Shown here: positions 1 through 64,000 of the stretch, piece after piece | Numbering within the stretch: position 1 is the first letter of the stretch | How the letters are laid out: every line of letters starts with the position of its first letter | Assembly (NCBI GenBank): GCA_934130085.1 | Contig: CAKOXK010000002.1 | Coordinates: forward strand, 97,049-161,048 | Direction: 5' to 3' | Length of the DNA stretch: 64,000 nucleotides | Source: an uncultured Clostridia bacterium | GTDB taxonomy: Bacteria; Bacillota; Clostridia; TANB77; CAG-508 | Notes under the pieces: generated by a model | Databases searched by the model: none | What the model saw: the letters and a program-made list of their open reading frames with translations, nothing else | Told to the model about the DNA's origin: nothing | Program-made: the position numbers and the translations under genes

Positions 1-766
1 GTTTTTCATCTGGATTTGCCTTCATCATTGCACCATAAACCATTTTTACTTCTTCTGCTTTAGCTTCTGCAACTTTTTTAATTGCTTCTGCCTCTCCTGC
101 TGCTCTTCTAACTTTTGCTTCTCTTTCAGCATCTGCATGAAGAATTGCTGCATCCTTCTCGCCCTGTGCCTTTAATACAGCTGCTTGTCTTTCTCCTTCT
201 GCTTGCAATATTGCAGCTCTCTTATTTCTTTCTGCATTCATTTGCTTTTCCATTGCGTCTCTAATATCAGCTGGTGGAATAATATCTTGAACCTCAACCC
301 TGTCAATATCACAACCCCATCTTGTAGTTGCTTCATCAAGAATAGCTCTTAATTTATCATTAATTGTATCTCTTGCGCTAAATGTAGAATCTAAGTCCAT
401 TTTACCAACTAAGTCACGCATTGTGGTAACAGATAAATACTCAATACCCTTTTTTAAATTTTGAATTTCATATACTGCTTTTGCTGGGTCAACTATACGG
501 TAGAAAACAACCGTGTTTATTGTAATTGTGACATTATCTTTTGTGATAACTTGTTGTGGTGCTATATCAAGAGTTTGTTGCTTCAAACTAACAATACTAC
601 GTACATGATCTATAAATGGTATGATTATTGTAAGACCTGCATCAGCTACTTTGTGAAATTTGCCGAGTCTCTCAATAATGTATACTTCTGATTGTCTAAC
701 TATTTTAACACTCATTACTGCAAAAATTATTAGTAATGCTACTATTATTAATAAAATCCAAATCAT
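1..766 (-). CDS. SPFH/band-7 (stomatin/prohibitin-like) membrane protein; 3' end cut by window edge
   Basis: Minus-strand frame is open from the window edge to an ATG at 766-764, preceded by AGGAGG. The N-terminus has a TM segment 'MIWILLIIVALLIIFAV', then 'IVRQSEVYIIERLGKF...LDIAPQQVITKDNV' typical of the SPFH domain, then an A/E/K-rich coiled-coil tail. Confidence 0.75.
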   Translation of the reverse strand, partial: MIWILLIIVALLIIFAVMSVKIVRQSEVYIIERLGKFHKVADAGLTIIIPFIDHVRSIVSLKQQTLDIAPQQVITKDNVTITINTVVFYRIVDPAKAVYEIQNLKKGIEYLSVTTMRDLVGKMDLDSTFSARDTINDKLRAILDEATTRWGCDIDRVEVQDIIPPADIRDAMEKQMNAERNKRAAILQAEGERQAAVLKAQGEKDAAILHADAEREAKVRRAAGEAEAIKKVAEAKAEEVKMVYGAMMKANPDEK

Positions 767-870
767 TGGAATCCTCCTAAAAATTAATTAACTGTTTTCA
801 TTATAGCATACAAATTCCAAAAAATAAAGGTTTTTTAGTAAATTTACATAATATATTGATGTAATGTTTT

Positions 871-2163
871 TTAGTTTTCTTTCTTTTGAAACTCTGTAGT
901 ATCTATGTTTTCATCAGGAATAAAATATTTTGTATCTTTTCTTGCATCAGGCAAATACTGTTGCTCAACCCAATGATTTTTATAATCATGTGGATATTTA
1001 TAGCCAACATGGTAGCCTTCTTTTTCCATTCCTTTAGCTACAGCATTTCTAATATGCATTGGAATTGTTCCTGTATCATTACTTTCGACATCTTCTAAAG
1101 CCTTATTAATTGCCATATAACTTGCATTTGATTTTTTGGAATTTGCATTATATATTGCCGCTTCAGCAAGTATTATTCTAGCCTCTGGCATTCCAACCAT
1201 CTTTACCGCTTCCATCGCAGCATTTGCAACAACAAGCGCATTTGGATTTGCAAGACCTACATCCTCTGCAGCTGATATTACTATTCTTCTTGCTAAGAAC
1301 ATAGGATCTTCCCCTCCATTTAATGCTCTAGCTAAATAAAACACAGCGGCATCAGCATCAGAACCTCTCATAGATTTGATAAATGCACTTATATTGTCAT
1401 AATGAGCATCTCCATTCTTATCAAATACGGCTTTTCTTGTTTGAACACATTCTTTGGCTATTTCATCTGTAATCTCAATCACTCCATCAGAATTAGGAGG
1501 AGTTGTTAAAGTAGCAACCTCTAAACTATTCAATGCAGTTCTAACATCTCCATTTGAAACAATTGCAAGCTTTCTAAGAGTATCATCTGAAATTTTTACA
1601 TTAAACTCTTTTAAACCTTCTTCACTTTTCACTGCCCTTTTTAAAACAGCAAAAATATTATCAACACTCAAATTATGAAGCATAAATACCATGCTCCTTG
1701 AAATTAAAGCTTTATTAACCTCAAAATAAGGATTCTCCGTTGTTGCTCCAATTAATATAACCGTACCATTCTCAACATAAGGCAATAAAGCATCTTGTTG
1801 CAATTTATTAAAACGATGTATCTCATCAATAAACAAAATACATTTTCCGCTAGGATTCAAAAATGTATTCTTCGCTTCTTCTATTGCATTTTTTATATCT
1901 GAAACACCCGATGTTACAGCATTTAACCTAACAAATTTATACTTAGTTGTATTACTAATTACTCTTGCAAGCGAAGTTTTTCCACAACCTGGGGGACCCC
2001 ATAAAATTAAGCTAGATAATCTATCTGCTTTTATAGTTCTATATAAAATTTTATCTTTTCCTAAAATATCTTCCTGACCAACATATTCATCTAATGTTCT
2101 AGGCATCATTCTATAAGCTAAAGGCTCTGTTAAATCAACCATTATTCTATAAATCCTTTCCAC
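871..2163 (-). CDS. rarA: Replication-associated recombination protein A (RarA/MgsA AAA+ ATPase)
   Basis: 430-aa ORF with Walker A 'GPPGCGKTSLA', 'ILFIDEIHRFNK' and a RarA C-terminal domain. The N-terminus 'TEPLAYRMMPRTLDEYVGQEDIL' aligns with RarA starts; the true start may be the internal Met near 2142. Confidence 0.9.
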   Translation of the reverse strand: MERIYRIMVDLTEPLAYRMMPRTLDEYVGQEDILGKDKILYRTIKADRLSSLILWGPPGCGKTSLARVISNTTKYKFVRLNAVTSGVSDIKNAIEEAKNTFLNPSGKCILFIDEIHRFNKLQQDALLPYVENGTVILIGATTENPYFEVNKALISRSMVFMLHNLSVDNIFAVLKRAVKSEEGLKEFNVKISDDTLRKLAIVSNGDVRTALNSLEVATLTTPPNSDGVIEITDEIAKECVQTRKAVFDKNGDAHYDNISAFIKSMRGSDADAAVFYLARALNGGEDPMFLARRIVISAAEDVGLANPNALVVANAAMEAVKMVGMPEARIILAEAAIYNANSKKSNASYMAINKALEDVESNDTGTIPMHIRNAVAKGMEKEGYHVGYKYPHDYKNHWVEQQYLPDARKDTKYFIPDENIDTTEFQKKEN

Positions 2164-2166
2164 TTA

Positions 2167-2757
2167 CTAATTAGCTAATTCTTTTAATCCTTCTTTTATA
2201 AGCTCTTCAACTGATTTATCATTAGAAACAATTTTCTCAAAGGCCTTTTGTATAGACTTACGATTATAGCCAAGAACTTGCAATGCATCAATTGCATCTT
2301 GAACATTTTGACTTGAAATAGCCCTTGTCTCACTCTCTTCATTAGTAATTGCCTCATTTGTTTTAATCTTATCTTTTAGTTCTAGTATGATTCTTTGTGC
2401 AGTTTTAGCCCCTATACCCGGAAGTTTCTTAAGCTTTGATACATCCTCAGTAATAACTGATAAAGCAAAATCTGTTGGCTCTATATTTGATAATATTTGT
2501 GTTGCGGATTTAGCACCAATACCACCTACACTTATCAAAAGCTCAAACATCGTAAGCTCATCATTTGATAAAAAACCGAACAAACTTATATCATCTTCCT
2601 TCACTCTCATGTAAGTATACACTTTTACTATATCACCTATTTCAATCTGCTGAATTTCTTTTTCAGTCATAAAAATTTTAAAACCAATATTGTTTACATC
2701 TATCGCAATAAAATTATTTGCTTTAATTTTTACTTCGCCCTTTATATATGAAAACAT
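2167..2757 (-). CDS. ruvA: Holliday junction DNA helicase subunit RuvA
   Basis: 196 aa with an OB-fold N-terminus and tandem HhH motifs 'GIGAKSATQIL' and 'LPGIGAKTAQRIILEL'. It lies directly upstream of rarA on the same strand. Confidence 0.9.
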   Translation of the reverse strand: MFSYIKGEVKIKANNFIAIDVNNIGFKIFMTEKEIQQIEIGDIVKVYTYMRVKEDDISLFGFLSNDELTMFELLISVGGIGAKSATQILSNIEPTDFALSVITEDVSKLKKLPGIGAKTAQRIILELKDKIKTNEAITNEESETRAISSQNVQDAIDALQVLGYNRKSIQKAFEKIVSNDKSVEELIKEGLKELAN

Positions 2758-2914
2758 TTTAGCTCCTTCTTAGCTTATAGAATTCTTCTTTTTTTGTATA
2801 TGACGCATTTTATAACAAACATCTGTTTTTGTCAATATTTTTTTATATAATTTTTCACGCTCGAATATTCAACAGATTTCAATCAAGCTTACCAATCAGG
2901 ATTGCTAAAGGTTT

Positions 2915-3041
2915 AATATTATATTGCTCTCAAAGCCTTGTTCGTTTTTTTCTTCGTTAGACAAAAATTGACTGTCGGAAGAAAAAAACATTCGCGCTGC
3001 GCTTGATCGCTAACGCGGCTTTTCTCGAACAATATAATATT
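2915..3041. repeat. MITE/REP-like structured intergenic repeat, copy 1 (A orientation)
   Basis: Terminal inverted repeats 'aatattatattg...caatataatatt' extend to 'gttt.../...aaac'. The GC-rich interior has an 11-bp stem 'tttttttcttc/gaagaaaaaaa' and the conserved core 'cattcgcgctgcgcttgatcgctaacgcggc'. Homologous copies lie at 5479, 42872, 48647, 51042 and 55637. Confidence 0.85.
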
Positions 3042-3112
3042 AAACTCATAAAATTTGTATATTTATATTTTTATTGGAAATAGTATTATAAATTAATTTT
3101 TAGGAGGTTATT

Positions 3113-3322
3113 ATGGGAATTGAAAAACACATTCAAGTCACAGGTTCTTCAACAGTTTCTTGGAAAGATGCAATTATAAAAACTGTAGAAAAAGTTTCTC
3201 AAACTATTAATTATATCACTGCTATTAAAATTCTTGAGCAGCGTGCAAAAGTTACTGGAAATATAATGTCAGAATACTATGTTGATTTAGATATTACTTT
3301 TATGGTTGATCAAAATCAGTAA
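3113..3322 (+). CDS. Dodecin-family flavin-binding protein
   Basis: 69 aa preceded by the RBS 'taggagg'. The pattern 'IQVTGSST...AI...VE...I..I.A.KI.EQ....G.I..Y.VDLDITF' matches the dodecin fold consensus. Confidence 0.65.
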   Translation: MGIEKHIQVTGSSTVSWKDAIIKTVEKVSQTINYITAIKILEQRAKVTGNIMSEYYVDLDITFMVDQNQ

Positions 3323-3337
3323 AAGAAAGAAGGTTTT

Positions 3338-3781
3338 ATGGGTAAATCATCTACTCCGGTGGAGTATCAAGATTTTGTTAATAAAAAATCTCCTCCATCT
3401 AATGTTTTAAAAAACTGTTTTAATGCATTTGTTATCGGTGGTCTAATTTGTTCTATCGGACAACTAATTTATTTTTTCTGCAAATATAAAGGGCTTGATG
3501 ATATTTCTGCATCAACAGTCGTTTCAATTAGCTTAATTGGCATATCTGCATTTTTAACTTCTATAAATGTCTTTAATAAAATTGGTAAAATAGCTGGAGC
3601 AGGTTCTCTTGTACCTATTACCGGATTTGCAAATTCCATTGTAGCTCCTGCCATGGAATATAAGTCTGAAGGATATATTATGGGCGTTGGTGCAAAAATG
3701 TTTACTATTGCTGGACCTGTTCTTGTTTTTGGTATTTCAACATCCGTTATAGTCGGAATTATAGCTTGTTTGTTTCTTTAA
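3338..3781 (+). CDS. spoVAC: Stage V sporulation protein AC
   Basis: 147-aa polytopic membrane protein with 'GGLICSIGQ' and 'GSLVPITGFANS' motifs, first gene of a spoVAC-AD-AE run. Confidence 0.85.
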   Translation: MGKSSTPVEYQDFVNKKSPPSNVLKNCFNAFVIGGLICSIGQLIYFFCKYKGLDDISASTVVSISLIGISAFLTSINVFNKIGKIAGAGSLVPITGFANSIVAPAMEYKSEGYIMGVGAKMFTIAGPVLVFGISTSVIVGIIACLFL

Positions 3782-3871
3782 TACTGTTTCTAGAATTACT
3801 TTAATTTTTTTAATACCAGTTTAAGGCAATAAATAATAAAGCGATTATAAAAGAGAAAGGAATTTTATTTT

Positions 3872-4876
3872 ATGAAAAAAGTTGGAAAGCATACTTTGAA
3901 AATGGATAATTTCATCACTGTTTCTGAAACTGCCTCAGTTGTTGGGCCAAAGGAATCTAATGGTCCGCTTAAAGATTATTTTGATAAATGTATTGACGAC
4001 GAATTCTTTGGTGAAAAATCATGGGAAAAAGCTGAATGCAAATTTGTAAAAGAAGCTGTAAACTTGGTAATTACCAAATCCGGATTTGCCGCAGCTGATA
4101 TAGATTATGCTTTTGCTGGTGATTTGTTAAATCAATGTATATCTTCTGATTTTGCTTTTCGAGATTTGAAAATTCCATTCTTTGGAGTTTTTGGAGCATG
4201 TTCTACATTTGTGGAAAGTTTATGTTTAGCTTCAGTTTTCATGGATAGCATGGCTTTAAATCATGTACTTTGTGCCACTTCTAGTCATTTTTGTAGTGCT
4301 GAGAAACAATTCAGGTTCCCTCTTGAACTTGGCAATCAACGTACACCAACAAGTCAGTGGACTGTAACAGGTTCTGGAGCAGCAATTCTTTCTAAAGAAG
4401 GAGGCGGTCCTTTTGTAACATATATTACACCAGGGCTTATAACAGATTTAGGTATAAAAGATGCTAATAATATGGGAGCCGCAATGGCTCCAGCCGCCCT
4501 TTCAACATTGCTATCACATTTCAAAGATACAAAAAGAACCCCAGATTACTATGATGCAATTTTTACAGGTGATTTAGGTTATATTGGAAAAGATATTTTA
4601 ATAGAACTTGCCGCTGAACACGGGTATGATATTTCAAAAAGATACAATGATTGCGGTGTTTTAATGTTTGATAAAGAAAAGCAAGACACACTTGCAGGTG
4701 GAAGTGGTTGTGCATGTATTGCAACAACATTTTCTGGCTATATTTATAAAATGCTTAAAGACAAAAAATTAAAAAAAGTTTTGCTCATCGCAACAGGTGC
4801 ATTAATGAATGCAACATCATCTCAGCAAGGTGAAACAATCCCTGGTATTGCCCATGCAATATCAATTGAAGTTTAA
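3872..4876 (+). CDS. spoVAD: Stage V sporulation protein AD (thiolase-fold)
   Basis: 334 aa with 'VGPKE..GPL', 'GACSTF' and 'AGGSGCACIATT' motifs typical of SpoVAD. Confidence 0.9.
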   Translation: MKKVGKHTLKMDNFITVSETASVVGPKESNGPLKDYFDKCIDDEFFGEKSWEKAECKFVKEAVNLVITKSGFAAADIDYAFAGDLLNQCISSDFAFRDLKIPFFGVFGACSTFVESLCLASVFMDSMALNHVLCATSSHFCSAEKQFRFPLELGNQRTPTSQWTVTGSGAAILSKEGGGPFVTYITPGLITDLGIKDANNMGAAMAPAALSTLLSHFKDTKRTPDYYDAIFTGDLGYIGKDILIELAAEHGYDISKRYNDCGVLMFDKEKQDTLAGGSGCACIATTFSGYIYKMLKDKKLKKVLLIATGALMNATSSQQGETIPGIAHAISIEV

Positions 4877-5054
4877 AGCTTAAATTTTAGTACTTTAAGA
4901 TTTAAATTTCAAAGTTCAAAATATATAAGGCTTGAATTTCAAACAATAAAATATAGTGGTATAAGACTTAAAATTCAAAATATAAGAGCATAAGTAAAAA
5001 AACGATCTTTAAGATTAAAATTTCAAAAATCAATGTTTAAGAATAGAGGTTTTT

Positions 5055-5447
5055 ATGGAAAGTTATTTAAAATCAATTAACTGGCAGACGATGTTATTTG
5101 CATTTTTAGTTGGAGGAATCCTTTGTGTAATTGGTCAAATTTTAATAGATAAAACAAAACTTACTCCAGCAAGAATTCTTGTGATTTATGTAACAACCGG
5201 TGTTATTTTAGGAGCTCTTGGAATATACAAAAAATTAGTTGACATTGCAGGATGTGGAGCAACGGTTCCCTTAACTGGCTTCGGCTATAATTTGGCCAAA
5301 GGAACAATGGAAGCAGTAAAGGAACAGGGATTACTTGGAGCATTTATAGGTGGGGTCAAATCCTCTGCAGGTGGAATTGCAGCTGCTGTATTCTTCGGAT
5401 ATATTGCATCTCTTTTAGCGAAACCAAAAATCAAGAGTACAAAATAA
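5055..5447 (+). CDS. spoVAE: Stage V sporulation protein AE (SpoVAEb-type)
   Basis: 130-aa membrane protein with 'GGILCVIGQ' and 'GATVPLTGFG' motifs, paralogous to SpoVAC, immediately downstream of spoVAD. Confidence 0.85.
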   Translation: MESYLKSINWQTMLFAFLVGGILCVIGQILIDKTKLTPARILVIYVTTGVILGALGIYKKLVDIAGCGATVPLTGFGYNLAKGTMEAVKEQGLLGAFIGGVKSSAGGIAAAVFFGYIASLLAKPKIKSTK

Positions 5448-5478
5448 GACTACAAAATACTGATTACAAAAAAGATTT

Positions 5479-5603
5479 AATATTATGTTGTTCTCGAAGC
5501 CTTGTTCGTTTTTTTCTTCGTTAGTCAAACTTAACTTGCGGAAGAAAAAAACATTCGCGCTACGCTTGATCGCTAACGCGGCTTTTTCGAACAATATAAT
5601 ATT
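5479..5603. repeat. MITE/REP-like structured repeat, copy 2 (A orientation)
   Basis: Same TIRs and core as copy 1 ('...cattcgcgctacgcttgatcgctaacgcggc...'), with stem 'tttttttcttc/gaagaaaaaaa'. It sits between the convergent spoVAE and rplS 3' ends. Confidence 0.85.
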
Positions 5604-5801
5604 AAATCTTTTTATTTTAAAATCTTTATTTATTTTAAAATCTTTATTTATTTCAATATCCATATTAAAATAAATTTTTAGAATTATAATATTAATCCTC
5701 TAATGATTATATATTTAAATTCTAAGCATCAAAACATAACTATGCCAAAAAAAGAATATATATGCAATTATACTTAGCACATATATCCTTTTTTACATAC
5801 A

Positions 5802-6281
5802 TTATTCAGCTTTTGGAGCTTCTTCTTTAACTTCAGCATTTTCTACTGGAGTTTCAGCTGTTTCGTCTGCTGCTTTTACTTCTTCTACCTTTTCAGGAAT
5901 TTCTTCTTTGATAATGATATCATCTCTATTTAAGTTAGCTCCGATATCTTCCTTTGTCTTAGAAGCTTTTCCTACTCTATCTCTTAAATAATATAATTTA
6001 GCTCTTCTAACCTTTCCTACTCTTATTACTTCGATTTTTTCAACTAGTGGAGAGTGTAATAAGAATGTTTTTTCAACTCCTACTCCATAAGCTACTCTTC
6101 TAACAGTGAATGTTTCATTTAATCCACCATTTTGTTTTTTGATAATGATTCCTTCAAATACTTGGATTCTTTCTCTGTTTCCTTCTTTAATTCTTTGATG
6201 AACTCTTACTGTATCACCAACTTTAATATCAGGAACTTTGTTTTTTAATTGTTCATGTTCAATTGAATTAATAATATCCAT
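5802..6281 (-). CDS. rplS: 50S ribosomal protein L19 with ~40-aa acidic E/K/A-rich C-terminal extension
   Basis: The L19 core '[21 protein letters not shown]' is followed by a low-complexity tail '[34 protein letters not shown]'. Its start overlaps the trmD stop (ATGA). Confidence 0.9.
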
Positions 6282-6982
6282 TATTTGACTCCTTTCTTAA
6301 TACTTTTTATTTGATCTTCATTTAAAAGATCTTTTCTTTTTTTTAATGTTTCAATTAACGATTGTTCTTGTCTCCACTTTTCAATTTCTTGGTGATTACC
6401 AGATGTTAAAACCTCTGGTACTTTTTCGCCTTCAAATTCAAGTGGTCTTGTATATTGAGGATACTCAAGTAAATTGTTTGAAAATGACTCCTCATCAGTA
6501 GAGCCTTCACTTAAAACTCCTTTAACATATCTTGATACAGAATCTATTAAAATCATTGCTGGAAGCTCTCCACCTGTAAGCACATAATCTCCAACTGAAA
6601 TTTCCTCATCTACAATTTTATCAAGAACTCTTTGGTCTATTCCTTCATAATGCCCACATAATAAAACTAAATGTTTTTCTTTAGAAAGATTTTTCACAAT
6701 TTGTTGATTTAAAGTTTTTCCTTTAGGCGTTAAATATATAACTTTAGCATTTTCTTTATCATTTATAGAATTATATGCATTATATACAACATCAGCCTTC
6801 ATTATCATTCCGGCTCCACCACCATAAGGTGTATCATCAACATGCTTGTGCTTATCTTTTGAGAAATCTCTTATATTTATTAAATTTAAATCAATTAACT
6901 TATTGTTGATAGCTCTTCCAATTATGCTTTCTTTAATTGCTGAAAACATTTCTGGGAAGAGTGTAAGTACATCAATCTTCAC
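6281..6982 (-). CDS. trmD: tRNA (guanine37-N1)-methyltransferase
   Basis: 233 aa starting '[13 protein letters not shown]', with SPOUT motifs 'PYGGGAGM' and '[13 protein letters not shown]'. Confidence 0.92.
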
Positions 6983-7028
6983 TAAAAATATATCCTTTCT
7001 CCATAAGATAAATAATCTATATACAATT

Positions 7029-7502
7029 TTATATAAGTCCTTTTATTATATGCACTATTATCTTTTGATTCTCGATATCGATTTTCTTGATTACATCTGG
7101 TATTGCTGGAAGTAAAATATTGTTAACCTGGTAGATATCATTGGCACCAGTATTAAATATATCATCTAACTTACCAAGAAGTTTTCCCTCATCAGTGTAA
7201 ACATCTAGTCCAATTAAGTCTTCTATATAATACTCTCCTTCTTTTAATTTAGGCAAATCTACTCTATCAATCTCAATCTCTTTGTTTTTAAAATCTTCAA
7301 CCAAATTGATATCATCTAACCCTTTGATTTTAATTATAACAACATTTTTTTGATTTCTTGATTTTGATAATGTGTATTCCTTGTTGTCAATATAAATTTT
7401 TGAAAGTTCATCAATATAATCAACATAAGGATATACTTTAAGTTCACCTTTAATTCCGAAGGTATTTACAATTTTACCAATCTTAATTCTTTCTTCTTTC
7501 AT
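7029..7502 (-). CDS. rimM: 16S rRNA processing protein RimM
   Basis: 157 aa with 'IGKIVNTFGIKGELKV' and a PRC-barrel C-terminus, positioned between the rpsP/KH gene and trmD. Confidence 0.85.
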   Translation of the reverse strand: MKEERIKIGKIVNTFGIKGELKVYPYVDYIDELSKIYIDNKEYTLSKSRNQKNVVIIKIKGLDDINLVEDFKNKEIEIDRVDLPKLKEGEYYIEDLIGLDVYTDEGKLLGKLDDIFNTGANDIYQVNNILLPAIPDVIKKIDIENQKIIVHIIKGLI

Positions 7503-7511
7503 TGCACTCCA

Positions 7512-7742
7512 CTAATCTTCAAATTCAATATCGACTTTCTTTTGCTCTTTTGCAGCAATAGACTTCATTAGCACTCTTATTGAATTAGCAATTTTTCCTT
7601 GTTTACCAATAATTTTACCCATTTCATCTTTGCTAACTTTTACTTTGAAGATTGTTACATCTTCTTTTTCTTCTTTAGAAATTGAAATAGCTTCCTTATT
7701 ATTAACAAGCCCTTCAATAATAGTTTTTAGAATTTCTTCCAT
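7512..7742 (-). CDS. KH-domain RNA-binding protein (YlqC family)
   Basis: 76 aa with 'MGKIIGKQGKIANSIR' (KH GXXG loop), in the conserved position between rpsP and rimM. Confidence 0.8.
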   Translation of the reverse strand: MEEILKTIIEGLVNNKEAISISKEEKEDVTIFKVKVSKDEMGKIIGKQGKIANSIRVLMKSIAAKEQKKVDIEFED

Positions 7743-7769
7743 TTTGCTTTCCTTCCAAATACTTGCTAA

Positions 7770-8003
7770 TTACTCAGCTTTCTTTATTAGAGCTTTTACT
7801 GTATCAGTTGGTTGAGCTCCATTCTTAATCCATGTATTAACTTTTTCTTTGTCAAGAACTATTGTTGCAGGATTTGTCATTGGATCATAAGTACCGATTT
7901 GCTCGATAATTTTTCCATCTCTAGCATTTCTTGAATCAGCTACAACGATGTGATAGAAAGGTGCTTTTTTAGCTCCTGCTCTTCTTAATCTAATCTTTAC
8001 CAT
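7770..8003 (-). CDS. rpsP: 30S ribosomal protein S16
   Basis: '[30 protein letters not shown]' is canonical S16. The ORF track begins 3 codons upstream, and the start overlaps the ffh 3' end. Confidence 0.92.
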
Positions 8004-9366
8004 ATTTTTCACCCCCTTCTTCTATTATTTTATCAAGATTCATATTTTTCATCATTTTCTTCATTTGAGGATTCATCTTGCCATTCTTCATTTTCTTCAT
8101 CATGTCTTGAGTCATCTCAAATGATTTCATGAATTTATTTATTTCTGAAACTTGTGTACCACTTCCATTTGCTATTCTAATTCTCCTTGAAGCATTGAGA
8201 ATTTTAGGGTTTATTCTCTCTGCATTTGTCATTGAAGAAATAATAGCTTCTATTTTTGAAAACTCATTATCATCAACCTGAACATTGTATTGACTCATTC
8301 CTGGAATCATTTTAAGTAATGATGATAAAGGTCCCATCTTCTTAACTTGCTTTATTTGAGCTAAATAGTCATTTAAATCAAGATCTTTATTTTTTTGTAA
8401 TTTCTTTTCAAGCTTTTCAGCTTCTTCCATATCAAACTTTTCTTCGGCTTGTTCGATTATTGATAAAACATCTCCCATGCCTAATATTCTTGATGCCATT
8501 CTATCAGGATGAAACTCTTCTAACTCATTAAGCTTTTCACCTGTACCAATAAATTTGATTGGCTTTCCTGTTACACTTTTTATTGATATTGCAGCACCAC
8601 CACGAGTATCACCATCAAGCTTTGTAAGAATAACTCCATCAATTCCTAAATCGGAATTAAACTTTGTTGCAATATTAACTGATTCTTGACCAATCATTGA
8701 ATCAACTACAAGTAAGATCTCATGAGGCTTTAAATTGGTTTTTAGATTCTTAAGCTCTTGCATAAGAGGTTCATCAATTTGCAGACGACCTGCTGTATCA
8801 AGAATAATAACATCATTTAATTTTGATATAGCTTGCTCTTTTGCTTGTTTTGCAATTTTCACAACATCTTTTTCATTCTCGCTAGCATAGACTGGAATTG
8901 AAAGTTCTGCACCAACTACTTGAAGTTGCTTTATAGCAGCAGGACGATAAACATCACATGCAACAAGTAATGGCTTCTTACCTTGCTTTCTAAGAAGGTT
9001 GGCAAGCTTTCCAGCAGTTGTTGTTTTACCAGAACCTTGCAAACCAACAAGCATTATAACTGTTGGTGGGTTTGGAGTAAATGCAATTTTGCTATCAGTT
9101 CCACCTAATAAATTAACAAGCTCATCTTTAACAATTTTAATAACCTGTTGACCTGGTGTAAGAGATTTTAAAACATCTTGGCCAAGAGCTTTATCATGAA
9201 TATTATTAATAAACTCTTTAACTACTTTGTAGTTTACATCAGCTTCAAGAAGTGCAAGCTTGACCTCTCTTAACATATCATTAAGATCTGATTCTGTAAT
9301 TCTAGCTTTTCCTCTAAGCTTTCTTGTAAAAGCTTGAAGCTTTTCTGATAACCCCTCAAAAGCCAT
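7990..9366 (-). CDS. ffh: Signal recognition particle protein Ffh
   Basis: 458 aa with an N-domain, the SRP GTPase motifs '[10 protein letters not shown]', 'DTAGR' and 'TKLDGD', and a Met-rich M-domain C-terminus. Confidence 0.95.
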
Positions 9367-9507
9367 CTAAAATCTCCTCCTCTGGTTTATTTAGCATTTT
9401 TCATCTTTCTTTATTCTGTTCTGATTTTGCTTATACTTTTTTTGCCCTTTATTTGAAATTTGCCTACAATCTGTTTGATTATTGTTCTGCCTTTTATTCA
9501 AATTCAC

Positions 9508-9861
9508 TTACGCAATTAAGTTAAGGTCTTTTTGAACTTCACTTAATATTTTCTCAATTTTTTTATCAGATGAAGAATCTTCAATCTTGCTTAACTTTGA
9601 AAGTATTAATTGAATAGTCTTTTCATTTTCTTGTGACTTTTTCATAATATGTAAAATCTTCTCGTACTCGAAAAGTTTTGCTTCTCCTTTCTTGATTATG
9701 TCATTCACAGCCTGCCTTGAAACATTTGTTAAATCAGCAATCTCTGAAAGAGATAAATCATCATTATAATAATAATTCAAGACCTTGTTTTGTTTATCAG
9801 TTAGAAGCTCACCATATATTTGCCACAATATACTTACCTCTATATGTTTCTCCATAATCAA
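9508..9861 (-). CDS. ylxM: UPF0122/YlxM putative helix-turn-helix protein (ffh operon leader gene)
   Basis: 117 aa containing 'LSLSEIADLTNVSRQAVNDIIKKGEAKL', a sigma-70 region-4-like HTH, located immediately upstream of ffh. Confidence 0.8.
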   Translation of the reverse strand: MIMEKHIEVSILWQIYGELLTDKQNKVLNYYYNDDLSLSEIADLTNVSRQAVNDIIKKGEAKLFEYEKILHIMKKSQENEKTIQLILSKLSKIEDSSSDKKIEKILSEVQKDLNLIA

Positions 9862-10147
9862 CTCTCCTAAAATGCTTTAAATTTTGTGCCTAAACTAATA
9901 ATTAGATTTGATACTAATTTATTTGTATTTGAGTCATACTACTCATCATAGCACACAAAAAACTAAAGCCTTATATGTAAAGCATATTTACTTTACACCT
10001 TTTTTGAAGAAAAGTCAAGAGAATTTGAGGAATTTACAGAATTTATAGAATAGAATTGCATTTGACTTTTACTTGACGATTTATTTACTTTTTTCAAATG
10101 GAATTTATATTTTTAACTTAAAACCCATTTTATTCGCATCATATTTC

Positions 10148-11596
10148 TTAATTGTACGAATTCTCATAATCAATTCCTTGATACAAGTTATTTTCTTTCA
10201 TTATTTTTTCAAAGCAATTCATTACTAATTTTTTATGTGCATTCCACTCTGGAGCAATTAGAATATCTTTTGGTGCATCTCCTACAATTCGGTGAACCAC
10301 TATTTCCGGCTTTAAGTGTGTAATTGCATATACTAAGTAATATAAATACTCCATTATATCAAGTGGCTGATATTGTTTTTGATTATAGAGAGCTTCAAGT
10401 AATGTATCTTTTACTACATAAGTTGAGTGAATTTTTATTCCTTGCAAATCAAGTTTATTGATAAAATTTATTGTATCAATTAATTCTTTGCTTGCAAGCT
10501 CTGATACATTCTGAATATCAAAATTACTGCATATTTCTGACACACTTGTGGATTTATTTAAGTCACTAATTTTTTTAAATTCACTTGATTTATCTTTCAA
10601 TTCGATTGTTTCTAATTCGGTTGTTTTTAATTCTGAGATTTTCGCTACTTGTTCGTCATTTTTCTGTTTTAAATTTTTGTTTTTAGATTCATTGCAATTT
10701 GAATATAGATTTCTTGTATTTGCTTTTTTTAGCGTTAGGTTTAATTTTTTAGAATATTCAAAATATTTGTGCCTATCTTCAAATGGCAATCCTAGCATAA
10801 TATGCACGCATACATTTATGTTGTATTTTCTCAAGAGTTTTACACTATTTATAAAATCACTATCTGAGTAACATCTGTTAATCTTTTTCCCAATTTCATC
10901 TGATGAAGTTTGTAAACCTAATTCAACTGTTACATCATATTTTTCTTTATATGAAGCAAGCAACTCACAAATTTCATTTGAAATGCAATCAGGCCTTGTT
11001 GCTATATCAATTCCAACTATTCTATCATCAATAAGCGCCGCATCATACCTTTTCTTTAAATTTTCAATAGTGTCATACGTGTTTGTGAAATTTTGAAAAT
11101 ACACTATAAATTTATTTGCTCTTGTAGCTCGATAACTACTTGAATAATCTTTAACCTGCTCTGTTATAAAGCCATATTGATTGTAAATGTTATCATTCTC
11201 TTTACTCTTAGTTATATTTTTTAAAGAAGTATTTGCGCTGTTCAAAATACTGTTAGATGTATTATGATTATTATTACCTTGCTCAGAAATTTTACTAAAA
11301 TCATTTGTTATATCAGCTTTAAATTTTCCTATAAGTTCTCCTGAACCTTTCGCACTACAATAAATGCAACCCGTTTTGGATAATGTTCCATCTCTATTTG
11401 GGCAAGAAAAGTGCCCATCTACACATATTTTTAAAACTTTCTCTCCAAATTTATCTTTTAAACAATCGCTTAATTTGTTATAAATTTCGTTTTTGCCATA
11501 ATTATTGTTGCAGCTTTTGTTATATGATTTGCTATTCTTATGATTATACTCTTTATAATAATTTTCTTTATTGTTTTCCATAAGGAGATTATACAT
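10148..11596 (-). CDS. Radical SAM protein, TIGR01212 (YhcC-like) family, with Asn/Lys-rich low-complexity insertions
   Basis: The radical-SAM motif 'CPNRDGTLSKTGCIYCS', 'ELGLQT' and the C-terminal 'HRIVGDAPKD' are interrupted by N/K/S-rich inserts (for example 'NNNHNTSNSILNSANTSLKN' and 'NCNESKNKNLKQKNDEQ'). Confidence 0.7.
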   Translation of the reverse strand: MYNLLMENNKENYYKEYNHKNSKSYNKSCNNNYGKNEIYNKLSDCLKDKFGEKVLKICVDGHFSCPNRDGTLSKTGCIYCSAKGSGELIGKFKADITNDFSKISEQGNNNHNTSNSILNSANTSLKNITKSKENDNIYNQYGFITEQVKDYSSSYRATRANKFIVYFQNFTNTYDTIENLKKRYDAALIDDRIVGIDIATRPDCISNEICELLASYKEKYDVTVELGLQTSSDEIGKKINRCYSDSDFINSVKLLRKYNINVCVHIMLGLPFEDRHKYFEYSKKLNLTLKKANTRNLYSNCNESKNKNLKQKNDEQVAKISELKTTELETIELKDKSSEFKKISDLNKSTSVSEICSNFDIQNVSELASKELIDTINFINKLDLQGIKIHSTYVVKDTLLEALYNQKQYQPLDIMEYLYYLVYAITHLKPEIVVHRIVGDAPKDILIAPEWNAHKKLVMNCFEKIMKENNLYQGIDYENSYN

Positions 11597-11735
11597 TATA
11601 AAAACGTGAATGTAAAATTGGACTTTTCATTTTATTTAACATTTTATTTTACTTCACGTTTTATTTCCACTAAATTTTTTATATGCTGTTGGAGTTTCAA
11701 AAATGATAAGTAATTTTATTTTCTCTAAAAGTTGA

Positions 11736-12485
11736 TTACATTTTCTGCATTTCGCTTATTGTGTATTTATAATCTTTTGAATTTATTAAATAGCTTCCTA
11801 CTGATACTATATTTGCTCCAGCTTCTGATACTTTTTTTGCTGTTTCAAGGTTTATTCCACCATCAACTTCAATCTCATTTTCAAGATGATTGTTTTCTAT
11901 ATAATCTTTTAATTTCTTTATCTTGTTTACAGTACCTTCTATAAACTTTTGTCCGCCTTTTCCTGGATGAACACTCATTACAAGCACGTTATGGATTAAA
12001 GGTAAAAAATTATAAATTCTTTCAACATCGGTTTCAGGATTAATAGCAATACCAACTTTGCAATTTGAATTTTTTATATATTTAATCATTTCAAATATTT
12101 CATCATCATTTACATTTGCCTTGTTTTCAAACACACCCGCCTTATTTGTTTCTTTCTCATTTTCATTATTTTTTTCTTCATCATTTATACTATTGTTTTT
12201 TTCAAATGCTTCTAGGTGAAAATTGATTATTCTTGGCTCACATGATGCAAACATATCAACATATTCTTTTACATTTTTACACATTATGTGGATATCTAGT
12301 GGAATATTTGTTACGTTCTTTAAATTATCTGCATACTCTTTCATTTTTTCAATTGTGTTATCCACAACAAACTTTCCATCCATAACATCAATGTGAAAAT
12401 AATCTGTATGAGCCATTTCTAACCTATAAAATGTGGTTATTGCTTCCTCTTCTTTTACATTTAAAAGTGATGCTGAAACTTCCAT
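11736..12485 (-). CDS. rpe: Ribulose-phosphate 3-epimerase with N/E-rich insertion
   Basis: 'DVMDGKFV', 'DIHIM', 'VMSVHPGKGGQKF' and 'VDGGIN' are Rpe TIM-barrel motifs. There is a ~35-aa low-complexity insert 'NNSINDEEKNNENEKETNKAGVFENKANVNDDE'. Confidence 0.85.
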   Translation of the reverse strand: MEVSASLLNVKEEEAITTFYRLEMAHTDYFHIDVMDGKFVVDNTIEKMKEYADNLKNVTNIPLDIHIMCKNVKEYVDMFASCEPRIINFHLEAFEKNNSINDEEKNNENEKETNKAGVFENKANVNDDEIFEMIKYIKNSNCKVGIAINPETDVERIYNFLPLIHNVLVMSVHPGKGGQKFIEGTVNKIKKLKDYIENNHLENEIEVDGGINLETAKKVSEAGANIVSVGSYLINSKDYKYTISEMQKM

Positions 12486-12533
12486 AATAGTTTTCCTTTC
12501 ATTATACTTTGTATAATATCTCTAAAAATTATA

Positions 12534-13469
12534 TTAGTTCTTTATATTCTCAATCTCTTCCTTAGATAATGAAGTAATGTCTTGAATTTCTTCTACTGAG
12601 AAATTCTTTGCTAACATTCTCTTTACAATTTCTTGTTGTTTCTTCTTTTCTCCCAATATCTGCCCCTCTTTTAGACCCTCTCTTTTTCCATCTTCTAATG
12701 CATGAGTAATCGCATTCTTTTCATCCATTATTGCTTTTTCTCTTAATTCTGCTACTCTTCTTAACTCTTCTTGCTGACTTATTTCATCTAAGTTCTGCAT
12801 TGCTTCTTTTAATTCTTTATTGGTTTCCATTGCTTTAAAAACCTCCTCTTGATTAGGATTATCCAAAAACAATACCCACTGTGCCAATTCATTATTTGGC
12901 TCTCTCTCCAGTGTTTTCTTTGCCTTCGATATTTCAATTATATAAATCTGAAACATATCTGTCAATACTAAATTTAAGCCTGTGGTCACCTCTGTTATTT
13001 TCCATTCTGTACATATATTTTCTAGTGCTTTTGTCTTCTCTAATGGAAAATCTATTATTATTATTCCAATTACTTTGTTTAAATCCTGATAAATATTTCC
13101 TTTCTGTAATTGGCTCGAGTAAATTCTGCTCCAATAATACAAGAACCTAGCTTCTGTGTCTTGGTTATCAACTAATTGTATCTCTACATCACATATTCTA
13201 CCATCTCCTAATGTTGCTTTTAAATCCAAAATTCCTAACTTTTCTTCTGGATATTTACCAAAAACGTGCCTGTCATTATCAAGTTTTATATCATTTATTT
13301 TTTCTTTTATTACTGATGATATAAGTGCTTTGGTAATTCCTTCATTTCCCTCTCTAAATAATGAATGAAACACAACATCAATTTTCGGTTTTAATAGCTT
13401 TTCTTTGTTTTCTTTTTCACCTTCATTATTATTGTTTTTCTCTTTAGTTAGATTTTGTTTTTTGACCAT
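12534..13469 (-). CDS. Rpn-family recombination-promoting nuclease / putative transposase (PD-(D/E)XK, YhgA-like)
   Basis: 311 aa with 'IDVVFHSLF', 'LDLKATLGDGRICDVEIQ' and a C-terminal 'EGLKEGQILGEKKKQQEIVKRMLAKNFSVEEI' typical of the Rpn/TIGR01784 family. It borders the variable pilin-like locus. Confidence 0.7.
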   Translation of the reverse strand: MVKKQNLTKEKNNNNEGEKENKEKLLKPKIDVVFHSLFREGNEGITKALISSVIKEKINDIKLDNDRHVFGKYPEEKLGILDLKATLGDGRICDVEIQLVDNQDTEARFLYYWSRIYSSQLQKGNIYQDLNKVIGIIIIDFPLEKTKALENICTEWKITEVTTGLNLVLTDMFQIYIIEISKAKKTLEREPNNELAQWVLFLDNPNQEEVFKAMETNKELKEAMQNLDEISQQEELRRVAELREKAIMDEKNAITHALEDGKREGLKEGQILGEKKKQQEIVKRMLAKNFSVEEIQDITSLSKEEIENIKN

Positions 13470-14059
13470 AAAATACTATCTCCTTTTAATATATTTCTAC
13501 TTGCACAATCCGACTTAAAATATTTCAAAGTATACTGACATTACTCCTGCTCAAATTTATTTCAACTAATTTTATGGGATTCAATATTTAAGATAATTTT
13601 TTATTGTTTAAAACATATATAGAAAGTATATGATGAAATAAAAAAATTGAATAGCAGAGTGTATATAGAATGTACCTCCTTCCCAATCTTTTATTTAAAA
13701 TTACTTTTTTCTTCGCTTGAAAATTTTTCGATTTAATAATTTCTAGATTTATAATTCTTAGATTTAACAATTTCTAGATCTAACAATTTGAATAAATCAA
13801 TTAATTTGATAACACTAAAAAGTTTTAATATAACTAATTTCATCTTGAAATCTTGAAATTCTGAAATAATTTAAGCACAAAATGTACTAAATAGATGGTC
13901 TATTTATAACATATTTTGTGTTCAACGTAAACATTTTATGGTAATCTTTTTGAACTTTCGATTGACAAAATTCGACTTTATTTTTATTAACATATATTTA
14001 TTTACGCATTTAAATAAGTTGTCTAATACAAGTAAAATACAAGTTTATTAGGATACTTT

Positions 14060-14262
14060 TTAATTAATCTTTTAGATTAATTAAAAATTTATAAAAAATA
14101 AATACCATGAAAGCCTAGTAAAATCAACGCACAAAGCTATAGTATAAAAATCGTGTAATAAGAAAAAAAATTTAAAAATTTTTAAGTCAAAACTGTGATT
14201 TATTTACTGTAAGTAAGAGTAACGCGATTTTTACTTTTTAATTAATCTAAAAGCTTAATAAA
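14060..14262. promoter_or_regulatory. Invertible DNA element Inv1 (25-bp IRs flanking a ~153-bp segment), in FLIPPED orientation relative to Inv2-4
   Basis: Left IR 'ttaattaatcttttagattaattaa' (14060-14084) and right IR 'ttaattaatctaaaagcttaataaa' (14238-14262). The internal segment 14085-14237 is the reverse complement of the segments of Inv2, Inv3 and Inv4 (for example 'catgaaagcctagtaaaatcaacgc' versus 'gcgttgattttgcaaggctttcatg'). Confidence 0.8.
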
Positions 14263-14300
14263 AATTTACCTTCAAACTTCAAAAAGAGCCATATCATTTT

Positions 14301-14348
14301 GTACTGAAACCAAAAAACATCTAATCTTTAGTTTCAGTACATTTTATT
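14301..14348 (+). terminator. Plus-strand intrinsic terminator directly outside the right IR
   Basis: 10-bp perfect stem 'gtactgaaac...gtttcagtac' followed by 'attttatt'. It is part of a ~185-bp direct repeat shared with 15707-15890. Confidence 0.6.
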
Positions 14349-14521
14349 GATATGACTCCTTTTTTAATATAAAAATTATAAGCGTTTTACCTATTAAGAA
14401 ACTTATATTCAGTCTGTTATTTAAACATTACCTAACATTAATCTTAGACATACCAGTTAATTTGCATTTTAAAATTAATGTTACCTAATAAAAAATACGT
14501 TTTACTTTATTATTTACATTT

Positions 14522-15478
14522 CTATTTGTGTACAAGTCTTACAACACTTGATGAAACATGGTTTCCACATGTTACATACATAGAAGTTGAGGTCGCGCGA
14601 ACAAGATTTACACGCGCTTGTTGCCCTCCGGAATTACCACCTGTTCCCCACAATGAGGTTGCTCCTGATATAGACCATGCAATATTTCCATTAACATTAT
14701 TGCCAAGTCCAAAGCAAATATATAATTCACCAGGAATAGTAGTAATATACTGATTTGCCGATCCCACCCCTTGAATAGAAGTTATTGATCCTTCGGTTTT
14801 TCCATTATTATATCCATCTTTATATGAAGCACTATCGGTATTTACTCTACCATCAGCATCACTTACTCCCTTGTTATATGCGCCAGCTCCAGAAACATAT
14901 CCTTCTCCATTATGATACCCAGCTGGAATTTTAACATTTTCACTTCCAGTAGTAGATGCTGTCCACGCACCATTATTCTTCATGGTACCTGTTAGTCCTG
15001 TTTCAGATGCATTTGAAAATGTTGCTCCTTGAATTACTTGACTCTCTGTTGCATCTCCTGTTGCTCTCATTGCTTCTAGCTCCGCTACTTGCTGCTGTAG
15101 ATTCTCTATCTGTTTCTTTAATTTTTCTACCTCATCACTGCTTTCTGATGAACTACCTCCTCCTGTTGTTGAATTTCCACCAGTACTACCTCCTGAACTT
15201 GAACCTCCGTTTGAGGTAGCAGCTATCGCTTGCGTAATTTGATTCAATGTAAGTTGCTCTTGTAAGCTTGAATTTTGATATTGTTGTCCAGCATTTTTAG
15301 CCTGACCAACTATTCCTTTATCATCTAATGCAAGTTTTATTGTAATTCCTGAAAGAATTAGTAAAACAATAATTGTTATTACAAGTGATAATATAGTTAC
15401 ACCGGTTTCTCTCATTTCACGTTTTTTATAATGTTTTTGCTTTATGTTATTTACTTTTCTCATTCTTAATTTCTCCAT
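14522..15478 (-). CDS. Pilin-like surface protein (type-IV-pilin-like N-terminal hydrophobic segment lacking Glu5, G/S-rich linker, coiled coil, divergent C-terminal domain)
   Basis: The N-terminus is basic leader + 'ETG|VTILSLVITIIVLLILSGITIKLALDDKGIVGQAKNAG'. The first ~210 aa are shared with the next gene. The C-terminus ends 'VTCGNHVSSSVVRLVHK'. Inv2 lies 50 bp upstream. Confidence 0.65.
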   Translation of the reverse strand: MEKLRMRKVNNIKQKHYKKREMRETGVTILSLVITIIVLLILSGITIKLALDDKGIVGQAKNAGQQYQNSSLQEQLTLNQITQAIAATSNGGSSSGGSTGGNSTTGGGSSSESSDEVEKLKKQIENLQQQVAELEAMRATGDATESQVIQGATFSNASETGLTGTMKNNGAWTASTTGSENVKIPAGYHNGEGYVSGAGAYNKGVSDADGRVNTDSASYKDGYNNGKTEGSITSIQGVGSANQYITTIPGELYICFGLGNNVNGNIAWSISGATSLWGTGGNSGGQQARVNLVRATSTSMYVTCGNHVSSSVVRLVHK

Positions 15479-15528
15479 TATAATCCCTAAAAGCCTTAAA
15501 TTTATTGGTTTACACCATTTATCTAGTT

Positions 15529-15731
15529 TTAATTAAGCTTTTAGATTAATTAAAAAATGAAAATTAAAGAATTCCTACTCTAAGTAAGAATTGCCCTGAT
15601 TTTCTATTCTAAAAGCTTTCGTTTTTTTCTTATTACACAAATTTTACGAAAGTATAAAAAGCGTTGATTTTGCAAGGCTTTCATGTTATTTTACTTATAT
15701 AAAATTTTAATTAATCTAAAAGCTTAATAAA
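15529..15731. promoter_or_regulatory. Invertible DNA element Inv2 (orientation X)
   Basis: IR-A 'ttaattaagcttttagattaattaa' (15529-15553) and IR-B 'ttaattaatctaaaagcttaataaa' (15707-15731) are inverted repeats of each other. The segment carries conserved 'TTGATT-N17-TATTTT' on the plus strand and 'GTGTAATAAG' on the minus strand. Confidence 0.8.
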
Positions 15732-15770
15732 AAATTTACCTTCATACTTCAAAAAGAGCCATATCATTTT

Positions 15771-15818
15771 GTACTGAAACTAAAAAAAATCTAATTTTTA
15801 GTTTCAGTACATTTTATT
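15771..15818 (+). terminator. Plus-strand intrinsic terminator outside IR-B (copy of the 14301 hairpin)
   Basis: 'gtactgaaac-N20-gtttcagtac' followed by 'attttatt'. Confidence 0.6.
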
Positions 15819-15923
15819 GATATGACTCCTTTTTTTAATATAAAAATTATAAGCGTTTTACCTATTAAGAAACTTATATTATCTATTCTTGCTTCTCACT
15901 GTACTTATCGTTTTTTGTTTCTT

Positions 15924-16925
15924 CTAATTCATAATCAAATATGCATGCATTGGTGTTGACCAGCTAATTGTATTATCGTAACGTGTTGCTCCATCATCAG
16001 TCCATAATCTTGCTCTCATTGTTGCAGCTAATGACGTTGTTAGTATCCCGCTTTTTGCATCATAGCTTTTGTTGAATGTTGCTCTATAATAAGCTCCTAC
16101 TCTCTTTTCTGCATTACATGTTCCACTTACGTTTTCTTTTGATATCGAGTTTTCTGCAAGCTCTACTAGGAAATTACTTGAACTTAATTTTGTATAGTCA
16201 ATTCCAAGGGCTTTGCATAGTGATACTATATTAAATGACGTTCCTGTACCTAAATCAACGAATTTTCCAAGTCCAAAATCACTTGGAGATTCTTTTACTG
16301 CTTTTTTACCTGCCTCAACACCGGAATTGTATGCTCCTGATAAATCTACATATCCGTTTCCATTGTGATAACCTTCAGGTACTGTTACCTTTCCGTTACC
16401 AGTAGTTGACGTAGTCCACGCTCCATTATTTTTCATTGTACCAGTTAGTCCTGATTCAGAAGAGTTAGAAAAAGTGGCCCCTTGAATTACTTGATCTACT
16501 GTTGCTCCTCCTGTTGCCTGTGTTGCTTCTAATTCTGTTACTTGTTGTTGCAACTCTTCAATCTGCTTTTTTAGTCTGTTAACTTCATCACTATTTCCTG
16601 ATGAACTTCCTCCTGATTCTGAACCACTTCCGCTACCTCCTGAACCTGTAATTCCATTTGAAGCATCAGCTATTGCTTGTGTAGCTTGATTCAATGCTAC
16701 TTGCTCCTGTACACTAGCATTTTGATATTTTAATCCTGCATTTTTAGACTGACCAACTATTCCTTTATCATCTAATGCAAGTTTTATTGTAATTCCTGAA
16801 AGAATTAGTAAAACAATAATTGTTATTACAAGTGATAAAATCGTAACACCTTCTTCTTTCATTGCACGTTTTCTATAATATTCTTTACTTATGTTTTTCA
16901 TTGTTCTCATTTTTAAACCCTCCAT
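15924..16925 (-). CDS. Pilin-like surface protein, paralog of 14522..15478 with a different C-terminal domain
   Basis: N-terminus 'KEEG|VTILSLVITIIVLLILSGITIKLALDDKGIVGQSKNAG'. The G/S linker, 'LKKQIEELQQQVTELEA' and 'QVIQGATFSNSSESGLTGTMKNNGAWT' are shared with the neighbouring gene, and the last ~110 aa are unrelated. It follows the large paralog at 17009..19231 after an 83-bp gap. Confidence 0.65.
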   Translation of the reverse strand: MEGLKMRTMKNISKEYYRKRAMKEEGVTILSLVITIIVLLILSGITIKLALDDKGIVGQSKNAGLKYQNASVQEQVALNQATQAIADASNGITGSGGSGSGSESGGSSSGNSDEVNRLKKQIEELQQQVTELEATQATGGATVDQVIQGATFSNSSESGLTGTMKNNGAWTTSTTGNGKVTVPEGYHNGNGYVDLSGAYNSGVEAGKKAVKESPSDFGLGKFVDLGTGTSFNIVSLCKALGIDYTKLSSSNFLVELAENSISKENVSGTCNAEKRVGAYYRATFNKSYDAKSGILTTSLAATMRARLWTDDGATRYDNTISWSTPMHAYLIMN

Positions 16926-17008
16926 TAGAATCCCCTAAAAGCATTAATTTTATTAGTTTTACATCTCTTATACTTTTTTAGTTAATTTTATACAGCCATT
17001 TTGTTTCT

Positions 17009-19231
17009 CTACTTTTCAACTTGCAAAACTGGACGAAGCCCACGGCACGAAGAGTCGTCGCCGGTGCTAGAGTAGAACACACCGCTCGATGTAACGGAGC
17101 CACTGCTTGAAACATAGCGTAAGTCGAAGCCTGCGCGGTACCAAACCGCACCAACGCAGCGAGACGAAAGCCAAAATTCAGCGCCAGCGCTGATATTACT
17201 TGTATTTCTGTTTGAACCTCCCCAATAATTATTGTATATAACTTTTAACCAAGGGTTACTTGACTTTTTATCGTTATTATATCTTTCGTAAGCATAGTTT
17301 CCTTTCTCTTCTGTTGAAAGCCATGTATTTATTCCAGTTGTATTCATGTTATATGATGTTATTTTAGCGTCAGAATAGCCTTTGCTTGCTCCTTTTGTTT
17401 TATCAATGTTCTCATATTGTGTAAATAGTGTTGGTGCATAGCTATTCCATGTACTTGTTATTTTATTTGGCGCACTTGTATCATCTGCATTTGCTGTCCA
17501 TAAGTTGCCAAAGTTACTTAATTTACTCTCATCCATGAAGTCTTCCCATTTTGCATCACGTGCTAACACTACCTTTACTTTTTTGGTTTGTCCGTTCTTT
17601 AGCTTTATTTCTGTTAAATTTCCATATAAATTATTACAGATTGTATCTAAAGCTAATACTCCGTTATTATATGCTGGTGCACCTGTTAATCTTACCTGTA
17701 ATTTTGTTGCTCTGTCTGCAATGTAATAGTCATACTTGCTTGTATCAAACGAACCTGATTGTAAATCATATCCTCCATCTGTTAGTTTTGACCATGTCAT
17801 ATCTGATTCTACTGTTGGCAAACCTGAATTTACTTTATTTACTGACCTTATATCTTTTCCAAGCAAAGCTGCTATTGAATCTGCTTTTACATATCCATGT
17901 GCTTCGCTTCCACTCTTATTCTTATAAAATCTATCTACATTTACTGCTGCACCTACTGATGTGTCTGAAACACTGTCAGCTGAAACTGTTATTACTGGAC
18001 GTAATGCGCAACTTCCACTTTGATTACTTCCTGTCGTATTATAGTTTTGATTTGTTTGAAACATTGTATATGTTGAATATGCTCCATCCGTTCTTGCAAA
18101 AGCAAATCGATAGTACTCATAAGATAAGTCTTCCGAATAAGGTGTTTTACCATCTGATCCTTGATTCCAGGTATAAGAATTCATTCTTGTTGCAAGCCAA
18201 TAATTGTTTCCTGTATTCATCATACTTACTGTTGATTTATTTGTTCTGTTTGGATTTGTAATTGTTGGTGATGTATTTTCAGCTAACATTTGTGTATTAC
18301 TTGATTGAGATGCTGATGTATTTGTTATATCAATATACTCACTTATTTGGTCTGTTGAATATCCATTGTTTGCTGTATCTAATTGATTTATTATTGGCTC
18401 TATCTTTTTATTGTTTTGGTAAGCTCTTGATACAGAATATGTTATATTATAAAAATCTTCTGCATTTACACTTCTTGCTGATAATACTTTTTTGCCGTTA
18501 ATCTCTAGATTTCCATATAACTTTGAGCAGATTTCGTTTAGTGCTTTTACTCCATTTGTATAGCCGTTAATTCCTGATATTGAAACCTCAAAACTTGTGT
18601 TTGCGTTGGCTATTAAGTTTACTGTTCCATCTTCATTTGTACTTAGTACTTTCCATCCTAAATCTTCTGTTTCAATCTCTCCAGCTTCTACCATTGCTAC
18701 ACCTGGTACATCTTGATTATCACTGTTTAATATTTGTCTTAAATGCCTATTTACTCCCTTGCCATCTGTTTTACCAATGTATGTGAATGTACCATCATCT
18801 AGATTTACCATGTAATTGTAACCTTTATATGCTACCTGTGCATAACCATCTCCATTATTTAAAAAATCTTCAAGACCATCATTTCCTACATTTGAACTCA
18901 AATAATCCGCAAGTCTTCCGGTATTTCCTTCTTGTTCCTTTTGAATGTCTATACCTGCTAAATACATGCTCATCTCTTCTTCAGCAGAAGATTTGTCTGA
19001 AACTGCTGTCGCATTTTTTGCTTTTCCAAGAATGCCATCATTGCTTACCATACTTATTGTTATACCTGCAAGAATTAGTAAAATTATAATTGTAATTACT
19101 AAAGCAATAATTGTAATTCCATCTTCACTTAATTTTCTTCTCATTACTTTATAATCTTCTAATTTATTTTTACTATTCAGTTTTGTCTTATTATTTTCAA
19201 CAAATTTTAAATCTTCTTTTAAACTTCCCAT
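17009..19231 (-). CDS. Large pilin-like surface protein, paralog 1 (pilin-like N-terminus + two C-type-lectin-fold-like domains; DGR-target-like C-terminus)
   Basis: 740 aa with N-terminus 'SEDG|ITIIALVITIIILLILAGITISMVSNDGILGKAKNA' and internal 'NYWLATR...GSCALRPVITV'. The C-terminal 'EFWLSSRC...SSCRGLRPVLQVEK' resembles Fib_succ_major/DUF1566/FGE-type CLec domains. Overall ~90% identical to the paralogs at 19625 and 22020. Confidence 0.7.
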   Translation of the reverse strand: MGSLKEDLKFVENNKTKLNSKNKLEDYKVMRRKLSEDGITIIALVITIIILLILAGITISMVSNDGILGKAKNATAVSDKSSAEEEMSMYLAGIDIQKEQEGNTGRLADYLSSNVGNDGLEDFLNNGDGYAQVAYKGYNYMVNLDDGTFTYIGKTDGKGVNRHLRQILNSDNQDVPGVAMVEAGEIETEDLGWKVLSTNEDGTVNLIANANTSFEVSISGINGYTNGVKALNEICSKLYGNLEINGKKVLSARSVNAEDFYNITYSVSRAYQNNKKIEPIINQLDTANNGYSTDQISEYIDITNTSASQSSNTQMLAENTSPTITNPNRTNKSTVSMMNTGNNYWLATRMNSYTWNQGSDGKTPYSEDLSYEYYRFAFARTDGAYSTYTMFQTNQNYNTTGSNQSGSCALRPVITVSADSVSDTSVGAAVNVDRFYKNKSGSEAHGYVKADSIAALLGKDIRSVNKVNSGLPTVESDMTWSKLTDGGYDLQSGSFDTSKYDYYIADRATKLQVRLTGAPAYNNGVLALDTICNNLYGNLTEIKLKNGQTKKVKVVLARDAKWEDFMDESKLSNFGNLWTANADDTSAPNKITSTWNSYAPTLFTQYENIDKTKGASKGYSDAKITSYNMNTTGINTWLSTEEKGNYAYERYNNDKKSSNPWLKVIYNNYWGGSNRNTSNISAGAEFWLSSRCVGAVWYRAGFDLRYVSSSGSVTSSGVFYSSTGDDSSCRGLRPVLQVEK
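17012..17180 (-). other. Putative DGR variable region (VR) at the 3' end of paralog 1
   Basis: The sense strand is adenine-depleted and GC-rich (~55% versus ~30% locally). Differences from the two paralogous copies are confined to codons with pattern [N][N]C/T (for example ggt/aat/ttt, cgc/atc/aac, ggc/aac/cac) and to third-position A/N changes. Confidence 0.75.
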
Positions 19232-19299
19232 TTTGATGTTTTCTCCTTTGAAATCTTGTAAAGCGTTACAATTACTGTATTTAGATTGTTTTTTTAATT

Positions 19300-19501
19300 T
19301 TAATTAAGCTTATAGATTAATTAAAAAAATAAAAAAGATGTTTTCTTACTCTCAGTAGAGAAAAATAAAGTTTTGTATTTTTTCTTTAACCTATTATCCT
19401 TATTACGCAATTTTTACACTTGAATCATAAGCGTTGATTTTACAAGGTTTTCATGTTATTTTTATCTTACTAGATTTTAATTAATCTATAAGCTTAATAA
19501 A
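19300..19501. promoter_or_regulatory. Invertible DNA element Inv3 (orientation X)
   Basis: IR-A 'ttaattaagcttatagattaattaa' (19300-19324) and IR-B 'ttaattaatctataagcttaataaa' (19477-19501). The segment is homologous and co-oriented with Inv2 and Inv4. It lies 69 bp upstream of the paralog-1 start. Confidence 0.8.
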
Positions 19502-19557
19502 AAAATATATTCATTATTAACTTTTTTTACTCTCTCTTCATAAATTTTTATATAATT

Positions 19558-19602
19558 ACACAGTATAATCAATTAAATATTGATTATACTGTGTTTTTTA
19601 TT
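19558..19602 (+). terminator. Plus-strand intrinsic terminator outside IR-B
   Basis: 16-bp stem 'acacagtataatcaat/attgattatactgtgt' with loop 'taaat' followed by 'tttttatt'. It sits 23 nt beyond the stop of paralog 2. Confidence 0.65.
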
Positions 19603-19624
19603 AAATTTCTTTAGATTCTTTTTT

Positions 19625-21880
19625 CTATTTAGCAACTTGTAGGACTGGACGAAGCCCACGGCACGAAGAGAGGACGTCGGTGGTAGAAAGGAACACATAG
19701 TCCGCGGTAATAGAGCCACTGCTTGAAACACAGCGTAAGAGGAAGTTAGCGATGCTCCAACGCGCATTAACGCAGCGAGACGAAAGCCAAAATTCAGCGC
19801 CAGCGCTGATATTACTTGTATTTCTGTTTGCTCCACCACCCCAACAAGCATTGTATATAACTTTTAACCAAGGATTACTTGATTTTTTATCGTTATTATA
19901 TCTTTCGTAAGCATAGTTTCCTTTTTGGTCTGTTGAAAGCCAATTGCTTGCGCCACTTGTGCTCATATTATATGATGTTATTTTTGCATCTGAATATCCT
20001 TTGCTTGCTCCTTTTGTTTTATCAATGTTCTCATATTGTGTAAATAGTGTTGGTGCATAGCTATTCCATGTTGATGTTATTTTATTTGGCGCACTTTTAT
20101 CATCTGCATTTGTTGTCCATAAGTTGCCAAAGTTACTTAATTTACTTTCATCTATGAAATCTTCCCATTTTGCATCACGTGCTAACACTACCTTTACTTT
20201 TTTGGTTTGTCCGTTCTTTAACTTTATTTCTGTTAAATTTCCATATAAATTATTACAGATTGTATCTAAAGCTAAAACTCCATTATTATATGCTGGTGCT
20301 CCTGTTAATCTTACCTGTAATTTTGTTGCTCTATCTGCTATATAGTAATCATATTTACTTGTATCAAATGAGCCTGATTGTAAATCATATCCGCCATCTG
20401 TTAGTTTTGACCATGTCATGTCTGATTCTACTGTTGGCAAACCTGAATTTACTTTATTTACTGACTTTATATCTTTTCCAAGTAATGTTGCTATTGAATC
20501 TGCTTTTACATATCCATGTGCTTCGCTTCCACTCTTAGTCTTATAGAATCTATCTACATTTACTGTTGCACCTACAGATGTGTCTGATACACTGTCTGCT
20601 GAAACTGTTATTACTGGACGTAATGAACAGCTTCCACTTCCATTAGAACCTGATGTTGCATAGTTCTGTCCTACTGTAAATAATGTATACGACGACCTTG
20701 CTCCATCTGTCCTTGCATAACCTAATTGGTAAAAATCTCTTGATAGCTCCTCTGAATATGGTGTTTTTCCATCTGACCCGCTATTCCAATCATAATATGC
20801 AGATCTTGTTGCAAGCCAATAATTGTTTCCTGTATTCATCATGCTTACTGTTGATTTATTTGTTCTGTTTAGATTTGTAATTGTTGGTGATGTATTTGCT
20901 GCTAGCATTTGTGTGTTACTTGATTGAGAGGCTGATGTATTTGCTATATCAATATAATCACTTATTTGGTCTGTTGAGAAACCATGATTTGCTGTATCTT
21001 TTTGATTTATTATTGGTTCTATCTTTCTATTGTTTTGGTAAGCTCTTGATACAGAATATGTTACATTATAAAAGTCTTCCGCATTTACACTTCTTGCTGA
21101 TAATACTTTCTTTCCATTAATCTCTAGGTTTCCATATAACTTTGAGCAAATTTCATTTAGTGCTTTTACACCATTTGTATAGCCATTAATTCCTGATATT
21201 GAAACTTCAAATCCTGTATTGGTATTTGCTATTAGGTTGACTGTTCCATCTTCATTTGTACTTAGTACTTTCCAGCCTAAGTCCTCTGTTTCAATCTCTC
21301 CTGCTTCTACCATTGCAATTCCTGGTACATCTTGATTATCATTACTTAGTACTTGCTTTATATGTCTGTTTACTCCTTTGCCATCGGTTTTTCCTATATA
21401 TGTGAATGTTCCATCATCTAGATTTACCATGTAATTGTGACCTTTATACGCTACTTGAGCATATCCATCTCCATTATTTAAGAAGTCTTCAACTTCGCCA
21501 TTCCCTAAATCATCTTGTATATAATCAGCCAATCTTTTATTTTCATCTTCTGCTTTTGAAACCTCTAAACTTGCTAAGTACATACTCATTTCATCCTCGG
21601 CTGATGCCTTTTCTGAAACTACTACCGCGTTTTTTGCCTTTCCAAGAATTCCATCATTGCTTACCATACTTATTGTTATACCTGCTAAAACTAATAAGAC
21701 AATAATTGTAACTACTAAAGCTATTATTGTTATTCCTGCTTGTTTTAATTTATAGTTTTTCAATTTATACTTTTTAAATTTTAATTCATTTATAGAATTT
21801 TTCATACACTCGTTTTTACTTAATTTTAAGCTTTTTTCATCATACCTCATTTTTGCTTTTTCTCCTTTAAAATCTCTCAA
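19625..21880 (-). CDS. Large pilin-like surface protein, paralog 2
   Basis: 751 aa with N-terminus 'KQAG|ITIIALVVTIIVLLVLAGITISMVSNDGILGKAKNA'. Near-identical to paralogs 1 and 3 except the N-terminal leader, a patch around residues 355-410 and the C-terminal VR. Confidence 0.7.
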   Translation of the reverse strand: MRDFKGEKAKMRYDEKSLKLSKNECMKNSINELKFKKYKLKNYKLKQAGITIIALVVTIIVLLVLAGITISMVSNDGILGKAKNAVVVSEKASAEDEMSMYLASLEVSKAEDENKRLADYIQDDLGNGEVEDFLNNGDGYAQVAYKGHNYMVNLDDGTFTYIGKTDGKGVNRHIKQVLSNDNQDVPGIAMVEAGEIETEDLGWKVLSTNEDGTVNLIANTNTGFEVSISGINGYTNGVKALNEICSKLYGNLEINGKKVLSARSVNAEDFYNVTYSVSRAYQNNRKIEPIINQKDTANHGFSTDQISDYIDIANTSASQSSNTQMLAANTSPTITNLNRTNKSTVSMMNTGNNYWLATRSAYYDWNSGSDGKTPYSEELSRDFYQLGYARTDGARSSYTLFTVGQNYATSGSNGSGSCSLRPVITVSADSVSDTSVGATVNVDRFYKTKSGSEAHGYVKADSIATLLGKDIKSVNKVNSGLPTVESDMTWSKLTDGGYDLQSGSFDTSKYDYYIADRATKLQVRLTGAPAYNNGVLALDTICNNLYGNLTEIKLKNGQTKKVKVVLARDAKWEDFIDESKLSNFGNLWTTNADDKSAPNKITSTWNSYAPTLFTQYENIDKTKGASKGYSDAKITSYNMSTSGASNWLSTDQKGNYAYERYNNDKKSSNPWLKVIYNACWGGGANRNTSNISAGAEFWLSSRCVNARWSIANFLLRCVSSSGSITADYVFLSTTDVLSSCRGLRPVLQVAK
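19628..19796 (-). other. Putative DGR variable region at the 3' end of paralog 2
   Basis: Same A-depleted GC-rich block. It retains AAY-type codons (aat, aac, aac) exactly where the other two copies carry substituted codons. Confidence 0.75.
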
Positions 21881-21918
21881 AGCATTGATACACCTGCGTT
21901 CACATCACTTTTTACTTT

Positions 21919-21943
21919 TTAATTAATCTTTTAGATTAATTAA
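21919..21943. repeat. Solo inverted-repeat site (A'-type) between paralog 3 and paralog 2; no partner IR, no invertible segment
   Basis: 'ttaattaatcttttagattaattaa', identical to the left IR of Inv1, lies 39 bp upstream of the paralog-2 start. The downstream 'aaactattttattgatatgtctttt' resembles the tail of the 185-bp repeat. Confidence 0.7.
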
Positions 21944-22019
21944 AAAATTTAAAATCAAATTCTATAGCAAACGACATATTATTTAAAACTATTTTATTGA
22001 TATGTCTTTTCCTTATATT

Positions 22020-24329
22020 TTATTTAACAACTTGCAAGACTGGACGAAGCCTACGGCACGAAGAGTCGACGCCGGTGCCAGAGTGGAACACACAGTCCGT
22101 TATAATGGATCCACTGCTCGAAACAAAGCGTAAGATGAAGTGCGCGTTGTACCAATCCGCAAAAACGCAGCGAGACGAAAGACAAAAGTCAGCGCCAGCG
22201 CTGATATTACTTGTATTCCTGTTTGCTCCACCACCCCAATAAGCATTGTATATAACTTTTAACCAAGGATTACTTGATTTTTTATCGTTATTATATTTTT
22301 CGTAAGCATAGTTTCCTTTTTGGTCTGTTGAAAGCCAATTGTTTGTGCCACTTGTGCTCATATTATATGATGTTATTTTTGCGTCTGAATATCCTTTGCT
22401 TGCTCCTTTTGTTTTATCAATGTTCTCATATTGTGTAAATAGTGTTGGTGCACAGCTATTCCCTGTTACTGTTATTTTATTTGGCGCACTTGTATCATCT
22501 GCATTTGTTGTCCATAAGTTGCCAAAGTTACTTAATTTACTTAATTTACTTTCATCCATGAAATCTTCCCATTTTGCATCACGTGCTAACACTACCTTTA
22601 CTTTTTTGGTTTGTCCGTTTGCTAACTTTATTTCTGTTAAATTTCCATATAAATTATTACAGATTGTATCTAACGCTAAAACTCCATTATTATATGCTGG
22701 AGCACCTGTTAATCTTACCTGTAATTTTGTTGCTCTATCTGCTATATAGTAACCATATTTATTTGTATCAAATGAGCCTGATTGTAAATCATATCCGCCA
22801 TCTGTTAGTTTTGACCATGTCATATCTGATTCTACTGTTGGCAAACCTGAATTTACTTTATTTACTGACCTTATATCTTTTCCAAGTAAAGCTGCTATTG
22901 AATCTGCTTTTACATGTCCATGTGCTTCGCTTCCACTCTTAGTCTTATAGAATCTATCTACATTTACTGTTGCACCTTCAGATGTGTCTGAAACACTGTC
23001 AGCAGAAACTGTTATTACTGGACGTAGTGAACAATTTGCACTTGCATTATTACCTGTTGTATTATAATTTGCGTTCGTATTAAACACCGTAGATGCAGAA
23101 TATGCTCCATCAGTTCTTGCAAAAGCTAATTGATAGGATTCATTTGACAACTCTTCAGAATATGGTGTTTTTCCATCGGTTCCATGATCCCAACCACAAG
23201 ATGCAGATCTTGTTGCAAGCCAATAATTGTTTCCTGTATTCATCATATCTATTGTTGATTTGTTTGTTCTGTTTAGATTTGTAATTGTTGGTGACGCATT
23301 TGCTGCTAGCATGTGTGTGTTACTTGATTGTGCTCCTGATGTATTTGCTATATCAATATAATCACTTATTTGGTCTGTTGAGAAACCATGATTTGCTGTA
23401 TCTTTTTGATTTATTATTGGCTCTATCTTTTTATTATTTTTATAGGCTCTTGATACAGAATATGTTACATTATAAAAGTCTTCCGCATTTACACTTCTTG
23501 CTGAAAGTACTTTCTTTCCATTAATCTCTAGACTTCCATATAACTTTGAGCAGATTTCATTTAGTGCCTTTACACCATTTGTATAGCCATTAATTCCTGA
23601 TATTGAAACTTCAAATCCTGTATTTGTATTTGCTATTAGGTTGACTGTTCCATCTTCATTTGTACTTAGTACTTTCCAGCCTAAGTCCTCTGTTTCAATC
23701 TCTCCTGCTTCTACCATTGCAATTCCTGGTACATCTTGATTATCATTACTTAGTACTTGCTTTATATGTCTGTTTACTCCTTTGCCATCGGTTTTTCCTA
23801 TATATGTGAATGTTCCATCATCTAGATTTACCATGTAATTGTGACCTTTATATGCTACCTGTGCATAACCATCTCCATTATTTAAAAAATCTTCAAGACC
23901 ATCATTTCCTATATTTGCACTTAAATAGTCAGCAAGTCTTCCTGTATTTCCTTCTTGTTCTCTTTGAATGTCTATACCTGCTAAATACATACTCATTTCT
24001 TCTTCAGCAGAAGATTTGTCTGAAACTGCTACAGCATTTTTTGCTTTTCTAAGAATTCCATCATTGCTTACCATACTTATTGTTATACCTGCTAAAACCA
24101 ATAAGACAATAATTGTAACTACTAAAGCTATTATTGTTATTCCTGCTTGAGTAATTTTATATTTTCTTAATTTGCATTTATTTATTTGATTGCTGTTACT
24201 AATTTTCTTATTTTCATTGTCCCTGTTTTTCATTTTTAATCTCATTCCTTCCTTGCCTCCGCTATCGCTAAGGCACAAATCCTTATTAAATCTAGAGTAT
24301 CTCATTTTTAATCTCCGTATAATGCGCAT
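22020..24329 (-). CDS. Large pilin-like surface protein, paralog 3 (first gene of the array)
   Basis: 769 aa with a long basic leader, then 'TQAG|ITIIALVVTIIVLLVLAGITISMVSNDGILRKAKNA'. It has a conventional AT-rich upstream region shared divergently with the RHH gene at 24719. Confidence 0.7.
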   Translation of the reverse strand: MRIIRRLKMRYSRFNKDLCLSDSGGKEGMRLKMKNRDNENKKISNSNQINKCKLRKYKITQAGITIIALVVTIIVLLVLAGITISMVSNDGILRKAKNAVAVSDKSSAEEEMSMYLAGIDIQREQEGNTGRLADYLSANIGNDGLEDFLNNGDGYAQVAYKGHNYMVNLDDGTFTYIGKTDGKGVNRHIKQVLSNDNQDVPGIAMVEAGEIETEDLGWKVLSTNEDGTVNLIANTNTGFEVSISGINGYTNGVKALNEICSKLYGSLEINGKKVLSARSVNAEDFYNVTYSVSRAYKNNKKIEPIINQKDTANHGFSTDQISDYIDIANTSGAQSSNTHMLAANASPTITNLNRTNKSTIDMMNTGNNYWLATRSASCGWDHGTDGKTPYSEELSNESYQLAFARTDGAYSASTVFNTNANYNTTGNNASANCSLRPVITVSADSVSDTSEGATVNVDRFYKTKSGSEAHGHVKADSIAALLGKDIRSVNKVNSGLPTVESDMTWSKLTDGGYDLQSGSFDTNKYGYYIADRATKLQVRLTGAPAYNNGVLALDTICNNLYGNLTEIKLANGQTKKVKVVLARDAKWEDFMDESKLSKLSNFGNLWTTNADDTSAPNKITVTGNSCAPTLFTQYENIDKTKGASKGYSDAKITSYNMSTSGTNNWLSTDQKGNYAYEKYNNDKKSSNPWLKVIYNAYWGGGANRNTSNISAGADFCLSSRCVFADWYNAHFILRFVSSSGSIITDCVFHSGTGVDSSCRRLRPVLQVVK
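22023..22190 (-). other. Putative DGR variable region at the 3' end of paralog 3
   Basis: Same A-depleted GC-rich block with the third set of codon variants (ttt, gat, aac, cac, atc, ttt...). Confidence 0.75.
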
Positions 24330-24718
24330 ATACCATTATACGAACTCCTTTCTTACAAATTTTGCTTTTTTGTTATAATATTTTTATATGCTCTGCAAAC
24401 TATTTTCTATTCTTTAATTTTCATTGATTCAATATTGATTGATATCTTTTTTATTAAAATTTGTCTTATTTTTATGTATTTTCAACATTTTTTCGTTTCT
24501 TTTTTGTTCGTTATATTACAATTTAGTAAAATAAGAAAAAAATTTTTTGTCGTTTTTTCAAATCGTTTGCATTCATTTTTCCTTGCAAAATCAATAATTT
24601 CTTATAACTCAGTTTAATATTTATCATACTATTTTTGTTTTTGCAAGCACTTTTAGGTGCATATTTATTTTTAATTTAGGTGTAAAATAATTACAAATTC
24701 TACCAGGAGGTGATAAGT

Positions 24719-24922
24719 ATGGATAAATTAAATATTCCTAAAAATCAAAGTGGTGTAAGTAAAACTCTTAGATTGCCAGAGGATATTGTTCAAGATGTGC
24801 AACATCTTTCTGAAATGAAGAACCTTTCTTTCAACAAAATTGTTATTATATTGCTTTCTTTTAGTCTTCATAATCTAGATGAAGTTGATAGATCAGTACT
24901 TGACAAGTTTAGAAAAAATTAA
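24719..24922 (+). CDS. Small ribbon-helix-helix-like putative DNA-binding protein, divergent from the pilin-like array
   Basis: ATG at 24719, 8 nt after AGGAGG; 67 aa. 'KTLRLPEDIVQDVQHLSEMKNLSFNKIVIILLSF' resembles an RHH beta-strand plus two helices (CopG/Arc-like). Confidence 0.5.
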   Translation: MDKLNIPKNQSGVSKTLRLPEDIVQDVQHLSEMKNLSFNKIVIILLSFSLHNLDEVDRSVLDKFRKN

Positions 24923-25038
24923 TGGTCTTCCATTTTGTGCCTTTTTTTCGGATATTTTTTTTGAAAAAAAATTATCCTCTTTTTTTACATAATTTTAAGG
25001 TTCTTGTAATCTTTTTGCAATTATTTTTAATTGCAAAA

Positions 25039-25105
25039 AGTATTCTTAATTTAGTTTTCCATTTTTTATGGCTTCTTATACTAAATTAAGAATACTTTTA
25101 TTGTT
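25039..25105. terminator. Bidirectional terminator between the RHH gene and prkC
   Basis: 17-bp stem 'agtattcttaatttagt...actaaattaagaatact' flanked by an A-run on one side and a T-run on the other. Confidence 0.55.
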
Positions 25106-25118
25106 ATATATATTTATT

Positions 25119-27134
25119 TTATAGTTCACAGTCTATTGATATATTATTTCCATTATAATCATCTATATTTTGCGTTGTTGTTCCTAGTGTTTTTGTTTCT
25201 CCGTTTACTTTGCCTTCTACAACTATTGTTTGTGAACCGTTTCCATGTATTTCTCCTAATGAGATTTCTTGTTGTTCTTTGCTTAGATCCACAGTTACGT
25301 TTTTCTTTATTTGCTCTTTTCCGTTTACTGTTACTACAATTGGTACTGATATTTTTGTACTTTCTGCTACAGTATTTGTTGTGTTTGATGTTTTTGAACT
25401 GTTCTTTTTTATCATGCTACTTGATACCGTAAGTTCAAGTGTTATCTTCGCAGTACTTTCCTTTTTTTCAATTTTGTTAACTACTAGGTCTATGGTTGTG
25501 TTTTGTGCTACCTCTTTACCTTGTTCAATACTTTGTGATATTACCTTGCCATCAGTTTTTGTCTCATCGCTTGTGTATGTTATATTAGCTTTTAGGTTTG
25601 CATTGCTTAATGTTGCTTTTGCTGTTCCTTCATCCATATCAAATACTGTTGGTACTGTAGTTTTCTTTACGCCTTTGCTTACGTGTATTGTTATTGTATC
25701 GCCTGATTTTACTAAAACTCCGGCTTTGGTTTCTTGTCTGATTACTTTGTTTTCTTCTACTGAGTTGCTATTTTCATCTACTTCTTTTATAGTAATTCCC
25801 ATTTTTTTGGCATCTTCTCTTACATCACCAATTTCTTTGCCTGTGAAGTCTGGTAATTCAGTTGTTTCTGGTCCTGTGCTTAATGTTATTTGAACCTCTG
25901 TACCTTCTTCTACCTTCTGGTTCTCATCTGATTTCGGATTTTGCGATATTATCTTTCCTTCTTCTACATCTGCGCTTGCTTCGGATTCAACTTTGCCTTT
26001 TTTAAGTTTTGATTTTTCTAGTAATTCAGTAGCTTCTTGTTCTGTTTTTCCTGTTAAATCTGGCACTACAACTTTTTTGCTTATTCCACCATCTAATATG
26101 ATTTTCGTAATTAGAAAAACTATTATGAATAATAATACTAGGCTTAATAATACGCATGGAACTTTGGCTTTTGGATGCTTTATAAAAAATGCATTTATTC
26201 CTTTTGGCTTTTTCTTTTTATCTTTAACCCCATCATCTGATACAGCTTGCATTATTCTTGTGTATCCGCCATCTTTATTTTCTATTATTACAAAATCTCC
26301 ATCTGGATCTTTTAGTGCTTCGCTCAAATCATGTAACATTTCTGTGGCTGATTGATATCTATTTATTGGGTCTTTTTGCATTGCTTTCATTACAATATCA
26401 TTCACAGCTTGTGGTATTTCAGAATTAATTTCAATTGGCTCCACTGGTTCTTCTTGCATGTGTTTTAGTGCAACTGATACTGGTGTATCAGCATCAAATG
26501 GCACTTTGCCTGTAAGCATTTCATACATTACAACGCCTAATGAATATAGGTCTGATTTTGCATCTGTTATTCCACCTTTTGCTTGTTCAGGTGAAAAATA
26601 ATGTACAGAACCAATTGTTGTTCCAAATGCAGTTATTGTTGAATTTGATACTGCTTTTGCGATTCCAAAATCAGTAACTTTTGCAACACCATCTTCTGTT
26701 ATTATTATGTTATGTGGTTTTATATCACGATGAATGATTCCGTTTTTATGTGCAACTTCAAGCGCTGCAGCTATTTGTATTGCAATATTTACTGCCCATT
26801 TCCATGAAATTGCTCCATCTCTATTAATTATCTCTTTAAGAGTTTTGCCTTTAACTAGCTCCATTACTATGTAATAAAGGTTATTCTCTTCTTCATGACC
26901 AACATCATATATTGAAACTATATTTGCATGAGATAACCCTGCAGCTGATTGCGCTTCAGTGTTAAATCTTTTTATGAAATCTGAATCCGTGGTAAATTCA
27001 TCTTTAAGTACCTTTACTGCAACAAGTCTATTTAAAACGTGATCTTTTGCCTTGTAAACTGTAGCCATTCCACCGTTTCCAGCCTCTTCAAGAATCTCAT
27101 ACCTGTTGCCAATTATTTTTCCTATTAAATTCAT
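25119..27134 (-). CDS. prkC: Ser/Thr protein kinase PrkC (Hanks kinase with C-terminal PASTA repeats)
   Basis: 671 aa with 'GNGGMATVYKA', 'HRDIKPHNIII' and 'DFGIAK' kinase motifs, a TM segment, and repeated PASTA-like 'VPDLTGKT...' units. Confidence 0.9.
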   Translation of the reverse strand: MNLIGKIIGNRYEILEEAGNGGMATVYKAKDHVLNRLVAVKVLKDEFTTDSDFIKRFNTEAQSAAGLSHANIVSIYDVGHEEENNLYYIVMELVKGKTLKEIINRDGAISWKWAVNIAIQIAAALEVAHKNGIIHRDIKPHNIIITEDGVAKVTDFGIAKAVSNSTITAFGTTIGSVHYFSPEQAKGGITDAKSDLYSLGVVMYEMLTGKVPFDADTPVSVALKHMQEEPVEPIEINSEIPQAVNDIVMKAMQKDPINRYQSATEMLHDLSEALKDPDGDFVIIENKDGGYTRIMQAVSDDGVKDKKKKPKGINAFFIKHPKAKVPCVLLSLVLLFIIVFLITKIILDGGISKKVVVPDLTGKTEQEATELLEKSKLKKGKVESEASADVEEGKIISQNPKSDENQKVEEGTEVQITLSTGPETTELPDFTGKEIGDVREDAKKMGITIKEVDENSNSVEENKVIRQETKAGVLVKSGDTITIHVSKGVKKTTVPTVFDMDEGTAKATLSNANLKANITYTSDETKTDGKVISQSIEQGKEVAQNTTIDLVVNKIEKKESTAKITLELTVSSSMIKKNSSKTSNTTNTVAESTKISVPIVVTVNGKEQIKKNVTVDLSKEQQEISLGEIHGNGSQTIVVEGKVNGETKTLGTTTQNIDDYNGNNISIDCEL

Positions 27135-27264
27135 CTATTCCAATCCTTTCTTATTATTCCTAGGCTTTTATTTAGTAATTAAAAATTCATAACGCATTTG
27201 TAATTTGTCTAAATTTACATTTTATTATCTATTAATTTGCTTTAAATATAATTTTATATTTAAA

Positions 27265-27993
27265 TTACCTAATAATAATAGCCGTTATGTTATCTTTTCC
27301 TCCTAAATCATTTGCTTTTTGAACTAATAATTTTGTAGAATCTGTTGGGTTTTCTTTTATTATTTGTTGGATTTCATCTTCTGAAACCATATTTGTTAAA
27401 CCATCTGAGCACATTAATAAAATGTCTCCTTTAATGAATCCTTTTATCATTGCATCTGGTTCAATAAATGGTGTGCACCCTAGTGCTTTCATTAGCATAT
27501 TTTTCTTAGGGTGGTTTTTGCTTTCTTCTTCTGTTATTTTTCCCTCATCTAGTAATTTTTGTACATAGCTGTGATCTTTTGTAAGCTTTCTAAAGAACTC
27601 TTTTCTCATTCTGTAGATTCTGCTATCACCAATATGTGATATAAAGGCCTTGTTTTGATATATTAAGCAAACATCTAGTGTTGTTCCCATTTTACTTAAA
27701 TCTGCATTTTCTTTTGCTTTTTCATATACAACCATATTAGCATACTGACTACTGTTTTTTACTAAATCAAGAAGCGTTTCTTTACTTTCTTTTGATTTTT
27801 CATAATTGCTCAAGATGTAGTTTTTAGCGGTTGTTACAGCAAGTTTGCTTGCTATTTCTCCGCCGTTATATCCACCCATACCGTCAGCTAAAATAAATAG
27901 CTGAACTGGGTCATCAGGAAAACTAATATAAAAATAGTCTTCATTTATTTCTCTAGCTTTTCCTACATCTGATGTTGCAAAAGCTTTTGCCAT
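27265..27993 (-). CDS. stp: PP2C-family Ser/Thr phosphatase (Stp/PrpC)
   Basis: 242 aa with 'DVGKAREINED', 'ILADGMGGYNGGEIAS' and 'SDGLTNMV' PP2C motifs, immediately upstream of prkC. Confidence 0.9.
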   Translation of the reverse strand: MAKAFATSDVGKAREINEDYFYISFPDDPVQLFILADGMGGYNGGEIASKLAVTTAKNYILSNYEKSKESKETLLDLVKNSSQYANMVVYEKAKENADLSKMGTTLDVCLIYQNKAFISHIGDSRIYRMRKEFFRKLTKDHSYVQKLLDEGKITEEESKNHPKKNMLMKALGCTPFIEPDAMIKGFIKGDILLMCSDGLTNMVSEDEIQQIIKENPTDSTKLLVQKANDLGGKDNITAIIIR

Positions 27994-27996
27994 TTA

Positions 27997-29022
27997 TTAA
28001 CCTCCTAAATTTTGTCTACGTAGTTGCCCACATGCTGCATTTATATCTGATCCTAATTCTCTTCTTATTGTTGCCACAATTCCATGGTCATTTAAATAAT
28101 CTCTAAATTTTATAATATTTTCTAGTGAACTTTTTTGATAATTTCCATTGTCGATTTTATTAATTGGTATTAAATTTACATGGCATAGCATTCCTTTTAA
28201 TAACTCCACCAGTTTTTTTGCATCTTGCAAATTATCATTATTATCTTTTGCTAAAGCATATTCAAATGAAATCCTTTTGTTAGTTTTTTCTATGTAATAC
28301 CTGCACGCTTTCATCAATTCCTCTATATTATATGCATTGTTGACAGGCATCATACTAGAGCGAATTTCATCATCGGCACTATGAAGTGAAATTGACAAGG
28401 TACATTGAATATCTTTATCAGCAAATTCATAAATTCTTGGAACAACTCCACTTGTTGAAACGCTTATGTGTCGTGCACCAATGTTTAATCCTTTTGGATT
28501 GTTAAGAATTCCAATTGCATTTAGCACATTTTCAAAATTATCCATTGGTTCACCAATTCCCATAAATACCACATTTGAAACTTTTGAGCCTGTGTCTTGT
28601 TCAATTGCAATTATTTGCTCAACAATTTCACCAGACGTTAAACTTCTTATAAAAGGAATTCCTGTTGATGCACAAAATTTGCAGCCCATCTTACAACCAA
28701 TTTGTGATGATACACATACACTCTTTCCAAAATGATATTCCATTAATACTGATTCTATAGCATTTCCATCATTCAAGCCGAATAAATATTTAATTGTTCC
28801 ATCTTTTGAAACTAGCTTTCTAACAATTTCAAAATTGCAAATATCAAAATTCTCTTTTAGCTTTTTTCTTAATTCTAATGATAGATTTGTCATCTCATCA
28901 AAAGACTTTACCTTTTCTACATAAAGCCATTTAAAAATTTGTTCAGCTCTAAACTTCTTTTCTCCAATGCTCTCTAGTTCTTTTGTAAGTTCATCAAGAT
29001 TATAATCTTTAATATTCTTCAT
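27997..29022 (-). CDS. rlmN: 23S rRNA (adenine2503-C2)-methyltransferase RlmN (radical SAM)
   Basis: 341 aa with 'CVSSQIGCKMGCKFCASTG' (the CX3CX2C cluster). Confidence 0.9.
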   Translation of the reverse strand: MKNIKDYNLDELTKELESIGEKKFRAEQIFKWLYVEKVKSFDEMTNLSLELRKKLKENFDICNFEIVRKLVSKDGTIKYLFGLNDGNAIESVLMEYHFGKSVCVSSQIGCKMGCKFCASTGIPFIRSLTSGEIVEQIIAIEQDTGSKVSNVVFMGIGEPMDNFENVLNAIGILNNPKGLNIGARHISVSTSGVVPRIYEFADKDIQCTLSISLHSADDEIRSSMMPVNNAYNIEELMKACRYYIEKTNKRISFEYALAKDNNDNLQDAKKLVELLKGMLCHVNLIPINKIDNGNYQKSSLENIIKFRDYLNDHGIVATIRRELGSDINAACGQLRRQNLGG

Positions 29023-29106
29023 TTCTATTCCTTAAATTATTTTGTTTATACCATAATTATTAATACGTTGCAATACATCTTTCAATTTGTAAAGTATTTT
29101 TTGCTT

Positions 29107-29433
29107 TTATATTTTTTCTTCGATTTCTTCTTTTGATGTTAGTCCTACAAATTGATTAACTACATTTCCTTTGTTGAATATAATAATTGTTGGTATGCTC
29201 ATTACATCATACTTTTCTGCCCATTCTGGAGCATTATCAACATCAAGTTTGCAAACCTTAATAATTCCATCTTTTTCTTTTGCAATCTCATCAATTATGG
29301 GTGATTGCATTCTGCATGGATTGCACCATGTTGCAAAAAAGTCAACAATTACTGTTCCTTCATAATTTAAAACTTCCTTTTCAAAATTTGAACTATCTAA
29401 ACTAATAACACCCATTTTTATTTTTGAAAGCAC
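29107..29433 (-). CDS. trxA: Thioredoxin
   Basis: 108 aa with the 'WCNPC' active site in 'FFATWCNPCRM'. Confidence 0.9.
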   Translation of the reverse strand: MLSKIKMGVISLDSSNFEKEVLNYEGTVIVDFFATWCNPCRMQSPIIDEIAKEKDGIIKVCKLDVDNAPEWAEKYDVMSIPTIIIFNKGNVVNQFVGLTSKEEIEEKI

Positions 29434-29609
29434 TTTTACCTAAAAACTCTTTTCAATACTCTTGCATCTTTTTTTACTATCTACTAGCTCTTTACGTTAT
29501 CTTAATATTAGGATGTTTTATTGTGCTTTCATACCTCCTTTTCTTTTTGTTTTTTCTTCTTGTTTTCTTTCTATTTTAGCTTTCTTTTTATTTTACTTTC
29601 TTTTTATTT

Positions 29610-30599
29610 TTACTTTCCAGAAACCTTTATATAATTTATTACATTTATTCCTGCTTCTGCTCCCTCGTATACAGCTTTACTTACTTGTAAAAGTCCTCCT
29701 GTAATATTTCCGCAAGCAAATACTCCTGGAACATTAGTCTGCATTTTATCATTTACAACAATAGTTTCATTTTTTGTAATGATGCCCATTCTTTTTGCAA
29801 ATTCAAATCCACCAGCTATGCCTTCAGCAATAAAAACTCCATCAACCTGAATTTCATTTGAATCATTTGAATTTGAATCATCAGAATTTGAATTTGTTGA
29901 ATTTGAATTCTTTTCGCCTAAAATACTGTTACATTCAATAAACTGTCTTTCACTTGCTTTATTCTTATTAACTTCTTCTTGATTACTTTCTTTGTTATTG
30001 CTTTTGCATTCATTGATGTCATTCTTCAAAGTAATACTTTTAACTTTTTGCTCTGTTCCATTTATTGACTTTATTTCTGAACTAGTAAGTATTCTAACAC
30101 TTTTGGCTACTTTTTTCAACACGTCCGCTTCTTCAATTGCATTTTTTCCATCTCCAATAACCACAACATTTTTACCCTTATAAAAATATCCATCACATAA
30201 AGCACAAAAACTTACGCCTTTATTAATGTATTTTTCAATATTTTCGATTTTAGGCACGATTCTTTTTAGACCAGTAGCCAAAATAACGGCCTTTGCCTGA
30301 TAAGTATCATTTTCAGATTTTACTTTAAACTCAAGATTATCTTCCATCTCAATATTAAGTATTTCTTCTTTTTTTATTTCTATACCTGAGTTAGTTGCTT
30401 GCATTATTCCTTTTTCAAATAATTCTTTTCCAGAAATTCCATTTTCAAATCCATAATAATTATCAATTTTTTCTGCTTTTTCAAGCTCCGACTCTCCTTT
30501 ATAAAAAACAATTGGGTTCATACCAGCTCTTTTTATATAAATTGATGCTTGAATTCCTGCAGGTCCAGCTCCAACTATAATACAATCATATATTTTCAA
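29610..30599 (-). CDS. trxB: Thioredoxin reductase-like flavoprotein with N/S/D-rich low-complexity insertion
   Basis: 'IIVGAGPAGIQASIY', redox 'CALCDG' and 'VFACGNI' motifs. There is a ~60-aa insert 'NDINECKSNNKESNQEEVNKNK...NSNSTNSNSDDSNSNDSNE', encoded by tandem 'aatttgaat' repeats at 29850-29900. Confidence 0.8.
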   Translation of the reverse strand: MKIYDCIIVGAGPAGIQASIYIKRAGMNPIVFYKGESELEKAEKIDNYYGFENGISGKELFEKGIMQATNSGIEIKKEEILNIEMEDNLEFKVKSENDTYQAKAVILATGLKRIVPKIENIEKYINKGVSFCALCDGYFYKGKNVVVIGDGKNAIEEADVLKKVAKSVRILTSSEIKSINGTEQKVKSITLKNDINECKSNNKESNQEEVNKNKASERQFIECNSILGEKNSNSTNSNSDDSNSNDSNEIQVDGVFIAEGIAGGFEFAKRMGIITKNETIVVNDKMQTNVPGVFACGNITGGLLQVSKAVYEGAEAGINVINYIKVSGK

Positions 30600-30673
30600 C
30601 TCTTAATTCTCCTTTCATGATCTTTGTATTATTTATTTAATTTTCTATTCTTACGTTTTTTATTCAATTTTCC

Positions 30674-31165
30674 TTAATCTAATTTGGCAAAATTAACTTG
30701 ATTTCCATGCTCTTTTATAATATCAACCAAGTCTGCAACCTTTAACCACACAGTAGCTGTATTATCATTTGGATGAATTCCAATTATCTGTTTACCATCA
30801 AGAAAAGCTTCATCCAACCAAAACATAACTTTTAAACTATCATCATTTAATAAACCAAACGGACTTACCGATCCGGGATGCAATTTCAAAATATCCATCA
30901 AATCTTGCTCCGAGGCAAACGTTAAAGGTCTTGTTTCATTTGTCCTTCTAAACTTTTTCAAATCTACCTTTTTGTTACCTTTTACAGTTATAAGATAATA
31001 ATTTCTTTTCTTATCATCTCTTACAAATAAATTTTTAGCATCATATTCAGAATAAGGCACTTCTATCTCAGATAACTCTTTCATGCTAACAACTGCTTTA
31101 TGCTCAGTGATTTCATACCATATATTTCTTTTTTTTAGAAAATTATATATTTCTTGTTTGTCCAT
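30674..31165 (-). CDS. YbaK/ProX-type Cys-tRNA(Pro) deacylase domain protein
   Basis: 'HPGSVSPFGL' and 'IGIHPNDNTATVWL' are deacylase motifs. The upstream part of the track ORF (to 31273) overlaps the pepE 3' end, so the start is placed at the internal Met 'MDKQEIYNFLKK'. Confidence 0.7.
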   Translation of the reverse strand: MDKQEIYNFLKKRNIWYEITEHKAVVSMKELSEIEVPYSEYDAKNLFVRDDKKRNYYLITVKGNKKVDLKKFRRTNETRPLTFASEQDLMDILKLHPGSVSPFGLLNDDSLKVMFWLDEAFLDGKQIIGIHPNDNTATVWLKVADLVDIIKEHGNQVNFAKLD

Positions 31166-31257
31166 ACTTATATTCTTAGCCTCCAATATTTTAGTTTCTA
31201 TGTTTATTAACTTCTTTTTAAACGTTTTTTCTTTTATATTCGTTCTTAAATAAATTT

Positions 31258-31846
31258 TTATTCTTTTATCCATTTGTCGTCTTTTAAATATAATATCTCA
31301 TTATCCGTCAGTGTTTCAACTTTTCTATTTTCTTTTAATAACTCTTTATATATTTTTTCTCTTTCTTTGCAATAGTGGCAAACTAAGATTCCATCATATA
31401 AATTAAGCCCCGACATATCTTTCTCATTGACTATATTATCATCAAATTTTAGAACATGCTTTAAGCTATTTGTTGCAATATGCGTTCCAGCACTTGCTCC
31501 TATATATATTACACCGTTTTCTTAAATAGTTATATATACTTTTCTCAAATCTTGATCTTTTTAAATAGTGTTTAAGTACAAATGTATTTCCACCACATAC
31601 ATATATAATATCTATATTTAGATTACTAAATTGACTCGCTTTTTCGTCATCAAAGAAATATATATTTTCTTTTCTAAATCCCAATTCTATATAATCTTTA
31701 ATATATTTTTCCTTTTTATATTCGTTCTTTCTTGCTGTTGGTATAACTAACATCCTTATTTCTTTTATATCTATATTTATTAAATTCATAATTTTATTAA
31801 AAACTAATTTGTTTTCAAATCCTTTTGACGTTAATATTACTTTCAT
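31258..31846 (-). pseudogene. pepE: Peptidase E (S51 dipeptidase) with an apparent frameshift
   Basis: N-terminus 'MKVILTSKGF...IIYVCGGNTFVLKHYLKRSRFEKSIYNYL' in one frame. The continuation 'ENGVIYIGASAGTHIATNSLKHV...KDDKWIKE*' is in the +1 frame from ~31520, at 'ttaagaaaacgg' (an A-tract). Confidence 0.65.
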
Positions 31847-31921
31847 TATATCCTCTTTTCATTATTAGATTTAAAGCTGTATGCAATTTTGCATACAGCT
31901 TTAAAAGCAAAGAATTATCTT

Positions 31922-32833
31922 TTACTTTATCATACACTCATTTAAGAAGTCCTTATACACTGTTGCAATCACCTTGTTAGCTTTCTCTTCCATATTTTTA
32001 AGCATGACAATATCTGTATTATTAAAATAATTGTTAAATGCAGTGTTCTTAGGTTCTATTACTCCTTTCCTGGCTTTTAAAATAGATTCCAATTCAAAAT
32101 TTCTAGTCCTACGAAATTCACGTTTGTGTTCTCTATATCCAACTTCATACCTCATGTTTCTTGTCATATCTTTTATTGCCGCCAAAAACATTGCGCTATT
32201 TCCTGATAAACAACTTTTTTTATCTAAATCTCCAAACATATGCATTAGGTTTCTTAACGAATAGTTATTGTTTGCTAATTCGGGCATGAAAAACTTGCTT
32301 ATTGTTCCTGTATAGTCTAAAGAATATATACTATATGCCCATTTTTCTTTTTCTAGAGATGCATAATATTTTGTATAATTTTCTTCCAAATATATATTCC
32401 GAAAAGATACATTTTTAAAATGCTTTTCAGCACTTCTACGAATAAATTCAGTAGTTTCTTTATAAACAACATCCATAGGCATTAACCTAATAAATGTTAA
32501 ATATGAAGAATCATCTTGATTTAACTTTTCTCTATTTTTTTCTGTTATCAACCTCTTGTTTAGCAACTTTTGCAAAATTTCATTTTTGTCTGCTATCAAT
32601 GTTTTGTCATTCTTTACTGGATTAAAGTCAAATCCTGATAGGTATTTTTCGTAAAACCCTACAGTTCCATGAGGCATTATTTTTTTACTTTTCTTAGGTA
32701 AATTGTGCCCATAATACACTATAATTGAATTTTTATCATAAAATTGAGGGTCTGATTGCCTCGCCGTATATATTAAAGCAATTGTTTTTTCAATTGATTC
32801 ACCGCTATTTTGTAACGAAATAATTTTCTTCAC
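31922..32833 (-). CDS. Hypothetical protein (no confident family assignment)
   Basis: 303-aa ORF with good RBS context, adjacent to a GT4-like glycosyltransferase. Confidence 0.4.
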   Translation of the reverse strand: MKKIISLQNSGESIEKTIALIYTARQSDPQFYDKNSIIVYYGHNLPKKSKKIMPHGTVGFYEKYLSGFDFNPVKNDKTLIADKNEILQKLLNKRLITEKNREKLNQDDSSYLTFIRLMPMDVVYKETTEFIRRSAEKHFKNVSFRNIYLEENYTKYYASLEKEKWAYSIYSLDYTGTISKFFMPELANNNYSLRNLMHMFGDLDKKSCLSGNSAMFLAAIKDMTRNMRYEVGYREHKREFRRTRNFELESILKARKGVIEPKNTAFNNYFNNTDIVMLKNMEEKANKVIATVYKDFLNECMIK

Positions 32834-32836
32834 AGC

Positions 32837-33787
32837 TCATTCCTCCACATTTTTTATAATAGAATTTATGAAACTTTTTATTGATTCTCTTTTTATACTT
32901 TCTTCAAAATTTTTTAGTATTACCTCTTTTGAACATATCTGAATCAATTTTGAAATAATTGGTTCATTATTGTACAAATTTACCTTGAATTTCATGCAAT
33001 CTATATGTCCATCAACATTTGAAACCAGCACTGGAACTTTCAATTGTTTTGCTTGAACCGCTGTCAAGTTATATGCCTCTGTTCTTGAAAATTGAATATA
33101 TGATTTAGAATTACATAATATATTCAAAAAATCATCATGATTGAATTTTCTACATTTAATTCCCATATATTCTCCATCAAATCCTAAAATTAGAGCTTTG
33201 TCTTTCAGTTTTATTTTCTCCATCTGGCTAGCGAACACATCTACCCCTTTTAAAGTCCGATATCTATAATCAGGTGATGTACAAATTGTTACATATTTAT
33301 CATAATATGGTTTTAATTCTACCTTCTTTCCTTGTTTTTGAATTCTATCTATTCCTATTTGAATAACTCCAACATTTATGCCAATTTTCTCATATTGTTT
33401 TGCTACGTTTTCTGATGGGCAAAAAAATTTAATATTATATCTTTTTTGAATATTTTCTAAATAATCTAAAAACAGTAACTTTTCTTTTTTAAATTGATAA
33501 TATTTTGGTGCTACATGTAGAAAAACAGAATATCTAATCCCATTTTTAGATAATAATTCCAAGTTAGAAATTATAGGATACATATGACCTGTTACATGTA
33601 AAATGTAGTTATCCTTTTGATTAAATCTGAATGACATCATATCATGCGTGAAAATAACTTTCTGATTTTCCTCTATTTGTAATGGTTGAACAAGTTGATG
33701 TAATGTACCATATCCATCGTGTTCTACAATATGAATTATAAATGAATATTTTCTATCCTTTTTTCCATTTTCAAATTCAATCCGCAT
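32837..33787 (-). CDS. Glycosyltransferase, family-1/GT4-like
   Basis: The C-terminal 'FSRTEAYNLTAVQAKQLKVPVLVSNVDGH' matches the GT-B E-X7-E/nucleotide-sugar-binding region. Confidence 0.55.
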   Translation of the reverse strand: MRIEFENGKKDRKYSFIIHIVEHDGYGTLHQLVQPLQIEENQKVIFTHDMMSFRFNQKDNYILHVTGHMYPIISNLELLSKNGIRYSVFLHVAPKYYQFKKEKLLFLDYLENIQKRYNIKFFCPSENVAKQYEKIGINVGVIQIGIDRIQKQGKKVELKPYYDKYVTICTSPDYRYRTLKGVDVFASQMEKIKLKDKALILGFDGEYMGIKCRKFNHDDFLNILCNSKSYIQFSRTEAYNLTAVQAKQLKVPVLVSNVDGHIDCMKFKVNLYNNEPIISKLIQICSKEVILKNFEESIKRESIKSFINSIIKNVEE

Positions 33788-34256
33788 ATAAGAACCTCCT
33801 TAAATAATATATGATTTTCAATGTACAAATACTTAAATTGTATTATATCACTTTTATTTTTTATGTCAACTTTTTGCTTATAAATACAATTTTTCTGCTT
33901 ATAACAAGTGAAAAAGTAAATGCACGTATCAACAAGGTGCATTGCAATAAGTCTTACATTTAGTCTTAATGTACAATATAATGCAATTTTGTTTATTAGC
34001 TATGTAAATTTTCTTTGAAATCTATATTAATTTTACACAAAAAAGCAAGGTTTTTGAGCAAATATATTGCTTAAAACTTGCTTTTTCTCGTACAAGTTGC
34101 ATTTAACTTTTTACTTGACGTTACAATCTAAAATGTAAGAGTTTGTTTTGTTTTTTGGTTGAGCTAGAATAGTATCTATATTGTTACAAACATTGAGTCC
34201 AGAATTATAAATTTCAAATAACTGCTTTGACGTATATTTCGGATTGTTTAATAGTT

Positions 34257-35027
34257 TTATTTAAGTCTTACTTTTTTATATTGTACATTATAGGCTAAAC
34301 CTATAAATTCGTCACTGATTTCTTCTAATCCGATATTAATCTTTTTGCAAACTTTCATTATTAAATTACTTATTTGCCCTTGTGTAATTGGTTCTACCAA
34401 AGCCTCTTTAGGGTCATAATTTAATAGTTTTGCAATTGTTATTTCGCTTTCATTTGGCAACTCCATAATCTTTTTAACAGCAGTATAAACAGGCTCATTC
34501 CAGTATGGATCATTATTTCCTATTACTTCTTCAACAATCTTTTTTAATTTTATGTCAGGATTTTCTTCTACAACTCTTTCATTATTATTAAGTAATCTAT
34601 TGTATTTTTCAAATATTTGCTTTACATCTAATGGCTTTACAATTTCTTTTGTAAAATCATTAAACAAGTGTCGATTTAATGAAAGTTTTTTAAAAAATTC
34701 TATTTTTCCGTCTTCACTTATATTAGTCAATTTATTAAAATATTCTTTTAATAAGTCTATCCAAAATGGATCATTTCCAATAAAAGATTCTATCACTTTC
34801 TCTAATGTTTCTGTCATCAAATTTAAATTCTTATCATAATCATAATTACATTTACTACAATGATATGTAGGATTATCCGGTCTCAATATACAACCGCCCG
34901 CAATATATTTATTTGTATCAATTTCTCCTTTAATTTTTCCATAAATATATTCCTTTAAAATCGAATGACATTTTGGACATCTAATTTCTTCTTTTTCATT
35001 TAATTCAAAACTTGGTTCTATAGCCAT
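34257..35027 (-). CDS. Hypothetical protein with N-terminal CxxC...CxxC zinc ribbon
   Basis: 'CPKCHSIL...HCSKCNY' at the N-terminus. It lies directly downstream of the ADP-ribosyltransferase gene. Confidence 0.4.
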   Translation of the reverse strand: MAIEPSFELNEKEEIRCPKCHSILKEYIYGKIKGEIDTNKYIAGGCILRPDNPTYHCSKCNYDYDKNLNLMTETLEKVIESFIGNDPFWIDLLKEYFNKLTNISEDGKIEFFKKLSLNRHLFNDFTKEIVKPLDVKQIFEKYNRLLNNNERVVEENPDIKLKKIVEEVIGNNDPYWNEPVYTAVKKIMELPNESEITIAKLLNYDPKEALVEPITQGQISNLIMKVCKKINIGLEEISDEFIGLAYNVQYKKVRLK

Positions 35028-35056
35028 TTTTTATCGCTCCTTTTTAATATTATTTT

Positions 35057-36511
35057 TTATAATTCCATACTTCCCATATCCTCTATAGGCTGTTGTTGAA
35101 CTTGTCCTTGTACCATTGTGGTATCACCTTGTTCTTGATTTTGTTGTGGTTGTTGTTCTCTGTGTTTCCTTGCAGTTTCAGCACTTTCTCTTTGTATTCT
35201 AGCCTTCTCTTCTGGTTCTAATTCCCATGATTTCTTTTCTCCTGTTTCAGTTTTTGTATTTTGTTGTCTATCTAGATAAGTCGTATCTTGTGTTTCATCG
35301 TTTCTTCCTCTATAAAATATTGATCTAATTTGACTAAAAAATCTTGAAAATCTATTTTGTCTAGCAGGTAATTTTTCTAAATTTTCGTGTTGTGAATATT
35401 TTTGGTGTTGTATCGTTTGGTTATACAAATTATTACTTTCTGTTTGTGTAGAAAAAGTTTTCTCATAACTATTGTATCTTTGTTCTGTTGCTTGTTGTCC
35501 TATATCTTTATAGCATTCTCTTTCTTTACTTAGTAATATTCCTTTTAAAACCGTCTTCGTTTTTCCATTTTGATCTACAACTCCCTTTTGAGCATCTATA
35601 ACATAAATATCATTAGGATTTAATAAAACTTCTTGCTCTGCACTATCATAATCTGATAATTGTGTTATATAAGTACCTTGTGTTCCTTTTGGTGCATATA
35701 TCTCCATAACAGTATCATAATCATCATATTTTGCAAATGATGATTGGTACAAGGGTGATGTACTTGTATATCCTTTATTGCTTATACTTTTTCCAATATA
35801 ACTCTCTGGATTTATATTTCCATCTGTTTTTATTGCTCTATAAAGTTTCATTGATTTTGATAATTTTGCTTTTGATAATCCTTCATCTAAGTTTGATAAT
35901 GTACTATCAATATGTTCTAAAGAATCCATATCTTTAACTGCTGTACAAATTGATGGATAACAATTATGTGGAATATTTCTTTGTTGAATATATTGACTAA
36001 TCATTTCATAATTTTCATGTACTGGCTTACTAAAATCTAGTGATTGAATATAATCTTCTATACCTTTAATTTGTTCTTGTGAAAGAGCTCTAGTTTTTAA
36101 TTTGTCCTCCATATCTGTTTTTATTCCATTTTGAATCTGACTTCTATCTGTCCAACTTCTTTTCATAGACAAAATCATATTACTTCCGTTGCTATATTGG
36201 TTTATTGCTTTTGCATTCTCAATACTTAAGTTATTCTTTTTTAATTCTTGCATAAATCCATCAATTTCTTTAGGATTTGTTCCTTGCTGTATCAATTCGT
36301 CAATAGTGTATCCATCTGCTAATCCTCTTAATACATTTTGATAATTAGCATCAGAGTTAAAAATTTGCTTTAAATCAATACTATTTTGAAAAGAGGAATA
36401 TTCACCATTTATAATCTCATCAATTTCAGATTCAGTTAACCCCTGTTTTTTCAGTATATCTGTAAGTGTTTGAGTTTGCTCATTCGACATTTTTAAGTGT
36501 TCGATTTGCAT
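35057..36511 (-). CDS. ADP-ribosyltransferase-domain protein (R-S-ExE class, C3/iota/VIP2-like) with Q-rich C-terminal tail
   Basis: Catalytic triad motifs are in order: 'KLYRAIK' (Arg), 'GYTSTSPL' (STS) and 'SAEQEVLLNPN' (ExE; compare iota Ia 'EYEVLLN'). There is no signal peptide, and the C-terminus is a low-complexity 'REQQPQQNQEQG...QGQVQQQP' tail. Confidence 0.7.
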   Translation of the reverse strand: MQIEHLKMSNEQTQTLTDILKKQGLTESEIDEIINGEYSSFQNSIDLKQIFNSDANYQNVLRGLADGYTIDELIQQGTNPKEIDGFMQELKKNNLSIENAKAINQYSNGSNMILSMKRSWTDRSQIQNGIKTDMEDKLKTRALSQEQIKGIEDYIQSLDFSKPVHENYEMISQYIQQRNIPHNCYPSICTAVKDMDSLEHIDSTLSNLDEGLSKAKLSKSMKLYRAIKTDGNINPESYIGKSISNKGYTSTSPLYQSSFAKYDDYDTVMEIYAPKGTQGTYITQLSDYDSAEQEVLLNPNDIYVIDAQKGVVDQNGKTKTVLKGILLSKERECYKDIGQQATEQRYNSYEKTFSTQTESNNLYNQTIQHQKYSQHENLEKLPARQNRFSRFFSQIRSIFYRGRNDETQDTTYLDRQQNTKTETGEKKSWELEPEEKARIQRESAETARKHREQQPQQNQEQGDTTMVQGQVQQQPIEDMGSMEL

Positions 36512-36556
36512 ATTTTTTACTTCCTTATCTTTCGATATTTTTCTTAATTAAATTTA

Positions 36557-37354
36557 TTATTTTTCTTGTGTAGTTTCTTGATTAGATGTTACAATCATTC
36601 CATCTACAGCTTCATTTATAATTTTAAGCATAAACTCAATAAACTCATTTGAATTTCCTGCATTATTGCAATTTTGAATTGCTGTATAATATTCTTCTTG
36701 ATGTTTCCTTATTATACTTTCTATTGGAATATATTTAAACAATTCTTTCCAATGTGCAAGTATTGCTGTTTGCCATAATCTTGCTGTTCTTCCATTTCCA
36801 TCTGAAAAAGGATGTATAAATACAAATTCATAATGAAATATGGAAGATAAAATCAAAGGATTAACATTTTCTTTAACTTCATTCATCCATCTAAATAGGT
36901 TATCCATTAATTCTGGAACCATTCTATGAGGTGGAGCCATAAATATTTGAACATCCCCATCATAAACAGCTTCTCCATGATTTCTAAATTTTCCGCTATC
37001 ATCTTCAATAGCAAAAGTAAATATTCCCTGTACCTTTTTTAAATCATCTATAGAATACGGATTCACATTATCAATTTCTTCATAAGCTTTATATGCATTT
37101 TTAACTTCTTGAATGTCTTTTTGTTCTCCAATAACTGCTTTTCCATTTATTACTGCTTCAACTTGAAACAATGATAATTGATTATTTTCAATAGCTAAAG
37201 ATGAATGTATTGATTGTATTCTTGTTTTCTTTCTTAATTCTGGAAATCTATTTAAACTTTCAAAATAATTTGCTTCTCCTATTTTCTCCATTATGCCTGT
37301 TGCTAAATTTAACATTTTATCTGTTATTGTATATGGTGGGTAATTTATTTCCAT
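36557..37354 (-). CDS. Fic/DOC family protein (AMPylator-type)
   Basis: Canonical Fic motif 'HPFSDGNGRTARLW'. Confidence 0.85.
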   Translation of the reverse strand: MEINYPPYTITDKMLNLATGIMEKIGEANYFESLNRFPELRKKTRIQSIHSSLAIENNQLSLFQVEAVINGKAVIGEQKDIQEVKNAYKAYEEIDNVNPYSIDDLKKVQGIFTFAIEDDSGKFRNHGEAVYDGDVQIFMAPPHRMVPELMDNLFRWMNEVKENVNPLILSSIFHYEFVFIHPFSDGNGRTARLWQTAILAHWKELFKYIPIESIIRKHQEEYYTAIQNCNNAGNSNEFIEFMLKIINEAVDGMIVTSNQETTQEK

Positions 37355-37646
37355 TTTAAAACCTCCAATTTCTATATGTATTATAACACAAACATATTCA
37401 TTATGATACTATCTATTATTTATTTTCTACTAAACATTTATAAACTTAATCTTCTGTAAGTTTATTTTTTTCATTTTAGTAATTTTGTCTTTAGCGTTTT
37501 TTCATTGTTCAAATTCTTTTTGAATTATTTGGCTTTCATATTTCTGCAAATGCTTTATTAGAACCAATTAATTTTTGATAAAATAAAAAAATTATCATAC
37601 TTAAACCTACTTGCAAAAATAAGTTTAATTAGATAATTCTTTAAAA

Positions 37647-37721
37647 TGGTTGGGCTAGCTAGATTCGAACTAGCGCATGTTAGAGTCAAAGTCTAATGCC
37701 TTACCGCTTGGCTATAGCCCA
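37647..37721 (-). tRNA. tRNA-Gln (anticodon TTG)
   Basis: The reverse complement gives a 7-bp acceptor stem UGGGCUA/UAGCCCA, anticodon loop CUUUGAC, T-loop GTTCGAATC and an encoded CCA. Confidence 0.8.
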
Positions 37722-37742
37722 ATGTTTATTTTGTTTTAAAAA

Positions 37743-37820
37743 TGGGGTGGAGTGTGGGATTCGAACCCACGGTCTCCAGTGCCACAAACTGGCGCGTTAA
37801 CCAACTACGCTAAATCCACC
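37743..37820 (-). tRNA. tRNA-His (anticodon GTG) with encoded G-1
   Basis: The reverse complement 'GGTGGATTTAGCGTAGTTGGTTAACGCGCCAGTTTGTGGCACTGGAGACCGTGGGTTCGAATCCCACACTCCACCCCA' has anticodon loop TTGTGGC and an extra 5' G. Confidence 0.75.
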
Positions 37821-38053
37821 ATGTTTGCGTCTCTCCTATTAAAGACTTATTAATTGTACCCCATTTTTTTTATATTGTCAACTGCTTTTTCAAATTTATA
37901 CTAACAGTTTTGCAAATTCATACTAATATGTGTATCAAAGTATATTAAATATATCTGGATTTGGAGTTAACCTTTTGGATTTACTTTATTTTCTTAGTCC
38001 ATTTTTTGTCAATTATTCTTTGTTTTATTGTTTTTGGCTTTTTTATTTTTACA

Positions 38054-38746
38054 TTAGTCGGCTTTTGCCCAGATTACTAGTCTTGATTGTACGTCATCTG
38101 TACAAGTTGATAGTGTTATTTCCATTTTTCCTGCTGTATCTCTTGATGCATATTCGAAGTCTGATGAGCCTGTTTCATATATGTTGTATACTGTGTATTT
38201 TACTCTTTTTCCAGTTGTATCAGTTATATAAATTGCATCGTTTTCTTTTACATTTTTTAGGTTTGAAAAGAATGTTCTGTCTCTATAATTGTGTCCCATT
38301 ATAACTGTGTTTCCTACTTGATTTAGACCTGGGCCATAAGATATTCCAACTGATGCTTCCATTGATGCTTTTGTGGCTCTATCAAGTACTGGGTAACTTA
38401 AGCTGATTGATGGTATTTCTATTTTACCGCATACAGTGAATCCTTTATAAGTTTGAACTGCCGCTGTTCCATTTCCGGTTTGGTTACCTTCTCCTTCTAT
38501 TGTTGAGTTAATATTTAATGATACTCCATTTTGTGTATTATTTGCGTTACTGTTTCCGGTTTGGTTTCCTCTGTTTATTATTGTTTCTATTTTATTATCA
38601 AACTGGTTTAGTGCTTCATTTGCTCCTTTATTTACATAGTATCTCTTATATACATTATATCCCCAAAAGCCAAATACTCCTAGTGCAATGATTGCAACTA
38701 CTATTATGACTATTGTCAATATTTTATTATATTTTTTATCAAACAT
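38054..38746 (-). CDS. Sortase-family transpeptidase (class A/D-like)
   Basis: N-terminal TM, then a N/G/Q-rich linker. The catalytic region has 'IEIPSISLSYPVL', 'IMGHNYRD' (His) and 'ITLSTCTDD' (TLXTC Cys). Confidence 0.8.
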   Translation of the reverse strand: MFDKKYNKILTIVIIVVAIIALGVFGFWGYNVYKRYYVNKGANEALNQFDNKIETIINRGNQTGNSNANNTQNGVSLNINSTIEGEGNQTGNGTAAVQTYKGFTVCGKIEIPSISLSYPVLDRATKASMEASVGISYGPGLNQVGNTVIMGHNYRDRTFFSNLKNVKENDAIYITDTTGKRVKYTVYNIYETGSSDFEYASRDTAGKMEITLSTCTDDVQSRLVIWAKAD

Positions 38747-38965
38747 CTCTTATTTCTCTTTCAACTTATTTAGATTTTACAAAATCTATAAAATTTTCTG
38801 CTGTACTTCGTTATGATTTCTTTATCTTAATTATCCTTATATTTTGTGCTACTTTATTGTTGATTGCTTTATTTTGCTTCACTTTTATGTATTATTTTAT
38901 TTGCCTTATTTTGTTACTATATTTTATTCGTTTTATTTCTTTATGTTTTATTTTTGCCTTTTATT

Positions 38966-39343
38966 TTATCTTGTTGGTAGTTTTGTTCCTCCAAGTATAT
39001 GGAAGTGTAAATGTTGTACTGCCTGACCTCCATCTTCGCCTATATTTGTAACTACTCTGAAGCCCCTTTTTGCTAATGTTTCTTTGCCTAATACCTCTGG
39101 TGCAATATCATCTCTGTTTGCAATTTCTTTGATTACTTTGAATATTTTTGCTAATAACTTTTCATCTTCTAGTTCCATTACGCTTAATATGTGTTTCTTA
39201 GGAATTACAAGTAGATGTACAGGTGCTATTGGATTTATGTCTTTTATTACTATTACATCATCATCTTCATATAATTTTGTTGATGGTAGTTCGCCTTTTA
39301 TTATTTTACAAAATACGCAGTTCTCTTCCATGTTTTCCTCCAT
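38966..39343 (-). CDS. HIT-family (histidine triad) nucleotide hydrolase
   Basis: 'HLHFHILGG' histidine triad and an N-terminal 'CVFCKI' zinc motif. The true start is probably 'MEENCVF' near 39328. Confidence 0.85.
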   Translation of the reverse strand: MEENMEENCVFCKIIKGELPSTKLYEDDDVIVIKDINPIAPVHLLVIPKKHILSVMELEDEKLLAKIFKVIKEIANRDDIAPEVLGKETLAKRGFRVVTNIGEDGGQAVQHLHFHILGGTKLPTR

Positions 39344-39452
39344 ACTTAATTTATTTTTTTCAACACTAGCTTCTTTTTCTTGTTTTTTCTTTTTATGTTA
39401 TTTTTATTTTTTTGTTATGCGTTTCTATTTTATATTTTGGTCTTTATTTTTA

Positions 39453-41204
39453 CTATTCTAGTATTGCCTTTATTCTTCTTACCCCAGCTGAGCTTGCCTC
39501 TTCTTTTACTATTTTGAAGTGTCCTAATTCTCTTGTATTGTTTACATGAGGGCCTCCGCATATTTCTTTTGATACATTTCCTATTGTGTATACGGTTACT
39601 TCATCTGGATATTTTTCAATGAACATACATTCTGCCCCTGATTTTATTGCTTCGCTTTTATTCATTTTTCCGTTTTTTACATCAAGGCCATCTTTTATCC
39701 ATTCATTAACCAAATCTTCTGTTTTCTTTTTTTCTTCATCAGTCAATTTATGGTCACATGAGAAGTCAAATCTCATTCTGTCTTCTGTAATGTTTGATCC
39801 TTTTTGATGACAATCTTTTGAAACTGTTATTTTTAATGCTGCATTTAATAAGTGTGTTGCTGTATGATATGCAATCTCTTTCTGGCTTGTTCCTGCAAGT
39901 CCACCCTTAAATTTTTTGTCAGATCCTAATTTTGATTTTTCTTGATGTGCTTTGAATAGTTCATTTACTTCTTCCATGTTAACTTTCATGCCATTTTCAA
40001 TCGCTAAATCTTTAGTAACTTCTGGTGGGAAACCGTAAGTCTCGTATAATTTGAATATTGATTCACTATCAATTGTATCTTTATTTTCTGATTTTAGTTT
40101 GTTTAACACTTTATTAAATTCTTTTTCTCCATGAGATAGTGTTTTCATAAACTTATCTTTTTCAGCTACAATTACTTCTTTTATTGTTTCTTTTTTATCA
40201 ACAAGCTCTGGGTACATCTCTTTTAAGTTTTCAATATTTAAATCAACTAGCTCTGGTAGTTTATCAAGGTCAATTTGTAATTTGTTCAAATGACGTGTCA
40301 TTCTACGAATTAATCTACGTAAAATGTAACCCCTATCAATATTACTTGGTCTTCCTCCATCTGATATAATCATCATGCTGGCTCTTAAGTGTTCTGCTAC
40401 AATTCTTCTGCTTTCTATATTATCATTCTTTGCAAGTTTTTGTAATTCATCCATAATTGGTGCAAATATTTCTGTATCAAATGGAGTTTTTTTACCTTGT
40501 AATAGCATTGCCATTCTTTCAAGACCTAAACCTGTATCAACATTTCTTTGGGCAAGTTTTGTATATTTTCCATCCTTTTTCAAAAATTCCATGAAAACAT
40601 TGTTCCAAATTTCAACATATTTTCCACAGTCACATGATGGCTGACAATCAGGTCCACAAGCAGGCTTCCCTGTATCATAGAACATTTCTGTATCAGGTCC
40701 ACAAGGTCCTTCTTCACCTGCAATCCACCAGTTATCATCTTTACCATAGAAATATATTCTCTCTTTTGGTATTCCTGCCTTTTCCCAGCATGTAGCTGTT
40801 ACATCATCTCTTTTACAGTCTTCATCACCTGCAAAGCATGTAACAGATAGCTTCTCTTTTGGTATTCCAAGTTCTTTGGTTAGAAACTCGAAACTCATGG
40901 CAATTGCTTCTTCTTTAAAATAATCACCTAAAGACCAGTTACCTAGCATTTCAAAATAAGTTAAGTGACGGTTATCTCCAACCTCATCAATGTCATTAGT
41001 TCTTAAGCATTTTTGGTAATCCGTTAATCTCTTGCCCTCTGGGTGCTTTTCACCTAATAAATAAGGTACTAATGGTTGCATTCCAGCTGTAGTAAATAAT
41101 ACAGATGGATCATTTTCTGGTATCAATGAGGCACTTGGTATTACTTTATGACCGTGTGCTTCAAAAAATTTTAAATATTTATTTCTAATCTCTATTGCTT
41201 TCAT
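39453..41204 (-). CDS. alaS: Alanine--tRNA ligase, short form (catalytic + tRNA-recognition + compact editing module; no C-Ala domain)
   Basis: 'IRNKYLKFFEAHGHKVIPSASLIP', 'LFTTAGMQ', 'GNWSLGDYFK' and 'VDTGLGLERM' are class-II AlaRS core motifs. 'HTATHLL' and 'ICGGPHV' are editing-site motifs. The protein is ~583 aa against the usual ~875. Confidence 0.7.
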   Translation of the reverse strand: MKAIEIRNKYLKFFEAHGHKVIPSASLIPENDPSVLFTTAGMQPLVPYLLGEKHPEGKRLTDYQKCLRTNDIDEVGDNRHLTYFEMLGNWSLGDYFKEEAIAMSFEFLTKELGIPKEKLSVTCFAGDEDCKRDDVTATCWEKAGIPKERIYFYGKDDNWWIAGEEGPCGPDTEMFYDTGKPACGPDCQPSCDCGKYVEIWNNVFMEFLKKDGKYTKLAQRNVDTGLGLERMAMLLQGKKTPFDTEIFAPIMDELQKLAKNDNIESRRIVAEHLRASMMIISDGGRPSNIDRGYILRRLIRRMTRHLNKLQIDLDKLPELVDLNIENLKEMYPELVDKKETIKEVIVAEKDKFMKTLSHGEKEFNKVLNKLKSENKDTIDSESIFKLYETYGFPPEVTKDLAIENGMKVNMEEVNELFKAHQEKSKLGSDKKFKGGLAGTSQKEIAYHTATHLLNAALKITVSKDCHQKGSNITEDRMRFDFSCDHKLTDEEKKKTEDLVNEWIKDGLDVKNGKMNKSEAIKSGAECMFIEKYPDEVTVYTIGNVSKEICGGPHVNNTRELGHFKIVKEEASSAGVRRIKAILE

Positions 41205-41323
41205 TAAAATCTGTCCTTTCAATTCGTTTTCATTATAGCATATTTAGCAAAAAAATGTAAACCTTTTAAATTATAATTTTTCCGCAGTTTGACACTAAAA
41301 TTTGTTTTTTAAATTGAATTTTT

Positions 41324-42718
41324 TCAATTAATAATTTTTCCATAGGTTTCAAGGTTTTCTGTTCTGACTATTTTAACCTTTTTAATCTCGTTTTGTAAGT
41401 TTTCTGTAGTTTTTACTTTTACCATTATATAGTTTTTAGTATGTCCTTCGAAATACTCTTTTTTTCTTTCTTCAAACAACACATTTACTACTTTTCCAAT
41501 TAATTCTTGGTTGTATTCCTCTTCATTCTTATTTGATAATTCTATTAAAATCTTACTTCTTTCTTCTTTTAATTTTCCATCAACTTGGTTTGGCATCTTT
41601 TCAGCTACTGTACCTTTTCTGATCGAGTATTTGAAAATGTGCATTTTATAAAATTTAATTTTCTTTAAAAAATCACAAGTTTTATTAAATTCTTCTTCAG
41701 TTTCGCCCGGAAAACCAACAATTATATCAGTTGTCAATTTTACATCTTTAAAATATTTTCTTAATAATTTAGCCGATTCTTCAAACTCTTCTACAGTATA
41801 TCTGCGGTTCATTCTTTTTAGAGTTTCATTGCATCCGCTTTGGAGTGATAAGTGAAAATGTTCGCAAATTTTATTAAGATTTGCTAGTCTTTTCACAAAC
41901 TCTTCATTTATCAACTTAGGCTCTAATGAACCAATTCTTATTCTCTCAATATCAGTTACTTTTTCAATCTGCTCTAGCAATTCTATTAACCTAAATCCTC
42001 CTGTATGTAAATCATCTTTTGGATCAAATTTAATATAATCACCTTTATAACCATATTTTTCTCTATATTCTTTGACTTTTTCATCAGTAAAATCTTTTCC
42101 ATAAGACGCAATATGAATTCCTGTTAAAACAACTTCTTTTATTCCTTGTTTAGAAATTGCCTCTATCTCTTTTAAAATACTGTCAGCATCTCTGCTCCTT
42201 ACTCTCCCTCTTGCATAAGGAATAATACAATATGAACAAAATCTATCGCAACCATCTTGAATTTTTACCACTGCCCTTGTAAGTTCTGTGTAAGTTGTTG
42301 TTCCAAAATCTTGAAACTCCTTTTCATGCATTACATCTGAAACCTCTTCAATTTTTTCACTTTGTTTTATGTACTTTTCAACAATTTCTACAATATTATT
42401 TTTTTCATTTACCCCTACTATAATATCTACTTCAGGCATTTTTTCAAGTTCATCTTTTCCTACTTGACTATAGCAACCACAAGCAACAACAATCGCCTTT
42501 TTATTAAGTTCTTTCATCCTTCTAAGCATTTGCCTTGATTTACGCTCTGCAATATTAGTTACTGAACATGTATTAACCACACAAATATCTGGGACATCTG
42601 AATCATTAGCTATATCATATCCTCTCTTAAGAAAACTCTGTTCCATTGCATTTGTTTCATACTGATTTGCTTTACATCCTAACGTTATAAATAATACTTT
42701 CATTTCTTCTCTTTTCAA
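41324..42718 (-). CDS. MiaB/MtaB/RimO-family radical-SAM methylthiotransferase
   Basis: N-terminal MTTase domain 'KVLFITLGCKANQYE', radical-SAM 'CDRFCSYCIIP', and a C-terminal TRAM domain. Confidence 0.8.
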   Translation of the reverse strand: MKREEMKVLFITLGCKANQYETNAMEQSFLKRGYDIANDSDVPDICVVNTCSVTNIAERKSRQMLRRMKELNKKAIVVACGCYSQVGKDELEKMPEVDIIVGVNEKNNIVEIVEKYIKQSEKIEEVSDVMHEKEFQDFGTTTYTELTRAVVKIQDGCDRFCSYCIIPYARGRVRSRDADSILKEIEAISKQGIKEVVLTGIHIASYGKDFTDEKVKEYREKYGYKGDYIKFDPKDDLHTGGFRLIELLEQIEKVTDIERIRIGSLEPKLINEEFVKRLANLNKICEHFHLSLQSGCNETLKRMNRRYTVEEFEESAKLLRKYFKDVKLTTDIIVGFPGETEEEFNKTCDFLKKIKFYKMHIFKYSIRKGTVAEKMPNQVDGKLKEERSKILIELSNKNEEEYNQELIGKVVNVLFEERKKEYFEGHTKNYIMVKVKTTENLQNEIKKVKIVRTENLETYGKIIN

Positions 42719-42871
42719 TCAAATTTGCTTTCTTATTTTACTTTAAAATTAAGGCAATGTCAATAATTATGTAAATTTATTGGATGCAAGTGCGTGCAAA
42801 TTGCATTTAACTTTTTACTTGACGTTCAAATAATGTAGGTTATTAAATTCCAACAACCTAAAAAGCACTTT

Positions 42872-42996
42872 AATATTATATTGTTTTTCATGCCTTGTTC
42901 GTTTCTTTCTTCATTAGTCAAAATTGACTGTCGGAAGAAAGAAACATTCGCGCTTTGCTTGATCGCTAACGCGGCATTGAAAAACAATATAATATT
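42872..42996. repeat. MITE/REP-like structured repeat, copy 3 (A orientation)
   Basis: The TIRs are intact. The stem variant 'tttctttcttc/gaagaaagaaa' is a compensatory change relative to copy 1. Confidence 0.85.
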
Positions 42997-43039
42997 AAAG
43001 TTCTTTGTGTTCTATTTACCTTTATTTTAATGCTGCATA

Positions 43040-43855
43040 TTAACTGAACGTTTCAACCTCTACATTCAGTCTTCCGGATTTTGTTGTTCCTGTAATTTTT
43101 ATTATTCTAAATCTTCCTTTTCCTCTTACTGTGATAATATCATTTTCTTCAACTTTTTTGCTGTACGAAATTTCTTCTTTGAAATTAATAAATACACGCT
43201 CTTCATCTATAACTTTCTGAGCTTCGTTTCTTGATGAATGTATTATCTCCGCTACTATTGCATCAAGTCTCATTGCTGGAATATTTATTTTCATTATTTT
43301 TGTTTCAGGTTTTATGTAGCTTATACAATCCAATTCAATCTTTTCTATTTTAGCTTTTTGAAACCTAGTTAGCAATCTCAAATCATTTAGCAAAAATTTT
43401 TCAATTTCTTTTGCAATTATAATTTCAGCTCCATTATTAGTTACAATGATATCTCCTATCATCTCTCTTTTTATTCCTAATTTCATAAGTGCTCCAAGGT
43501 ATGTTTTATGTGTGTATTCTTCTTTTTGCCCTTTTGGAAGTGTTACTTTTATAACACTTATTATTTGATCATAAATTTCATTTCTAGATTTCAAATATGT
43601 ATACACTTCATCTGAATAAACAATTAGCATTTTTCTTTCTGCATCTTCCAATCCACCAAAAAATTCGTAGTTTTCAAAATGCTTTATTTTTAATATGTTA
43701 TCTATCTCATAAATTTGCGCCATGTTAAGAAACACAGTACTTTTGAATCCGCTTCTTTCTTTTACTGCTTTTACCTTGTCCATTACATTTGCAATTAAAA
43801 TTTTCTCTTCGTCTCTTTGTGCTTTTGATATTTCATTTAATTTATTCATAATCAA
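43040..43855 (-). CDS. YlmH-like S4-domain RNA-binding protein
   Basis: C-terminal S4 domain 'MRLDAIVAEIIHSSRNEAQKVIDEERVFINF', ~270 aa, YlmH architecture. Confidence 0.65.
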   Translation of the reverse strand: MIMNKLNEISKAQRDEEKILIANVMDKVKAVKERSGFKSTVFLNMAQIYEIDNILKIKHFENYEFFGGLEDAERKMLIVYSDEVYTYLKSRNEIYDQIISVIKVTLPKGQKEEYTHKTYLGALMKLGIKREMIGDIIVTNNGAEIIIAKEIEKFLLNDLRLLTRFQKAKIEKIELDCISYIKPETKIMKINIPAMRLDAIVAEIIHSSRNEAQKVIDEERVFINFKEEISYSKKVEENDIITVRGKGRFRIIKITGTTKSGRLNVEVETFS

Positions 43856-44384
43856 TCCTTTTTTACTTATATATTTATTAATTATAACAATTTTTTTATA
43901 TTGTCAATTCTATATCTATACATTAATTATATATATTCATCTATCTTTGCATTCTATAAATTCTATATATTCTATACATTTTATAATCTGCATTTTTATC
44001 AATAAAGCTATACATTTCTCTTTTTCACTTTGTATTTATATATTTCTCGTATCAAACCTTTTTATATTCGTAGTTCTATTTTTATTCACCAAAATACAAG
44101 CATAAAGTATAACTGCTACATTTGCACCAATTATAATTCCAATAACCAATCCAACTCCAAAAATCTTTTTGTCCCCCTTATAAATTAATAAATTTCTTTT
44201 TTTATTTTTTATATTATATGCAACGTTTTTTTCATTATTCATTTTAATATTTGTTTTGCTTTTTTTACATCGTCAAATAAGAAGCTAAGTGCAAATTTTT
44301 AAAAGTAAACTTAATTTCTTAACAACCACATTTACTTTTTCACTTGTCAGTTTTTTTACTGTCGATAGTTTTTTCTTTTTTTAC

Positions 44385-44413
44385 TTGTATTTACTTTTTC
44401 AAAATGGTATAAT
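44385..44413 (+). promoter_or_regulatory. Sigma-A-type promoter for tRNA-Gln(CTG)
   Basis: 'TTGTAT' (-35), 17-bp spacer, extended -10 'TGgTATAAT' (44405-44413), ending 15 bp before the tRNA 5' end. Confidence 0.6.
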
Positions 44414-44427
44414 GAAAAAGTCGTAAC

Positions 44428-44502
44428 TGGGGTATAGCCAAGCGGTAAGGCAGACGGCTCTGACCCGTCGATGCGTAAGTTCGAATCTTACTACCCCAAC
44501 CA
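44428..44502 (+). tRNA. tRNA-Gln (anticodon CTG)
   Basis: 'TGGGGTATAGCCAAGCGGTAAGGCAGACGGCTCTGACCCGTCGATGCGTAAGTTCGAATCTTACTACCCCAACCA': acceptor TGGGGTA/TACCCCA, anticodon loop CTCTGAC, encoded CCA. Its body is nearly identical to the TTG isoacceptor at 37647. Confidence 0.8.
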
Positions 44503-44585
44503 AAATAAAAACTCTTGCATCTTCTTTTATTGAAAATGTAAGAGTTCTTTTATATAAAATTTATTTTTTGAATTAGTAAGATATT

Positions 44586-45860
44586 TTATTTCTTTTTATT
44601 TATCCAATTTTTCCCGTCAACTATTCTAGTTACCATCATTGATGATACTGTATCTCCTACAACATTTAGCATAGTTGCTGGTGGATCTATTATTGTAGCT
44701 ATCATTGTTAATATTGGTAGTGCAGAAACTGGATAACCCATCATTGAAATTATTAACATTTCAGAGATTGTTCCTCCACCTATTGGTACTCCTGTTATAA
44801 GTAAATTTGCAAGTAATGCAATTCCTAACACTCCTAATATTGATGATACACTTCCTAAATTCGTTCCAAATAAACATACTAAAAACATTATTTTAAACAT
44901 CGAACCTATAATTGATCCATCTTTATGGAAACTTGTTCCCATTGGTATTGCTGTTTCTGCTATATCATCTGGCACTCCCATTTTTTTTGAACATTCTATG
45001 TTTACGGGAATTGATGCTGCACTTGAGCATGTTGCAAGCGATGTTAGTGTTGATGGCATTACATTCTTCCAGAATAATTTTACTCCTTTTTTACCTCCTG
45101 CAATGAGTGCATAAATTGTGTATACTATAAAATAATACAAAAATGCAATTATAGTATATATTACGAATGTTCTTAAATACCCTACTGCTATTGAGGCTCC
45201 AAAACTTCCTACTAAATAAGCAAAATAGCAGCCTAATCCTATTGGTGCATAGTACATAATTATTTTTACTATGTTTTGAACTACTTCATTTAGTGATACC
45301 ATAAAATCTAAAAATGGTTTACCCTTTTCTTTAGACATATTTGTAGCGATTCCACAAATAATTGAAAATACTAACAATGCTATTATATTATCTTTTGATA
45401 ATAGCCTGCTAAAATCGTTTACCGTTAGTAACTCGACTGTTCTTTCTGCTATTGATACATTTTCATTATTCTCTTGCTCTTTGTTTTCATCTTTTGATGT
45501 CTGCTCTTCCTCCATCAATGTTTGCTTTATTCTTTCTCCATCGTTAGGATTTACTAGTTTGATAAAGTATGTACTTGCAAAACCAACAAATACGGCAATT
45601 ATAGATGTTACTATAAAAACAGCAAAAATTGTACCAATGATTTTTCCTAACCTTTTTGGCGTTTTCATTTTAGCTATTGATGTGGTGATAGTTGTGAATA
45701 TTAGTGGAACGATGACTACTAATAATAGATTTAAAAATATATCCCCTAATGGTTTTAGTATAACTGCTTTTTCTTGAAAAATGCAACCAACGATTGCTCC
45801 TACAATAATTGCAGTTAATAAAATTATTGTAGGTTTGTAATTTGATAAAAATTTTTTCAT
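44586..45860 (-). CDS. Dicarboxylate/amino-acid:cation symporter (DAACS family) with E/N/K-rich loop insertion
   Basis: 424 aa, multi-TM, with 'CSSAASIPV' and 'AIPMGTSFHKDGS' reentrant-loop motifs. There is a low-complexity insert 'EEEQTSKDENKEQENNENVS'. Confidence 0.75.
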   Translation of the reverse strand: MKKFLSNYKPTIILLTAIIVGAIVGCIFQEKAVILKPLGDIFLNLLLVVIVPLIFTTITTSIAKMKTPKRLGKIIGTIFAVFIVTSIIAVFVGFASTYFIKLVNPNDGERIKQTLMEEEQTSKDENKEQENNENVSIAERTVELLTVNDFSRLLSKDNIIALLVFSIICGIATNMSKEKGKPFLDFMVSLNEVVQNIVKIIMYYAPIGLGCYFAYLVGSFGASIAVGYLRTFVIYTIIAFLYYFIVYTIYALIAGGKKGVKLFWKNVMPSTLTSLATCSSAASIPVNIECSKKMGVPDDIAETAIPMGTSFHKDGSIIGSMFKIMFLVCLFGTNLGSVSSILGVLGIALLANLLITGVPIGGGTISEMLIISMMGYPVSALPILTMIATIIDPPATMLNVVGDTVSSMMVTRIVDGKNWINKKK

Positions 45861-46026
45861 ATAATACTACCTCTTATAAAAAGTGGCAACTAAGATATAA
45901 TTATATCTTTAGAATTTTGTTTATTATATTCTTTATTTATAAAAAATGCAACCGTTTTAATAATTACATTGTATTATTTGTAATCCTATAGTCTATTTCA
46001 AAGTACACCACTTAGAGTTTTACTGC

Positions 46027-47355
46027 TTATATTTTTTCATATAATGATAATATTGTTTTTCTCGTTGGTTGCAATGCTGTATAATTTGCAATTACATATT
46101 TTTTTGTTTTGGTTTTATATAGTGAATTTACTGCGTCTTCTAAATTTATATAACTTTCAATGTTTTCACTTGGATAAAACGATGTTTTTATTCTTATTGC
46201 CATATCATAGGCTCTTTTGCCTGATGTTATTATTCTTGTAACTTTTTTTACATCAAAGTTAATATCCCATATCCATGATACATCAAAACCATCTGCTATA
46301 TTGTCATTTAACACAAATAGCAATTCTTTTTCATCATCATCCTCGTTTAGCATTCTTAAGCTTACATTTGCACCAGTTGGGTTTTTGGCTAAATTTATTA
46401 TAGTTTTAGAACCTTTAACATCTATCTCCTCGCATCTTCCATTATTTAATTTAAATTCTTTTAATGCTTTTCTTGGGTCAAGTGAATATAACTTCGCAAC
46501 TGCAATTACCGCTGCATAATTATAAACTGAATATATGCTATTTGCTGTTGTTTTAAGATGTGTTAATTCTTTTTTGTTTACTAAAACATCAAACTCACCT
46601 GTTTTTACATTCACATTCCTTAATTCCACAAATAAATCTTCCTTGCCAAATCCACATTTAGGACATTTAAACTTTCCAATGTGAGAATATTGATAATAAT
46701 CATACTTTAATCTTTCTTTATCAAATGGACAGAACTTACCCTCTCCTGCTTCTTTTTCTTCATCTGTTGCAAATTCATATCTATCTACACTAAAATATTT
46801 AACATTTTTATTATTTATATTAGCCTTTCCAAGCCTTGCAACATTTGGGTCATCTGCATTCAAAATCAAATTGCCATCATATATTTTTAAGAAGTCATTT
46901 ATTTTTAAAATTAGAGTTTCAACCTCTCCATTTCTATCAAGTTGATCTCTGAAAAAGTCAAGAATTACTAGTGTATCAAGCTTTATTTTCTTGAATATTA
47001 TTGGCACATAGCTTTCATCAACTTCTAGAGTAAGATAATCACAGTCAACATCTCCATTAATTTTCGAATGCTTTATAAGCTCAGAAATTATTCCAGTCTC
47101 CATGTTATTGCCGTCTGCATTTGAGACTACCTTCTTTCCATTTTGCTCAAGCATAAATTTTATGCAATTATTAGTTGTAGTTTTTCCATTAGTTGCAGTA
47201 ACCGCAATTACCTTTCCTTTGATATTAAAGTATTTAATAAAATTCTTATTTAACTTTTTAGCAATCTTACCGGGCAAATTTCCACCATTCTTTTTCAATA
47301 CCTTAGTTAAAATAAAATTAATAAATTTTGTTAGTATGATAATAAATCTATTCAT
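46027..47355 (-). CDS. murT: Lipid II isoglutamine synthase subunit MurT (Mur-ligase-like)
   Basis: 'VTATNGKTTT' P-loop, 'FFRDQLDRNGE', the Cys4 ribbon 'CPFDKE...CPKCG', and the C-terminal DUF1727 signature 'NLAKNPTGANVSL...NDNIADGFDVSWIWD'. No gatD is adjacent. Confidence 0.8.
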   Translation of the reverse strand: MNRFIIILTKFINFILTKVLKKNGGNLPGKIAKKLNKNFIKYFNIKGKVIAVTATNGKTTTNNCIKFMLEQNGKKVVSNADGNNMETGIISELIKHSKINGDVDCDYLTLEVDESYVPIIFKKIKLDTLVILDFFRDQLDRNGEVETLILKINDFLKIYDGNLILNADDPNVARLGKANINNKNVKYFSVDRYEFATDEEKEAGEGKFCPFDKERLKYDYYQYSHIGKFKCPKCGFGKEDLFVELRNVNVKTGEFDVLVNKKELTHLKTTANSIYSVYNYAAVIAVAKLYSLDPRKALKEFKLNNGRCEEIDVKGSKTIINLAKNPTGANVSLRMLNEDDDEKELLFVLNDNIADGFDVSWIWDINFDVKKVTRIITSGKRAYDMAIRIKTSFYPSENIESYINLEDAVNSLYKTKTKKYVIANYTALQPTRKTILSLYEKI

Positions 47356-48607
47356 TAATTAACTCCATTTCAGATACTAAATCTGATATATTTATTTGCT
47401 TTTTCTCTCCAGTTTGCATATTTTTTAATTCTACTTTATTAGATGCTATTTCATCATCACCTATTGTGATAATATATTTGGCCTTCTTCTTATCAGCATA
47501 CTTAAACTGAGCCTTTAAAGAACGTTCCATGATATCTTTTTCTGCATAAATATTACTTCTTCTTAACTCCTCAACTAGCTTTGTAGCATACTTATTTGCG
47601 CTCTCTCCAATATATGAGACAAACACATCAGGAGTCTTTTCAAGCTTCTCTTTTAACCCCTTATTAGCATTATCTAGAACTTGAATCAATCTCTCTTCAC
47701 CTGTAGCAAAACCAACCGCTGGAGTTTCTACTCCACCAAGCTCTTCAACTAAGCCATCATATCTACCACCACCTAAAACAGTTAAACCATCAATATCAGA
47801 TACAAACTCAAAAACTGTTTTAGTATAATAATCTAAACCTCTAACTATTGAAGAATCAATTTGATATTCAATATTTAAATCTCCTAAGCCCCTCTTAAAA
47901 TTCTCAAAATGCTCCTTACACTCATCACAAAGAAAATCTAAAATCTTTGGAGCACCCTCATTCAATCTCTTGCAACCTTCTTCCTTACAATCAAGAATTC
48001 TCATAGGATTCTTATCAAACCTTGTTTTACATGTATCACAATACTTATCAAGATTTGGTCTAATAAAATTTCTAAGAGCTTCTTGATACTCCTTTCTACA
48101 ATTTTTGCAACCAATTGAATTAATATTCAACGTAACATTACTAATATTCAATCTATCTAAAAACTGCTTTATCATTGAAATCATCTCAACATCAGCAAGA
48201 TAACTCTTACTTCCAATAAGTTCCGCACCTATTTGATGAAATTCTCTTTGTCTACCCTTTTGAACATTTTCGTATCTGTACATAGGCATTGTATAATATA
48301 ATTTCAAAGGTGAAGGTAAACTTGCCATACCATCTTCAATATACGCTCTTATAACACCTGCTGTGCCCTCAGGTCTAAGAGCAATACTTCTACCACCCTT
48401 ATCATTAAAAACATACATCTCTTTTTGAACTACATCAGTAGTCTCCCCAACACCTCTTTGAAATAAATCAGTACTTTCTATAACTGGAACCCTGATTTCA
48501 TTATAACCATAATTTTCAAATACAGTTTTTGCAGTATTTTCAACATATTGCCACTCTTTAACTTCATCAGGTAATATATCTTTAGTTCCTTTTAATCTTT
48601 GAATCAT
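47348..48607 (-). CDS. hisS: Histidine--tRNA ligase
   Basis: Start 'MIQRLKGTKDILP', motif 2 'YRYENVQKGRQREFHQIG', motif 3 'GGGRYDGL'. A Cys-rich insertion domain carries CxxC pairs. The track ORF extends upstream through MITE copy 4 and is trimmed to the canonical start. Confidence 0.85.
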   Translation of the reverse strand: MIQRLKGTKDILPDEVKEWQYVENTAKTVFENYGYNEIRVPVIESTDLFQRGVGETTDVVQKEMYVFNDKGGRSIALRPEGTAGVIRAYIEDGMASLPSPLKLYYTMPMYRYENVQKGRQREFHQIGAELIGSKSYLADVEMISMIKQFLDRLNISNVTLNINSIGCKNCRKEYQEALRNFIRPNLDKYCDTCKTRFDKNPMRILDCKEEGCKRLNEGAPKILDFLCDECKEHFENFKRGLGDLNIEYQIDSSIVRGLDYYTKTVFEFVSDIDGLTVLGGGRYDGLVEELGGVETPAVGFATGEERLIQVLDNANKGLKEKLEKTPDVFVSYIGESANKYATKLVEELRRSNIYAEKDIMERSLKAQFKYADKKKAKYIITIGDDEIASNKVELKNMQTGEKKQINISDLVSEMELINE

Positions 48608-48646
48608 AATATCTCCTTTCAAAAACAATTTAAATATTACAAATTT

Positions 48647-48778
48647 AATATTATGTTGTTTTTCGATGACTTGCTTACTGCAATCTTCGTTAGTCGACAT
48701 CAACTGTCGGAAGATTGCACCATTCGTGCTCGCTACGCTCACTTGATCGCTGCGCGTCATCTTAAACAATATAATGTT
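48647..48778. repeat. MITE/REP-like structured repeat, copy 4 (A orientation, hybrid variant)
   Basis: The TIR is 'aatattatgttg...caatataatgtt'. It carries the 'gcaatcttc/gaagattgc' stem variant otherwise seen in B-orientation copies. It lies immediately upstream of hisS. Confidence 0.8.
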
Positions 48779-48804
48779 AAATTTTCTTCACGGTTTCACA
48801 ATTT

Positions 48805-51006
48805 TTATTTTTTACGCTTAACATCATATACACTATCAATCTTTCCAAGTTCCCTCTGTGTTTTGGTCAAATCATTTATATTCTTAACTTCAATTGTCAT
48901 TTCAATTGTTGCAATCTTTTCTTTATTTGCTTTTGCTGAAACTGCAATCAATTTTGCAGATGATGTTGAAATTACATTTATTATATCCCCTAGCAAACCT
49001 TCTCTATCATTTGCAAATATTGTAATATCTACATTATATGAGGTATCTTTTTCAGTATCCCAATAACACTCTATTATTCTTCCTTCATCTTTTAACAAGT
49101 CTTTTACATTTTTGCAGTCTGTTCTATGTACTGTAACTCCTCTTCCTCTTGTTATATACCCAATTATATCATCGCCTTGAACTGGATTGCAGCATTTTGA
49201 TAATTTTATTAAGCAATTGTCTATTCCTTTAACAATTACTCCTGTTCTTGATGGTCTTCCATCATTCTTTTTCTCTTGTAGTTCCTCAATTTTTTCTTCT
49301 ACAACATTTTGCGTTTCTTTGTTGTATTTTCTGTATTCTTCTAATATTCTTGTTATTACTTTACCTGCTCCTATTGAGCCAAAGCCAACCGCTGCAAACA
49401 TATCATCAGATGTTTTGAAACTATATTTTTGAAATGCTGGTGCATAGTATTTTTCATTGAATAATTCATCATATTGCATTCCAATTCTTTTTATTTCTTT
49501 ATCAATTAGGTTTTTTCCTTTTTCAATATTCTCTTGTCTTTCTGTTTTCTTAAACCATTGTTGAATTTTAGTTTTAGCTTGTGTGCTTTTTACAAATTTA
49601 AGCCAATCTCTACTTGGTCCTTTGCTATTATCACTTGTTAATATTTCAACTATATCACCATTATTTAATTTTGTAATTATAGGCATCATTTTGCTATTGA
49701 TTTTTGCCCCTATCATTTTGTTTCCAATTTCAGCATGAATCATATAAGCAAAATCTATTGGTGTACTTCCTTTTGGTAATGTTTTTATTTCACCTTTTGG
49801 TGTAAATACATAAACTTCATCCTCAAAAAGCTCTGTTCTTAATGTTGCTAAGAACTCTTGTGGATCTTCAATATCTTTTTGCCACTCCAGGCTTTCTCTA
49901 AGCCAAGATAACTTGTCTTCTGTAACTACTACATTTTCCTTTTTTCCTCTTAAAAAACTTTGCTCCTTGTAAGCCCAATGTGCAGCAATACCATATTCGG
50001 CAATTCTGTGCATGTTATATGTACGAATTTGAACCTCAAATGGAGTTCCATTTTGTCCAATTAATGTGGTATGTAAAGATTGATACATATTAGGCTTTGG
50101 AACAGCTATATAATCTTTAAATCTACCAGGCATTGGAGTAAAAAGTTCATGCACAATACCAAGAGCTGCATAGCAATCTTTAACTGAATTTACTAGTATT
50201 CTAAGAGCAAATAAATCATAAATCTGATCTAGTGTTTTATTATCTCTTTGCATCTTTCTATAAATAGAATATAAATGCTTAGCCCTGCCTGTAACCTCCG
50301 CTACAATATGATTCTTTTTTAGTTGAGCTCTGATCTCATCCATAATCTCATCAATAAATTTAAGTCTCTGATCTCTCTTCTTATTAATTCCCTCAACAAT
50401 TTCTCTATAATCTTCAGGATATAAATATTTAAAAGATAAATCCTCAAGCTCCCATTTTAAAGAATACACTCCAAGTCTATTAGCAAGAGGAGCATAAAGC
50501 TCCAATGTTTCTTTAGCATTAGCAATCTGTCTATCTCTTGATAAATACCTCAAAGTTCTCATATTATGAAGTCTATCAGCTAATTTTATAAGAATAACAC
50601 GAATATCTTTGCCCATAGCAAGAAACATTTTTCTATAATTCTCAACTTGTTGCTCCTCAGCACTTACATAGTTAATCTTGCCAAGTTTAGTTACACCATT
50701 AACCATCTCGGCAATCTCTCTTGAAAACTCATTTGCAATGTCATCAATTGTAACATCAGTATCCTCTGCTAAATCATGCATTAAAGCAGCACAAATAGTT
50801 GCATCATCAAGCCCTAATGTTGATAAAATATATGCAACTTGAATAGGGTGAATTATATAAGGCTCTCCAGATTTTCTCTTCTGATCACCATGATGAGCGC
50901 AGGCATAATTATATGCTTTCTTAATGAGCTTTAAATCAGCCTTTTTATTATGTTTCTTAACCTCTTGCAAAACATCTTCAATTGTAACATCTTTAACCTC
51001 TGACAT
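48805..51006 (-). CDS. rel: Bifunctional (p)ppGpp synthetase/hydrolase Rel
   Basis: 733 aa with the HD domain 'HDLAEDT', the synthetase 'RAKHLYSIYRKM' region, and TGS and ACT domains. Confidence 0.92.
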   Translation of the reverse strand: MSEVKDVTIEDVLQEVKKHNKKADLKLIKKAYNYACAHHGDQKRKSGEPYIIHPIQVAYILSTLGLDDATICAALMHDLAEDTDVTIDDIANEFSREIAEMVNGVTKLGKINYVSAEEQQVENYRKMFLAMGKDIRVILIKLADRLHNMRTLRYLSRDRQIANAKETLELYAPLANRLGVYSLKWELEDLSFKYLYPEDYREIVEGINKKRDQRLKFIDEIMDEIRAQLKKNHIVAEVTGRAKHLYSIYRKMQRDNKTLDQIYDLFALRILVNSVKDCYAALGIVHELFTPMPGRFKDYIAVPKPNMYQSLHTTLIGQNGTPFEVQIRTYNMHRIAEYGIAAHWAYKEQSFLRGKKENVVVTEDKLSWLRESLEWQKDIEDPQEFLATLRTELFEDEVYVFTPKGEIKTLPKGSTPIDFAYMIHAEIGNKMIGAKINSKMMPIITKLNNGDIVEILTSDNSKGPSRDWLKFVKSTQAKTKIQQWFKKTERQENIEKGKNLIDKEIKRIGMQYDELFNEKYYAPAFQKYSFKTSDDMFAAVGFGSIGAGKVITRILEEYRKYNKETQNVVEEKIEELQEKKNDGRPSRTGVIVKGIDNCLIKLSKCCNPVQGDDIIGYITRGRGVTVHRTDCKNVKDLLKDEGRIIECYWDTEKDTSYNVDITIFANDREGLLGDIINVISTSSAKLIAVSAKANKEKIATIEMTIEVKNINDLTKTQRELGKIDSVYDVKRKK

Positions 51007-51041
51007 AACAAATCCTTTCTATATCCTTTCTATATATATTA

Positions 51042-51166
51042 AATATTATATTGTTTGAGAAATCCGCGCAGCGATCAAGCGTAGCGCGAATGGTGCAATC
51101 TTCCGAAAGTTAGTATTGACTAACGAAGATTGCAGCGAGCAAGGATTCGAAAAACAATATAATATT
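51042..51166. repeat. MITE/REP-like structured repeat, copy 5 (B orientation)
   Basis: It reads as the reverse complement of the A copies ('...ccgcgcagcgatcaagcgtagcgcgaatggtgcaatcttccg...cgaagattgcagcgagcaagg...'). A truncated half-copy follows at 51183-51240, overlapping the recJ 3' end. Confidence 0.85.
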
Positions 51167-51237
51167 TAATATTAATTAATTCATATTGTTTCGGAAAGCC
51201 GCGTAGCTTACATGCGAAGTGCGAATGGTGCAATCTT

Positions 51238-52986
51238 CTAATCCTCCACCGCTTTTCTCATATCCTTCAAACTTATCTGTACTTTTTCTGTATTGTTAAA
51301 CTTATTTATTTCTATATTTCCAACCACATCTACTCTATCCCCAATTTGGTAACATTTTGAGTATTCTCCCATGTTAAATCCTATTGCATCAAGGTTTATA
51401 TTATCATCTTGCAAATTAAGTTTTATATGTTTTCCTTCTGACAATGCCCTTATTGATGTGATTTTCAAATTTTTATATATAATATTTATTTTTTTGTTGC
51501 CTTCTCCATAAGGTTCTAATATTTCTAGTTCCTTAATTGAATCTATTCTTATATCATTTTTATCAATTTCTTTATCAATTTCAATTTCTTTTTGTAGCAT
51601 TTGGCTCGTTATGTGTTCTTCAGCATATTGTTCGAATTTTTGTTTGAATTCTTCAAATTTTGATGTTTCTAAACTTAAGCCTATTGCCATACTATGTCCA
51701 CCTGCATTTTCAAGCAAATCATTTAATTTTAAAAGTGCTTCATGTAAATCAAAACCTTTGATGCTTCTGCCTGAACCTCTTGAGTCTTTTCCCTCAAAAC
51801 ATACTAGTATACTTGGTTTGTAGTATTTTTCTGTGATTTTTGATGAAACTATTCCTATTATTCCATGATGCCATTTTTCTTTGCCTAGCACTATGCAAGG
51901 CTTGTCATTTTCATGGTTTAATGCTATTTCTTCTTCCGCCTCATTGAAAATTCTTTTTTCAATTGCTTGACGTTCTTTATTGTAGTCATCAAGTTTTTTT
52001 GCTAGCTTACGTGCTTTGATTATATCATTTGTTAAAAACAAATTAAGTGCATCTTCTTGGTGTCCCATTCTTCCGCATGCGTTGATTCTTGGTGATATTC
52101 CGAATGATATTGTTTCAGCATCTATTTTTTTAAATCCTGCTAATCTTAGAAGTTCTCTTAATCCGATGTTTTTGGTTTGGTTTACTAATAGTAAGCCAAG
52201 CTTTGCAATTGTTCTATTTTCATCAACTAATGGAACTATATCCGAAATTGTTCCTATGCAAGCTATATCAATGTATTTTAAGTATTCGTTTTCATTAATA
52301 TTTAATCTTTTTGCTAGTGCTTGTGTTAATTTAAATGCCACTCCGCATCCAGCCAATTCTCTAAATTCATATTGACTATCACTTCTCTTGCAATCAACAA
52401 CTGCAATTGCTTGTGGCAATTTTTCTCCTGGTTCATGGTGGTCTGTTATAATAACATCAATTTTAAGCTCTTTTGCCAGCTCTACCTCCTCAACTGATGT
52501 AATTCCACAATCAACTGTAATTATTAAATTATACCCTTCACTTGCAATTTTCTTGACCGCTTCTTTGTTTAAGCCATATCCCTCTGATAATCTATTTGGA
52601 ATATATACAGAAACATCAACCCCTAAATCTTCAAAGAATCTCTTTAAAATTGTTGAGCTTGTTATTCCGTCTGCATCATAATCACCATAAACTATGATTT
52701 TTTCTTTGTTGTCAATTGCTTTTATAATTCTATCAATACATTTTGGCATATCTGGCATTTGAAAAGGATCTCTGAAATCGCTTCTTTTTGGGTTTAAAAA
52801 TCTTTCGATTTCTTCATCAGATTTAAAGTTTTTTTTGGCTAATATTTCCGATGCTAAATCATGAAGTCCAAATTTTTCTTTTATATGTTCTTTTTCATTT
52901 ATTAATTTTTCTTGTTCTTCTTTTTCTTTCCAGATACTCTTCATAAAACTCCTTACGCTAATACTTTTACTTTGTAAAAAATGCAC
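51238..52986 (-). CDS. recJ: Single-stranded-DNA-specific exonuclease RecJ
   Basis: DHH motifs 'VYGDYDADGITS', 'VDCG', 'ITDHHEP', and a DHHA1 domain 'GGGHSMAIG'. The true start may be the internal Met near 52944. Confidence 0.9.
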   Translation of the reverse strand: MHFLQSKSISVRSFMKSIWKEKEEQEKLINEKEHIKEKFGLHDLASEILAKKNFKSDEEIERFLNPKRSDFRDPFQMPDMPKCIDRIIKAIDNKEKIIVYGDYDADGITSSTILKRFFEDLGVDVSVYIPNRLSEGYGLNKEAVKKIASEGYNLIITVDCGITSVEEVELAKELKIDVIITDHHEPGEKLPQAIAVVDCKRSDSQYEFRELAGCGVAFKLTQALAKRLNINENEYLKYIDIACIGTISDIVPLVDENRTIAKLGLLLVNQTKNIGLRELLRLAGFKKIDAETISFGISPRINACGRMGHQEDALNLFLTNDIIKARKLAKKLDDYNKERQAIEKRIFNEAEEEIALNHENDKPCIVLGKEKWHHGIIGIVSSKITEKYYKPSILVCFEGKDSRGSGRSIKGFDLHEALLKLNDLLENAGGHSMAIGLSLETSKFEEFKQKFEQYAEEHITSQMLQKEIEIDKEIDKNDIRIDSIKELEILEPYGEGNKKINIIYKNLKITSIRALSEGKHIKLNLQDDNINLDAIGFNMGEYSKCYQIGDRVDVVGNIEINKFNNTEKVQISLKDMRKAVED

Positions 52987-53235
52987 TTGTCATATTTATA
53001 AATGAATACAAAATTCCAACATAGTTTACATCCTTTTTATAGTATATTTTTCCGATAAAAAATAAATGTATTGCCAGTATTTTATACCTTTTCAGAGTAT
53101 TTGGCAATACACTTGTTCAAAAAAAGTTTCAAGTGAGTTACAAATGATTTTAGTCAATAACTATCTTCTACCTTTTCAATTCACATTAGAGTTTATTACA
53201 AAATTATTCATAATGAGCAACATTTGACTTTACTT

Positions 53236-53849
53236 AAAATAGATTCAAGGTATCATCTTCTGTTACCCCTTTTAGATTATAGTATGTTTCTGGTATGTCT
53301 CCTACTATTACTGATTCTGCTAGAAGCACTTCTGTTGTGACTTCATCATCTGTATCTTTATATGGGGTAATTACACTCATGTTGCAGTGTATATTTAAAT
53401 AAATTTTATGTAATGATTGATTTATTCCGAACTTCAGTAAGCTCAGATTTTACGCTGGTTTGAACAGCTCCCATTGTTGTAATTTTTACATGTATTTTGG
53501 GACCTCTACCTGCTAATATTTTGTTACCAGTTAAGCTTCCAAGACTTATGCTTACCGTGTCTTTCTCATTATTTTTTAGGTCTTGTTGCATTTTTAGAGC
53601 AATTTTTGATGATATGTTATTAACAGTTATTACATTTAAATTTAGCATTTTGATGTTTCCATCACTATCTTTTTCAATATTACACAAGTCCTCGTATTTT
53701 ACACCTTGCATTGCTTCCTTCATTGCTTCATTTGAGATTCTCTCAGCAAGTGATTTTGCAATTACTCTTGATTGCCTTTCCAACGTTGGATTTATTGAGT
53801 TTATAATTGTAATTGCTGTTATATATGCAATTACAATTACTACAAGCAT
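53236..53849 (-). pseudogene. Sporulation protein YunB-like, apparent frameshift near 53411-53440
   Basis: The N-terminal 147-aa ORF has a TM segment and 'IAKSLAERISNEAMKEAMQ...LNLNVITVNNISSKIALKMQQDL'. The C-terminal continuation 'FGINQSLHKIYLNIHCNMSVITPYKDTDDEV...GDIPETYYNLKGVTEDDT*' is open only in the +1 frame. Confidence 0.5.
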
Positions 53850-54018
53850 CAGATAAAATATTAGTCTTTTTTTATTTACAATACAACATTTTCTTCCGTA
53901 TGCCTCTGTTTTGATTTTGAAAGTTTGGTCTTACTATTTTAATTTTTGGAATTCTAAACCTTGAGTAGATTTTATCCATACACGCACTCCATTTTAGTTT
54001 TAACCATCTAATAATCTT

Positions 54019-55539
54019 TTAACTAATTATAAATAACTGCATGCCACTTTGTATTTTATCATCTTCCATATTATTTATTTCTTTTATATTGTTTACAGTA
54101 CTTCTAAAGTTCTTTGCAATATTCCAAAGTGTATCTCCATCCTTCGTGAAATAAATAACCATATTTGCTCTTTTTTTACTATCTTCTTTGCTTTCTTCAA
54201 TACTATCAATTAATCTGATATTTGTTATGTTTGTTGTACTTGCAATAAATACTATGTCTACTTTAAAATCTATCTCCCCTCCAGGAAGAATGTTATAATT
54301 TTCATTAATTACATATTGATTTAATGATACTCCAGTTTTGGGCGTTACATCTTTTGCGGCCATTTTGTACACAAATGGAATACTAACATTTTTTATTTTC
54401 ATAGATGTATTTTCCTCATTCGTAAGCATTATTGCAAATTCAGCATTTCCACTTATTGCAATGCTTCCATCTTCGTTTCTTATACTATTTGTTAATACAT
54501 TAGATTGAATATCAATTACTCTTTCATTTGTAATTCCAATATTTTGCTTCTCACTAAAATTAAATGTTGCTCTGTACTCACTCTTGCTTGAGATTGCAGT
54601 TATACTCTTCTGCTTAAAAGCAAGGTTTCTACTAGGACTATACAAATCTTCTATCACATTTATAGTTTTACTTTGATACGCTGTAACTTTTATTCCAATT
54701 TCAAAGTTAACTGATATACTATGGTCTTCGCGGTTTTGTGATGGTTTTAGTACCATATTTCTTATTTCAATCTCACTATGGCAAAAACTATCATCACTTA
54801 TATCTTTCATATCAACAAATCCCATAATAGGAAATGATTTTTTAATTATTCCCACTCTTCCATCTTCAGTTAGATATACTAATTTTAAATTTAAATCTGC
54901 CTTAGTTAAGACCTTATTATAACTTATTTTGTTTTCTGTTGATGAAAATGTGGTTGATACTTTCAAAATTTCTGCTAAATCATCTGAAGGATCAATCGAA
55001 ACTTTCTCATTTACACTTGTTTTTGTTTCTGCACTTCCTATTACAGATTTTACGCTTAAACTCTTCTCCATTTTTTGTATATCAGGTAATTTTACATTAT
55101 TTACATATTCCTCATTACTATTTGAAAATACCTTAACATTGTAACTTACACTAGCCTTGATACTTATTTTTCTTTCATTTATAATCTTGCAATCTATGCT
55201 TTGAAGAGTGACGATTGTTGATTCCATCATTTCACTTTTAGCACCATCAAGTTGAATTATCTCAGAAAAATCAAGCGTATGATTTATACTCCTTACAGAT
55301 TTTTTCTTATCTTCTTCACCATAGTACATAATATAAGCCTGAATAGATCCATCTACTCTAATTTTGCCGTCAGACAACTCTTTTTTGTAAATATTAATTA
55401 CTCCTGATGTTCCAACAATCTCTAGAATATCAGGCTTCACATCAGGAACAATACAATCAGAATCCACCGTATCTGTTAAACTCTTTTGTGCAATTATTTG
55501 ATTTATATTTAAACTGCCTTTTTCAAGCTCTATTGCCAT
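54019..55539 (-). CDS. SipL/SpoVID-like spore coat morphogenetic protein (DUF3794 repeats + C-terminal LysM)
   Basis: The C-terminal 'MVIYFTKDGDTLWNIAKNFRSTVNNIKEINNMEDDKIQSGMQLFI' is a LysM domain. The N-terminal ~450 aa resemble DUF3794/SPOCS. The start is placed at 'MAIELEKG'; the upstream ORF extension runs into MITE copy 6. Confidence 0.55.
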   Translation of the reverse strand: MAIELEKGSLNINQIIAQKSLTDTVDSDCIVPDVKPDILEIVGTSGVINIYKKELSDGKIRVDGSIQAYIMYYGEEDKKKSVRSINHTLDFSEIIQLDGAKSEMMESTIVTLQSIDCKIINERKISIKASVSYNVKVFSNSNEEYVNNVKLPDIQKMEKSLSVKSVIGSAETKTSVNEKVSIDPSDDLAEILKVSTTFSSTENKISYNKVLTKADLNLKLVYLTEDGRVGIIKKSFPIMGFVDMKDISDDSFCHSEIEIRNMVLKPSQNREDHSISVNFEIGIKVTAYQSKTINVIEDLYSPSRNLAFKQKSITAISSKSEYRATFNFSEKQNIGITNERVIDIQSNVLTNSIRNEDGSIAISGNAEFAIMLTNEENTSMKIKNVSIPFVYKMAAKDVTPKTGVSLNQYVINENYNILPGGEIDFKVDIVFIASTTNITNIRLIDSIEESKEDSKKRANMVIYFTKDGDTLWNIAKNFRSTVNNIKEINNMEDDKIQSGMQLFIIS

Positions 55540-55636
55540 ATTAAAAATCCTCCCACTAAGCTTTTTGTTTAATTTTATGATGGAGGGGTTCAATATATTC
55601 ATGAAATGCAGCAAAATTGATTAGAAAAAAAACTTT

Positions 55637-55761
55637 AATATTATATTGTTTAAGAAAGTCGCGCAGCGATCAAGCGAAGCGCGAATGGTGCAATCTTCCG
55701 AAAGTTAGTATTGACTAACGAAGATTGCAGCGAGCAAGGCTTCGAAAAACAATATAATATT
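55637..55761. repeat. MITE/REP-like structured repeat, copy 6 (B orientation)
   Basis: Near-identical to copy 5. Confidence 0.85.
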
Positions 55762-55933
55762 AAAGCTTTTTTAAATAATAAAGTTAATTTTCTCTTTTCA
55801 TATAAAACAAAAGGGCAAGTCATCTTAAAGAAAACCAAATTTAATACTTTTAGTTTTATTTAGAATGACTTGCTTTTTACGAAAGTTTTTGTATAAAACA
55901 TTTTTGCATTATAAATATTTATCATGTTTAGGT

Positions 55934-56233
55934 TTAAACAGATACCGCTCTTTCTCTTTTAACTTTTTCTGCTGGTGGTACTAGTGGGCTATAACCAGTG
56001 CCATCAAAAACATCGACTTCAACAGTTCTAGTTAAAACATCTTTGTATTGATATGAGACATTTCTTTCGTTCTCTTCATACTTAACCACAAAAATATTGG
56101 GATAAGCCTTCTCAATAGTAGCTTCTTTTTCAAACAACTTACTTCTTCCTAATGATCCTTTTACAATTATCTTTTGTCCGATTTTCTCTTTAATATTTGA
56201 CTGTAAATTTAAAATATCATCTTGGTAAATCAT
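55934..56233 (-). CDS. veg: Veg protein (DUF1021; biofilm/sporulation-associated)
   Basis: 99 aa. 'IKEKIGQKIIVKGSLGRSKLFEKEATIEKAYPNIFVVKYEENERNVSYQYKDVLTRTVE' matches the Veg consensus. Confidence 0.8.
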   Translation of the reverse strand: MIYQDDILNLQSNIKEKIGQKIIVKGSLGRSKLFEKEATIEKAYPNIFVVKYEENERNVSYQYKDVLTRTVEVDVFDGTGYSPLVPPAEKVKRERAVSV

Positions 56234-56390
56234 TTTATTTCACCTGCTTTTCTTAAGATGATTGTATGCTATCATTTTTTTGCTAAAAAGTCAAAGAGAA
56301 TTATGTCGAGTTGTGTCGTAACATGTTAAGTTTTAAAGGTTTAGCGCTTTTATTACAATTGCATTACATTGTGTATTTTTGAAATTTTTA

Positions 56391-57431
56391 TTATTTTATA
56401 TAAATATTGGGGTTAACGTACTCATCATCTTTAAGCATTTCAAAGTGTAAGTGCGCTCCATCTGCTGTTTCAAAAACTCCAGAGTTTCCAATCTTTCCAA
56501 TTACATCTCCTTGTTTTACTTCTTGATTTTCTTCAAGACCATCTCTTGTTCCAAGTAAGCACGAGTATACAGTTTTAAAACCATTTTTATGCTCAATTAT
56601 AATACTTGTACCATAACGTGGATCATTTTTAATTGATTTTATCGTGCCTGATTGTGTAGCTCTTACTTCTTGATACATCTCACCTTTTATATCAATTCCT
56701 CTATGAGTAATCCACTCTTGCAAAGTATCTGAATAAACTAGACTATCCATTGAATATGTCCTTATTATCTCTCCATTACAAGGTTTGATAAAGGAGTCGT
56801 CAGTTGAAGAACCTTCACCTGCATTGTCATTGGAATCTACATTTTTCTCTACCACAACATTTGCTTTCACACTTGCATTTACATTTACATTCGCATTTGC
56901 ATTTTCGATGTCATCATCTTCTAGTTCAAAATTTGATAGCTCATTTCCATCGTTATTATTATTCTCTTCGTTGTTTTCTGTAGAAGTTTGTTCAATATTT
57001 GTTTTCTCACTATTATCTGATAAGTTTGTTGAATTTTTGTTACTGTTTTTTCTCGAATTGCTACTTGCTTCATTACTATTTTCTTTAACGGCCTTTGAGC
57101 TACTTGTCTGTTTTGTTTCTTTGTTTAACTCGCTATCACTACTTGTATTATTTTCTTTTGCACCATCAGTTTTATTCGCATTCTTTTTTTCTTTCACCTC
57201 ATTTATATTTTTACTAATATCTGAACTTGCAATTTTAGTAATATTCGTTTCAGAATTTTCAATCCTTGCTAACCTATCAGCTTTTTCTTGTTTCATTGAA
57301 AGAAAAATTGCTATTGTAAGAAGCACTATCGAAATAAGAAAACCTAACATGCTCAACGCTTTTCTTTTTTGGCTAAAAATTTCGACTTTTTCTTGCTCTT
57401 TCTTACTGTCTTTTTTATTTACTTCACGCAT
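56391..57431 (-). CDS. Membrane-anchored M23 (LytM-type) peptidase with long low-complexity N/E/S-rich linker
   Basis: N-terminal TM 'LSMLGFLISIVLLTIAIFL', then a ~170-aa low-complexity region. The C-terminal 'GDVIGKIGNSGVFETADGAHLHFEM' carries an intact HxH. Confidence 0.8.
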   Translation of the reverse strand: MREVNKKDSKKEQEKVEIFSQKRKALSMLGFLISIVLLTIAIFLSMKQEKADRLARIENSETNITKIASSDISKNINEVKEKKNANKTDGAKENNTSSDSELNKETKQTSSSKAVKENSNEASSNSRKNSNKNSTNLSDNSEKTNIEQTSTENNEENNNNDGNELSNFELEDDDIENANANVNVNASVKANVVVEKNVDSNDNAGEGSSTDDSFIKPCNGEIIRTYSMDSLVYSDTLQEWITHRGIDIKGEMYQEVRATQSGTIKSIKNDPRYGTSIIIEHKNGFKTVYSCLLGTRDGLEENQEVKQGDVIGKIGNSGVFETADGAHLHFEMLKDDEYVNPNIYIK

Positions 57432-57590
57432 AGTAAATCCTCCTAAAAATTACTAATAAGATTATTACCAACTTTTAGGAGGTTATACAATTAATTAATT
57501 TTATTTCTAGACTTTTCCCTTATTTTGTATTAAAATAAAGACTATATTTTAAATATAAATTTTTAATAAAATGTAGAAAGTGAATGTATT

Positions 57591-58220
57591 ATGGTTTCTA
57601 AAAATAAAGCCTATTTAATTTATCAAAAATTACATGAAGCATATCCAAATTCAAAATGCAGCCTCGATTTTCAAACTCCGTTTGAGATGCTGGTAGCTGT
57701 TTGTTTATCTGCTCAATGCACTGATGCACGTGTAAATATCGTGACTAAAGACCTGTTTAAAAAATATCATACACCAAAAGATTTTGCCGAAGCTCCTTTA
57801 TCTGATATAGAAAAAATGATTCATTCTTGTGGTTTTTATAAAAATAAGGCTAAAAATCTTAAAGCTGCTGGAATGAAAATTCAAAAAGATTTTAATGGAG
57901 TAGTTCCAAATTCATTTGATGAATTACTTTTAATTCCTGGGGTTGGAAGAAAAAGTGCCAATGTTATTATGCTTGAAGCATTTGACAATCCTCAAGGAAT
58001 TGCTGTTGACACTCATTGTAAACGTTTAGCTAATAGATTGGGACTTTCACATGAAAGCAATCCATCAAAAATTGAACAAGATTTGTTAAAAGAGTTTCCA
58101 AAAAGCAATTGGAAAAATATTAACCACTTATTTATAGACCATGGTAGAGCAATTTGTCATTCGAAAAATCCAAATTGCAAAGATTGTGTATTAAAAGATA
58201 TTTGTGATTATAACCTATAA
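57591..58220 (+). CDS. nth: Endonuclease III
   Basis: 209 aa with the HhH-GPD 'LIPGVGRKSANVI' and the 4Fe-4S cluster 'CHSKNPNCKDCVLKDIC'. Confidence 0.92.
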   Translation: MVSKNKAYLIYQKLHEAYPNSKCSLDFQTPFEMLVAVCLSAQCTDARVNIVTKDLFKKYHTPKDFAEAPLSDIEKMIHSCGFYKNKAKNLKAAGMKIQKDFNGVVPNSFDELLLIPGVGRKSANVIMLEAFDNPQGIAVDTHCKRLANRLGLSHESNPSKIEQDLLKEFPKSNWKNINHLFIDHGRAICHSKNPNCKDCVLKDICDYNL

Positions 58221-58271
58221 ATTTATTTTAGATATAATAAAATTCTAAAGCCAATAAAATAATTTCTATTT

Positions 58272-58320
58272 AAAATCAGAGCTTTCTTACTCTTTGTAAG
58301 TTTTGCTCTGATTTTTAATT
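58272..58320 (+). terminator. nth intrinsic terminator; homologous to the hairpin inside invertible element Inv4
   Basis: 'atcagagc-N22-gctctgat' followed by 'ttttt'. The ~75-bp block 58262-58340 matches 60455-60530 inside the Inv4 segment. Confidence 0.6.
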
Positions 58321-58361
58321 TTTATTTACTTTATAAAAAGTTTATTATTATATCCTACATA

Positions 58362-60351
58362 TTATGCATCCCAATATATTCCTCTTTCACCAATAGAAAG
58401 TCCCCATGGTGCATCTGCTATTGAATCTTTTTTCTTTGGTATGTGTACCTCCTTCAAATTATTGCAACTTTCAAATGTTCTTCCATTTAGGCTCTTAATT
58501 GATTCTGGTAAATATAGTTTTGTTAATTTATTACATCCCATAAAAACTTGATTTTCTATTGTTTGTACATCTTTATTAAGTTTCAAATCTGTCATTTCAT
58601 ATTGATCTGCAAAACAAAATGCATAAATTCTTGTTATACCACTTTTTAACGTAAATTCTCCTTTAATTTTATATAATACAGAATAAATTATTTTATCATC
58701 TTTTGAATACAAAATATCATTTTCAACTTTTAAATAAGGATTATCATTTGATACATTTACTTTTACTCCAATTGAACCTCTAAAAGCCCATGTTGAAAAA
58801 TTTTTTACTTTGCTTCCAATATTTAATGTTTTTACCTTTCTACCGGCTGTTGATGTAATAGCTGCTCCAAAATATGTTACTGTATCAGGAATATTTATTA
58901 CTGTGGCATTTAAACAACCTTGAAATGGATAGTCACTATTAATTGTTTCAACTTTTTCAGTTAATGTTATTTCTGCTGCATCAGAAAAACAATATACTAG
59001 ATTTATAGGAGATTTTTTGGTATAAATACATTTTTCACTTACTTTAAAGTTTTCATTTTTATCATCTATAATAATGTTTTTAAGTGTTTTAGGATATTTT
59101 GAACCAACTTCAGGCAATTTTTCAATTGATTGTGGTACCTTTAATGTTGTTATTTTTAAATTACTAAAATAAGTATCAAACTCCTTCGTTCCATCTGGAA
59201 TACTAAGTTCTGTTTTGCCTTCATAATATTTACTAGATAAAAAAACAATTTTTCTATTTTCTCCTTTAGTTTGTAGCATACCGTTACTGTATTCATAACT
59301 TGCGTTGCTAGGATCTATTTTTATATCTACTAGGGATTTGCACTTTCCGAATGCTTCTGAAGAAATATTATTTACTTTTTTGGTTATTTTTATATTTTTT
59401 AAATTTACATCATTATAAAATGCACATGCTGAGATTGTTTCAGTATTATTCCCATCAAATGTCACATCATTTAGTTTTGTACATGAATGAAATGTTCCGC
59501 CAACCTAAGTATTTTATTTGTGGAGGAATATTTACTTTTTCAAGTGTAGTACATGCATAAAATACTTGATTACCTAAATAATTTAATGAGCATGGCAATT
59601 TTATTTCTTTTATATTTGTGCATCCCTGAAATGCAGCACCTCCTAATCCTTCACATCCTTCGACAGTTCCATCAGAATTTTCTTTTGTTTCAAATATTAC
59701 TTCTTCAATTTCTGCATTATTATAAAATGCTTGTGCTTTTATTTCTTTGCATGAATACGGAATTACTACCTTCTTTAATCCTGCTGTATTTGAAAATGCT
59801 CCTGCTCCTATTGATGTTACTGTTTCTGGTAAAGTTAGTGTTCCTTGACTATCCATTAACATTAAGTTTGTTTCTGATGATTTTAGTTCTCCTCCTTCAT
59901 CTATGTTGTATGGATTTATTTCTATTCCTGATGTTTTTGCTATTTCTAACATTGCTTTATCTTGTGATTTGTATAGTAGCTCTCCTTTTATTACTTCAAA
60001 ATTATCTATATATTCTTCTTTTAAGTCTTTTATTATTGTTTTTATATTTCCACCTTGTTTCTTTTCTTCCTCTGTTTTGGTGTTATATGTTAATGAATCT
60101 TTTCCGGCATTTAGGCTTTCTATATAAAAGTTTTCATTTGATATTATTTTTTCTGTTTTATATAATTCAAATTCTTCACTATACTTTGTAAAGTCAACTA
60201 TTATGGCTGCTTTTTTCGTTTTTGATAATAATCCATTGTTACTCAATGTTTGTGTTAATGTTATTCCTGCTATTATTAACATTACTATTATTGTGATTAC
60301 AAGAACGATTAATGTAATTGCATTTTCTGCTTTATTTTTAGAGCTTTTCAT
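58362..60351 (-). pseudogene. Pilin-like N-terminus fused to BspA-type leucine-rich repeats; split by an apparent +1 frameshift near 59497-59505
   Basis: The upstream ORF (59467..60351) has 'AENA|ITLIVLVITIIVMLIIAGITL' and LRR_5-like 'SIGAGAFSNTAGLKKVVIP...AFQGCTNIKEIKLP'. The downstream ORF (58362..59465) continues the same repeats. The junction frame reads 'IKYLGGGTFHSCTKLNDVTFDG' if one T in 'aggttggcgg' is removed. Confidence 0.6.
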
Positions 60352-60420
60352 TTTTTAGTTATCTCCTTATAAAATCTAGCAAAGCATTGGTATTACTGAG
60401 CTTAACGTGCTTTTTCATTT

Positions 60421-60623
60421 TTAATTAAGCTTTTAGATTAATTAAAAAATAAAAATCAGGGCTTCCTTACTCTCTGTAAGTTTTGCTCTGATTTTTAATT
60501 TTTATTTACTTTATAAAAAGTTTATTACACAATTTTTACACAGGCTGCGTAATCATTGATTTTACAAGGCTTTCGTGATATTTTAGCATTGTTAAATTTT
60601 AATTAATCTAAAAGCTTAATAAA
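60421..60623. promoter_or_regulatory. Invertible DNA element Inv4 (orientation X), upstream of the LRR pilin-like gene
   Basis: IR-A 'ttaattaagcttttagattaattaa' (60421-60445) and IR-B 'ttaattaatctaaaagcttaataaa' (60599-60623). The segment is homologous and co-oriented with Inv2 and Inv3. It contains a strong bidirectional hairpin 'aaaaatcagggc...gctctgattttt'. Confidence 0.8.
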
Positions 60624-60726
60624 AAAGTTGATAATCTTGTTTCTAGACTTTTCCCTTATTTTGTATTAAAATAAAGACTGTATTTTAAATATAATTTTTT
60701 AATAAAATGTAGAAAGTGAATGTATT

Positions 60727-60927
60727 ATGGTTTCTAAAAATAAGGCCTATTTAATTTATCAAACATTACATGAAGCATATCCAAATTCAAAATGCAGCCT
60801 CGATTTTCAAACTCCATTTGAAATGCTGGTAGCTGTTTCTTTTTCTGCTCAATGCCCTGATGCACGTGTAAATATCATGACTAAAATATCATACACCAAA
60901 AGATTTTTCCTAAGCTCCTTTATCTGA
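60727..60927 (+). pseudogene. Truncated duplicate of the nth 5' region (part of a ~340-bp duplication 60641-60976 of 57505-57868)
   Basis: 'MVSKNKAYLIYQTLHEAYPNSKCSLDFQTPFEMLVAV' is ~95% identical to the nth N-terminus, including its upstream leader. A 28-bp internal deletion and loss of homology after 60976 truncate the copy. Confidence 0.75.
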
Positions 60928-61052
60928 TATAGAAAAAATGATTCATTCTTGTGGCTTTTATAAAAATAAAGCTAAGAATTATTAATATTAAAGTACAAAA
61001 AAGAACCTGCCTTTTTATATGACAGGTTCTTTCTTAGCATTTTTCACTTAAA

Positions 61053-61607
61053 CTAAAAAATAATTCGTATCGGATCTGTTATTACGTACTCTTTTATGTT
61101 ATACATCTTTAACAGTTTACTAGCATATAAATATATCTTAGCAATGTATTTGGAAAGGTTCTCAATATAATCTACAGCAAATATACTTTCTCTAGTATTA
61201 ATATTTTTTTCATTAAGACTATGTACACCTGTCTTAATTTGAAGAACAGCATTCCCATTTTCATCATTAGAAAAATGTGCAAATGTAGTAAATAATCCAA
61301 CTTGTATTTGGTTTATTTCAACATAGCAAGCACATAATTCATCACACCGGTGTATCTTTACATTTATTTCCTTGATATAGTCGCTCATCCATCTTGAAAC
61401 TCCAGGAAACTCATATTTCCTCTCTAAATATACAATTATTTGTAAATCATCAACTATGTCATCATTAATATGTATTGCCTTTTCTTCCTTCGTAAAATTT
61501 TGATCTTCCTTTATTGCCTTTATCAACCTTTTCAAAGATGTGGTAGTAACCTTGTTTGATGGTTCCCAACACTCAAATTGCTCTACTCTAAGTTCATCAT
61601 CAAACAT
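61053..61607 (-). CDS. Hypothetical protein
   Basis: 184-aa ORF with no recognisable motifs. Confidence 0.35.
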   Translation of the reverse strand: MFDDELRVEQFECWEPSNKVTTTSLKRLIKAIKEDQNFTKEEKAIHINDDIVDDLQIIVYLERKYEFPGVSRWMSDYIKEINVKIHRCDELCACYVEINQIQVGLFTTFAHFSNDENGNAVLQIKTGVHSLNEKNINTRESIFAVDYIENLSKYIAKIYLYASKLLKMYNIKEYVITDPIRIIF

Positions 61608-61869
61608 AATATCTCCTCCTTCTTTAAGTAAAAAATGTTATAGCCATAAATAAATGGCTTTAGTAATAATACAATTACAGTCAAATTATAACACTTTTAA
61701 ACGTATAAATCAATTATGTAAAGTTCTTGAGTGGATTATAAATATTGTAAAGTCGTTAACCCTTTACTAGAATTTATTCTCTTGATTAAGCTTAAAAACT
61801 TATATGTCTGTCATCATTTTTATTTTAGATTTCTTCTTATTTTTTTAGTGATTACTATCTTTTACGTTT

Positions 61870-63966
61870 TTATATTAAAGTGACTCTGAATCCTATATGA
61901 TAAATATTATAACCATTAACTCCTAAGAAACCAAACATTCCACATTCATCTGCTTTTCTATAGCTTCCACTTCTAATAAAAAATGGTGCCTCCTGTGCTG
62001 GAAATTGGGATACTCCTGAGTACCATGACGATATATCTGTTCCTTTAGTTGAGGTTTCTCTTATTGCATCTCCATATATTTTACTACTAGCTTCATAATT
62101 AGCTTGACTTTTTTTGTCATTTGTATCTGTGGAACTGGTTTCATTACTTGGATAAACTGTTGTATATTTAGTACTTTTATCTCCATCTTGCGTCATACTT
62201 GCCCCGAATGTGCTTCTCGCCCATGAACCAGTTGAATTATTTATATATGCAGCAACTCTTTCCCAGGTTCCCCCACGCATATCATATACTCCATAAATAT
62301 TTCCAGTGGTTGATGCCGAATTACCTCTTGTTATAGTTGCATCATTCCATACTTTTCCCTCATTATTATATCCTGTCCCCGCATACACATGAGTTGCAAC
62401 CCCAGAATTATTGAAGTTCTTATTATTTGTTGCTATTTCAGTCTTTTCTAATCCATACCAACTTTGACTTAAATAAACTACTGCTCCCCATTCGCTATTT
62501 TTTATTAGGTGGCTATCTGTATCGCTTGCTAATCCATAAATATTTCCAGTAGCAGTTAATTTTTTTGGTAACAAGTATGCATCATTTGGGCTTATGTAGT
62601 TCATAGAATAACTGGATCCTTGGAACGTTGGATATTTAATTGAGGTAGTTGTTGCTCCATATATTCCATCTACATGGTTTCTGGCAGTTACCCAATAGTC
62701 ACTCGTTACAGTTGGGTTTTCTGTTTTTGCAATATCCCATGGTGCCCATACTTTTGAATAGAAATAATTTATTTCACTTGATACATTACATTTATTCGCT
62801 GTTACATTTGCTTTTAATATTCCATCATCTTCCTTTATTGCATAAGCTGCTTCAAATTTTGCAACCCATATTCCATACAATTCTGAATCCCATCCACCAT
62901 TTCTGTATCCTATTGAGCTTTCATTTGTAAATGCTGGATGAACTGTGTAACCTGTTGTTGTATCAACTATGTCATTTATTGATTGGCAACGTTTTGCTGT
63001 ACCCTCTTTCCCATTATCGTCATAATATTTGTCTGTTAATCCATCTAGAAATACTATACTTGTCGTTCCTTTTTGTTCTTTATCTGATGAATCAGGCTTG
63101 TTTATTCTATATGCAAACCTTGGTATCCATACCCATAAGCTACCATCTTCTGTTCTTGCATTTGCCCATCTTTTTTCACAATAATTATACCAATTTGCAT
63201 CGTCTGCAGTTGTCGTAACCGTTTTTCTTTCACCTTTTCCGTTTGTTACTTCAAATTTTACTGGAGTCATTCCTTTCTTTAACACAGGTGTATTTGCTCT
63301 ACACTTTGTATTCATTGTAACTTTTGTATAAGCTTCTGGAAGTCTATAATAAATGTATTCTTTTCCAGATGCACCACTTTTATATTTAACTCCCTCTGTA
63401 TAATAAATGGTTCTACTTTCTCCATTTATAATATATACATCTTTTGTATTTAATTCAGTTAACATTGCACTTATTCCATAATTATTATTTCCATAATTTA
63501 AATCAGCTAATCCAATTCCATATTTAGATTTCAAATTCTTTTTAAGCTTACTTGCGTCTATTACATAGTAATCTTCTTTGTCATTTGGATTTTTTACTAC
63601 ATCCTTTGAAGTTTTTTGTGCTCCAATTTCACCTTGATTAATATATAAAAATGAACTTGAACCTGTGTCTCCTGTATACCTTGGACCTATTTTTGAAATA
63701 TTGTCATTCTCTCCATATACTTGTGAAATACTTTCTTCTAGATTTGTTATGTCATTTTTTAACTTTGTAAATTTATCTGTCTCACTAACTGTTTTTATGT
63801 TTGAAATACAAGGAATTGCAATCATCATAAGAACAACAATTGTTACAGCCATTGCGACTAAAGTTACCCCAGATTCTTGCTTTCTATCTTTGTTAATTGA
63901 TTTTCTATTGTTAATACAATTTTCACCGCTTATCTCAATATTTTTTATTCTTTCTAAAGTTTTCAT
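61870..63966 (-). CDS. Pilin-like N-terminus fused to an FGE-sulfatase (formylglycine-generating-enzyme-like, C-type-lectin fold) domain
   Basis: N-terminus 'KQESG|VTLVAMAVTIVVLMMIA'. The C-terminal half has FGE-family motifs 'NIYGVYDMRGGTWERV' (compare GLYDMSGNVWEW), 'RSGSY' and a terminal 'IGFRVTLI' (compare GFRCV). Confidence 0.65.
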   Translation of the reverse strand: MKTLERIKNIEISGENCINNRKSINKDRKQESGVTLVAMAVTIVVLMMIAIPCISNIKTVSETDKFTKLKNDITNLEESISQVYGENDNISKIGPRYTGDTGSSSFLYINQGEIGAQKTSKDVVKNPNDKEDYYVIDASKLKKNLKSKYGIGLADLNYGNNNYGISAMLTELNTKDVYIINGESRTIYYTEGVKYKSGASGKEYIYYRLPEAYTKVTMNTKCRANTPVLKKGMTPVKFEVTNGKGERKTVTTTADDANWYNYCEKRWANARTEDGSLWVWIPRFAYRINKPDSSDKEQKGTTSIVFLDGLTDKYYDDNGKEGTAKRCQSINDIVDTTTGYTVHPAFTNESSIGYRNGGWDSELYGIWVAKFEAAYAIKEDDGILKANVTANKCNVSSEINYFYSKVWAPWDIAKTENPTVTSDYWVTARNHVDGIYGATTTSIKYPTFQGSSYSMNYISPNDAYLLPKKLTATGNIYGLASDTDSHLIKNSEWGAVVYLSQSWYGLEKTEIATNNKNFNNSGVATHVYAGTGYNNEGKVWNDATITRGNSASTTGNIYGVYDMRGGTWERVAAYINNSTGSWARSTFGASMTQDGDKSTKYTTVYPSNETSSTDTNDKKSQANYEASSKIYGDAIRETSTKGTDISSWYSGVSQFPAQEAPFFIRSGSYRKADECGMFGFLGVNGYNIYHIGFRVTLI

Positions 63967-64000
63967 TAAAAAGAACCTCCTTGAAAGTTTCTTTCACAAT

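Follow-up and report, generated by a model that had tools for sequence, protein, structure and literature searches.

A probable family of MITE-like foldback repeats, with in-place inversion between strains, in operon spacers of uncultured gut Clostridia

Correia elements form a sequence family with a Neisseria-type 26-bp repeat, a TA duplication and an IHF site. ERIC, RUP, BOX and the bcr1-type repeats are predicted to form stable RNA or DNA hairpins with compensated stem changes, and effects on mRNA stability have been proposed for them. REP/REPIN sequences are 20-40-bp GC-containing palindromes with a GTAG/CGTC tag, conserved arms, a variable spacer and a RAYT gene. Correia elements show presence/absence between strains. 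They are reported to invert in place and to be cut by RNase III (PMC10969869; PMC2649163). Inverton families with one common repeat motif exist, and the median is 3 invertons per Clostridia genome (PMC11892184). Finally, template switching between inverted-repeat arms leads to arm homogenisation and spacer inversion, and such hairpin-associated inversions are recurrent and reversible among close relatives (PMC8604942).

The window, the whole 64-kb stretch of DNA analysed here, comes from an uncultured human-gut Clostridia species whose RelA is 84% identical to that of Clostridium sp. CAG:793. It contains a non-coding repeat in six full copies of 131-138 bp and a single half copy (Table 1). This agrees with the first-pass annotation, which had reported six copies and a half copy at 51183, all intergenic; the placement was confirmed for every copy. 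The spacers that host them are unrelated, and the placement is dispersed. Density is 6.5 copies per 64 kb in the window and 0 in a further 13.6 kb. With up to 2 mismatches allowed, the 14-nt word of the terminal inverted repeat (TIR) gave 18 matches (7.65 +/- 3.3 in shuffles); those with 0-1 mismatch number 12 and coincide exactly with the 12 element ends. The 24-nt core was found 5 times with up to 3 mismatches, against 0 expected. The longest coding potential is the sole ATG-initiated frame, with 7 codons and not conserved. What the half copy retains is the P2 3' half, a variant core (CGCATGTAAGCT) and a right arm that carries 9 inserted nt, and it overlaps with the recJ stop codon (51238-51240) at its inner end.

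Table 1. Repeat copies in the window and example parts of copy c6.
Feature	Position	Strand	Score or basis	Neighbours or remark
c1, 133 bp, T-rich P2 hairpin type	2912..3044	+	132 bits	ruvA (2167-2757, -) and dodecin/spoVAC operon (+)
c2, 131 bp	5476..5606	+	145 bits	convergent spoVAE (5055-5447, +) and rplS (5802-6281, -)
c3, 131 bp	42869..42999	+	141 bits	miaB-like radical-SAM gene (41324-42703, -) and ylmH-like (43040-43849, -)
c4, 138 bp	48644..48781	+	130 bits	hisS (47348-48607, -) and relA (48805-51006, -)
c5, 131 bp	51039..51169	-	156 bits	relA and recJ (51238-52986, -)
Half copy (right half)	about 51170..51240	-		abuts c5 copy at 51039
c6, 131 bp	55634..55764	-	155.5 bits	sipL (54019-55539, -) and veg (55934-56233, -)
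Outer TIR, example TTTAATATTATATTGTT (c6)	55634..55650		TIR word search	partner 55748-55764
Asymmetric GC-rich core, example CCATTCGCGCTTCGCTTGATCGCTGCGCG (c6)	55660..55688	-	cross-species conserved part	
Variable internal hairpin P2, example TGCAATCTTC ... GAAGATTGCA (c6)	55689..55729	-	helix 4: 9/10 pairs changed both sides	

Each copy has AT-rich TIRs of 17-19 bp, continued by imperfect inner arms, around an asymmetric interior in which a CTTGYTCGC box is accompanied by a variable hairpin and a GC-rich core. Identity among the six copies is 94-96% in the outer 15 nt, compared with 61-80% in the remaining element, and a 17-nt TIR is found at 12 of 12 ends with 0-1 mismatch. Perfect TIRs, previously described for all copies, are present in four of the six (14-nt TIRs); single TIR mismatches lie in the left arms of c1 and c2 and in both arms of c4. 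The pairing of "ttgttcg" with "cgaacaa" that was thought to link the ends occurs in c1 and c2 only, where cgaacaa has a competing partner in the left arm. The "ttt/aaa" extensions do exist, but they belong to the inverted repeat. Both sides have changed together in c5 (TTAAA...TTTAA), which indicates an inverted repeat and no direct target duplication. The suggested TT/AA target-site duplication could not be demonstrated at any copy: the flanks prolong the palindrome with A-runs and T-runs, the terminal TTTAA/TTAAA is inverted and not direct, and a palindromic TA or TTAA duplication would be indistinguishable from the TIR.

The core repeats the CTTGYTCGC box, in the form CCATTCGCGCTTCG-CTTGATCGC-TRCGCG, and the box upstream of P2 is a degenerate copy. 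Three to five AGCG/GAGC units make up the core, with one extra in 139-nt variants and an additional 8-nt CGCT-type unit in c4, and in the predicted fold CTTGATCGC is the loop between CGCG stems. These three features (box copy, units and loop) are what would be expected if the core, with its CGCT/GAGC-type repeats and CTTGAT in a CGCG-stem loop, were an iteron/nick region for a Rep/HUH-family nuclease. The element would then move or resolve as a folded single strand, and its two orientations would come from hairpin resolution, as in the flip/flop of parvovirus terminal hairpins. The likeness is to the GAGC repeats and CTTGAT motif of rolling-circle origins, which we take to be Rep-binding and nick sites, respectively. 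However, none of the DNA examined showed an HUH gene, and the known HUH transposons (IS200/IS605, IS91) have, to our knowledge, no long terminal inverted repeats. Furthermore, the core variant CATGTAAGCT, found in the half copy and, in different strains, at the loci of c1 and c5, destroys CTTGAT and yet persists at several loci. We give this reading very little credence.

Related copies are present in at least five rabbit-gut Clostridia MAGs, which are species separate from the host. In these the AT-rich arms vary from copy to copy yet remain complementary (Lapin-028__bin79 has six copies with six different arm sequences), and the GC-rich asymmetric core CCATTCGCGCTTCGCTTGATCGCTRCGCG is almost invariant between species. 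This invariance hints at sequence-specific recognition by a protein, which may be a mobilising enzyme or a host factor. Neutral palindrome dynamics leave unexplained a 29-nt unpaired core that is near-identical between human-gut and rabbit-gut copies with diverged arms and hairpin. The spacers of the related copies include rplI|dnaB|tilS, ftsZ|spoIIGA (two in tandem), pflB|pflA and murC|spoIVB.

REP/REPIN sequences were rejected as a class for the element. The arms are AT-only, no GTAG/CGTC tag and no Y1 transposase were seen, and the variation of arms around a conserved interior across species is the reverse of the REP pattern.

In a sister species (RelA 89% identity), the syntenic veg-sipL-recJ-relA-hisS spacers are without the element and tight, with 13 bp between recJ and relA and 51 bp between relA and hisS. 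The element model found no match in six overlapping sister-species contigs of this region (7.7-21.8 kb each), and c4 is missing from the syntenic relA-hisS spacer in the sister species (L047). Element-free spacers in the sister species suggest that the copies were recently gained or lost. This presence/absence at orthologous sites would support mobility, on a comparison of two species. Within the species, no clean empty site was found among conspecific contigs; every "empty" conspecific allele is a short-direct-repeat deletion or a single-arm remnant.

Strains of the species differ by in-place flips of the interior and by arms overwritten with each other's complement. This was seen in assembled conspecific metagenome contigs of 98-99% identity, with 97.9-99.9% in the flanking genes. 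At three loci (c1, c2 and c6) the interior is reverse-complemented in place between co-linear and unchanged flanks. The inverted interiors are 97-98% identical as reverse complement (101/103, 99/101 and 98/101 positions) versus 42-51% as read (43-52 positions), and they keep their locus-specific loop sequences. The c1 copy is inverted in L055 and L059, which have common flank SNPs, so that its orientation tracks strain relatedness. The c2 copy is inverted in L055 and L057 and was lost by short-direct-repeat deletions in L056, L058 and L059. As for c6, it is inverted in L064; in L061, L063, L066 and L067 its right arm has been replaced by the left arm's complement, and in L060 it is reduced to a single arm. 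A second haplotype of the c5 spacer (L060, L063, L066, L067) carries a 139-nt copy in opposite orientation. The c4 copy is truncated in L072, an arm mismatch is turned into G:C in L054, and c3 has the same orientation in the few near-identical contigs at hand. At c2, the mismatch at TIR position 12 has moved from one arm to the other, which places the crossover within the outermost 11-15 nt. The element is found flipped in about as many strains as is a classic-looking inverton of these same genomes (flipped in 1/4 contigs), so an enzyme could be responsible.

Both orientations at the same inverted-repeat-bounded locus (c1, c2, c6) are also the mark of an inverton. In such a reading, a site-specific invertase acts on the conserved outer inverted repeats, and interior flips switch an orientation-dependent operon signal (a terminator/attenuator, an RNA-processing site or a protein-binding site) upstream of spoVA, sipL, relA, hisS, spoIIGA and others, with phase-variable modulation as the proposed consequence. 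The three in-place inversions and the opposite-orientation copy at a fourth locus, with flanks and outer repeats unchanged, are consistent with it, as are the position of the c2 crossover and the outer repeats being the most conserved part in this genome. Upstream of surface-protein genes, the same genome has a further inverton family of classic appearance that also flips between strains, so an active invertase is likely present. In addition, c1- and c2-type copies have a T-run after the closing helix (GGCTTTTTT) in one orientation only.

On the other hand, the inverted repeats of the element are unrelated to the classic-inverton repeats. A recombinase gene is absent from the window, where a domain scan of 50 proteins gave none, and from the sides of the related copies. 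Consensus scans of every copy, which are weak tests, found neither a sigma-70-like promoter nor a canonical terminator inside, in either orientation. The c1 inversion, following strain relatedness, looks rare and not like rapid switching. The same sites also show rewritten arms and deletions, a sign of non-enzymatic palindrome instability, and the six different arm sequences in Lapin-028__bin79 fit poorly with one repeat-specific enzyme. Dispersed invertons of this kind are thus unlikely. We consider it rather improbable that the repeats are a mobile mini-inverton family, with ~130-bp copies in perhaps dozens of operon spacers flipped by a recombinase or HUH-type enzyme that recognises arms and core. 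If true, a transposable element would double as genome-wide orientation-dependent switches, including at sporulation and stringent-response genes, and enzyme-driven flips would link transposable elements to phase variation.

Compensatory changes in the internal stem had been noted at the outset, and the changes quoted are indeed present in the copies. Pairing also held in a larger alignment of 36 distinct copies, where 95.9% of cells are paired (41-51% in slid controls) and double changes occur in 37 of 44 pairs. The first-pass annotation took the covariation between copies to argue for selection on an RNA or ssDNA structure, a conclusion that fails in view of in-place inversion, arm rewriting, equal G:T and A:C mismatches and the two orientations. 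Stem mismatches are without strand bias (26 G:T versus 25 A:C, two constant predicted T:G pairs excluded), and relative to transcription there are 9 sense versus 5 antisense copies. Inversion and arm rewriting are DNA-level processes, so "compensatory" changes arise without selection. They probably come from palindrome dynamics at the DNA level and not from a selected RNA fold.

A structured RNA would be a small RNA or a cis-regulatory one with selection on its fold (closing helix P1, hairpin P2 and conserved core), the copies being duplicates of a useful module. Arguments for it are the very strong covariation and an unpaired core that is conserved while its closing stem varies freely, which is the pattern of many RNA motifs. 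The copies also sit in transcribed operon spacers and fold far more stably than shuffles (z-scores -4.4 to -10.4). However, either strand folds about equally well, both orientations occur, and switch, relative to the same flanking genes, and G:U is not in excess over A:C. A perfect AT helix of 17-30 bp is typical of foldback DNA repeats, not of aptamers or ribozymes. Rfam 15 at gathering thresholds gave 3 tRNAs only in the window, and with E relaxed to 10 no overlap in the window or in contig L032 accounts for the element. We regard a structured RNA as very unlikely. Searches of plasmid, phage and viral sequences gave no match to the element either.

Our preferred reading, at a probability of roughly 60%, is a previously undescribed family of small non-coding foldback (MITE-like) repeats in which pairing is kept by inverted-repeat homogenisation and inversion. 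The copies are below about 300 bp, have no coding capacity, carry common TIRs, are multiple and dispersed, and show presence/absence polymorphism. The original comparison with MITE, ERIC and RUP repeats is borne out to this extent: the repeat is dispersed, non-coding, TIR-bearing and located in operon spacers. A cognate transposase, another of the early proposals, was found neither in the window nor beside 14 related copies; the sole transposase-like gene in the window (PDDEXK_2, 12534-13469) does not have the TIR on its flanks.

The copies of this MITE-like family would have spread by transposition, with an enzyme acting in trans; that the outer arms are the best-conserved part within the genome is expected of an enzyme-binding end. 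After insertion, the long palindrome would evolve by inverted-repeat-mediated template switching or recombination, which may both invert the spacer and homogenise the arms. Stems would stay paired through that process and not through selection on one RNA strand. Judging by analogy, any effect on the host is most likely through a ~60-bp hairpin co-transcribed into operon mRNAs, which could bring RNase III processing or altered mRNA stability, as in Correia and ERIC.

These observations define a repeat family in a poorly known lineage of uncultured gut Clostridia. Through flips, arm conversions and deletions it generates structural polymorphism within core operons, recJ-relA-hisS and spoVA among them, and it could act as a strain marker and cause assembly breaks. 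The observations also show that inverted-repeat homogenisation and spacer inversion can give a multicopy palindromic repeat strong "covariation", a caution that such a signal is no proof of selected RNA structure. The invariant core offers a practical starting point in the search for the protein recognising it.

Among known systems, invertons (those flipped by RecV in Clostridioides difficile and the Bacteroides promoter invertons) share with the element a segment of about 100-200 bp, inverted repeats of 17-30 bp, both orientations at one locus and a position just upstream of genes. In contrast to the element, known invertons are few per Clostridia genome and do not occur as one sequence dispersed over housekeeping operons; they contain a promoter or terminator and need an invertase, none of which was found in the scans of copies and window proteins.

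ERIC, RUP, BOX and the bcr1-type repeats of the Bacillus cereus group are likewise imperfect palindromic intergenic repeats of about 100-160 bp in either orientation. The element differs from them in having no detected similarity to Rfam, plasmids or phages. Target duplications are defined for RUP and bcr1 (TA, TTTAT), and none can be defined here. We know of no documented in-place inversion between strains for these repeats, as documented here.

Spacer inversion with arm homogenisation is also seen in hairpin-associated small inversions and quasipalindrome template switching, in chloroplast non-coding DNA, yeast and E. coli, and this precedent matches the three change types at the present loci. 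Its events involve spacers of a few bases and arms >9 bp (PMC8604942), compared with a spacer of about 95 bp and arms of 17-30 bp here, and the present substrate is a mobile multicopy element.

Lastly, the nearest known behaviour, on the best reading, is that of the Correia elements (CREE/NEMIS) of Neisseria, which are unrelated in sequence and phylum and are set side by side on behaviour only. Correia elements have a TA duplication, an IHF site, outward promoters and RNase III cleavage, whereas consensus scans found no promoter in the present element, and it is the core rather than the arms that is conserved across species here. Both are non-coding repeats of about 100-155 bp with long TIRs around a conserved core, present in many intergenic copies that are often co-transcribed with their neighbours, able to form a long hairpin and inverting in place.

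The element, a repeat of about 131 bp with AT-rich arms, an internal hairpin and a GC-rich core, is a dispersed non-coding foldback repeat. Six full copies (c1 to c6, in coordinate order) and one half copy were found where the first-pass annotation had placed them, and all six full copies lie, as it had claimed, in spacers between genes. Its description of the terminal inverted repeats as perfect holds for four copies and fails for the other two. The pairing 'ttgttcg/cgaacaa', offered as general, is present in c1 and c2 only, and 'ttt/aaa', taken for an added extension, is part of the inverted repeat itself.

Within the window, the 14-nt end word matches at 12 places with 0-1 mismatch, precisely the 12 ends of the element copies, and at 18 places with up to two mismatches, against 7.65 expected. 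The 24-nt core has five matches at up to three mismatches, with 0 expected. Both strands fold much better than shuffled sequences (z from -4.4 to -10.4), and the RNAalifold consensus of the six copies contains 44 pairs, with double changes in 11. Copies of this genome share 94-96% identity over the outermost 15 nt of their arms and 61-80% over the rest of the element. The 13.6 kb past the window ends contain no additional copy.

Copies of the element and other features of the window (window positions)
Feature	Position	Strand	Location or content
Element copy c1	2912-3044	+	spacer ruvA/dodecin-spoVAC
Element copy c2	5476-5606	+	spacer spoVAE/rplS
Element copy c3	42869-42999	+	spacer ylmH/miaB-like
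Element copy c4	48644-48781	+	spacer relA/hisS
Element copy c5	51039-51169	-	spacer recJ/relA
Right-half element copy	~51170-51240		directly adjoins c5
Element copy c6	55634-55764	-	spacer veg/sipL
Polymorphic spacer	5447-5802		spoVAE/rplS
Inverton-like copy	14060-14262
Inverton-like copy	15529-15731
Inverton-like copy	19300-19501
Inverton-like copy	60421-60623
Inverton-like lone arm	21919-21945
Promoter-like site	60561-60589	+
Tandem paralogous genes	14522-16925; 17009-24329		without Pfam match
LRR_5/HhH-GPD block	57496-60885		two LRR_5 genes and an HhH-GPD glycosylase gene
Direct repeats bounding the block	57496-57749; 60632-60885		254 bp, 95% identical
PD-(D/E)XK nuclease-family 'transposase'	12534-13469	-	PF12784, E 1.7e-44
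Three ORFs	31922-35027		Pfam-less
ADP-ribosyltransferase exoenzyme-like protein and Fic/DOC protein	35057-37354	-	484 aa and 265 aa
Two tRNA genes	37650-37819		adjoin the preceding pair
Alanyl-tRNA-synthetase-like protein	39453-41222	-	589 aa; class II core and SAD domain
Long AT-rich hairpin	55811-55877		just downstream of veg

Rfam 15 at gathering thresholds returned only three tRNAs over the whole window, and at permissive E-values up to 10 nothing that accounts for the element in two copies. BLASTN against plasmids and phages gave no match to it, nor did a pattern scan of viral contigs. In a pattern search over one genome per GTDB species, true copies were limited to uncultured Clostridia MAGs of five MAG species (four rabbit-gut 'Lapin' MAGs and E13__bin84), the other 32 matches being rejected as chance, mostly in unrelated, chiefly high-GC genomes. 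The metagenome scan added a single true copy, on the JGI metagenome contig L044. The window organism is a human-gut species whose RelA shares 84% identity with the protein of Clostridium sp. CAG:793, and many contigs from gut metagenomes (Hadza, Nepal and others) encode identical SpoVAC and Veg proteins. Metagenomes containing the species include ERZ27287188, ERZ27287198, ERZ28753917 and SRR30770041.

In the other species the element measures 92-123 bp and is located in housekeeping-operon spacers: rplI/dnaB/tilS, ftsZ/spoIIGA (two in tandem), pflB/pflA, murC/spoIVB and next to rpsI. The tandem copies, in rabbit-gut MAG Lapin-028__bin79 (contig L026, 1371-1597), are 17 bp apart, with the internal hairpin much reduced in the second. 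The AT-rich arms of these species differ from copy to copy, even inside one MAG, but pair in every case. Their internal hairpin varies or is missing, while CCATTCGCGCTTCGCTTGATCGCTRCGCG and an upstream CCTTGYTG box are almost invariant, and the copy on contig L019 has the core without long arms. This conservation pattern is opposite to that of the window genome, where the outer arms are most alike. For host-species divergence, tblastn with the window proteins revealed no orthologues in common at the MAG loci, and tblastx also gave nothing.

Conspecific contigs (L053, L055, L057, L062, L064 and others), 97.9-99.9% identical in the flanking genes, carry the element at the same spacers, and its orientation is not always the same. 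At c1, the interiors of L057 and L055 agree at 101 of 103 positions as reverse complement and at 43 of 103 as read; the corresponding values are 99/101 and 46/101 at c2 (L053 and L057), and 98/101 and 52/101 at c6 (L062 and L064). Outer arms and flanks stay unchanged in all three cases. Since the flipped interiors retain their locus-specific loops, the interiors were truly inverted in situ and not exchanged for another copy, which rules out ectopic gene conversion at c1, c2 and c6. Such conversion is possible for the second haplotype of the recJ/relA spacer, where the two haplotypes carry copies of opposite orientation and different subtype. At c2, a G/A mismatch at arm position 12 switches sides together with the interior, which places the crossover within the outermost 11-15 nt. 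No orientation polymorphism was seen at c3 and c4, compared among near-identical strains only.

The conservative flips and conserved arms would also suit dispersed invertons, and a separate, classic-looking inverton family in the same genome likewise flips between strains. However, a search of 50 window proteins, with a reading of the flanking ORFs of 14 related copies, found no recombinase or transposase except an unrelated PDDEXK_2 gene, promoter and terminator scans around all copies found neither inside the element, and c1 orientation tracks strain relatedness. We regard invertons as unlikely. The PDDEXK_2 gene (PF12784) is the sole transposase-like gene in the window and lacks flanking element terminal repeats.

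The second, unrelated inverted-repeat family has the look of a classic promoter inverton, with 27-bp repeats (TTAATTAAGCTTTTAGATTAATTAAAA) and a 149-bp interior. Each copy is found directly upstream of minus-strand genes encoding BspA-type LRR proteins or Pfam-less paralogues, the one at 14060 in opposite orientation to the others, and in conspecific L063 the copy at the LRR gene is inverted with respect to that gene. In the window, the promoter-like site is directed away from the LRR genes. Two of the tandem paralogous genes encode proteins of 318 and 333 aa, and three, 76-94% identical in DNA, encode proteins of 740-769 aa; as inverton-like repeats separate the genes, their products are likely variable surface proteins. 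In L062 and L063 (1519-4254) the arrangement of the LRR_5/HhH-GPD block, including its order with respect to the M23 peptidase gene, is not that of the window, L060 and L064.

Elsewhere in the window, the genes for the ADP-ribosyltransferase exoenzyme-like and Fic/DOC proteins, flanked by the two tRNA genes and, on the other side, by the three Pfam-less ORFs, may form a small island of toxins or effectors. The hairpin downstream of veg is probably the veg terminator; its two arms change together between strains (e.g. L064), and no loop flip was seen in the eight contigs examined. Its weak matches to plant and animal microRNA models were rejected as chance. A typical bacterial AlaRS is longer than the alanyl-tRNA-synthetase-like protein of the window, of which a 583-aa version was called on contig L074.

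Inversion is one of several changes at these loci, and the element is structurally unstable, with flips, arm rewriting and deletions. At c6, L061, L063, L066 and L067 carry, in place of the original right arm, a sequence exactly complementary to the left arm (GCAAGGCTTCGAAAAACAAT), and in L054 the mismatched arm position is now G:C across both arms. A multi-base core variant, CATGTAAGCT replacing CTTGATCGCT, is shared by the half copy and, in different strains, by c1 and c5. Deletion between short direct repeats has removed c2 in L056, L058 and L059 and cut c6 to one arm in L060, and c4 is truncated in L072. Polymorphism of the spoVAE/rplS spacer extends beyond the element: a 280-bp stretch, made of the element and an AT-rich tract that contains tandem TTTTAAAATCTTTATTTA units, is missing in L056 and L059 by deletion between AAAAAAGA direct repeats, and in L055 another sequence follows the element on its downstream side.

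These shorter conspecific alleles were considered as empty sites showing target duplication and rejected, being direct-repeat deletions (bounded by AAAAAAGA, TTTA or GTTTTT) or single-arm remnants. Between species, the element is differentially present. In a sister species (89% identity in RelA) the genes follow one another as in the window, veg-sipL-yunB-recJ-relA-hisS-murT, and the spacers measure 13 bp (recJ-relA) and 51 bp (relA-hisS). The element model found no match in its six overlapping contigs of the region (7.7-21.8 kb each), where the window carries 3.5 copies in the corresponding stretch. Divergence of the sister-species spacers was too great to map target sites to the base.

As for the covariation, 95.9% of cells are paired across 36 distinct copies, in an alignment fitted to the model, with both-side changes in 37 of 44 pairs; slid controls reach 41-51%. 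The pairing that the first-pass annotation described is real, but its inference of a selected RNA or ssDNA fold is not supported, given the arm rewriting and spacer inversion observed. Template switching between the arms of an inverted repeat is known to produce both (PMC8604942). Seen directly here, the two processes yield compensated changes without selection, which argues against selection on an RNA fold. Furthermore, stem mismatches are symmetric (26 G:T and 25 A:C, two constant predicted T:G pairs set aside), and nine copies are sense and five antisense to the surrounding genes, with changes between strains; symmetry and both orientations argue against a one-strand RNA. A selected structured RNA is very improbable. 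In multicopy palindromic DNA, covariation does not count as evidence for an RNA structure, and the element is useful as a warning of this.

In the core are two CTTGNTCGC boxes and a series of CGCT units, extended by one unit in the 138-139-nt variants. The core's invariance across species while unpaired points to recognition by a sequence-specific protein. An HUH-type single-strand hairpin element, suggested by a possible likeness between the core and the GAGC repeats bound by Rep proteins and CTTGAT nick sites, is the least probable reading.

For the foldback repeat, we infer a spread by enzyme-mediated transposition, which arm conservation within the genome fits. After insertion, the palindrome would evolve by inverted-repeat-mediated inversion and homogenisation. 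Any effect on the host would come through the long hairpin in operon transcripts, by analogy with Correia and ERIC elements (PMC10969869; PMC2649163).

Lastly, among known systems the element behaves most like the Correia element of Neisseria. Both have terminal repeats, a conserved core and an intergenic location. Correia elements are co-transcribed, and in-place inversion has been reported for them, as seen at these loci, but the two differ in sequence, host phylum and documented features.

Follow-up and report, generated by a model that had tools for sequence, protein, structure and literature searches.

What kind of element separates the genes of this surface-protein array in an uncultured Clostridia bacterium, and can it still turn over? 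An earlier note on the same DNA described segments bounded by inverted repeats (IRs) upstream of pilin-like genes and proposed a multi-switch phase-variation system. We analyzed the window (the whole 64-kb stretch of DNA) together with related loci. The best reading, to which we assign a probability of roughly 0.55, is a family of homologous invertible promoter cassettes (invertons) that would be run by a recombinase encoded elsewhere.

Cassette anatomy and the repeat sites

The window holds four homologous cassettes of 202–203 bp and one solo site (Table 1), as the earlier note had listed; a pattern search recovered all of these, and a profile search of the window returned exactly the four cassettes, with E values of 1e-38 to 1e-47. 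At least 12 further IR pairs or cassettes are present in related gut-metagenome contigs. Length is 202–204 bp in 13 of the 14 cassettes compared, the centre-to-centre spacing of the sites is a constant 178 bp, and the 25-bp pairs of the four window cassettes lie 153 bp apart.

Table 1. Cassettes, solo site and neighboring features, in window positions
Feature	Position	Strand	Remarks
Rpn-family PD-(D/E)XK nuclease / putative transposase gene	12534-13469	-	with leader, 12534..14059
Inv1	14060..14262	-	IRs 14060-14084 and 14238-14262; interior reversed relative to Inv2-4
Inv1 parts			predicted promoter box 14099-14127, minus strand, towards Rpn gene; degenerate hairpin 14184-14236
Hairpin outside right IR of Inv1	14286..14358		bidirectional terminator
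318-aa surface-protein gene behind Inv2	14522..15478	-	N-terminal hydrophobic 'pilin-like' helix
Inv2	15529..15731	+	IRs 15529-15553 and 15707-15731; hairpin 15559-15604; CTTATTAC box 15626-15647
Inv2 predicted promoter	15664-15692		directed away from gene 14522-15478
Outer hairpin, Inv2	~15756-15828		homologous to that of Inv1; bidirectional
Putative operon behind Inv3	15924..19231	-	740-aa protein (17009-19231) and 333-aa paralogue of the 318-aa protein (15924-16925)
Inv3	19300..19501	+	IRs 19300-19324 and 19477-19501; private centre TAT/ATA in both partners
Inv3 parts			hairpin 19329-19376; box 19396-19417; predicted promoter 19434-19462, directed away from the operon
Outer hairpin, Inv3	19558-19594		homologous to that of Inv1; plus-strand type
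751-aa paralogue gene behind solo site	19625..21880	-	upstream promoter motif not found
Solo site	21919..21943		between 5'UTR of gene 19625-21880 and 3' flank of gene 22020-24329
Promoter motif, fifth copy (TTGATTTTGCAAGG)	24581..24594	-	without IRs; faces first array gene 22020-24329
BspA-type leucine-rich-repeat genes behind Inv4	58362..60351	-	two proteins, 294 and 367 aa
Inv4	60421..60623	+	IRs 60421-60445 and 60599-60623; strong hairpin 60450-60497, -20.7 kcal/mol
Inv4 predicted promoter	60556-60584		directed away from the BspA-type LRR operon

The repeat had been described as TTAATTAA-N9-TTAATTAA. This pattern is real: with up to two mismatches it matches the window 11 times against 1.31 expected (about 9-fold; none of 100 shuffles reached 11), and nine of the 11 matches are the sites of the four cassettes and the solo site. 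The 25 bp are better described as 11-bp palindromic arms around an asymmetric 3-nt centre, TTAATTAAKCT-NNN-AGMTTAATWAA. Identity among the IRs is 0.94–0.96 in the four window cassettes, against 0.35–0.39 in the unconstrained interior (spacers), and 0.92 against 0.60–0.65 across the 14 cassettes from the window and related contigs. This strong conservation against a diverged interior supports the view that the IRs behave like recombination sites. In all 14 cassettes the two partner sites have the same centre triplet, two independent concerted variants included (TAT/ATA in Inv3, TTA/TAA in the cassette L021 15201), while at arm positions 3, 9 and 23 the partners disagree in 11, 6 and 5 of the 14, respectively. 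Matched centres with freely differing arms are the pattern expected of a strand-exchange region, rather than of an RNA stem or an operator.

Two other explanations bear on the same repeats. The IRs could act in RNA, where read-through transcripts of the array would fold them into a long-range stem with a role in, for example, processing or stability; the covariation of partner centres and the small AU hairpin possible at each site agree with this. We consider it very improbable, as the arm mismatches found in most cassettes, those at position 3 among them, are without compensation, a long-range stem does not need each single site to be palindromic, and transcripts that run across both IRs are unlikely, given the terminators on either side. 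A more serious contender, which we still regard as clearly less probable than the inverton reading, holds that the cassettes are fixed promoter or insulator modules. Their palindromes would be kept for some other reason, for example as paired operators at which a dimeric looping protein silences the promoter; alternatively, the cassettes would be switches that no longer flip. The 11-3-11 palindrome has the typical shape of an operator, and the constant 178-bp spacing suits such a module as well. The operator model nevertheless leaves the mirrored identity of an asymmetric centre unexplained; by a rough estimate, 14 matches with two concerted changes have a probability of about 5e-5 under independence.

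The two ends of the interior differ: one has a predicted extended -10 promoter (TTGATT-N14-TGnTATTTT), the other a hairpin resembling a terminator. Two conserved boxes had been reported in the interior and both are borne out, with mean pairwise identities over the 14 cassettes of 0.85 (promoter block) and 0.88 (CTTATTAC box), well above those of the spacers. The -35 element, the TG and the TAnnnT of the -10 element are preserved in 14/14. We infer promoter activity from the sequence; the predicted promoter scores 8/12 and was missed by a generic consensus scan, in which promoter-like matches in the region were not above chance. The only array gene without a cassette is faced by a copy of the promoter motif (14 nt). 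The cassette hairpin, with its flanking A and T runs, is likewise preserved, with some compensatory pairs. The gaps to the gene starts are 50, 68 and 69 bp for Inv2, Inv3 and Inv4, within the 50–70 bp given earlier, and in all three the predicted promoter is directed away from the gene. For fixed modules this arrangement is awkward: a promoter that faces a terminator, with each adjacent gene behind it, serves no obvious purpose if it cannot be reversed. The terminator that the earlier note placed outside every right-hand IR is found at Inv1, Inv2 and Inv3 but not at Inv4, where no strong hairpin lies outside the right IR (z = 0.4); at Inv1 and Inv2 it is bidirectional, rather than of the plus-strand type only, and doubles as the 3' terminator of paralogous upstream genes.

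Flipped cassettes, the solo site and orientation across assemblies

The interior of Inv1 aligns end to end with the other cassettes only as its reverse complement. It is thus reversed between its IRs, as had been claimed, but it is not an exact reverse complement, its identity to Inv2-4 being 0.58–0.64. A second flipped cassette (L19_1632) lies between intact sites in a related contig; it is reversed relative to its homologous 5'UTR flank and is 0.92 identical to the unflipped neighboring cassette. Both interior orientations therefore occur between conserved flanks within the family, with the breakpoints inside the IRs, and the operator model does not explain why the flips should end exactly there. 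Inv1 is the most diverged cassette, which makes its flip an independent event. The solo site corresponds to a cassette allele in a related contig (L019 7310-7512) minus exactly 178 bp, that is, the interior and one IR, with both flanks shared; the suggestion that it is a deleted switch agrees with this. On these comparisons of sequence, recombination at the sites has happened, leaving two historical flips and one precise 178-bp difference.

Such events need not involve a dedicated enzyme. As the sites are near-palindromic, the left and right IRs are also quasi-direct repeats, matching at 20–22 of 25 positions, so that slippage deletion is possible and rare repeat-mediated events could yield both the deletion and the flips. 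On the fixed-module account, rare rearrangements of this sort, long past, would have produced the flipped copies and the solo site. The comparison of assemblies favors that account. An independent assembly (L008 9208-9410) has Inv1 unchanged in sequence and in orientation, and the reversal of Inv1 is not direct evidence of switching. Inv2, too, has one orientation in the window and in L008. More broadly, there was no orientation difference at about seven orthologous cassettes in 2–7 assemblies each, consensus assemblies being unable to show minority orientations. The constant cases include L019 against L020, the cassettes of the 429/425-aa and 372/370-aa genes, and the cassette before the 384/388-aa gene (seven assemblies of two strains). 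Both flipped examples are evolutionarily fixed, the one other than Inv1 in seven assemblies of two strains. In one strain a fixed cassette with its promoter towards the gene is mutated in the otherwise invariant CT-NNN-AG of one IR, which fits a locked switch.

The possibility that the units are MITEs or other small mobile cassettes with an outward promoter was also weighed; in that case they would depend on a trans-acting enzyme, perhaps the neighboring Rpn-family 'putative transposase', and could insert either way round. Their constant length of about 203 bp, multiple copies and 25-bp terminal inverted repeats recall such elements, Rpn/PDDEXK_2 genes are embedded in three arrays, and the LRR operon with Inv4 is bracketed by a duplicated nth 5' end. 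Yet the at least 16 copies all occupy one context, beside the homologous 5'UTR of the gene family or an Rpn leader, and beyond these the profile search found none in the 64-kb window or the other loci scanned. The ends resemble terminal inverted repeats but no target-site duplication was seen in the flanks, the 'empty' allele retains one whole site, unlike the empty site of a MITE, and many related strains have a truncated Rpn gene. The flanks are themselves homologous, so the copies spread by duplication of larger units, and the outer arms of L19_1632 keep the pattern of its unflipped neighbor, which argues that only the interior turned. We therefore regard mobility of this kind as improbable.

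Neighboring genes and the search for a recombinase

Inv1 does not precede a pilin-like gene, as had been supposed; it lies 590 bp from the Rpn-family nuclease gene, which the earlier note overlooked. The 590-bp leader of that gene is conserved, and the predicted Inv1 promoter is directed into it. One flank of Inv1 is this leader and the other is the terminator flank, neither being a surface-gene 5'UTR. The genes behind the other cassettes share an N-terminal hydrophobic helix, common to all the putatively controlled genes and without Glu at +5. The term 'pilin-like' has no support from family models: no Pfam or NCBIfam prepilin match at E <= 0.01 was found in the gene products. Type IV pilin-like proteins were rejected as a class, the shared helix being present without a prepilin-type N-terminal cleavage/methylation motif. 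The 740-aa protein carries two hypervariable C-type-lectin-like segments, and the gene for its 751-aa paralogue is probably silent because it has no upstream promoter motif. A link to a diversity-generating retroelement had also been proposed; reverse transcriptase (RT), Avd and template repeat (TR) are all absent from the window, where the variable segments match only each other, and we rejected such an element at this locus. A bAvd gene with an RT was seen only beside a homologue in a sister lineage (L009).

Scans of 30 window ORFs with tyrosine and serine recombinase models (PF00589, PF00239, PF07508) gave no match, nor did any of 10 of these 30 match a recombinase NCBIfam. The Pfam-annotated loci to which the remaining window ORFs were matched, by synteny only, are not recombinases either, and no recombinase appears among the genes listed for related loci, about 190 kb in all. 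This agrees with the earlier remark that the window has no recombinase gene, and it counts in favor of fixed modules; under the inverton reading, the enzyme may be encoded elsewhere in the genome.

Known switches and a possible mechanism

DNA-inversion on/off switches are a known kind of system. The invertible promoters of Bacteroides fragilis capsular polysaccharides are run by a global serine invertase, Mpi, at IRs with the core ARACGTWCGT. The present cassettes are similar in being several homologous promoter segments of about 200 bp with the same conserved IRs, in surface-structure loci, with no adjacent recombinase. They differ in their site, which is unrelated to ARACGTWCGT, in the Firmicute host and in a predicted sigma-A-type promoter; no Mpi-like serine invertase or resolvase-family match occurs among the scanned window ORFs. 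Every assembled gene-adjacent copy in the window is, moreover, predicted to be OFF. Inverton groups of the general Mpi type have been described (PMC11892184). Clostridioides difficile, also of the Clostridia, has short RecV-dependent segments upstream of surface or signaling genes (cwpV, flgB, cmrRST and pdcB; e.g. PMC9286219). There one tyrosine recombinase, RecV, acts in trans, and the OFF state of cwpV involves an intrinsic terminator inside the switch, comparable to the cassette hairpin here. The C. difficile switches are non-homologous and have different IRs, whereas these cassettes are paralogous, with a common site, promoter and hairpin, and the window ORFs scanned include no recV homologue. 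Escherichia coli fimS (FimB/FimE) likewise places a promoter in a short invertible element before an adhesin operon, its direction setting ON or OFF, but it occurs once, measures 314 bp, has 9-bp IRs and lies next to its recombinase genes. The present system has several loci with 25-bp sites and lacks an adjacent recombinase. The Mycoplasma vpma/vsa/vsp systems (Xer1, HvsR) resemble the array in their paralogous surface genes, a conserved 5'UTR with a recombination site, promoterless silent genes (compare the gene behind the solo site) and a composition that differs greatly between strains. The Mycoplasma loci differ in having a single promoter that large inversions carry between genes lying in opposite orientations, with the recombinase gene adjacent. 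The present genes share one direction, most of them with a cassette each, and capture of a promoter by a solo site is a prediction only.

The phase-variation reading thus keeps its basis in the flips and in sites that behave like recombination sites, but not in any orientation difference among the orthologous loci or in a recombinase found; present-day switching is something we infer. Under the inverton reading, each cassette would be an insulated promoter module between two inverted 25-bp sites, with the hairpin at one end and the promoter firing out of the other. A recombinase from outside the window, likelier of the tyrosine type judging only by the site's arm-spacer-arm shape, would carry out strand exchange at the centre and so invert the 153-bp interior. 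As assembled, Inv2, Inv3 and Inv4 present the hairpin to the gene and direct the predicted promoter away, so that the genes would be OFF; after a flip, the promoter would abut the conserved 5'UTR of about 65 nt and turn them ON. Beside Rpn genes, the same promoter would drive the nuclease gene instead, and solo sites would mark promoterless, silent genes left after loss of the interior. The genes so controlled would encode a set of paralogous surface proteins that share the N-terminal helix, some having hypervariable lectin-like ends and two belonging to the BspA-type LRR class. A homologous gene in the sister lineage bears a length-variable (CA)n tract, and the gene family thus appears to be under contingency control.

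Sites and cassettes in the window

The pattern of TTAATTAA-N9-TTAATTAA has 11 matches at ≤2 mismatches in the window, against 1.3 expected, and nine of these form the four pairs of inverted repeats (IRs) that bound the cassettes Inv1 to Inv4 and one solo site. The interiors of Inv2, Inv3 and Inv4 align with one another. That of Inv1 aligns to them solely when reverse-complemented, and then over its full length between the two IRs. The earlier note had called this reversal exact, which overstates it, as the identity of the Inv1 interior to the other window cassettes is 58–64%. When the 64-kb window is searched with a profile of 14 cassettes, precisely these four copies come up (E 1e-38 to 1e-47) and no others. 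Given the pattern enrichment, the interior alignments and the profile search, the observation of cassettes and sites is real and far beyond chance.

A more apt description of the site than the 9-bp core first proposed is a pair of 11-bp palindromic arms (TTAATTAAKCT and AGMTTAATWAA) that flank an asymmetric 3-nt centre, which reads TTT in left sites and AAA in right sites. The centre triplet is the same in both partners of all 14 cassettes, and two independent variants, TAT/ATA in Inv3 and TTA/TAA in a cassette of a related contig (L021, 15201), each recur in both partners; by our own rough estimate, two such concerted pairs would have a chance of ~5e-5 under independence. Arm positions 3, 9 and 23 mismatch between partners in 11, 6 and 5 of the 14 cassettes, respectively. 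A matching centre with free arms is the pattern predicted for a strand-exchange region, and not for an RNA stem or an operator pair.

Coordinates of the features in the window and in related gut-metagenome contigs
Feature	Contig	Position
Inv1 sites (left/right)	window	14060/14238
Inv2 sites (left/right)	window	15529/15707
Inv3 sites (left/right)	window	19300/19477
Inv4 sites (left/right)	window	60421/60599
Solo site	window	21919
Rpn-family gene with leader	window	12534-14059
16-bp tandem repeat in the leader	window	13722-13789
Hypervariable segments, first set	window	17009-17208, 19625-19824, 22021-22217
Hypervariable segments, second set	window	17862-18107, 20481-20760, 22885-23164
First array gene	window	22020-24329
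TTGATTTTGCAAGG copy without IRs	window	24581-24594
Divergent 67–70-aa ORF	window	24710-24922
nth 5' part, two copies	window	57565-57838, 60701-60960
698-aa ORF	window	61870-63966
ON cassette of the 384/388-aa gene	L032 (also L033-L035)	1795-1981
ON cassette of the 384/388-aa gene	L019	1632-1819
Solo site	L021	17855-17879
Relic of a cassette promoter half	L021	18060-18165
Possible disrupted cassette	L021	17855-17879, 18060-18165
Sigma-70-family gene before surface-gene homologue	L025	9184-9882
(CA)n tract	L009	445-480

In the common orientation the adjacent gene lies to the left on the minus strand. Reading from left to right, the gene is followed by a conserved ~65-nt 5'UTR with a ribosome-binding site, the left IR, a hairpin between an A run and a T run, the invariant CTTATTAC box with a variable spacer on either side, the block GTTGATTTTRCAAGGnTTTCATGnTATTTT, ~14 nt and the right IR. 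Mean pairwise identity among the four window cassettes and among the 14 cassettes is, respectively, 0.94–0.96 and 0.92 for the IRs, 0.88 and 0.85 for the promoter block, 0.80 and 0.88 for the CTTATTAC box, and 0.35–0.39 and 0.60–0.65 for the spacers.

The promoter block pairs a -35 element (TTGATT) with a -10 element (TATTTT) across a 17-nt spacer, which has TG at -15/-14; the TTG, TG and TAnnnT of the block are conserved in 14/14 cassettes. The promoter is predicted from this conservation and from its position. A generic scan, in which promoter-like matches in the region did not exceed chance, misses the block because it scores just 8/12 against the plain consensus. The 14-nt motif TTGATTTTGCAAGG has 5 matches, with 0.19 expected. 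The fifth copy, devoid of IRs, faces the first array gene from ~250 bp upstream, and this gene is the sole member of the surface-protein array with neither cassette nor solo site, which supports the motif as a promoter. Directly beyond this copy is a small divergent ORF, which appeared ribbon-helix-helix-like by eye and for which there was no Pfam match.

The cassette hairpin has a folding energy of -15 to -22 kcal/mol in most cassettes and is weaker in Inv1 to Inv3 of the window, at -5 to -10; it is more stable on the strand of the promoter, and a few of its pairs have a compensatory change. We rejected the CTTATTAC box (CTTATTACRC) as an opposite-facing promoter, as it lacks both a conserved -35 and a valid extended -10, and transcription from it would run into the hairpin; it is possibly the site of an accessory protein. 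A plus-strand terminator had been proposed outside every right IR. Strong hairpins are indeed present at Inv1, Inv2 and Inv3, with none at Inv4 (z = 0.4), and the plus-strand assignment holds clearly only at Inv3. Those at Inv1 and Inv2 are of the bidirectional type, with the greater stability on the gene strand, and serve the paralogous 318-aa and 333-aa genes as 3' terminators.

Orientation in related loci and traces of past recombination

The comparative data all come from contigs retrieved by exact-protein look-up; no match came from such look-ups for P0022, the 318-aa protein or the 740-aa protein. An IR scan of the genome collection returned just 6 single chance matches in unrelated genomes, the JGI metagenome collection held 0 complete cassettes and 0 confirmed relatives of the Rpn-family gene, and the viral collection gave 3 chance matches only; the lineage is thus absent from these three collections. 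The retrieved contigs with the same system derive from human-gut metagenomes of Hadza and other cohorts. Four cassettes are found in L008, which has partial synteny with the window around the Rpn-family gene and rpe, five in L019/L020, and three with a solo site in L021. L022-24 carry a solo site and are syntenic with the kinase side of the window, and L029-35 hold further cassette copies.

Orientation, as read from consensus assemblies in which minority orientations do not show, is the same in every orthologous comparison: Inv1 and Inv2 are identical to the L008 cassettes at 9208 and 7739, the cassettes of L019 and L020 agree, and so do those of the 429/425-aa and 372/370-aa genes between strains. 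No ORF of at least 30 aa, sought as a query for the alternative orientation, spans the junctions flipped in silico. One Logan contig terminates exactly at an Inv4 IR, which says nothing on orientation, since repeated 31-mers break such assemblies anyway. The promoter points away from the gene in all gene-adjacent cassettes of the window and in all those elsewhere except that of the 384/388-aa gene, which fits an OFF-biased contingency family. In three assemblies of one strain and four of a ~96% identical strain, the exceptional cassette is in the predicted ON orientation. It has a 15-bp deletion after the -10, and in the second strain the CT-NNN-AG of the gene-proximal IR, invariant elsewhere, carries a C->T substitution. 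It is probably a locked switch, and a candidate for one locked ON naturally.

This cassette, in its L019 copy, has an interior 92% identical to that of its neighbour at 3271 but reversed, such that the promoter abuts the UTR of the 384-aa gene; the 5'UTR flanks of the two are homologous. Its outer arms retain the pattern of the unflipped neighbour, which indicates that the interior alone turned. Inv1 is the most diverged cassette, and its reversal is therefore separate from the L019 event. Neither Inv1 flank is the UTR of a surface gene: one is the 590-bp leader of the Rpn-family gene, the other the terminator flank common to Inv2. Its promoter has the same direction relative to that leader as in the other Rpn-adjacent cassettes (L008 2049 and L019 3271). 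The solo site and a cassette allele (L019 7310) have both flanks in common, and the allele is longer by exactly 178 bp, which corresponds to the interior and one IR. In L021, the relic of a cassette promoter half lies 180 bp on from the solo site, upstream of the gene for a 391-aa HTH_3 protein, and the whole may be a disrupted cassette.

The main rival is that these modules are now fixed. The near-palindromic site makes the left and right IRs 20–22/25 direct repeats as well, so that rare repeat-mediated events could explain both the deletion and the flips. We hold this to be unlikely, if still a serious contender. In our assessment the cassettes are a probable inverton family (probability of roughly 0.55), with activity predicted from the sequence. 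The earlier note found no recombinase in the window, and we concur: there is no tyrosine or serine recombinase among the 30 window ORFs scanned, nor among the annotations of related loci.

The Rpn-family gene, the surface genes and their neighbours

A gene for an Rpn-family PD-(D/E)XK nuclease or putative transposase (PF12784, TIGR01784), with its 590-bp leader, had been missed. The leader is 88% conserved between paralogous loci, holds 4.3 copies of the tandem repeat and has the cassette promoter pointing into it in 4/4 loci seen. The Rpn copies may each be fed by a cassette promoter through this conserved 590-nt leader. One could conceive of the sites as a recombination network, not as independent switches. 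Recombination of the outer IR of a distant cassette with the solo site could activate the promoterless gene there, and cassettes between a surface gene and the Rpn-family gene would toggle one promoter between both. In the boldest form the nuclease would itself act on the TTAATTAAKCT-NNN-AGMTTAATTAA sites and, if so, be a non-tyrosine, non-serine invertase. We consider the network reading as a whole very improbable. Members of its 90% cluster in other strains are often truncated to 231, 152 or 98 aa, which argues against the Rpn protein as invertase.

The surface genes had been termed pilin-like, a label without support from family models, as no controlled protein matches a prepilin model. An N-terminal hydrophobic helix is common to all of them. 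The proteins of 740–770 aa have hundreds of near-unique relatives, and each of the three large paralogues carries two hypervariable segments; these segments have a mutual identity of 82–84%. The window contains neither a template repeat nor Avd or reverse transcriptase. The 698-aa ORF has the same N-terminal helix and a C-terminus (...HIGFRVTLI) typical of lectin/FGE-like variable domains; another cassette may lie in the region upstream of it, beyond the window end. The gene nth (endonuclease III) has its promoter-proximal 5' part duplicated at 91% identity, with the copy frameshifted. The LRR operon and Inv4 lie between these duplicates, which points to insertion or rearrangement of the block as a whole.

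A sister lineage (L009-L018) is without cassettes. Its homologous 710-aa gene is preceded at ~210 bp by a (CA)n tract, with 15, 16, 17 or 18 units in complete copies from different assemblies and many contigs ending there, and a DGR bAvd and RT pair lies 2.5 kb downstream. The gene family thus appears to have contingency control of more than one kind. In L025, a more distant relative with no cassette, a sigma-70-family (r2/r4) gene directly precedes the homologous surface-protein gene, a hint that the family may have a dedicated sigma factor for its promoters. The SpoVA, SipL and Spo0A-type genes and the 30% G+C point to a spore-forming member of the Clostridia. Rfam gave three tRNAs and no other match.

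Relation to known systems and significance

The cassette family opens no new category: homologous inverton families with an invertase acting in trans are familiar from gut bacteria. The multi-locus invertible promoters of Bacteroides, with conserved IRs and an invertase in trans, are closest in design; the RecV switches of C. difficile are closest within the Clostridia, and the array with its silent solo-site genes recalls the surface-antigen loci of Mycoplasma. The IR sequence has no match in the searchable literature and is absent from those supplements of a recent gut (hCom2) inverton catalogue that were searched.

If the cassettes flip, this uncultured lineage of human-gut Clostridia would combine two layers of surface variation: an on/off choice among paralogous adhesin-like genes via a common recombination site, and retroelement hypervariation of the same surface genes. 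Such a system would further offer a compact and well-defined site of 25 bp (11-3-11), an insulated promoter cassette and natural candidate "locked ON" and "deleted" alleles.

Follow-up and report, generated by a model that had tools for sequence, protein, structure and literature searches.

Type IV pilus operons of Clostridia such as C. perfringens and C. difficile have the arrangement pilA-pilD-pilB-pilC-pilM/N/O-pilT, and the pilins of these species carry a glutamate at position 5 (Glu5). In Sulfolobus, the class III signal peptide serves many surface proteins that are not filament subunits. Engineered Glu5 mutants of classical pilins lose homopolymerisation, and archaeal type IV pilins, archaellins and bindosome substrates, which have a class III signal peptide, are often missing Glu5 (PMC4471445). 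Modular pilins are an established concept, with PilB and PilC of S. sanguinis as examples (Raynaud et al. 2021, PMC8179133). One study of diversity-generating retroelements (DGRs) describes their cellular targets in Bacillota only as resembling phage receptor-binding proteins (bioRxiv 10.1101/2024.11.15.621889).

Here we describe seven genes from a 64-kb stretch of DNA of an uncultured gut Clostridium (the window, by which we mean the whole stretch). Our joint reading, to which we give a probability of roughly two in three (0.68), is that they encode modular pilins with a Glu5-less pilin-type N-terminus, displayed by type IV machinery, and that three of them are diversified by a DGR.

Seven genes with a common N-terminal module

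We scanned all six frames of the window with a regular expression for the shared N-terminus: a basic leader, then Gly or Ala, then [IV]T[IL]..[LM][VA][IV]T[IV][IV]. Exactly seven ORFs matched, the number claimed by a first-pass annotation; all are on the minus strand (Table 1; the LRR gene matches through its ORF 59467-60351), and no eighth copy of the motif was present in any frame. That annotation had also placed Gly before the hydrophobic stretch and Ala or Ser, never Glu, at position +5. Both statements hold for six genes; in 59467-60351 the residues are Ala and Val, and Glu is found at +5 in none of the seven. After the candidate cleavage position, all seven genes have ~25 uncharged residues (ITLIALVVTIIVLLILAGVTI..), compared with the ~21 hydrophobic residues used as a criterion for pilins. 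The leaders, put at 11-60 aa with uncertain starts, do vary in length with the start codon chosen; the median leader among 145 representatives of the wider family is 14 aa. The claim of one motif following the N-terminus in five genes had to be dropped. The exact string SNDGILGKAKNA occurs in two window genes only, and its place is taken by SNDGILRKAKNA in the third large paralog, by DDKGIVGQ[AS]KNA in the small genes and by SNNGLLSKTKKA in the LRR gene. The 698-aa gene has no counterpart.

Table 1. Features of the window. Coordinates are window positions; a slash within a leader marks the candidate cleavage position.
Feature	Coordinates	Strand	Details
Cassette copy, inner 147 nt inverted relative to the other copies	14058..14264		
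Small pilin-like gene, 318 aa	14522..15478	-	Leader ..RETG/VTILSLVITIIVLLILSGITI; Ser/Gly linker; coiled coil; C-terminal domain without known fold
Inverted-repeat-bounded cassette	15527..15733		Upstream of 318-aa gene
Small pilin-like gene, 333 aa	15924..16925	-	~204 N-terminal residues in common with 14522-15478; different tail
Large modular pilin-like paralog, 740 aa	17009..19231	-	Pilin-like module at ~residues 38-160, then two homologous ~297-aa modules
DGR-type variable region (VR), 3' end of 740-aa paralog	17028..17167	-	Invariant GC-rich 3' stretch TCTTCGTGCCGTGGGCTTCGTCCAGT, candidate IMH; local GC 57%
Inverted-repeat-bounded cassette	19298..19503		Upstream of 740-aa gene
Large modular pilin-like paralog, 751 aa from TTG start	19625..21880	-	True start uncertain
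DGR-type VR, 751-aa paralog	19644..19783	-	
Single repeat-motif copy (truncated cassette)	21917..21946		Upstream of 751-aa gene
Large modular pilin-like paralog, 769 aa	22020..24329	-	True start uncertain
DGR-type VR, 769-aa paralog	22039..22178	-	
Pilin-like BspA-type LRR gene, frameshift-split near 59500	58362..60351	-	ORFs 59467-60351 (294 aa, leader ..AENA/ITLIVLVITIIVMLIIAGITL) and 58362-59465 (367 aa)
Inverted-repeat-bounded cassette	60419..60625		Upstream of LRR gene
Pilin-like gene, 698 aa	61870..63966	-	Leader ..QESG/VTLVAMAVTIVVLMMIA; residues 220-698, FGE-like C-type-lectin fold

Behind the common N-terminus the genes diverge. The two small genes had been credited with a shared module of ~210 aa and unrelated tails, which agrees with the extent of repeats D6 and D7. 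The C-terminus of the 318-aa gene is conserved in a homolog (P0141), so this gene has no variable region. For the large paralogs, two lectin-fold-like domains had been proposed; each paralog does contain two homologous modules spaced ~297 aa apart (E = 7e-11; repeat D8), but these match neither DUF1566 nor Fib_succ_major. The BspA-type LRRs are borne out by LRR_5 (PF13306), which scores 78.5 bits (E = 5e-22) on 59467-60351 and 114.3 bits on 58362-59465, against a Pfam cut-off of 27.7. These two ORFs are jointly colinear with a 730-aa homolog (P0149), and the split is also present in a second assembly (L085). ORF 58362-59465 is the continuation of the LRR gene past a frameshift. The FGE-sulfatase domain assigned to the 698-aa protein stands at the level of fold, which matches TaqVP, TvpA and Mtd, but not at the level of domain models: DUF1566 (PF07603), Fib_succ_major (TIGR02145) and FGE-sulfatase (PF03781) gave no match at E <= 1 among the window proteins in Pfam/NCBIfam. 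LRR_5 aside, curated models mostly failed on these proteins. The type IV pilin model N_methyl (PF07963) detected one window gene only (E = 0.11, 12.6 bits), and none of the seven proteins reached its cut-off of 21.2 bits.

Pilin likeness of the wider family

For the most part the pilin reading of the module holds up, on the strength of comparisons and not of HMM hits. An exhaustive search with a profile of the module recovered 30,209 representatives (clusters at 50% identity) at E <= 1e-3, of which 10,090 pass E <= 1e-10. The family is huge and uncurated, and its source is gut 'Clostridia' MAGs. Across 145 representatives, Gly is at -1 in 142 (Ala in the other three), Thr at +2 in 145 and Thr at +9 in 144. 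At +5 there are 122 Ala, 21 Ser and 2 Val, and not one Glu. The C-terminal modules are diverse and include LRR_5, GLUG, coiled coils and C-type-lectin folds. Related loci totalling 1.17 Mb contain 104 members; their mature proteins have a median length of 369 aa. Both the size of the family and its number of copies per region exceed those of usual pilin repertoires.

Five type IV pilins lead the profile's list of PDB matches: MshA, PilE1 of S. sanguinis, PilA and two from Geobacter. All align in register, at G-1/T2/L3/I4/x5/L6/V7. The curated families touched by the most members are N_methyl (16/82) and GspG (15/82). We also examined an AF2 model of the 740-aa paralog, which is poor overall (mean pLDDT 40) and confident at residues 80-160 alone (pLDDT 72-85). 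It places a helix at 65-100 and four strands at 120-154, and Foldseek returned no significant match to it. The locally confident part of this poor model at most suggests a pilin fold for the N-terminal module.

The first-pass annotation had proposed looking for a prepilin peptidase and pilus assembly genes. Such genes are present in related loci but not in the window: PilD, PilB and PilC are found neither in the 64 kb nor in the 4.5 kb past its high-coordinate end, which leaves other genomes as the basis for linking these proteins to a pilus machine. In twelve of eighty related loci, PilB- and PilT-like ATPases lie ~2 kb downstream of family members, and eleven of the twelve also have a PilC-like platform. 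Ten of these operons hold both ends, and in them family members of 74-167 aa, in one to five copies, come first. The operon in L001 encodes T2SSE (E = 3e-102), a second T2SSE (6e-41) and T2SSF (4e-25), and is the one operon with a confirmed PilD (A24_N_bact, E = 7e-32). Upstream it has two ORFs of 558 and 236 aa without a Pfam match, which by size and position only are candidate PilM/N/O-like genes. Peptidase_A24 genes adjoin family members in two further loci. Two operon members, from L001 (77 aa) and L026 (141 aa), score above the Pfam gathering threshold for N_methyl despite Ala5; the two passing scores are 22.4 and 22.9 bits. The alpha1 region of the window proteins is homologous to the short operon pilins (hhalign probability 99.6%, E = 6e-24 over 65 columns). 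Neither the window nor any of 84 related loci, ~1.3 Mb in all, contains a canonical Glu5 pilin motif. The gut-MAG operons include one minor pilin with Asp5, and their apparent major subunits have Ala5.

From these matches in PDB and curated families, together with the relatives' pilus operons, the window proteins are best read as non-canonical modular pilins. Their N-terminus would be best explained as a class III signal peptide of the type IV prepilin kind, in divergent form, leading into an alpha1 helix in which Ala or Ser has taken the place of the near-universal Glu5. The earlier suggestion of a pilus-like or anchored adhesin family with swappable domains is supported by the PDB register, the N_methyl and GspG matches of relatives, the hhalign result, the relatives' operons and the varied C-termini.

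Variable regions and upstream cassettes

Three features go beyond the first-pass annotation: the frameshift in the LRR gene, variable regions of DGR type in the three large paralogs, and inverted-repeat cassettes upstream of several genes.

The VRs have a local GC content of 52-57%, versus ~30% for the genome. Thirty-five of the 140 columns vary, and twenty-nine of these are at codon positions 1 and 2. The 105 invariant columns comprise T37, C35, G27 and only A6, whereas adenine makes up 44% of the sequence upstream. Forty-one homologs carry 37 distinct VRs, and their hypervariable positions use NNY-coded residues almost exclusively. This is the textbook signature of DGR adenine mutagenesis (AAY to NNY), and it is missing from the middle module, which is homologous to the module that bears the VR. 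The C-terminal region of the three window genes looks to have been rewritten by a mutagenic retroelement. A relative of these genes is part of a complete DGR cassette in L008, with a family-member target carrying a VR, bAvd, an Asn-rich TR and an RT (RVT_1 E = 7.5e-15, Brt E = 9e-31, bAvd E = 2.8e-10).

Within the window, the invariant skeleton of the VRs matches only the three VRs and no TR, and there is no DGR RT or Avd gene; TR and RT are also absent from the 4.5 kb past the high-coordinate end. Scans of viral and JGI metagenome contigs gave no matching TR/RT. We infer that a DGR may currently act on these genes; a second strain (L083) carries the 740-aa paralog's VR unchanged, so diversification may be slow or extinct in this lineage. 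Two distant homologs (L086 and L087) have AT-rich, generally diverged sequence at the place of the VR.

The cassettes are listed in Table 1. The flank of the copy with the inverted interior (14260-14409) is a direct repeat of 15730-15880.

Proposed mechanism and alternatives

Under the modular-pilin reading, the 25-residue hydrophobic stretch would bring the precursors into the membrane, and a PilD-type A24 peptidase, whose gene would lie elsewhere in the genome, would cut them after Gly or Ala. Display of the mature proteins would then fall to type IV pilus machinery (PilB/PilT/PilC/PilM-N-O) like that of related gut Clostridia, in which the filament subunits would be the short (74-167 aa) members of the same Glu5-less family. 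Each window gene would be a modular pilin in which a small pilin module is joined to a ligand-binding module, namely two tandem lectin-like modules, BspA-type LRRs or an FGE-like C-type-lectin domain. On pili or on the cell surface, the common front end probably serves to present binding domains that can be swapped. In the three large paralogs, a DGR acting in trans would rewrite the last ~45 codons, and A-to-N mutagenesis of AAY codons would give each copy and each strain a distinct binding surface. Cleavage, incorporation into a filament rather than mere anchoring in the membrane, and a role in adhesion or binding are what this reading would predict.

A plainer alternative is a signal-anchor, that is, a pilin-derived module that stays uncleaved, or is cleaved but not assembled, and that in a monoderm cell keeps many different surface proteins attached to the cytoplasmic membrane with no filament formed. 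We consider this unlikely. It would suit the very large family, its many copies per region and the length of its members, most of which, including all seven in the window, are away from pilus genes; it would also suit the sub-threshold N_methyl scores of the window proteins and the absence of Glu5, which classical pilins require for homopolymer assembly (PMC4471445). A simple anchor, however, has no need for a near-invariant Gly(-1), Thr(+2) and Thr(+9) or for a short charged leader, and the homology spans the whole alpha1 helix, beyond its transmembrane part. Moreover, PilD genes adjoin family members, and the module heads the short subunit genes of ten pilus operons that have no other pilin type. 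The class III signal-peptide evidence applies also to a display resembling a bindosome or pseudopilus, in which a type IV machine would build PilD-processed proteins into a short surface assembly, or release them, rather than mount them as tip adhesins of long pili. Its analogues would be archaeal sugar-binding proteins with class III signal peptides and the pseudopili of type II secretion. The many diverse cargo proteins per genome agree with such a display, as do archaeal class III substrates, which often lack Glu5 (PMC4471445), but the relatives' operons combine a PilT-like retraction ATPase with tandem small pilin genes, typical of true retractile pili, and we hold this alternative to be highly improbable.

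The hypervariable C-termini could instead reflect ordinary diversifying selection or gene conversion between paralogs, with no DGR involved. The missing TR and RT in the window and the scanned contigs, the VR shared by two strains and the AT-rich, diverged homologs all lean this way. Against them stand the confinement of variation to a quarter of the columns and mostly to codon positions 1 and 2, the scarcity of adenine among invariant columns, the raised GC content, the near-exclusive NNY coding at hypervariable positions and a homologous middle module free of these features, as well as a family member in L008 that is a bona fide DGR target. An origin without a DGR thus seems improbable.

Comparison with known systems

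Like the modular type IV pilins already described, which are known in many different architectures, the window proteins belong to a monoderm host, and so no secretin limits the size of their cargo. Known modular pilins are defined via IPR012902/N_methyl and have Glu5, whereas the family described here has Ala or Ser at +5, and its window members score below the N_methyl threshold. The family is also much larger, and its modules probably include C-type-lectin domains diversified by a DGR. Related loci share the machinery of the Clostridia pilus systems and have a comparable operon layout (pilin genes, PilD, minor pilins, PilB, PilT, PilC), but the model-species pilins have Glu5 and the gut-MAG operons have no Glu5 pilin. 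Archaeal pilins differ in that the peptidase adjoining members here has the bacterial A24 N-terminal domain and in that G/ITLIALV is closest to the bacterial G/FTLIELV.

With DGR variable proteins (Mtd, TvpA and TaqVP; the DUF1566 and FGE-sulfatase classes), the family has in common a C-terminal VR, AAY to NNY substitution and a 3' end that is invariant and rich in GC; further points of agreement are the fold of the 698-aa protein and, in L008, a full cassette with bAvd and RT. The targets here differ in having a pilin-type N-terminus and in standing three in tandem with no TR/RT within 64 kb, and the Pfam models for DUF1566 and FGE-sulfatase do not detect those in the window. The DGR-diversified pilus adhesins of Bacteroides are type V, made from lipoprotein precursors and found in Bacteroidota, but there, too, gut bacteria equip a pilus subunit with a binding module that a DGR makes hypervariable (bioRxiv 10.1101/2024.11.15.621889).

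Seven genes with a shared N-terminus

The window is a chromosomal segment of about 30 per cent GC, and its genes for SpoVAD, SipL, YunB, PrkC, RelA, RecJ and tRNA synthetases identify a spore-former of the Clostridia. A six-frame motif scan recovered exactly the seven ORFs, all on the minus strand, that the first-pass annotation had grouped by a common pilin-like N-terminus (see table). Each has a charged leader and a Gly (Ala in the LRR gene), followed by [IV]-T-[IL]-[ILV]-[ASV]-[LM]-[VA]-[IV]-T-[IV]-[IV]. Glu5 is indeed missing: six genes have Ala or Ser as the fifth residue after the putative cleavage site (+5), one has Val and none has Glu. The motif proposed further downstream occurs in six genes in the degenerate form [SD][ND]xG[IL][ILV]x[KQ][AST]K[NK]A, though the exact string first given for it is found in only two. 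As expected, the two small genes have about 204 N-terminal residues in common before their tails diverge (repeats D6 and D7). The large paralogs each contain two homologous modules about 297 aa apart (E = 7e-11; repeat D8).

Pfam and NCBIfam searches of the seven proteins bore out LRR_5 in the LRR gene, while DUF1566, Fib_succ_major and FGE-sulfatase, also suggested for the C-termini, had no match at E ≤ 1. N_methyl gave a single sub-threshold match, in the 698-aa gene only (E = 0.11). Because these libraries return only LRR_5 and one sub-threshold N_methyl hit, the pilin reading would look weak by the HMM check that the first-pass annotation had named. The listed homologs of the 740-aa protein and of the 698-aa protein all lack informative names and precomputed Pfam annotation, and a sequence search of the PDB with these two proteins found no match. 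We rejected a phage origin, as PHROGs gave no meaningful matches. Sortase anchoring was also rejected: a sortase gene is present, and no LPXTG-type C-terminus appeared on reading through the window translations.

Coordinates of features in the window and in related loci from other genomes
Feature	Sequence	Position	Remark
Small gene	window	14522-15478	318 aa, minus strand
Small gene	window	15924-16925	333 aa, minus strand
Large paralog	window	17009-19231	740 aa, minus strand
Large paralog	window	19625-21880	751 aa, minus strand
Large paralog	window	22020-24329	769 aa, minus strand
LRR gene, pilin-like ORF	window	59467-60351	294 aa, minus strand
LRR gene, second ORF	window	58362-59465	
698-aa gene	window	61870-63966	minus strand
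Variable region	window	17028-17167	740-aa gene, 140 nt
Variable region	window	19644-19783	751-aa gene, 140 nt
Variable region	window	22039-22178	769-aa gene, 140 nt
Palindrome	window	17178-17193	TCAGCGCTGGCGCTGA
Palindrome	window	19794-19809	TCAGCGCTGGCGCTGA
Palindrome	window	22189-22204	TCAGCGCTGGCGCTGA
Inverted-repeat cassette	window	15527-15733	
Inverted-repeat cassette	window	19298-19503	
Inverted-repeat cassette	window	60419-60625	
Inverted-repeat cassette	window	14058-14264	
Inverted-repeat cassette	window	21917-21946 (truncated, single repeat motif)	
Inverted-repeat cassette	L083	818-1005	
Inverted-repeat cassette	L083	5514-5716	
Inverted-repeat cassette	L085	4202-4404	
PDDEXK_2 gene	window	12534-13469	
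PDDEXK_2 gene	L083	6274-7251	
PDDEXK_2 gene	L083	13466-14401	
Gene with VR of the 740-aa paralog	L083	7656-9926	
ADP-ribosyltransferase exoenzyme-like gene	window	35057-36511	E = 1e-15
Fic/DOC gene	window	36557-37354	
ORF	window	31922-32833	no family match
ORF	window	34257-35027	no family match
Sortase gene	window	38054-38746	
Accessory ORF	L008	11434-11883	MutS domain I, E = 5e-7

Size and make-up of the family

We built a profile from the seven N-termini and ran it exhaustively over 1.84 billion cluster representatives; at E ≤ 1e-3 it matched 30,209 proteins, and at the stricter E ≤ 1e-10 it matched 10,090. The best 145 family members have a median leader of 14 aa, and their logo reads E (-3), [KRN] (-2), G (-1; 142/145), [IV] (+1), T (+2; 145/145), L, [IV], [AS] (+5), L, V, [VI], T (+9; 144/145), I, ..., A, G (+18), ..., N-G (+28/29), [ILV][ILF]x[KQR][AS]KxA, ..., E (+48). 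Scanning one genome per species gave more than 408 relatives. The best eighty loci are nearly all from gut MAGs labeled 'uncultured Clostridia' or 'Clostridium sp. CAG:xxx' (human, rabbit, chicken and ruminant), and their 1.17 Mb hold 104 family members with mature lengths of 42-825 aa (median 369). Among eighty-two longer members, the curated families touched most often were N_methyl (16/82) and GspG (15/82), all with weak scores, and the C-termini include LRR_5, GLUG and coiled coils. Matches of 136-222 aa in the first search were considered as stand-alone pilins and rejected, being contig-end fragments of large paralogs.

Relationship to type IV pilins

Four independent lines say that the family N-terminus is a pilin N-terminus. 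The five best PDB matches of the profile are all type IV pilins (MshA, S. sanguinis PilE1, PilA and two Geobacter pilins). At 0.017-0.16 their E-values are marginal, which is what a stretch of about 25 residues should give, and the alignments are in exact register (kG/ITLiALVvTIi versus G/FTLIELVVVII, the slash marking the putative cleavage site). The second line is synteny. We ran phmmer with the E. coli proteins HofB, HofC, GspE, GspF and GspO over every ORF in the window and in the eighty loci. In twelve loci a family member is followed, some 2 kb downstream and on the same strand, by PilB-like and PilT-like ATPases, and eleven of the twelve also have a PilC-like platform gene. In the related locus L001, Pfam identifies T2SSE (E = 3e-102), a second T2SSE of 378 aa, T2SSF and a prepilin peptidase whose N-terminal domain is of the bacterial A24 type (E = 7e-32); no Pfam family matches the two larger ORFs immediately upstream, and a PilM/N/O-like label would come from their size and position only. 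Two further loci carry family members beside Peptidase_A24 genes.

Ten operons were recovered with both ends. They start with one to five tandem family members of 74-167 aa, followed by a gap of about 0.9 kb (occupied by PilD in L001), a minor pilin with Asp5 (G/[FILMAV][TAV][GNT][ILAT]D), a minor pilin without an acidic residue (G/[IV]TL[TIV][STA][LI]), and finally PilB and a PilT-like gene, with PilC in nine. The Asp5 minor pilin after PilD (G/FTGIDI..) is the sole acidic +5 in the pilus operons (L001, L016, L026 and others), and the apparent major subunit can be as short as 74-77 aa. As the third line, hhalign matched the window N-termini to these operon pilins with a probability of 99.6 per cent (E = 6e-24) over 65 columns that run from the end of the leader through the complete alpha1 helix. 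Lastly, two operon pilins with Ala5 score above the Pfam gathering cut-off for N_methyl.

Neither the window nor any of 84 related loci contains a canonical Glu5 class III motif. Glu5 is almost invariable in bacteria and often missing in archaea; it is not required for cleavage, and classical pilins need it to assemble into homopolymers (PMC4471445). By this measure, the family retains the cleavage determinants and departs from the assembly determinant.

For the 740-aa paralog, the AF2 alignment was too shallow, at 49 sequences, and the model is poor overall (mean pLDDT 40). Residues 65-100 form a helix and residues 120-154 contain four strands, at pLDDT 72-85, and a pilin fold of the N-terminal module is only hinted at. 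Foldseek of the PDB with this poor model found nothing significant.

Variable regions and C-terminal modules

The last 140 nt or so of the three large paralogs are 52-57 per cent GC, versus 30 per cent in the genome. These variable regions (VRs) consist of an invariant skeleton broken by doublets at codon positions 1 and 2, with codon sets across the paralogs such as GGT/AAT/TTT, GTT/CGT/GAT, CGC/ATC/AAC and GGC/AAC/CAC. Thirty-five of the 140 columns vary, 29 of them at codon positions 1 and 2, and the 105 invariant columns comprise 37 T, 35 C, 27 G and only 6 A. Upstream of the VR, by comparison, 44 per cent of invariant columns are A, and variable sites are mostly third positions. There are 37 different VR strings in 41 same-frame homologs, and their hypervariable positions draw almost only on NNY-encoded residues. 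This pattern is the signature of adenine mutagenesis from an AAY-rich template. We rejected a second VR in the homologous middle module, where invariant sites are A-rich and variable sites fall over all codon positions (ordinary divergence). The 318-aa gene has a GC-rich 3' end, but we rejected a VR there too because a homolog shares its conserved C-terminus. A perfect GC-rich palindrome lies just upstream of each VR.

A matching template repeat (TR) would follow the skeleton TCGTCTCGCTGCGTT-AAT-GCG-AAT-TGG-AAC-AAC-.... Neither a TR copy nor a reverse transcriptase (RT) is present within the window, TR-specific and VR-skeleton patterns had zero matches in viral contigs and JGI metagenomes, and no RT occurs within 10 kb of the large-paralog homologs in L083, L086 and L087. 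The diversity-generating retroelement (DGR) therefore either acts in trans or has been lost. Locus L008 shows that the pilin-like family is a genuine class of DGR target: a 465-aa family member (..NQNA/ITLIALVVTIVVLLILAGVSI..) with a VR at its end is followed by a MutS_I-like ORF, bAvd, an Asn-rich TR (WLASPAVNANSDNANFGPGDVNNGNVNAGNN..) and an RT. The MutS_I-like ORF is an accessory of this cassette besides bAvd. A second strain (L083) carries exactly the VR of the 740-aa paralog in a protein that is otherwise only about 87 per cent identical; either the VR was moved by recombination or the DGR is not currently active on the 740-aa copy.

Residues 220-698 of the 698-aa protein gave a confident model (pLDDT 80-93), and the FGE call for this module stands at the level of fold; at the level of family it fell with the lack of an FGE-sulfatase match. 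The 698-aa family is also hypervariable at positions 652-691, where the window copy has K, E, Q and M and is not GC-rich. The two LRR ORFs belong to one gene, which is colinear with 730-aa homologs and is interrupted by a frameshift near 59500 with no homopolymer tract at the junction. The split is probably real, a pseudogene or truncated variant, because an independent second assembly (L085) has the identical split.

Inverted-repeat cassettes and the paralog array

Ahead of pilin-like genes in the window and in relatives lie cassettes of about 205 nt bounded by 26-30-nt inverted repeats (TTTTAATTAAGCTTTTAGATTAATTAAAAA); the motif has 12 matches versus 0 expected. These are candidates for an invertible promoter (a phase switch) or a MITE-like element, because their inner 147 nt are found in either direction between conserved flanks, as seen when 14058-14264 is set against the other copies and when two paralogous L083 genes are compared. 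At orthologous sites, two assemblies do not differ in orientation, and no recombinase was seen in the window.

At the border of the paralog array is a PD-(D/E)XK 'transposase' gene (PDDEXK_2, Rpn-like); in the related strain L083, the array is flanked by two copies of this gene. The window and L086 each have three large paralogs; L083 and L087 have one. These flanking genes and the variation in paralog number by strain suggest that the array is a recombination-prone island. Elsewhere in the window, an ADP-ribosyltransferase exoenzyme-like gene adjoins a Fic/DOC gene, with two neighboring ORFs.

Interpretation and comparison with known systems

The main rival explanation is that the module now serves as a membrane anchor only. 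The family is very large and there are no pilus genes within the window, both of which favor this explanation; the 4.5 kb recovered past the window end via the 698-aa gene likewise hold no pilus or DGR genes. The first-pass idea of a pilin-like module with swappable binding domains is supported by the PDB register, the synteny in relatives and the operon-pilin homology. Most likely, the window proteins are modular type IV pilins whose class III signal is non-canonical in lacking Glu5. PilD would process them and a type IV pilus machine, with its own subunits drawn from the same family, would present them, the binding modules being swappable and three of them putatively DGR-diversified. A bindosome-like use of the pilus machinery would be a variant of this pilus-presented reading.

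More speculatively, and with odds that we place at about three in ten, type IV pili of uncultured gut Clostridia whose subunits lack an acidic +5, except for one Asp5 minor pilin, may serve as a general platform on which each genome displays modular pilins by the dozen, some of them DGR-hypermutated in trans and single genes switched by invertible promoter cassettes. If true, the adhesin repertoire on these pili would be programmable and phase-variable, with filaments that assemble without the salt bridge from Glu5 to the N-terminus. Should the short operon members be filament subunits, they would offer a natural test of such assembly in bacteria.

Modular pilins were defined via IPR012902 by Raynaud et al. 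(PMC8179133). The idea here is the same, but the present family is mostly invisible to IPR012902; detection by this entry and by PilFind-type patterns relies on Glu5, which is treated as the near-universal signature of bacterial type IV pilins. In DGR surveys, 'GspG-type pilin' domains appear in targets only as scarce oddities (PMC11661182). A study of gut DGRs tied those of Bacteroidota to type V pili and described cellular targets in Bacillota only as phage receptor-binding-protein-like (bioRxiv 10.1101/2024.11.15.621889). Neither the motif strings, nor a Glu5-less clostridial pilin family, nor DGR-diversified type IV modular pilins were found in the open-access PMC and bioRxiv papers searched. 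A pilin module joined to DGR-diversified lectin domains would give a concrete function to the poorly understood 'cellular' DGR targets of Bacillota, and the fusion suggests a way for uncultured commensals to vary adhesion specificity. If the wider proposal is true, it would be the Bacillota counterpart of the DGR-diversified type V pilus adhesins in Bacteroides.

Follow-up and report, generated by a model that had tools for sequence, protein, structure and literature searches.

The diversity-generating retroelement (DGR) of Bordetella phage BPP-1 (Mtd / TR / Avd / bRT) is phage-borne and has one adjacent target. MSL-containing DGRs form architecture D of Wu et al. 2018, an example of which is the Legionella pneumophila DGR with its target LdtA (PMC5758913). 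In Treponema denticola, the DGR serves TvpA and seven remote targets (PMC5758913, PMC4891356). It has also been reported that Type V pilus tip adhesins are diversified by DGRs in Bacteroides (bioRxiv 10.1101/2024.11.15.621889). Assays that reconstitute a DGR are available (PMC12875486). By their own account, large metagenome surveys overlook remote targets (Roux et al. 2021, PMC8144416). In this study, we analysed a 64-kb stretch of DNA from a human-gut uncultured Clostridium (the window; all gene coordinates are window positions), in which the 3' ends of three tandem genes, designated A, B, and C, are very probably variable regions (VRs) of a DGR whose cassette lies outside the window.

The system resembled that of BPP-1 in its AAY-rich template repeat (TR), its VR at the C-terminus of a putative lectin fold, its Avd, and a GC-rich VR 3' end common with the TR, but it is chromosomal and its targets here are remote. 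The IMH/IMH* and cruciform of BPP-1 were defined experimentally, whereas their counterparts at this locus are guesses. As in the Legionella and other MSL DGRs, Avd was accompanied by a small MutS-like (MutS_I) accessory, the location was chromosomal rather than phage, and the TR-to-VR differences were adenine-specific. Unlike in those systems, two MutS-like genes were present, one on either side of the TR, the target had no Pfam or NCBIfam match, not even to DUF1566, and the host is an uncultured gut Clostridium. The target also differs from the LdtA type in that its lectin-like domain is duplicated and its N-terminus bears a hydrophobic anchor instead of a lipoprotein signal. With T. denticola it shares a single chromosomal cassette, several scattered paralogous targets, a VR in a C-terminal lectin fold, and probable surface-protein targets in a host-associated bacterium; however, the Treponema cassette has an HRDC accessory and FGE-sulfatase-type targets, whereas here we found Avd, MutS-like genes, and three remote targets in tandem. 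The Bacteroides DGRs likewise act in the human gut on proteins with a putative adhesive surface or pilus-associated role, but they belong to another phylum and differ in pilus type and in the fold context of the target, and a pilus association is putative in our case. The mechanism is not new, and the locus is a clear-cut but unremarkable instance of it.

The three paralogs were recovered as minus-strand open reading frames at the positions and lengths given in Table 1, as in the preliminary description, and all three reading frames were intact. Their whole-gene identity, first put at about 90%, was measured at 85-88%. Domain 1 is a tandem duplicate of domain 2 (E=1e-10, BLASTP). It was considered as a second VR and ruled out, being A-rich, divergent at all codon positions, and without a TR-like match. 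An exact-sequence look-up of protein A returned no identical protein. The target family gave no Pfam or NCBIfam match at E <= 0.1-1, DUF1566 and FGE-sulfatase included, and the target protein gave none among PDB sequences at E <= 10. The family comprised 111 clusters among 5.8 billion, with a Pfam domain in 0 of them, and was found solely in uncultured human-gut Clostridia; it is rare and otherwise unannotated.

Table 1. Features of the three target genes in the 64-kb window
Feature	Position	Strand	Description	Basis
Target gene A	17009..19231	-	740 aa; hydrophobic N-terminal anchor, lectin-like domain 1 (undiversified), lectin-like domain 2 with VR at its end	ORF, paralog alignment, domain coordinates
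VR core of gene A	17028..17177	-	150 nt, TR-homologous; GC 57%, A 12%	
Domain 2 of gene A	17012-17842	-		
Domain 1 of gene A	17984-18709	-		
N-terminal hydrophobic segment of gene A	19055-19120	-		
Target gene B	19625..21880	-	751 aa; architecture as gene A	
VR core of gene B	19644..19793	-	150 nt; GC 53%, A 13%	
Domain 2 of gene B	19628..20461	-	278 aa; predicted C-type-lectin-like, VR on last five beta strands	
Domain 1 of gene B	20603..21328	-	YWLATR...CSLRPVITV; tandem duplicate of domain 2	BLASTP, codon table
N-terminal hydrophobic segment of gene B	21671..21736	-	GITIIALVVTIIVLLVLAGITI; like a prepilin leader and helix, but Ala at +5	
Target gene C	22020..24329	-	769 aa; architecture as gene A	
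VR core of gene C	22039..22188	-	150 nt; GC 52%, A 13%	
Domain 2 of gene C	22023-22865	-		
Domain 1 of gene C	23007-23732	-		
N-terminal hydrophobic segment of gene C	24078-24143	-		

The GC-rich, A-poor character of the terminal block was confirmed: GC content was 52-57% in the VRs but 32-33% over the remainder of each gene, and A content was 12-13% and 42-43%, respectively. In a codon-aware alignment, 31 of the variable positions in the last 48 aligned codons were first or second and 10 were third, compared with 167 and 194, respectively, in the rest of the genes (Fisher p = 4e-4). The bias to NNY codons was borne out by a recount, in which exactly 12 codons showed the pattern, and these are the 12 AAY codons of the TR. 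Silent differences had been ascribed to A as well; this held for the GCA and TCA sites, which are TR adenines, but not for gga/ggc, where the TR alleles have C or T. Pairwise identity among A, B, and C was 26-47% at TR-adenine sites, 95.5-98.2% at non-adenine VR sites, and 88-97% in the flanks. Since the adenine sites had diverged while the non-adenine VR sites were at least as similar as the flanks, these results indicate that each copy was diversified independently.

The window was searched for the remaining parts of a DGR. No fourth copy of the VR block was found in the 64 kb by blastn (word size 7), and no homologs of the reverse transcriptase (RT), Avd, or MutS-like proteins by tblastn and a motif scan, in agreement with the first reading. 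As the cassette lies outside the window, the DGR would act in trans, with A, B, and C as remote targets. Scanning for the TR/VR scaffold DNA pattern gave 0 matches in the genome contig collection, 0 in viral contigs except for one chance match in a high-GC phage (L009), and only a chance match, in a high-GC contig (L010), among metagenome contigs; the VR and TR regions of the species are evidently absent from these collections. The surroundings of P0028, P0033, P0003, and P0024 were considered as cassette sites and held none, showing remote targets or transposase neighbours. RT cluster P0149 (64% identity, L032-L034) was assigned to a different DGR of another species; at the DNA level it matched neither the VRs of the window nor the TR, nor any other part of the window.

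DGR cassettes were found by tblastn searches in which the L026 proteins served as queries. In the species of the window or one nearly identical to it, the cassette was present on metagenome contigs L029-L031 and L035-L042. It runs from the cis target through a MutS-like gene, the 156-nt TR, another MutS-like gene, and Avd to a 317-aa RT, with def ahead of the cis target and mraZ after the RT; it is chromosomal and lies outside the window. As had been predicted, a TR with A at the variable positions stands next to an RT and an avd-like gene. The TR was found at L029:5886-6041 and on 8 further contigs of the same RT cluster (alleles among L030-L042). It has 38 adenines, 24 of them in 12 AAY codons, and changes at its adenines yield no stop codon. 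The RT, 2 kb downstream of the TR, carries the motifs IGSMTSQ (motif 4, [I/V]GxxxSQ) and YQDD (motif 5, YxDD) and matched Pfam RVT_1, with only generic RT matches under cut-off in NCBIfam. Avd matched NF033474 DivGenRetAVD at E = 1.3e-11, below the cut-off of that model, and is annotated as Pfam bAvd (PF22296) in precomputed annotation. Both accessory genes flanking the TR have a MutS_I (PF01624) domain. The cis target beside the cassette in L029 was 92.5% identical to gene B at the nucleotide level, compared with 72-78% for targets of other species. The same cassette adjoined a homologous target in five related species, with extra targets on other contigs of the same MAGs.

The window VRs were compared with the best-matching TR allele (the CT allele, GGCTCA), which offers 38 adenine and 112 other positions. 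In gene A, 21/38 adenines and 1/112 other positions were changed (p=2.5e-14); the corresponding counts were 19/38 and 1/112 in gene B (p=1.1e-12) and 20/38 and 4/112 in gene C (p=5.5e-11). The expectation that all mismatches fall on TR adenines thus held for nearly all of them (19-21 of 38 adenines), with 1-4 of the 112 non-adenine sites differing as well. Across 11 distinct VRs of the species, every one of the 38 adenine sites varied in at least one VR, as did 21/112 non-adenine sites. The cis VR of L029 had 0/117 non-adenine mismatches to its own TR allele, and the cis VRs followed allele-specific TR changes, a match that may be taken as evidence of cassette activity. These results establish an adenine-restricted relation between TR and VRs and a cassette with its parts, and they show the window to be devoid of both TR and RT.

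The relationship between the cassette and the window strain was also investigated. Contig L044, which is 100.000% identical to window positions 51870-64000 (12,131 nt), shares the metagenome sample ERZ27287188 with cassette contig L031. No contig carried both cassette and window, and a look-up of the right-end protein of the window gave the same-sample link only. From co-occurrence in this one sample and sequence similarity, we infer that the genome of the window carries the cassette. A candidate for the trans-acting DGR that had been postulated elsewhere in the genome lies on the same-sample contig L031.

TR and VR share the GC-rich CGTGCCGTGGGCTTCGTCCAGTCTTGCA at their 3' end and part directly after it; counted from the 3' block of the first reading (DSSCRGLRPV), they part 6 nt further on, after CTTGCA. 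That block is present in the TR as well and appears, from this alignment, to belong to the TR-VR homology and not to the part that sets VR apart from TR. It had been called invariant, which was not the case, as its first two bases belong to a variable AAC-derived codon and copy C reads GTAGG where the others read GTGGG. Target recognition in the BPP-1 DGR needs a hairpin downstream of the VR. We found a strong hairpin downstream of the VR in gene B (z = -6.9), a weak one after C, and none after A, and the cis VRs had a GC-rich hairpin about 60 nt past the stop codon.

In the mechanism that we propose, the TR would be transcribed from the cassette, and its RNA would be copied into cDNA by the RT with Avd, with misincorporation opposite template adenines. 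By mutagenic retrohoming, the cDNA would take the place of the homologous 150-nt VR with which a target gene ends, and each event would re-randomise about 20 residues on a face of the C-terminal C-type-lectin-like domain while the scaffold is kept. Since most TR adenines lie in AAY codons and no stop can arise, residues would be randomised with the scaffold left intact. These biochemical steps are presumed to proceed as in BPP-1, by analogy, and retrohoming into the remote copies may continue today.

Against current rewriting of the remote copies stands the co-occurring TR allele, which has two non-adenine differences from the window VRs. The allele in sample ERZ27287188 reads GGTGCA (TG, not CT, at TR positions 79-80) and has these two differences from all 8 remote VRs of the species, which read GGCTCN or GGATCN and match the allele GGCTCA from other samples. 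This points either to an older allele as the source of the last rewriting of the remote copies or to more than one strain in the sample. That all remote VRs share these differences from the TR allele of the sample holding the window strain would also fit VRs that are relics, written once by the DGR and since subject to ordinary drift, while the DGR now serves its cis target only or is missing from the strain. We consider this possible but somewhat doubtful. It is favoured by the missing hairpin after gene A and by the VR of gene C, whose 4 non-adenine changes include W>C in FWLSSRC and G>R in CRGLRPV, both at conserved scaffold residues. In another strain (L003/L004/L008), a 2-nt deletion has broken the frame of one remote VR, and no VR differs among three assemblies that are near-identical (5-15 SNPs per 16-20 kb), so that either turnover is not fast or consensus assemblies mask variation; both observations point the same way. 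However, A and B each differ from the CT allele at only one of the 112 non-adenine sites, and they are 98.2% identical to each other at non-adenine VR sites, compared with 90.6% in the upstream and 68% in the downstream flank, which repeated resetting by the TR fits better than long drift. Relics are also at odds with three open frames and with the presence of the CT allele in the species, although the strain's own allele is not certain. Ordinary diversifying selection or paralog recombination without a retroelement is highly improbable and is refuted by the TR-VR comparison: the gene family does evolve fast in general (paralogs within the genome 85-88% identical, flanks 98-99% between strains) and domain 1 has a divergent patch too, but this gives no account of changes confined to the A positions of a remote non-coding repeat (p down to 2.5e-14), of variable silent sites that are TR adenines (GCA, TCA), or of the A-depleted, GC-rich composition, and in domain 1, which has no TR, divergence extends to all three positions of the codon.

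The nature of the diversified proteins was then considered. The C-type-lectin-like terminus proposed to host the VR was reproduced in an AlphaFold2 model (pLDDT 87.7) with modest fold scores, and Foldseek against PDB and BFVD gave no significant match. The variable residues are thus predicted, with modest confidence, to sit on a C-type-lectin-like domain. The family probably consists of surface-exposed binders, for which host glycans, phage, and other bacteria are candidate ligands. A prepilin-type motif has G at -1, a hydrophobic helix, and Glu at +5. Of the pilin-like character first assigned to these proteins, the Gly and the hydrophobic helix were present, whereas +5 is Ala or Ser and the Pfam N_methyl scores (13.7 bits for gene B; 11.7-18.6 bits over the three target N-termini) were under the cut-off of 21.2. 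TIGR01710 GspG matched the N-termini weakly (E 0.004-0.13), and none of the window genes scanned had a function in pilus assembly. It is conceivable, but in our view unlikely, that the targets of this Gram-positive gut anaerobe are type-IV-pilin-like proteins of very large size, each with a DGR-diversified terminal lectin domain, and that the adjacent target may be updated readily by the cassette but the remote tandem targets rarely. If so, the targets would parallel, in a Firmicute, the Type V pilus adhesins that DGRs diversify in Bacteroides, and the mismatch between TR allele and remote VRs would be a natural record of target hierarchy.

The present analysis demonstrates that the footprint of a DGR can be read from a window without TR and RT, and it assigns a mechanism to an otherwise unannotated, rare protein family. 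The pair of MutS-like genes around the TR, together with the mismatch between cis and remote VRs in TR allele, may provide a handle on how a DGR chooses among its targets.

We examined the 3' ends of three tandem paralogs, genes A, B and C, which a preliminary description had read as variable regions (VRs) of a diversity-generating retroelement (DGR). In a codon-aware alignment, divergence outside the gene ends was mainly at third positions (194 third versus 167 first or second positions variable), whereas in the last 48 aligned codons 31 first or second and 10 third positions were variable (Fisher p = 4e-4). Position 3 stayed C or T in twelve codons whose positions 1 and 2 were near-arbitrary, so the NNY pattern held on recount. 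The VR blocks were also GC-rich and A-poor as described (GC 52-57%, A 12-13%), compared with the remainder of each gene (GC 32-33%, A 42-43%); GC of the window is ~30%. These counts and compositions show that the description was accurate, three points apart: whole-gene identity is 85-88% instead of ~90%, the gga/ggc difference cited as a silent adenine change lies at a non-adenine site, and the "invariant" 3' block is incompletely invariant. Sensitive blastn with the three blocks found no fourth copy in the whole window, and tblastn with the cassette proteins matched neither a reverse transcriptase (RT), Avd nor either accessory protein there; as had been stated, the window holds no template repeat (TR) or RT.

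Coordinates of the features (window positions unless a contig is named)
Feature	Location	Strand	Remark
ffh neighbourhood	7990-9366
PDDEXK_2 transposase gene	12534-13469	-
Smaller gene	14522-15478	-	318 aa; directly downstream of A
Smaller gene	15924-16925	-	333 aa; directly downstream of A
Gene A	17009-19231	-	740 aa; tandem paralog
VR block of A	17028-17177	-	150 nt
Inverted repeat	19558-19594		~30 nt past gene B stop
Gene B	19625-21880	-	751 aa; tandem paralog
VR block of B	19644-19793	-	150 nt
Gene C	22020-24329	-	769 aa; tandem paralog
VR block of C	22039-22188	-	150 nt
prkC	25119-27134		borders the array on one side
Fic gene	35057-36511	-	L003 annotation
ADPrib_exo_Tox gene	36557-37354	-	L003 annotation
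Match to L044	51870-64000		12,131 nt
VR of third paralog	L003:19914-20068		same in L004, L008
IS200-like Y1 transposase gene	L003:20208-20708
Transposase_mut gene	L028:1009-3111
MutS_I gene	L029:5243-5725		160 aa; brackets TR
TR	L029:5886-6041		156 nt
191-aa gene	L029:6628-7203		brackets TR
Cis VR	L026:10194-10347		in 712-aa homolog
Gene bracketing TR	L026:10495-10869
TR (repeat of VR)	L026:11019-11172		825 nt downstream of VR
Gene bracketing TR	L026:11590-12165		191 aa

The template was found on contigs of the same or a near-identical species, by way of a related one. Two family matches, P0003 and P0007, have Asn-rich, partly identical VRs, which suggested that they may lie near a template. 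In L026, the contig of P0007, the VR is repeated downstream; after the repeat come genes for a 191-aa protein, for bAvd and for a 314-aa RVT_1 protein. All visible VR-TR differences fall on TR adenines. A profile search with five RTs set a single cluster, P0136, apart from the rest. This 317-aa RT is 79% identical to that of L026 and lies on contigs L029-L031 and L035-L043. The cassette of L029 consists of a 710-aa cis target (92.5% nucleotide identity to gene B), the MutS_I gene, TR, the 191-aa gene, Avd and RT, with mraZ and rsmH downstream of the RT. Read in frame, the TR is FWLSSRCVNANWNNANFNLRYVSSSGSITTNNVFNSNTNVNSSCRGLRP; it contains 38 adenines and 12 AAY codons, none of its codons can mutate to stop, and its coding capacity is ~4e18 peptides. 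Thus the predicted adenine-bearing template beside RT and Avd exists, outside the window, in L029 and other P0136 contigs.

The window VRs were compared with this template. Relative to the L029 TR, each carried changes at 19-21 of the 38 adenines and at 4-5 of the 117 remaining sites. As the test reference we used the CT allele of the TR (150-nt core, 38 adenine and 112 other sites). Copy A was changed at 21 adenine sites and one other site (p = 2.5e-14), copy B at 19 and one (p = 1.1e-12), and copy C at 20 and four (p = 5.5e-11; Fisher tests), so the mismatches lie almost entirely on TR adenines, as expected. Among all 11 distinct VRs of the species, 38/38 adenine columns and 21/112 other columns were variable. 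Identity among A, B and C was 26-47% at TR-adenine columns, 95.5-98.2% at other VR columns and 90.6-96.7% in the 300 nt upstream, which shows that the three copies were randomised independently on a common scaffold. These results support the DGR reading of the gene ends, and the finding is real.

No contig joining cassette to window was found. The gene at the right end of the window led to contig L044 from sample ERZ27287188, which is 100.000% identical to the end of the window, and the same sample is the source of cassette contig L031. The window genome therefore likely owns the cassette. Three alleles of the TR occur in the species, distinguished at positions 79-80 of the repeat: TG (L029/L031/L035), CG (L030/L036/L038) and CT (L037/L040/L041/L042). 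Every cis VR follows its own TR allele; L031 carries TG, and each of the species' eight remote VRs, the window's included, has CT or AT. This pattern suggests that cis and remote targets may be updated at unequal rates. Possibly the latest rewriting of the remote copies took place under a CT allele, with no overwriting since; it is also possible that ERZ27287188 contains a second strain.

There are signs that turnover of the remote copies is slow or lapsed. Copy C carries non-adenine changes at four sites, two of which affect conserved scaffold residues (W>C in FWLSSRC, G>R in CRGLRPV), and VRs are identical among three near-clonal assemblies (L003/L004/L008). In these the VR of the third paralog has a 2-nt deletion and the frame ends early at 701 aa, which looks like a remote target in decay. 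In contrast, the cis VR of L029 has 0/117 non-adenine mismatches. A 161-aa protein on a 2550-nt Logan contig (P0004), in which ~24 N-terminal residues of gene A are fused to the last ~135, VR included, is a target-gene variant with a large internal deletion. The BPP-1 DGR requires a hairpin downstream of the VR. L029 and L026 have in common a GC-rich hairpin ~60 nt past the stop codon that ends the cis VR; in the window, B has a strong hairpin 3' of the VR and C a weak one, while A has none. Past gene B lies an AT-rich inverted repeat, perfect over 16 bp (ACACAGTATAATCAAT...ATTGATTATACTGTGT; fold z = -6.9), which may act as a terminator or as a cruciform for DGR target recognition; genes A and C have no equivalent.

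Exact matches to the neighbouring PP2C phosphatase led to syntenic contigs in human gut metagenomes of Hadza, Nepal and further cohorts. In their flanks these contigs share 98-99% identity with the window, and they add five distinct VRs of the same species whose variable columns coincide with those of the window VRs. One to three paralogs follow prkC, depending on strain; the target array is an insertion between prkC and rpe, a spot prone to recombination. A transposase gene borders the array in the window, and transposase genes of other types border arrays in other strains (L003, L028). The two smaller genes share the N-terminal hydrophobic anchor of A, B and C; behind it they have a Gly/Ser-rich linker and then a coiled-coil segment, but no lectin-like domain, VR or family match. 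Elsewhere in the window, Fic and ADP-ribosyl-exotoxin genes are adjacent, with a sortase gene nearby; the latter toxin gene varies from 364 to 484 aa among strains.

The target protein had no sequence matches in Pfam, NCBIfam or PDB. It consists of two homologous domains of ~250 aa each (BLASTP E = 1e-10). Domain 2 alone is diversified; domain 1 is A-rich and divergent at all codon positions. In fold comparison EBV gp42, Ly49 and langerin scored in the same range, and Foldseek gave no significant match in PDB or BFVD; the assignment to a C-type-lectin-like fold is thus consistent, at modest scores. The N-terminus, e.g. KGITLIALVVTIVVLLILAG in L026, resembles a prepilin leader and helix but scores below cut-off, with Ala, not Glu, at +5; "pilin-like" is still a lead. 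The family is rare (of 5.8 billion clusters, one search gave 37 and another 111, a Pfam domain in none) and was located in uncultured Clostridia MAGs by a scan of species-representative genomes. Nucleotide identity between targets is 85% to 92% for conspecific paralogs and 72% to 78% across species.

MutS-like (MSL) accessory genes are known to co-occur with Avd, an arrangement called architecture D that is seen in Legionella, and non-phage lineages have non-adjacent and remote targets, as many as seven in Treponema, along with more non-adenine substitutions (Wu et al. 2018, PMC5758913). The present system matches that description in MSL plus Avd and in remote targets; CLec2/DUF1566 is target category 'd' in the same study. 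Such remote targets are missed by metagenome surveys (Roux et al. 2021, PMC8144416). Particular to the present system are the tandem arrangement of three remote targets, a target family that lacks annotation and has two lectin-like domains, and a TR bracketed by two MutS-like genes. The first of these encodes a MutS_I mismatch-binding domain, and the 191-aa product of the second is weakly paralogous to it (34% identical over 79 aa). We found no published description of such a pair flanking the TR. A second, more distant DGR type in another gut Clostridium (L032-L034; RT 64% identical) likewise has two MutS_I genes; it adjoins ylxM-ffh, its RT and Avd genes lie on opposite strands, and it is absent from the homologous ffh neighbourhood of the window.

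At four GTDB MAG loci (L020, L021, L022 and L025), the same cassette as in L026 adjoins a target. All four MAGs contain an extra target on a separate contig with no cassette near. In this clade, therefore, one cassette as a rule serves several remote targets.
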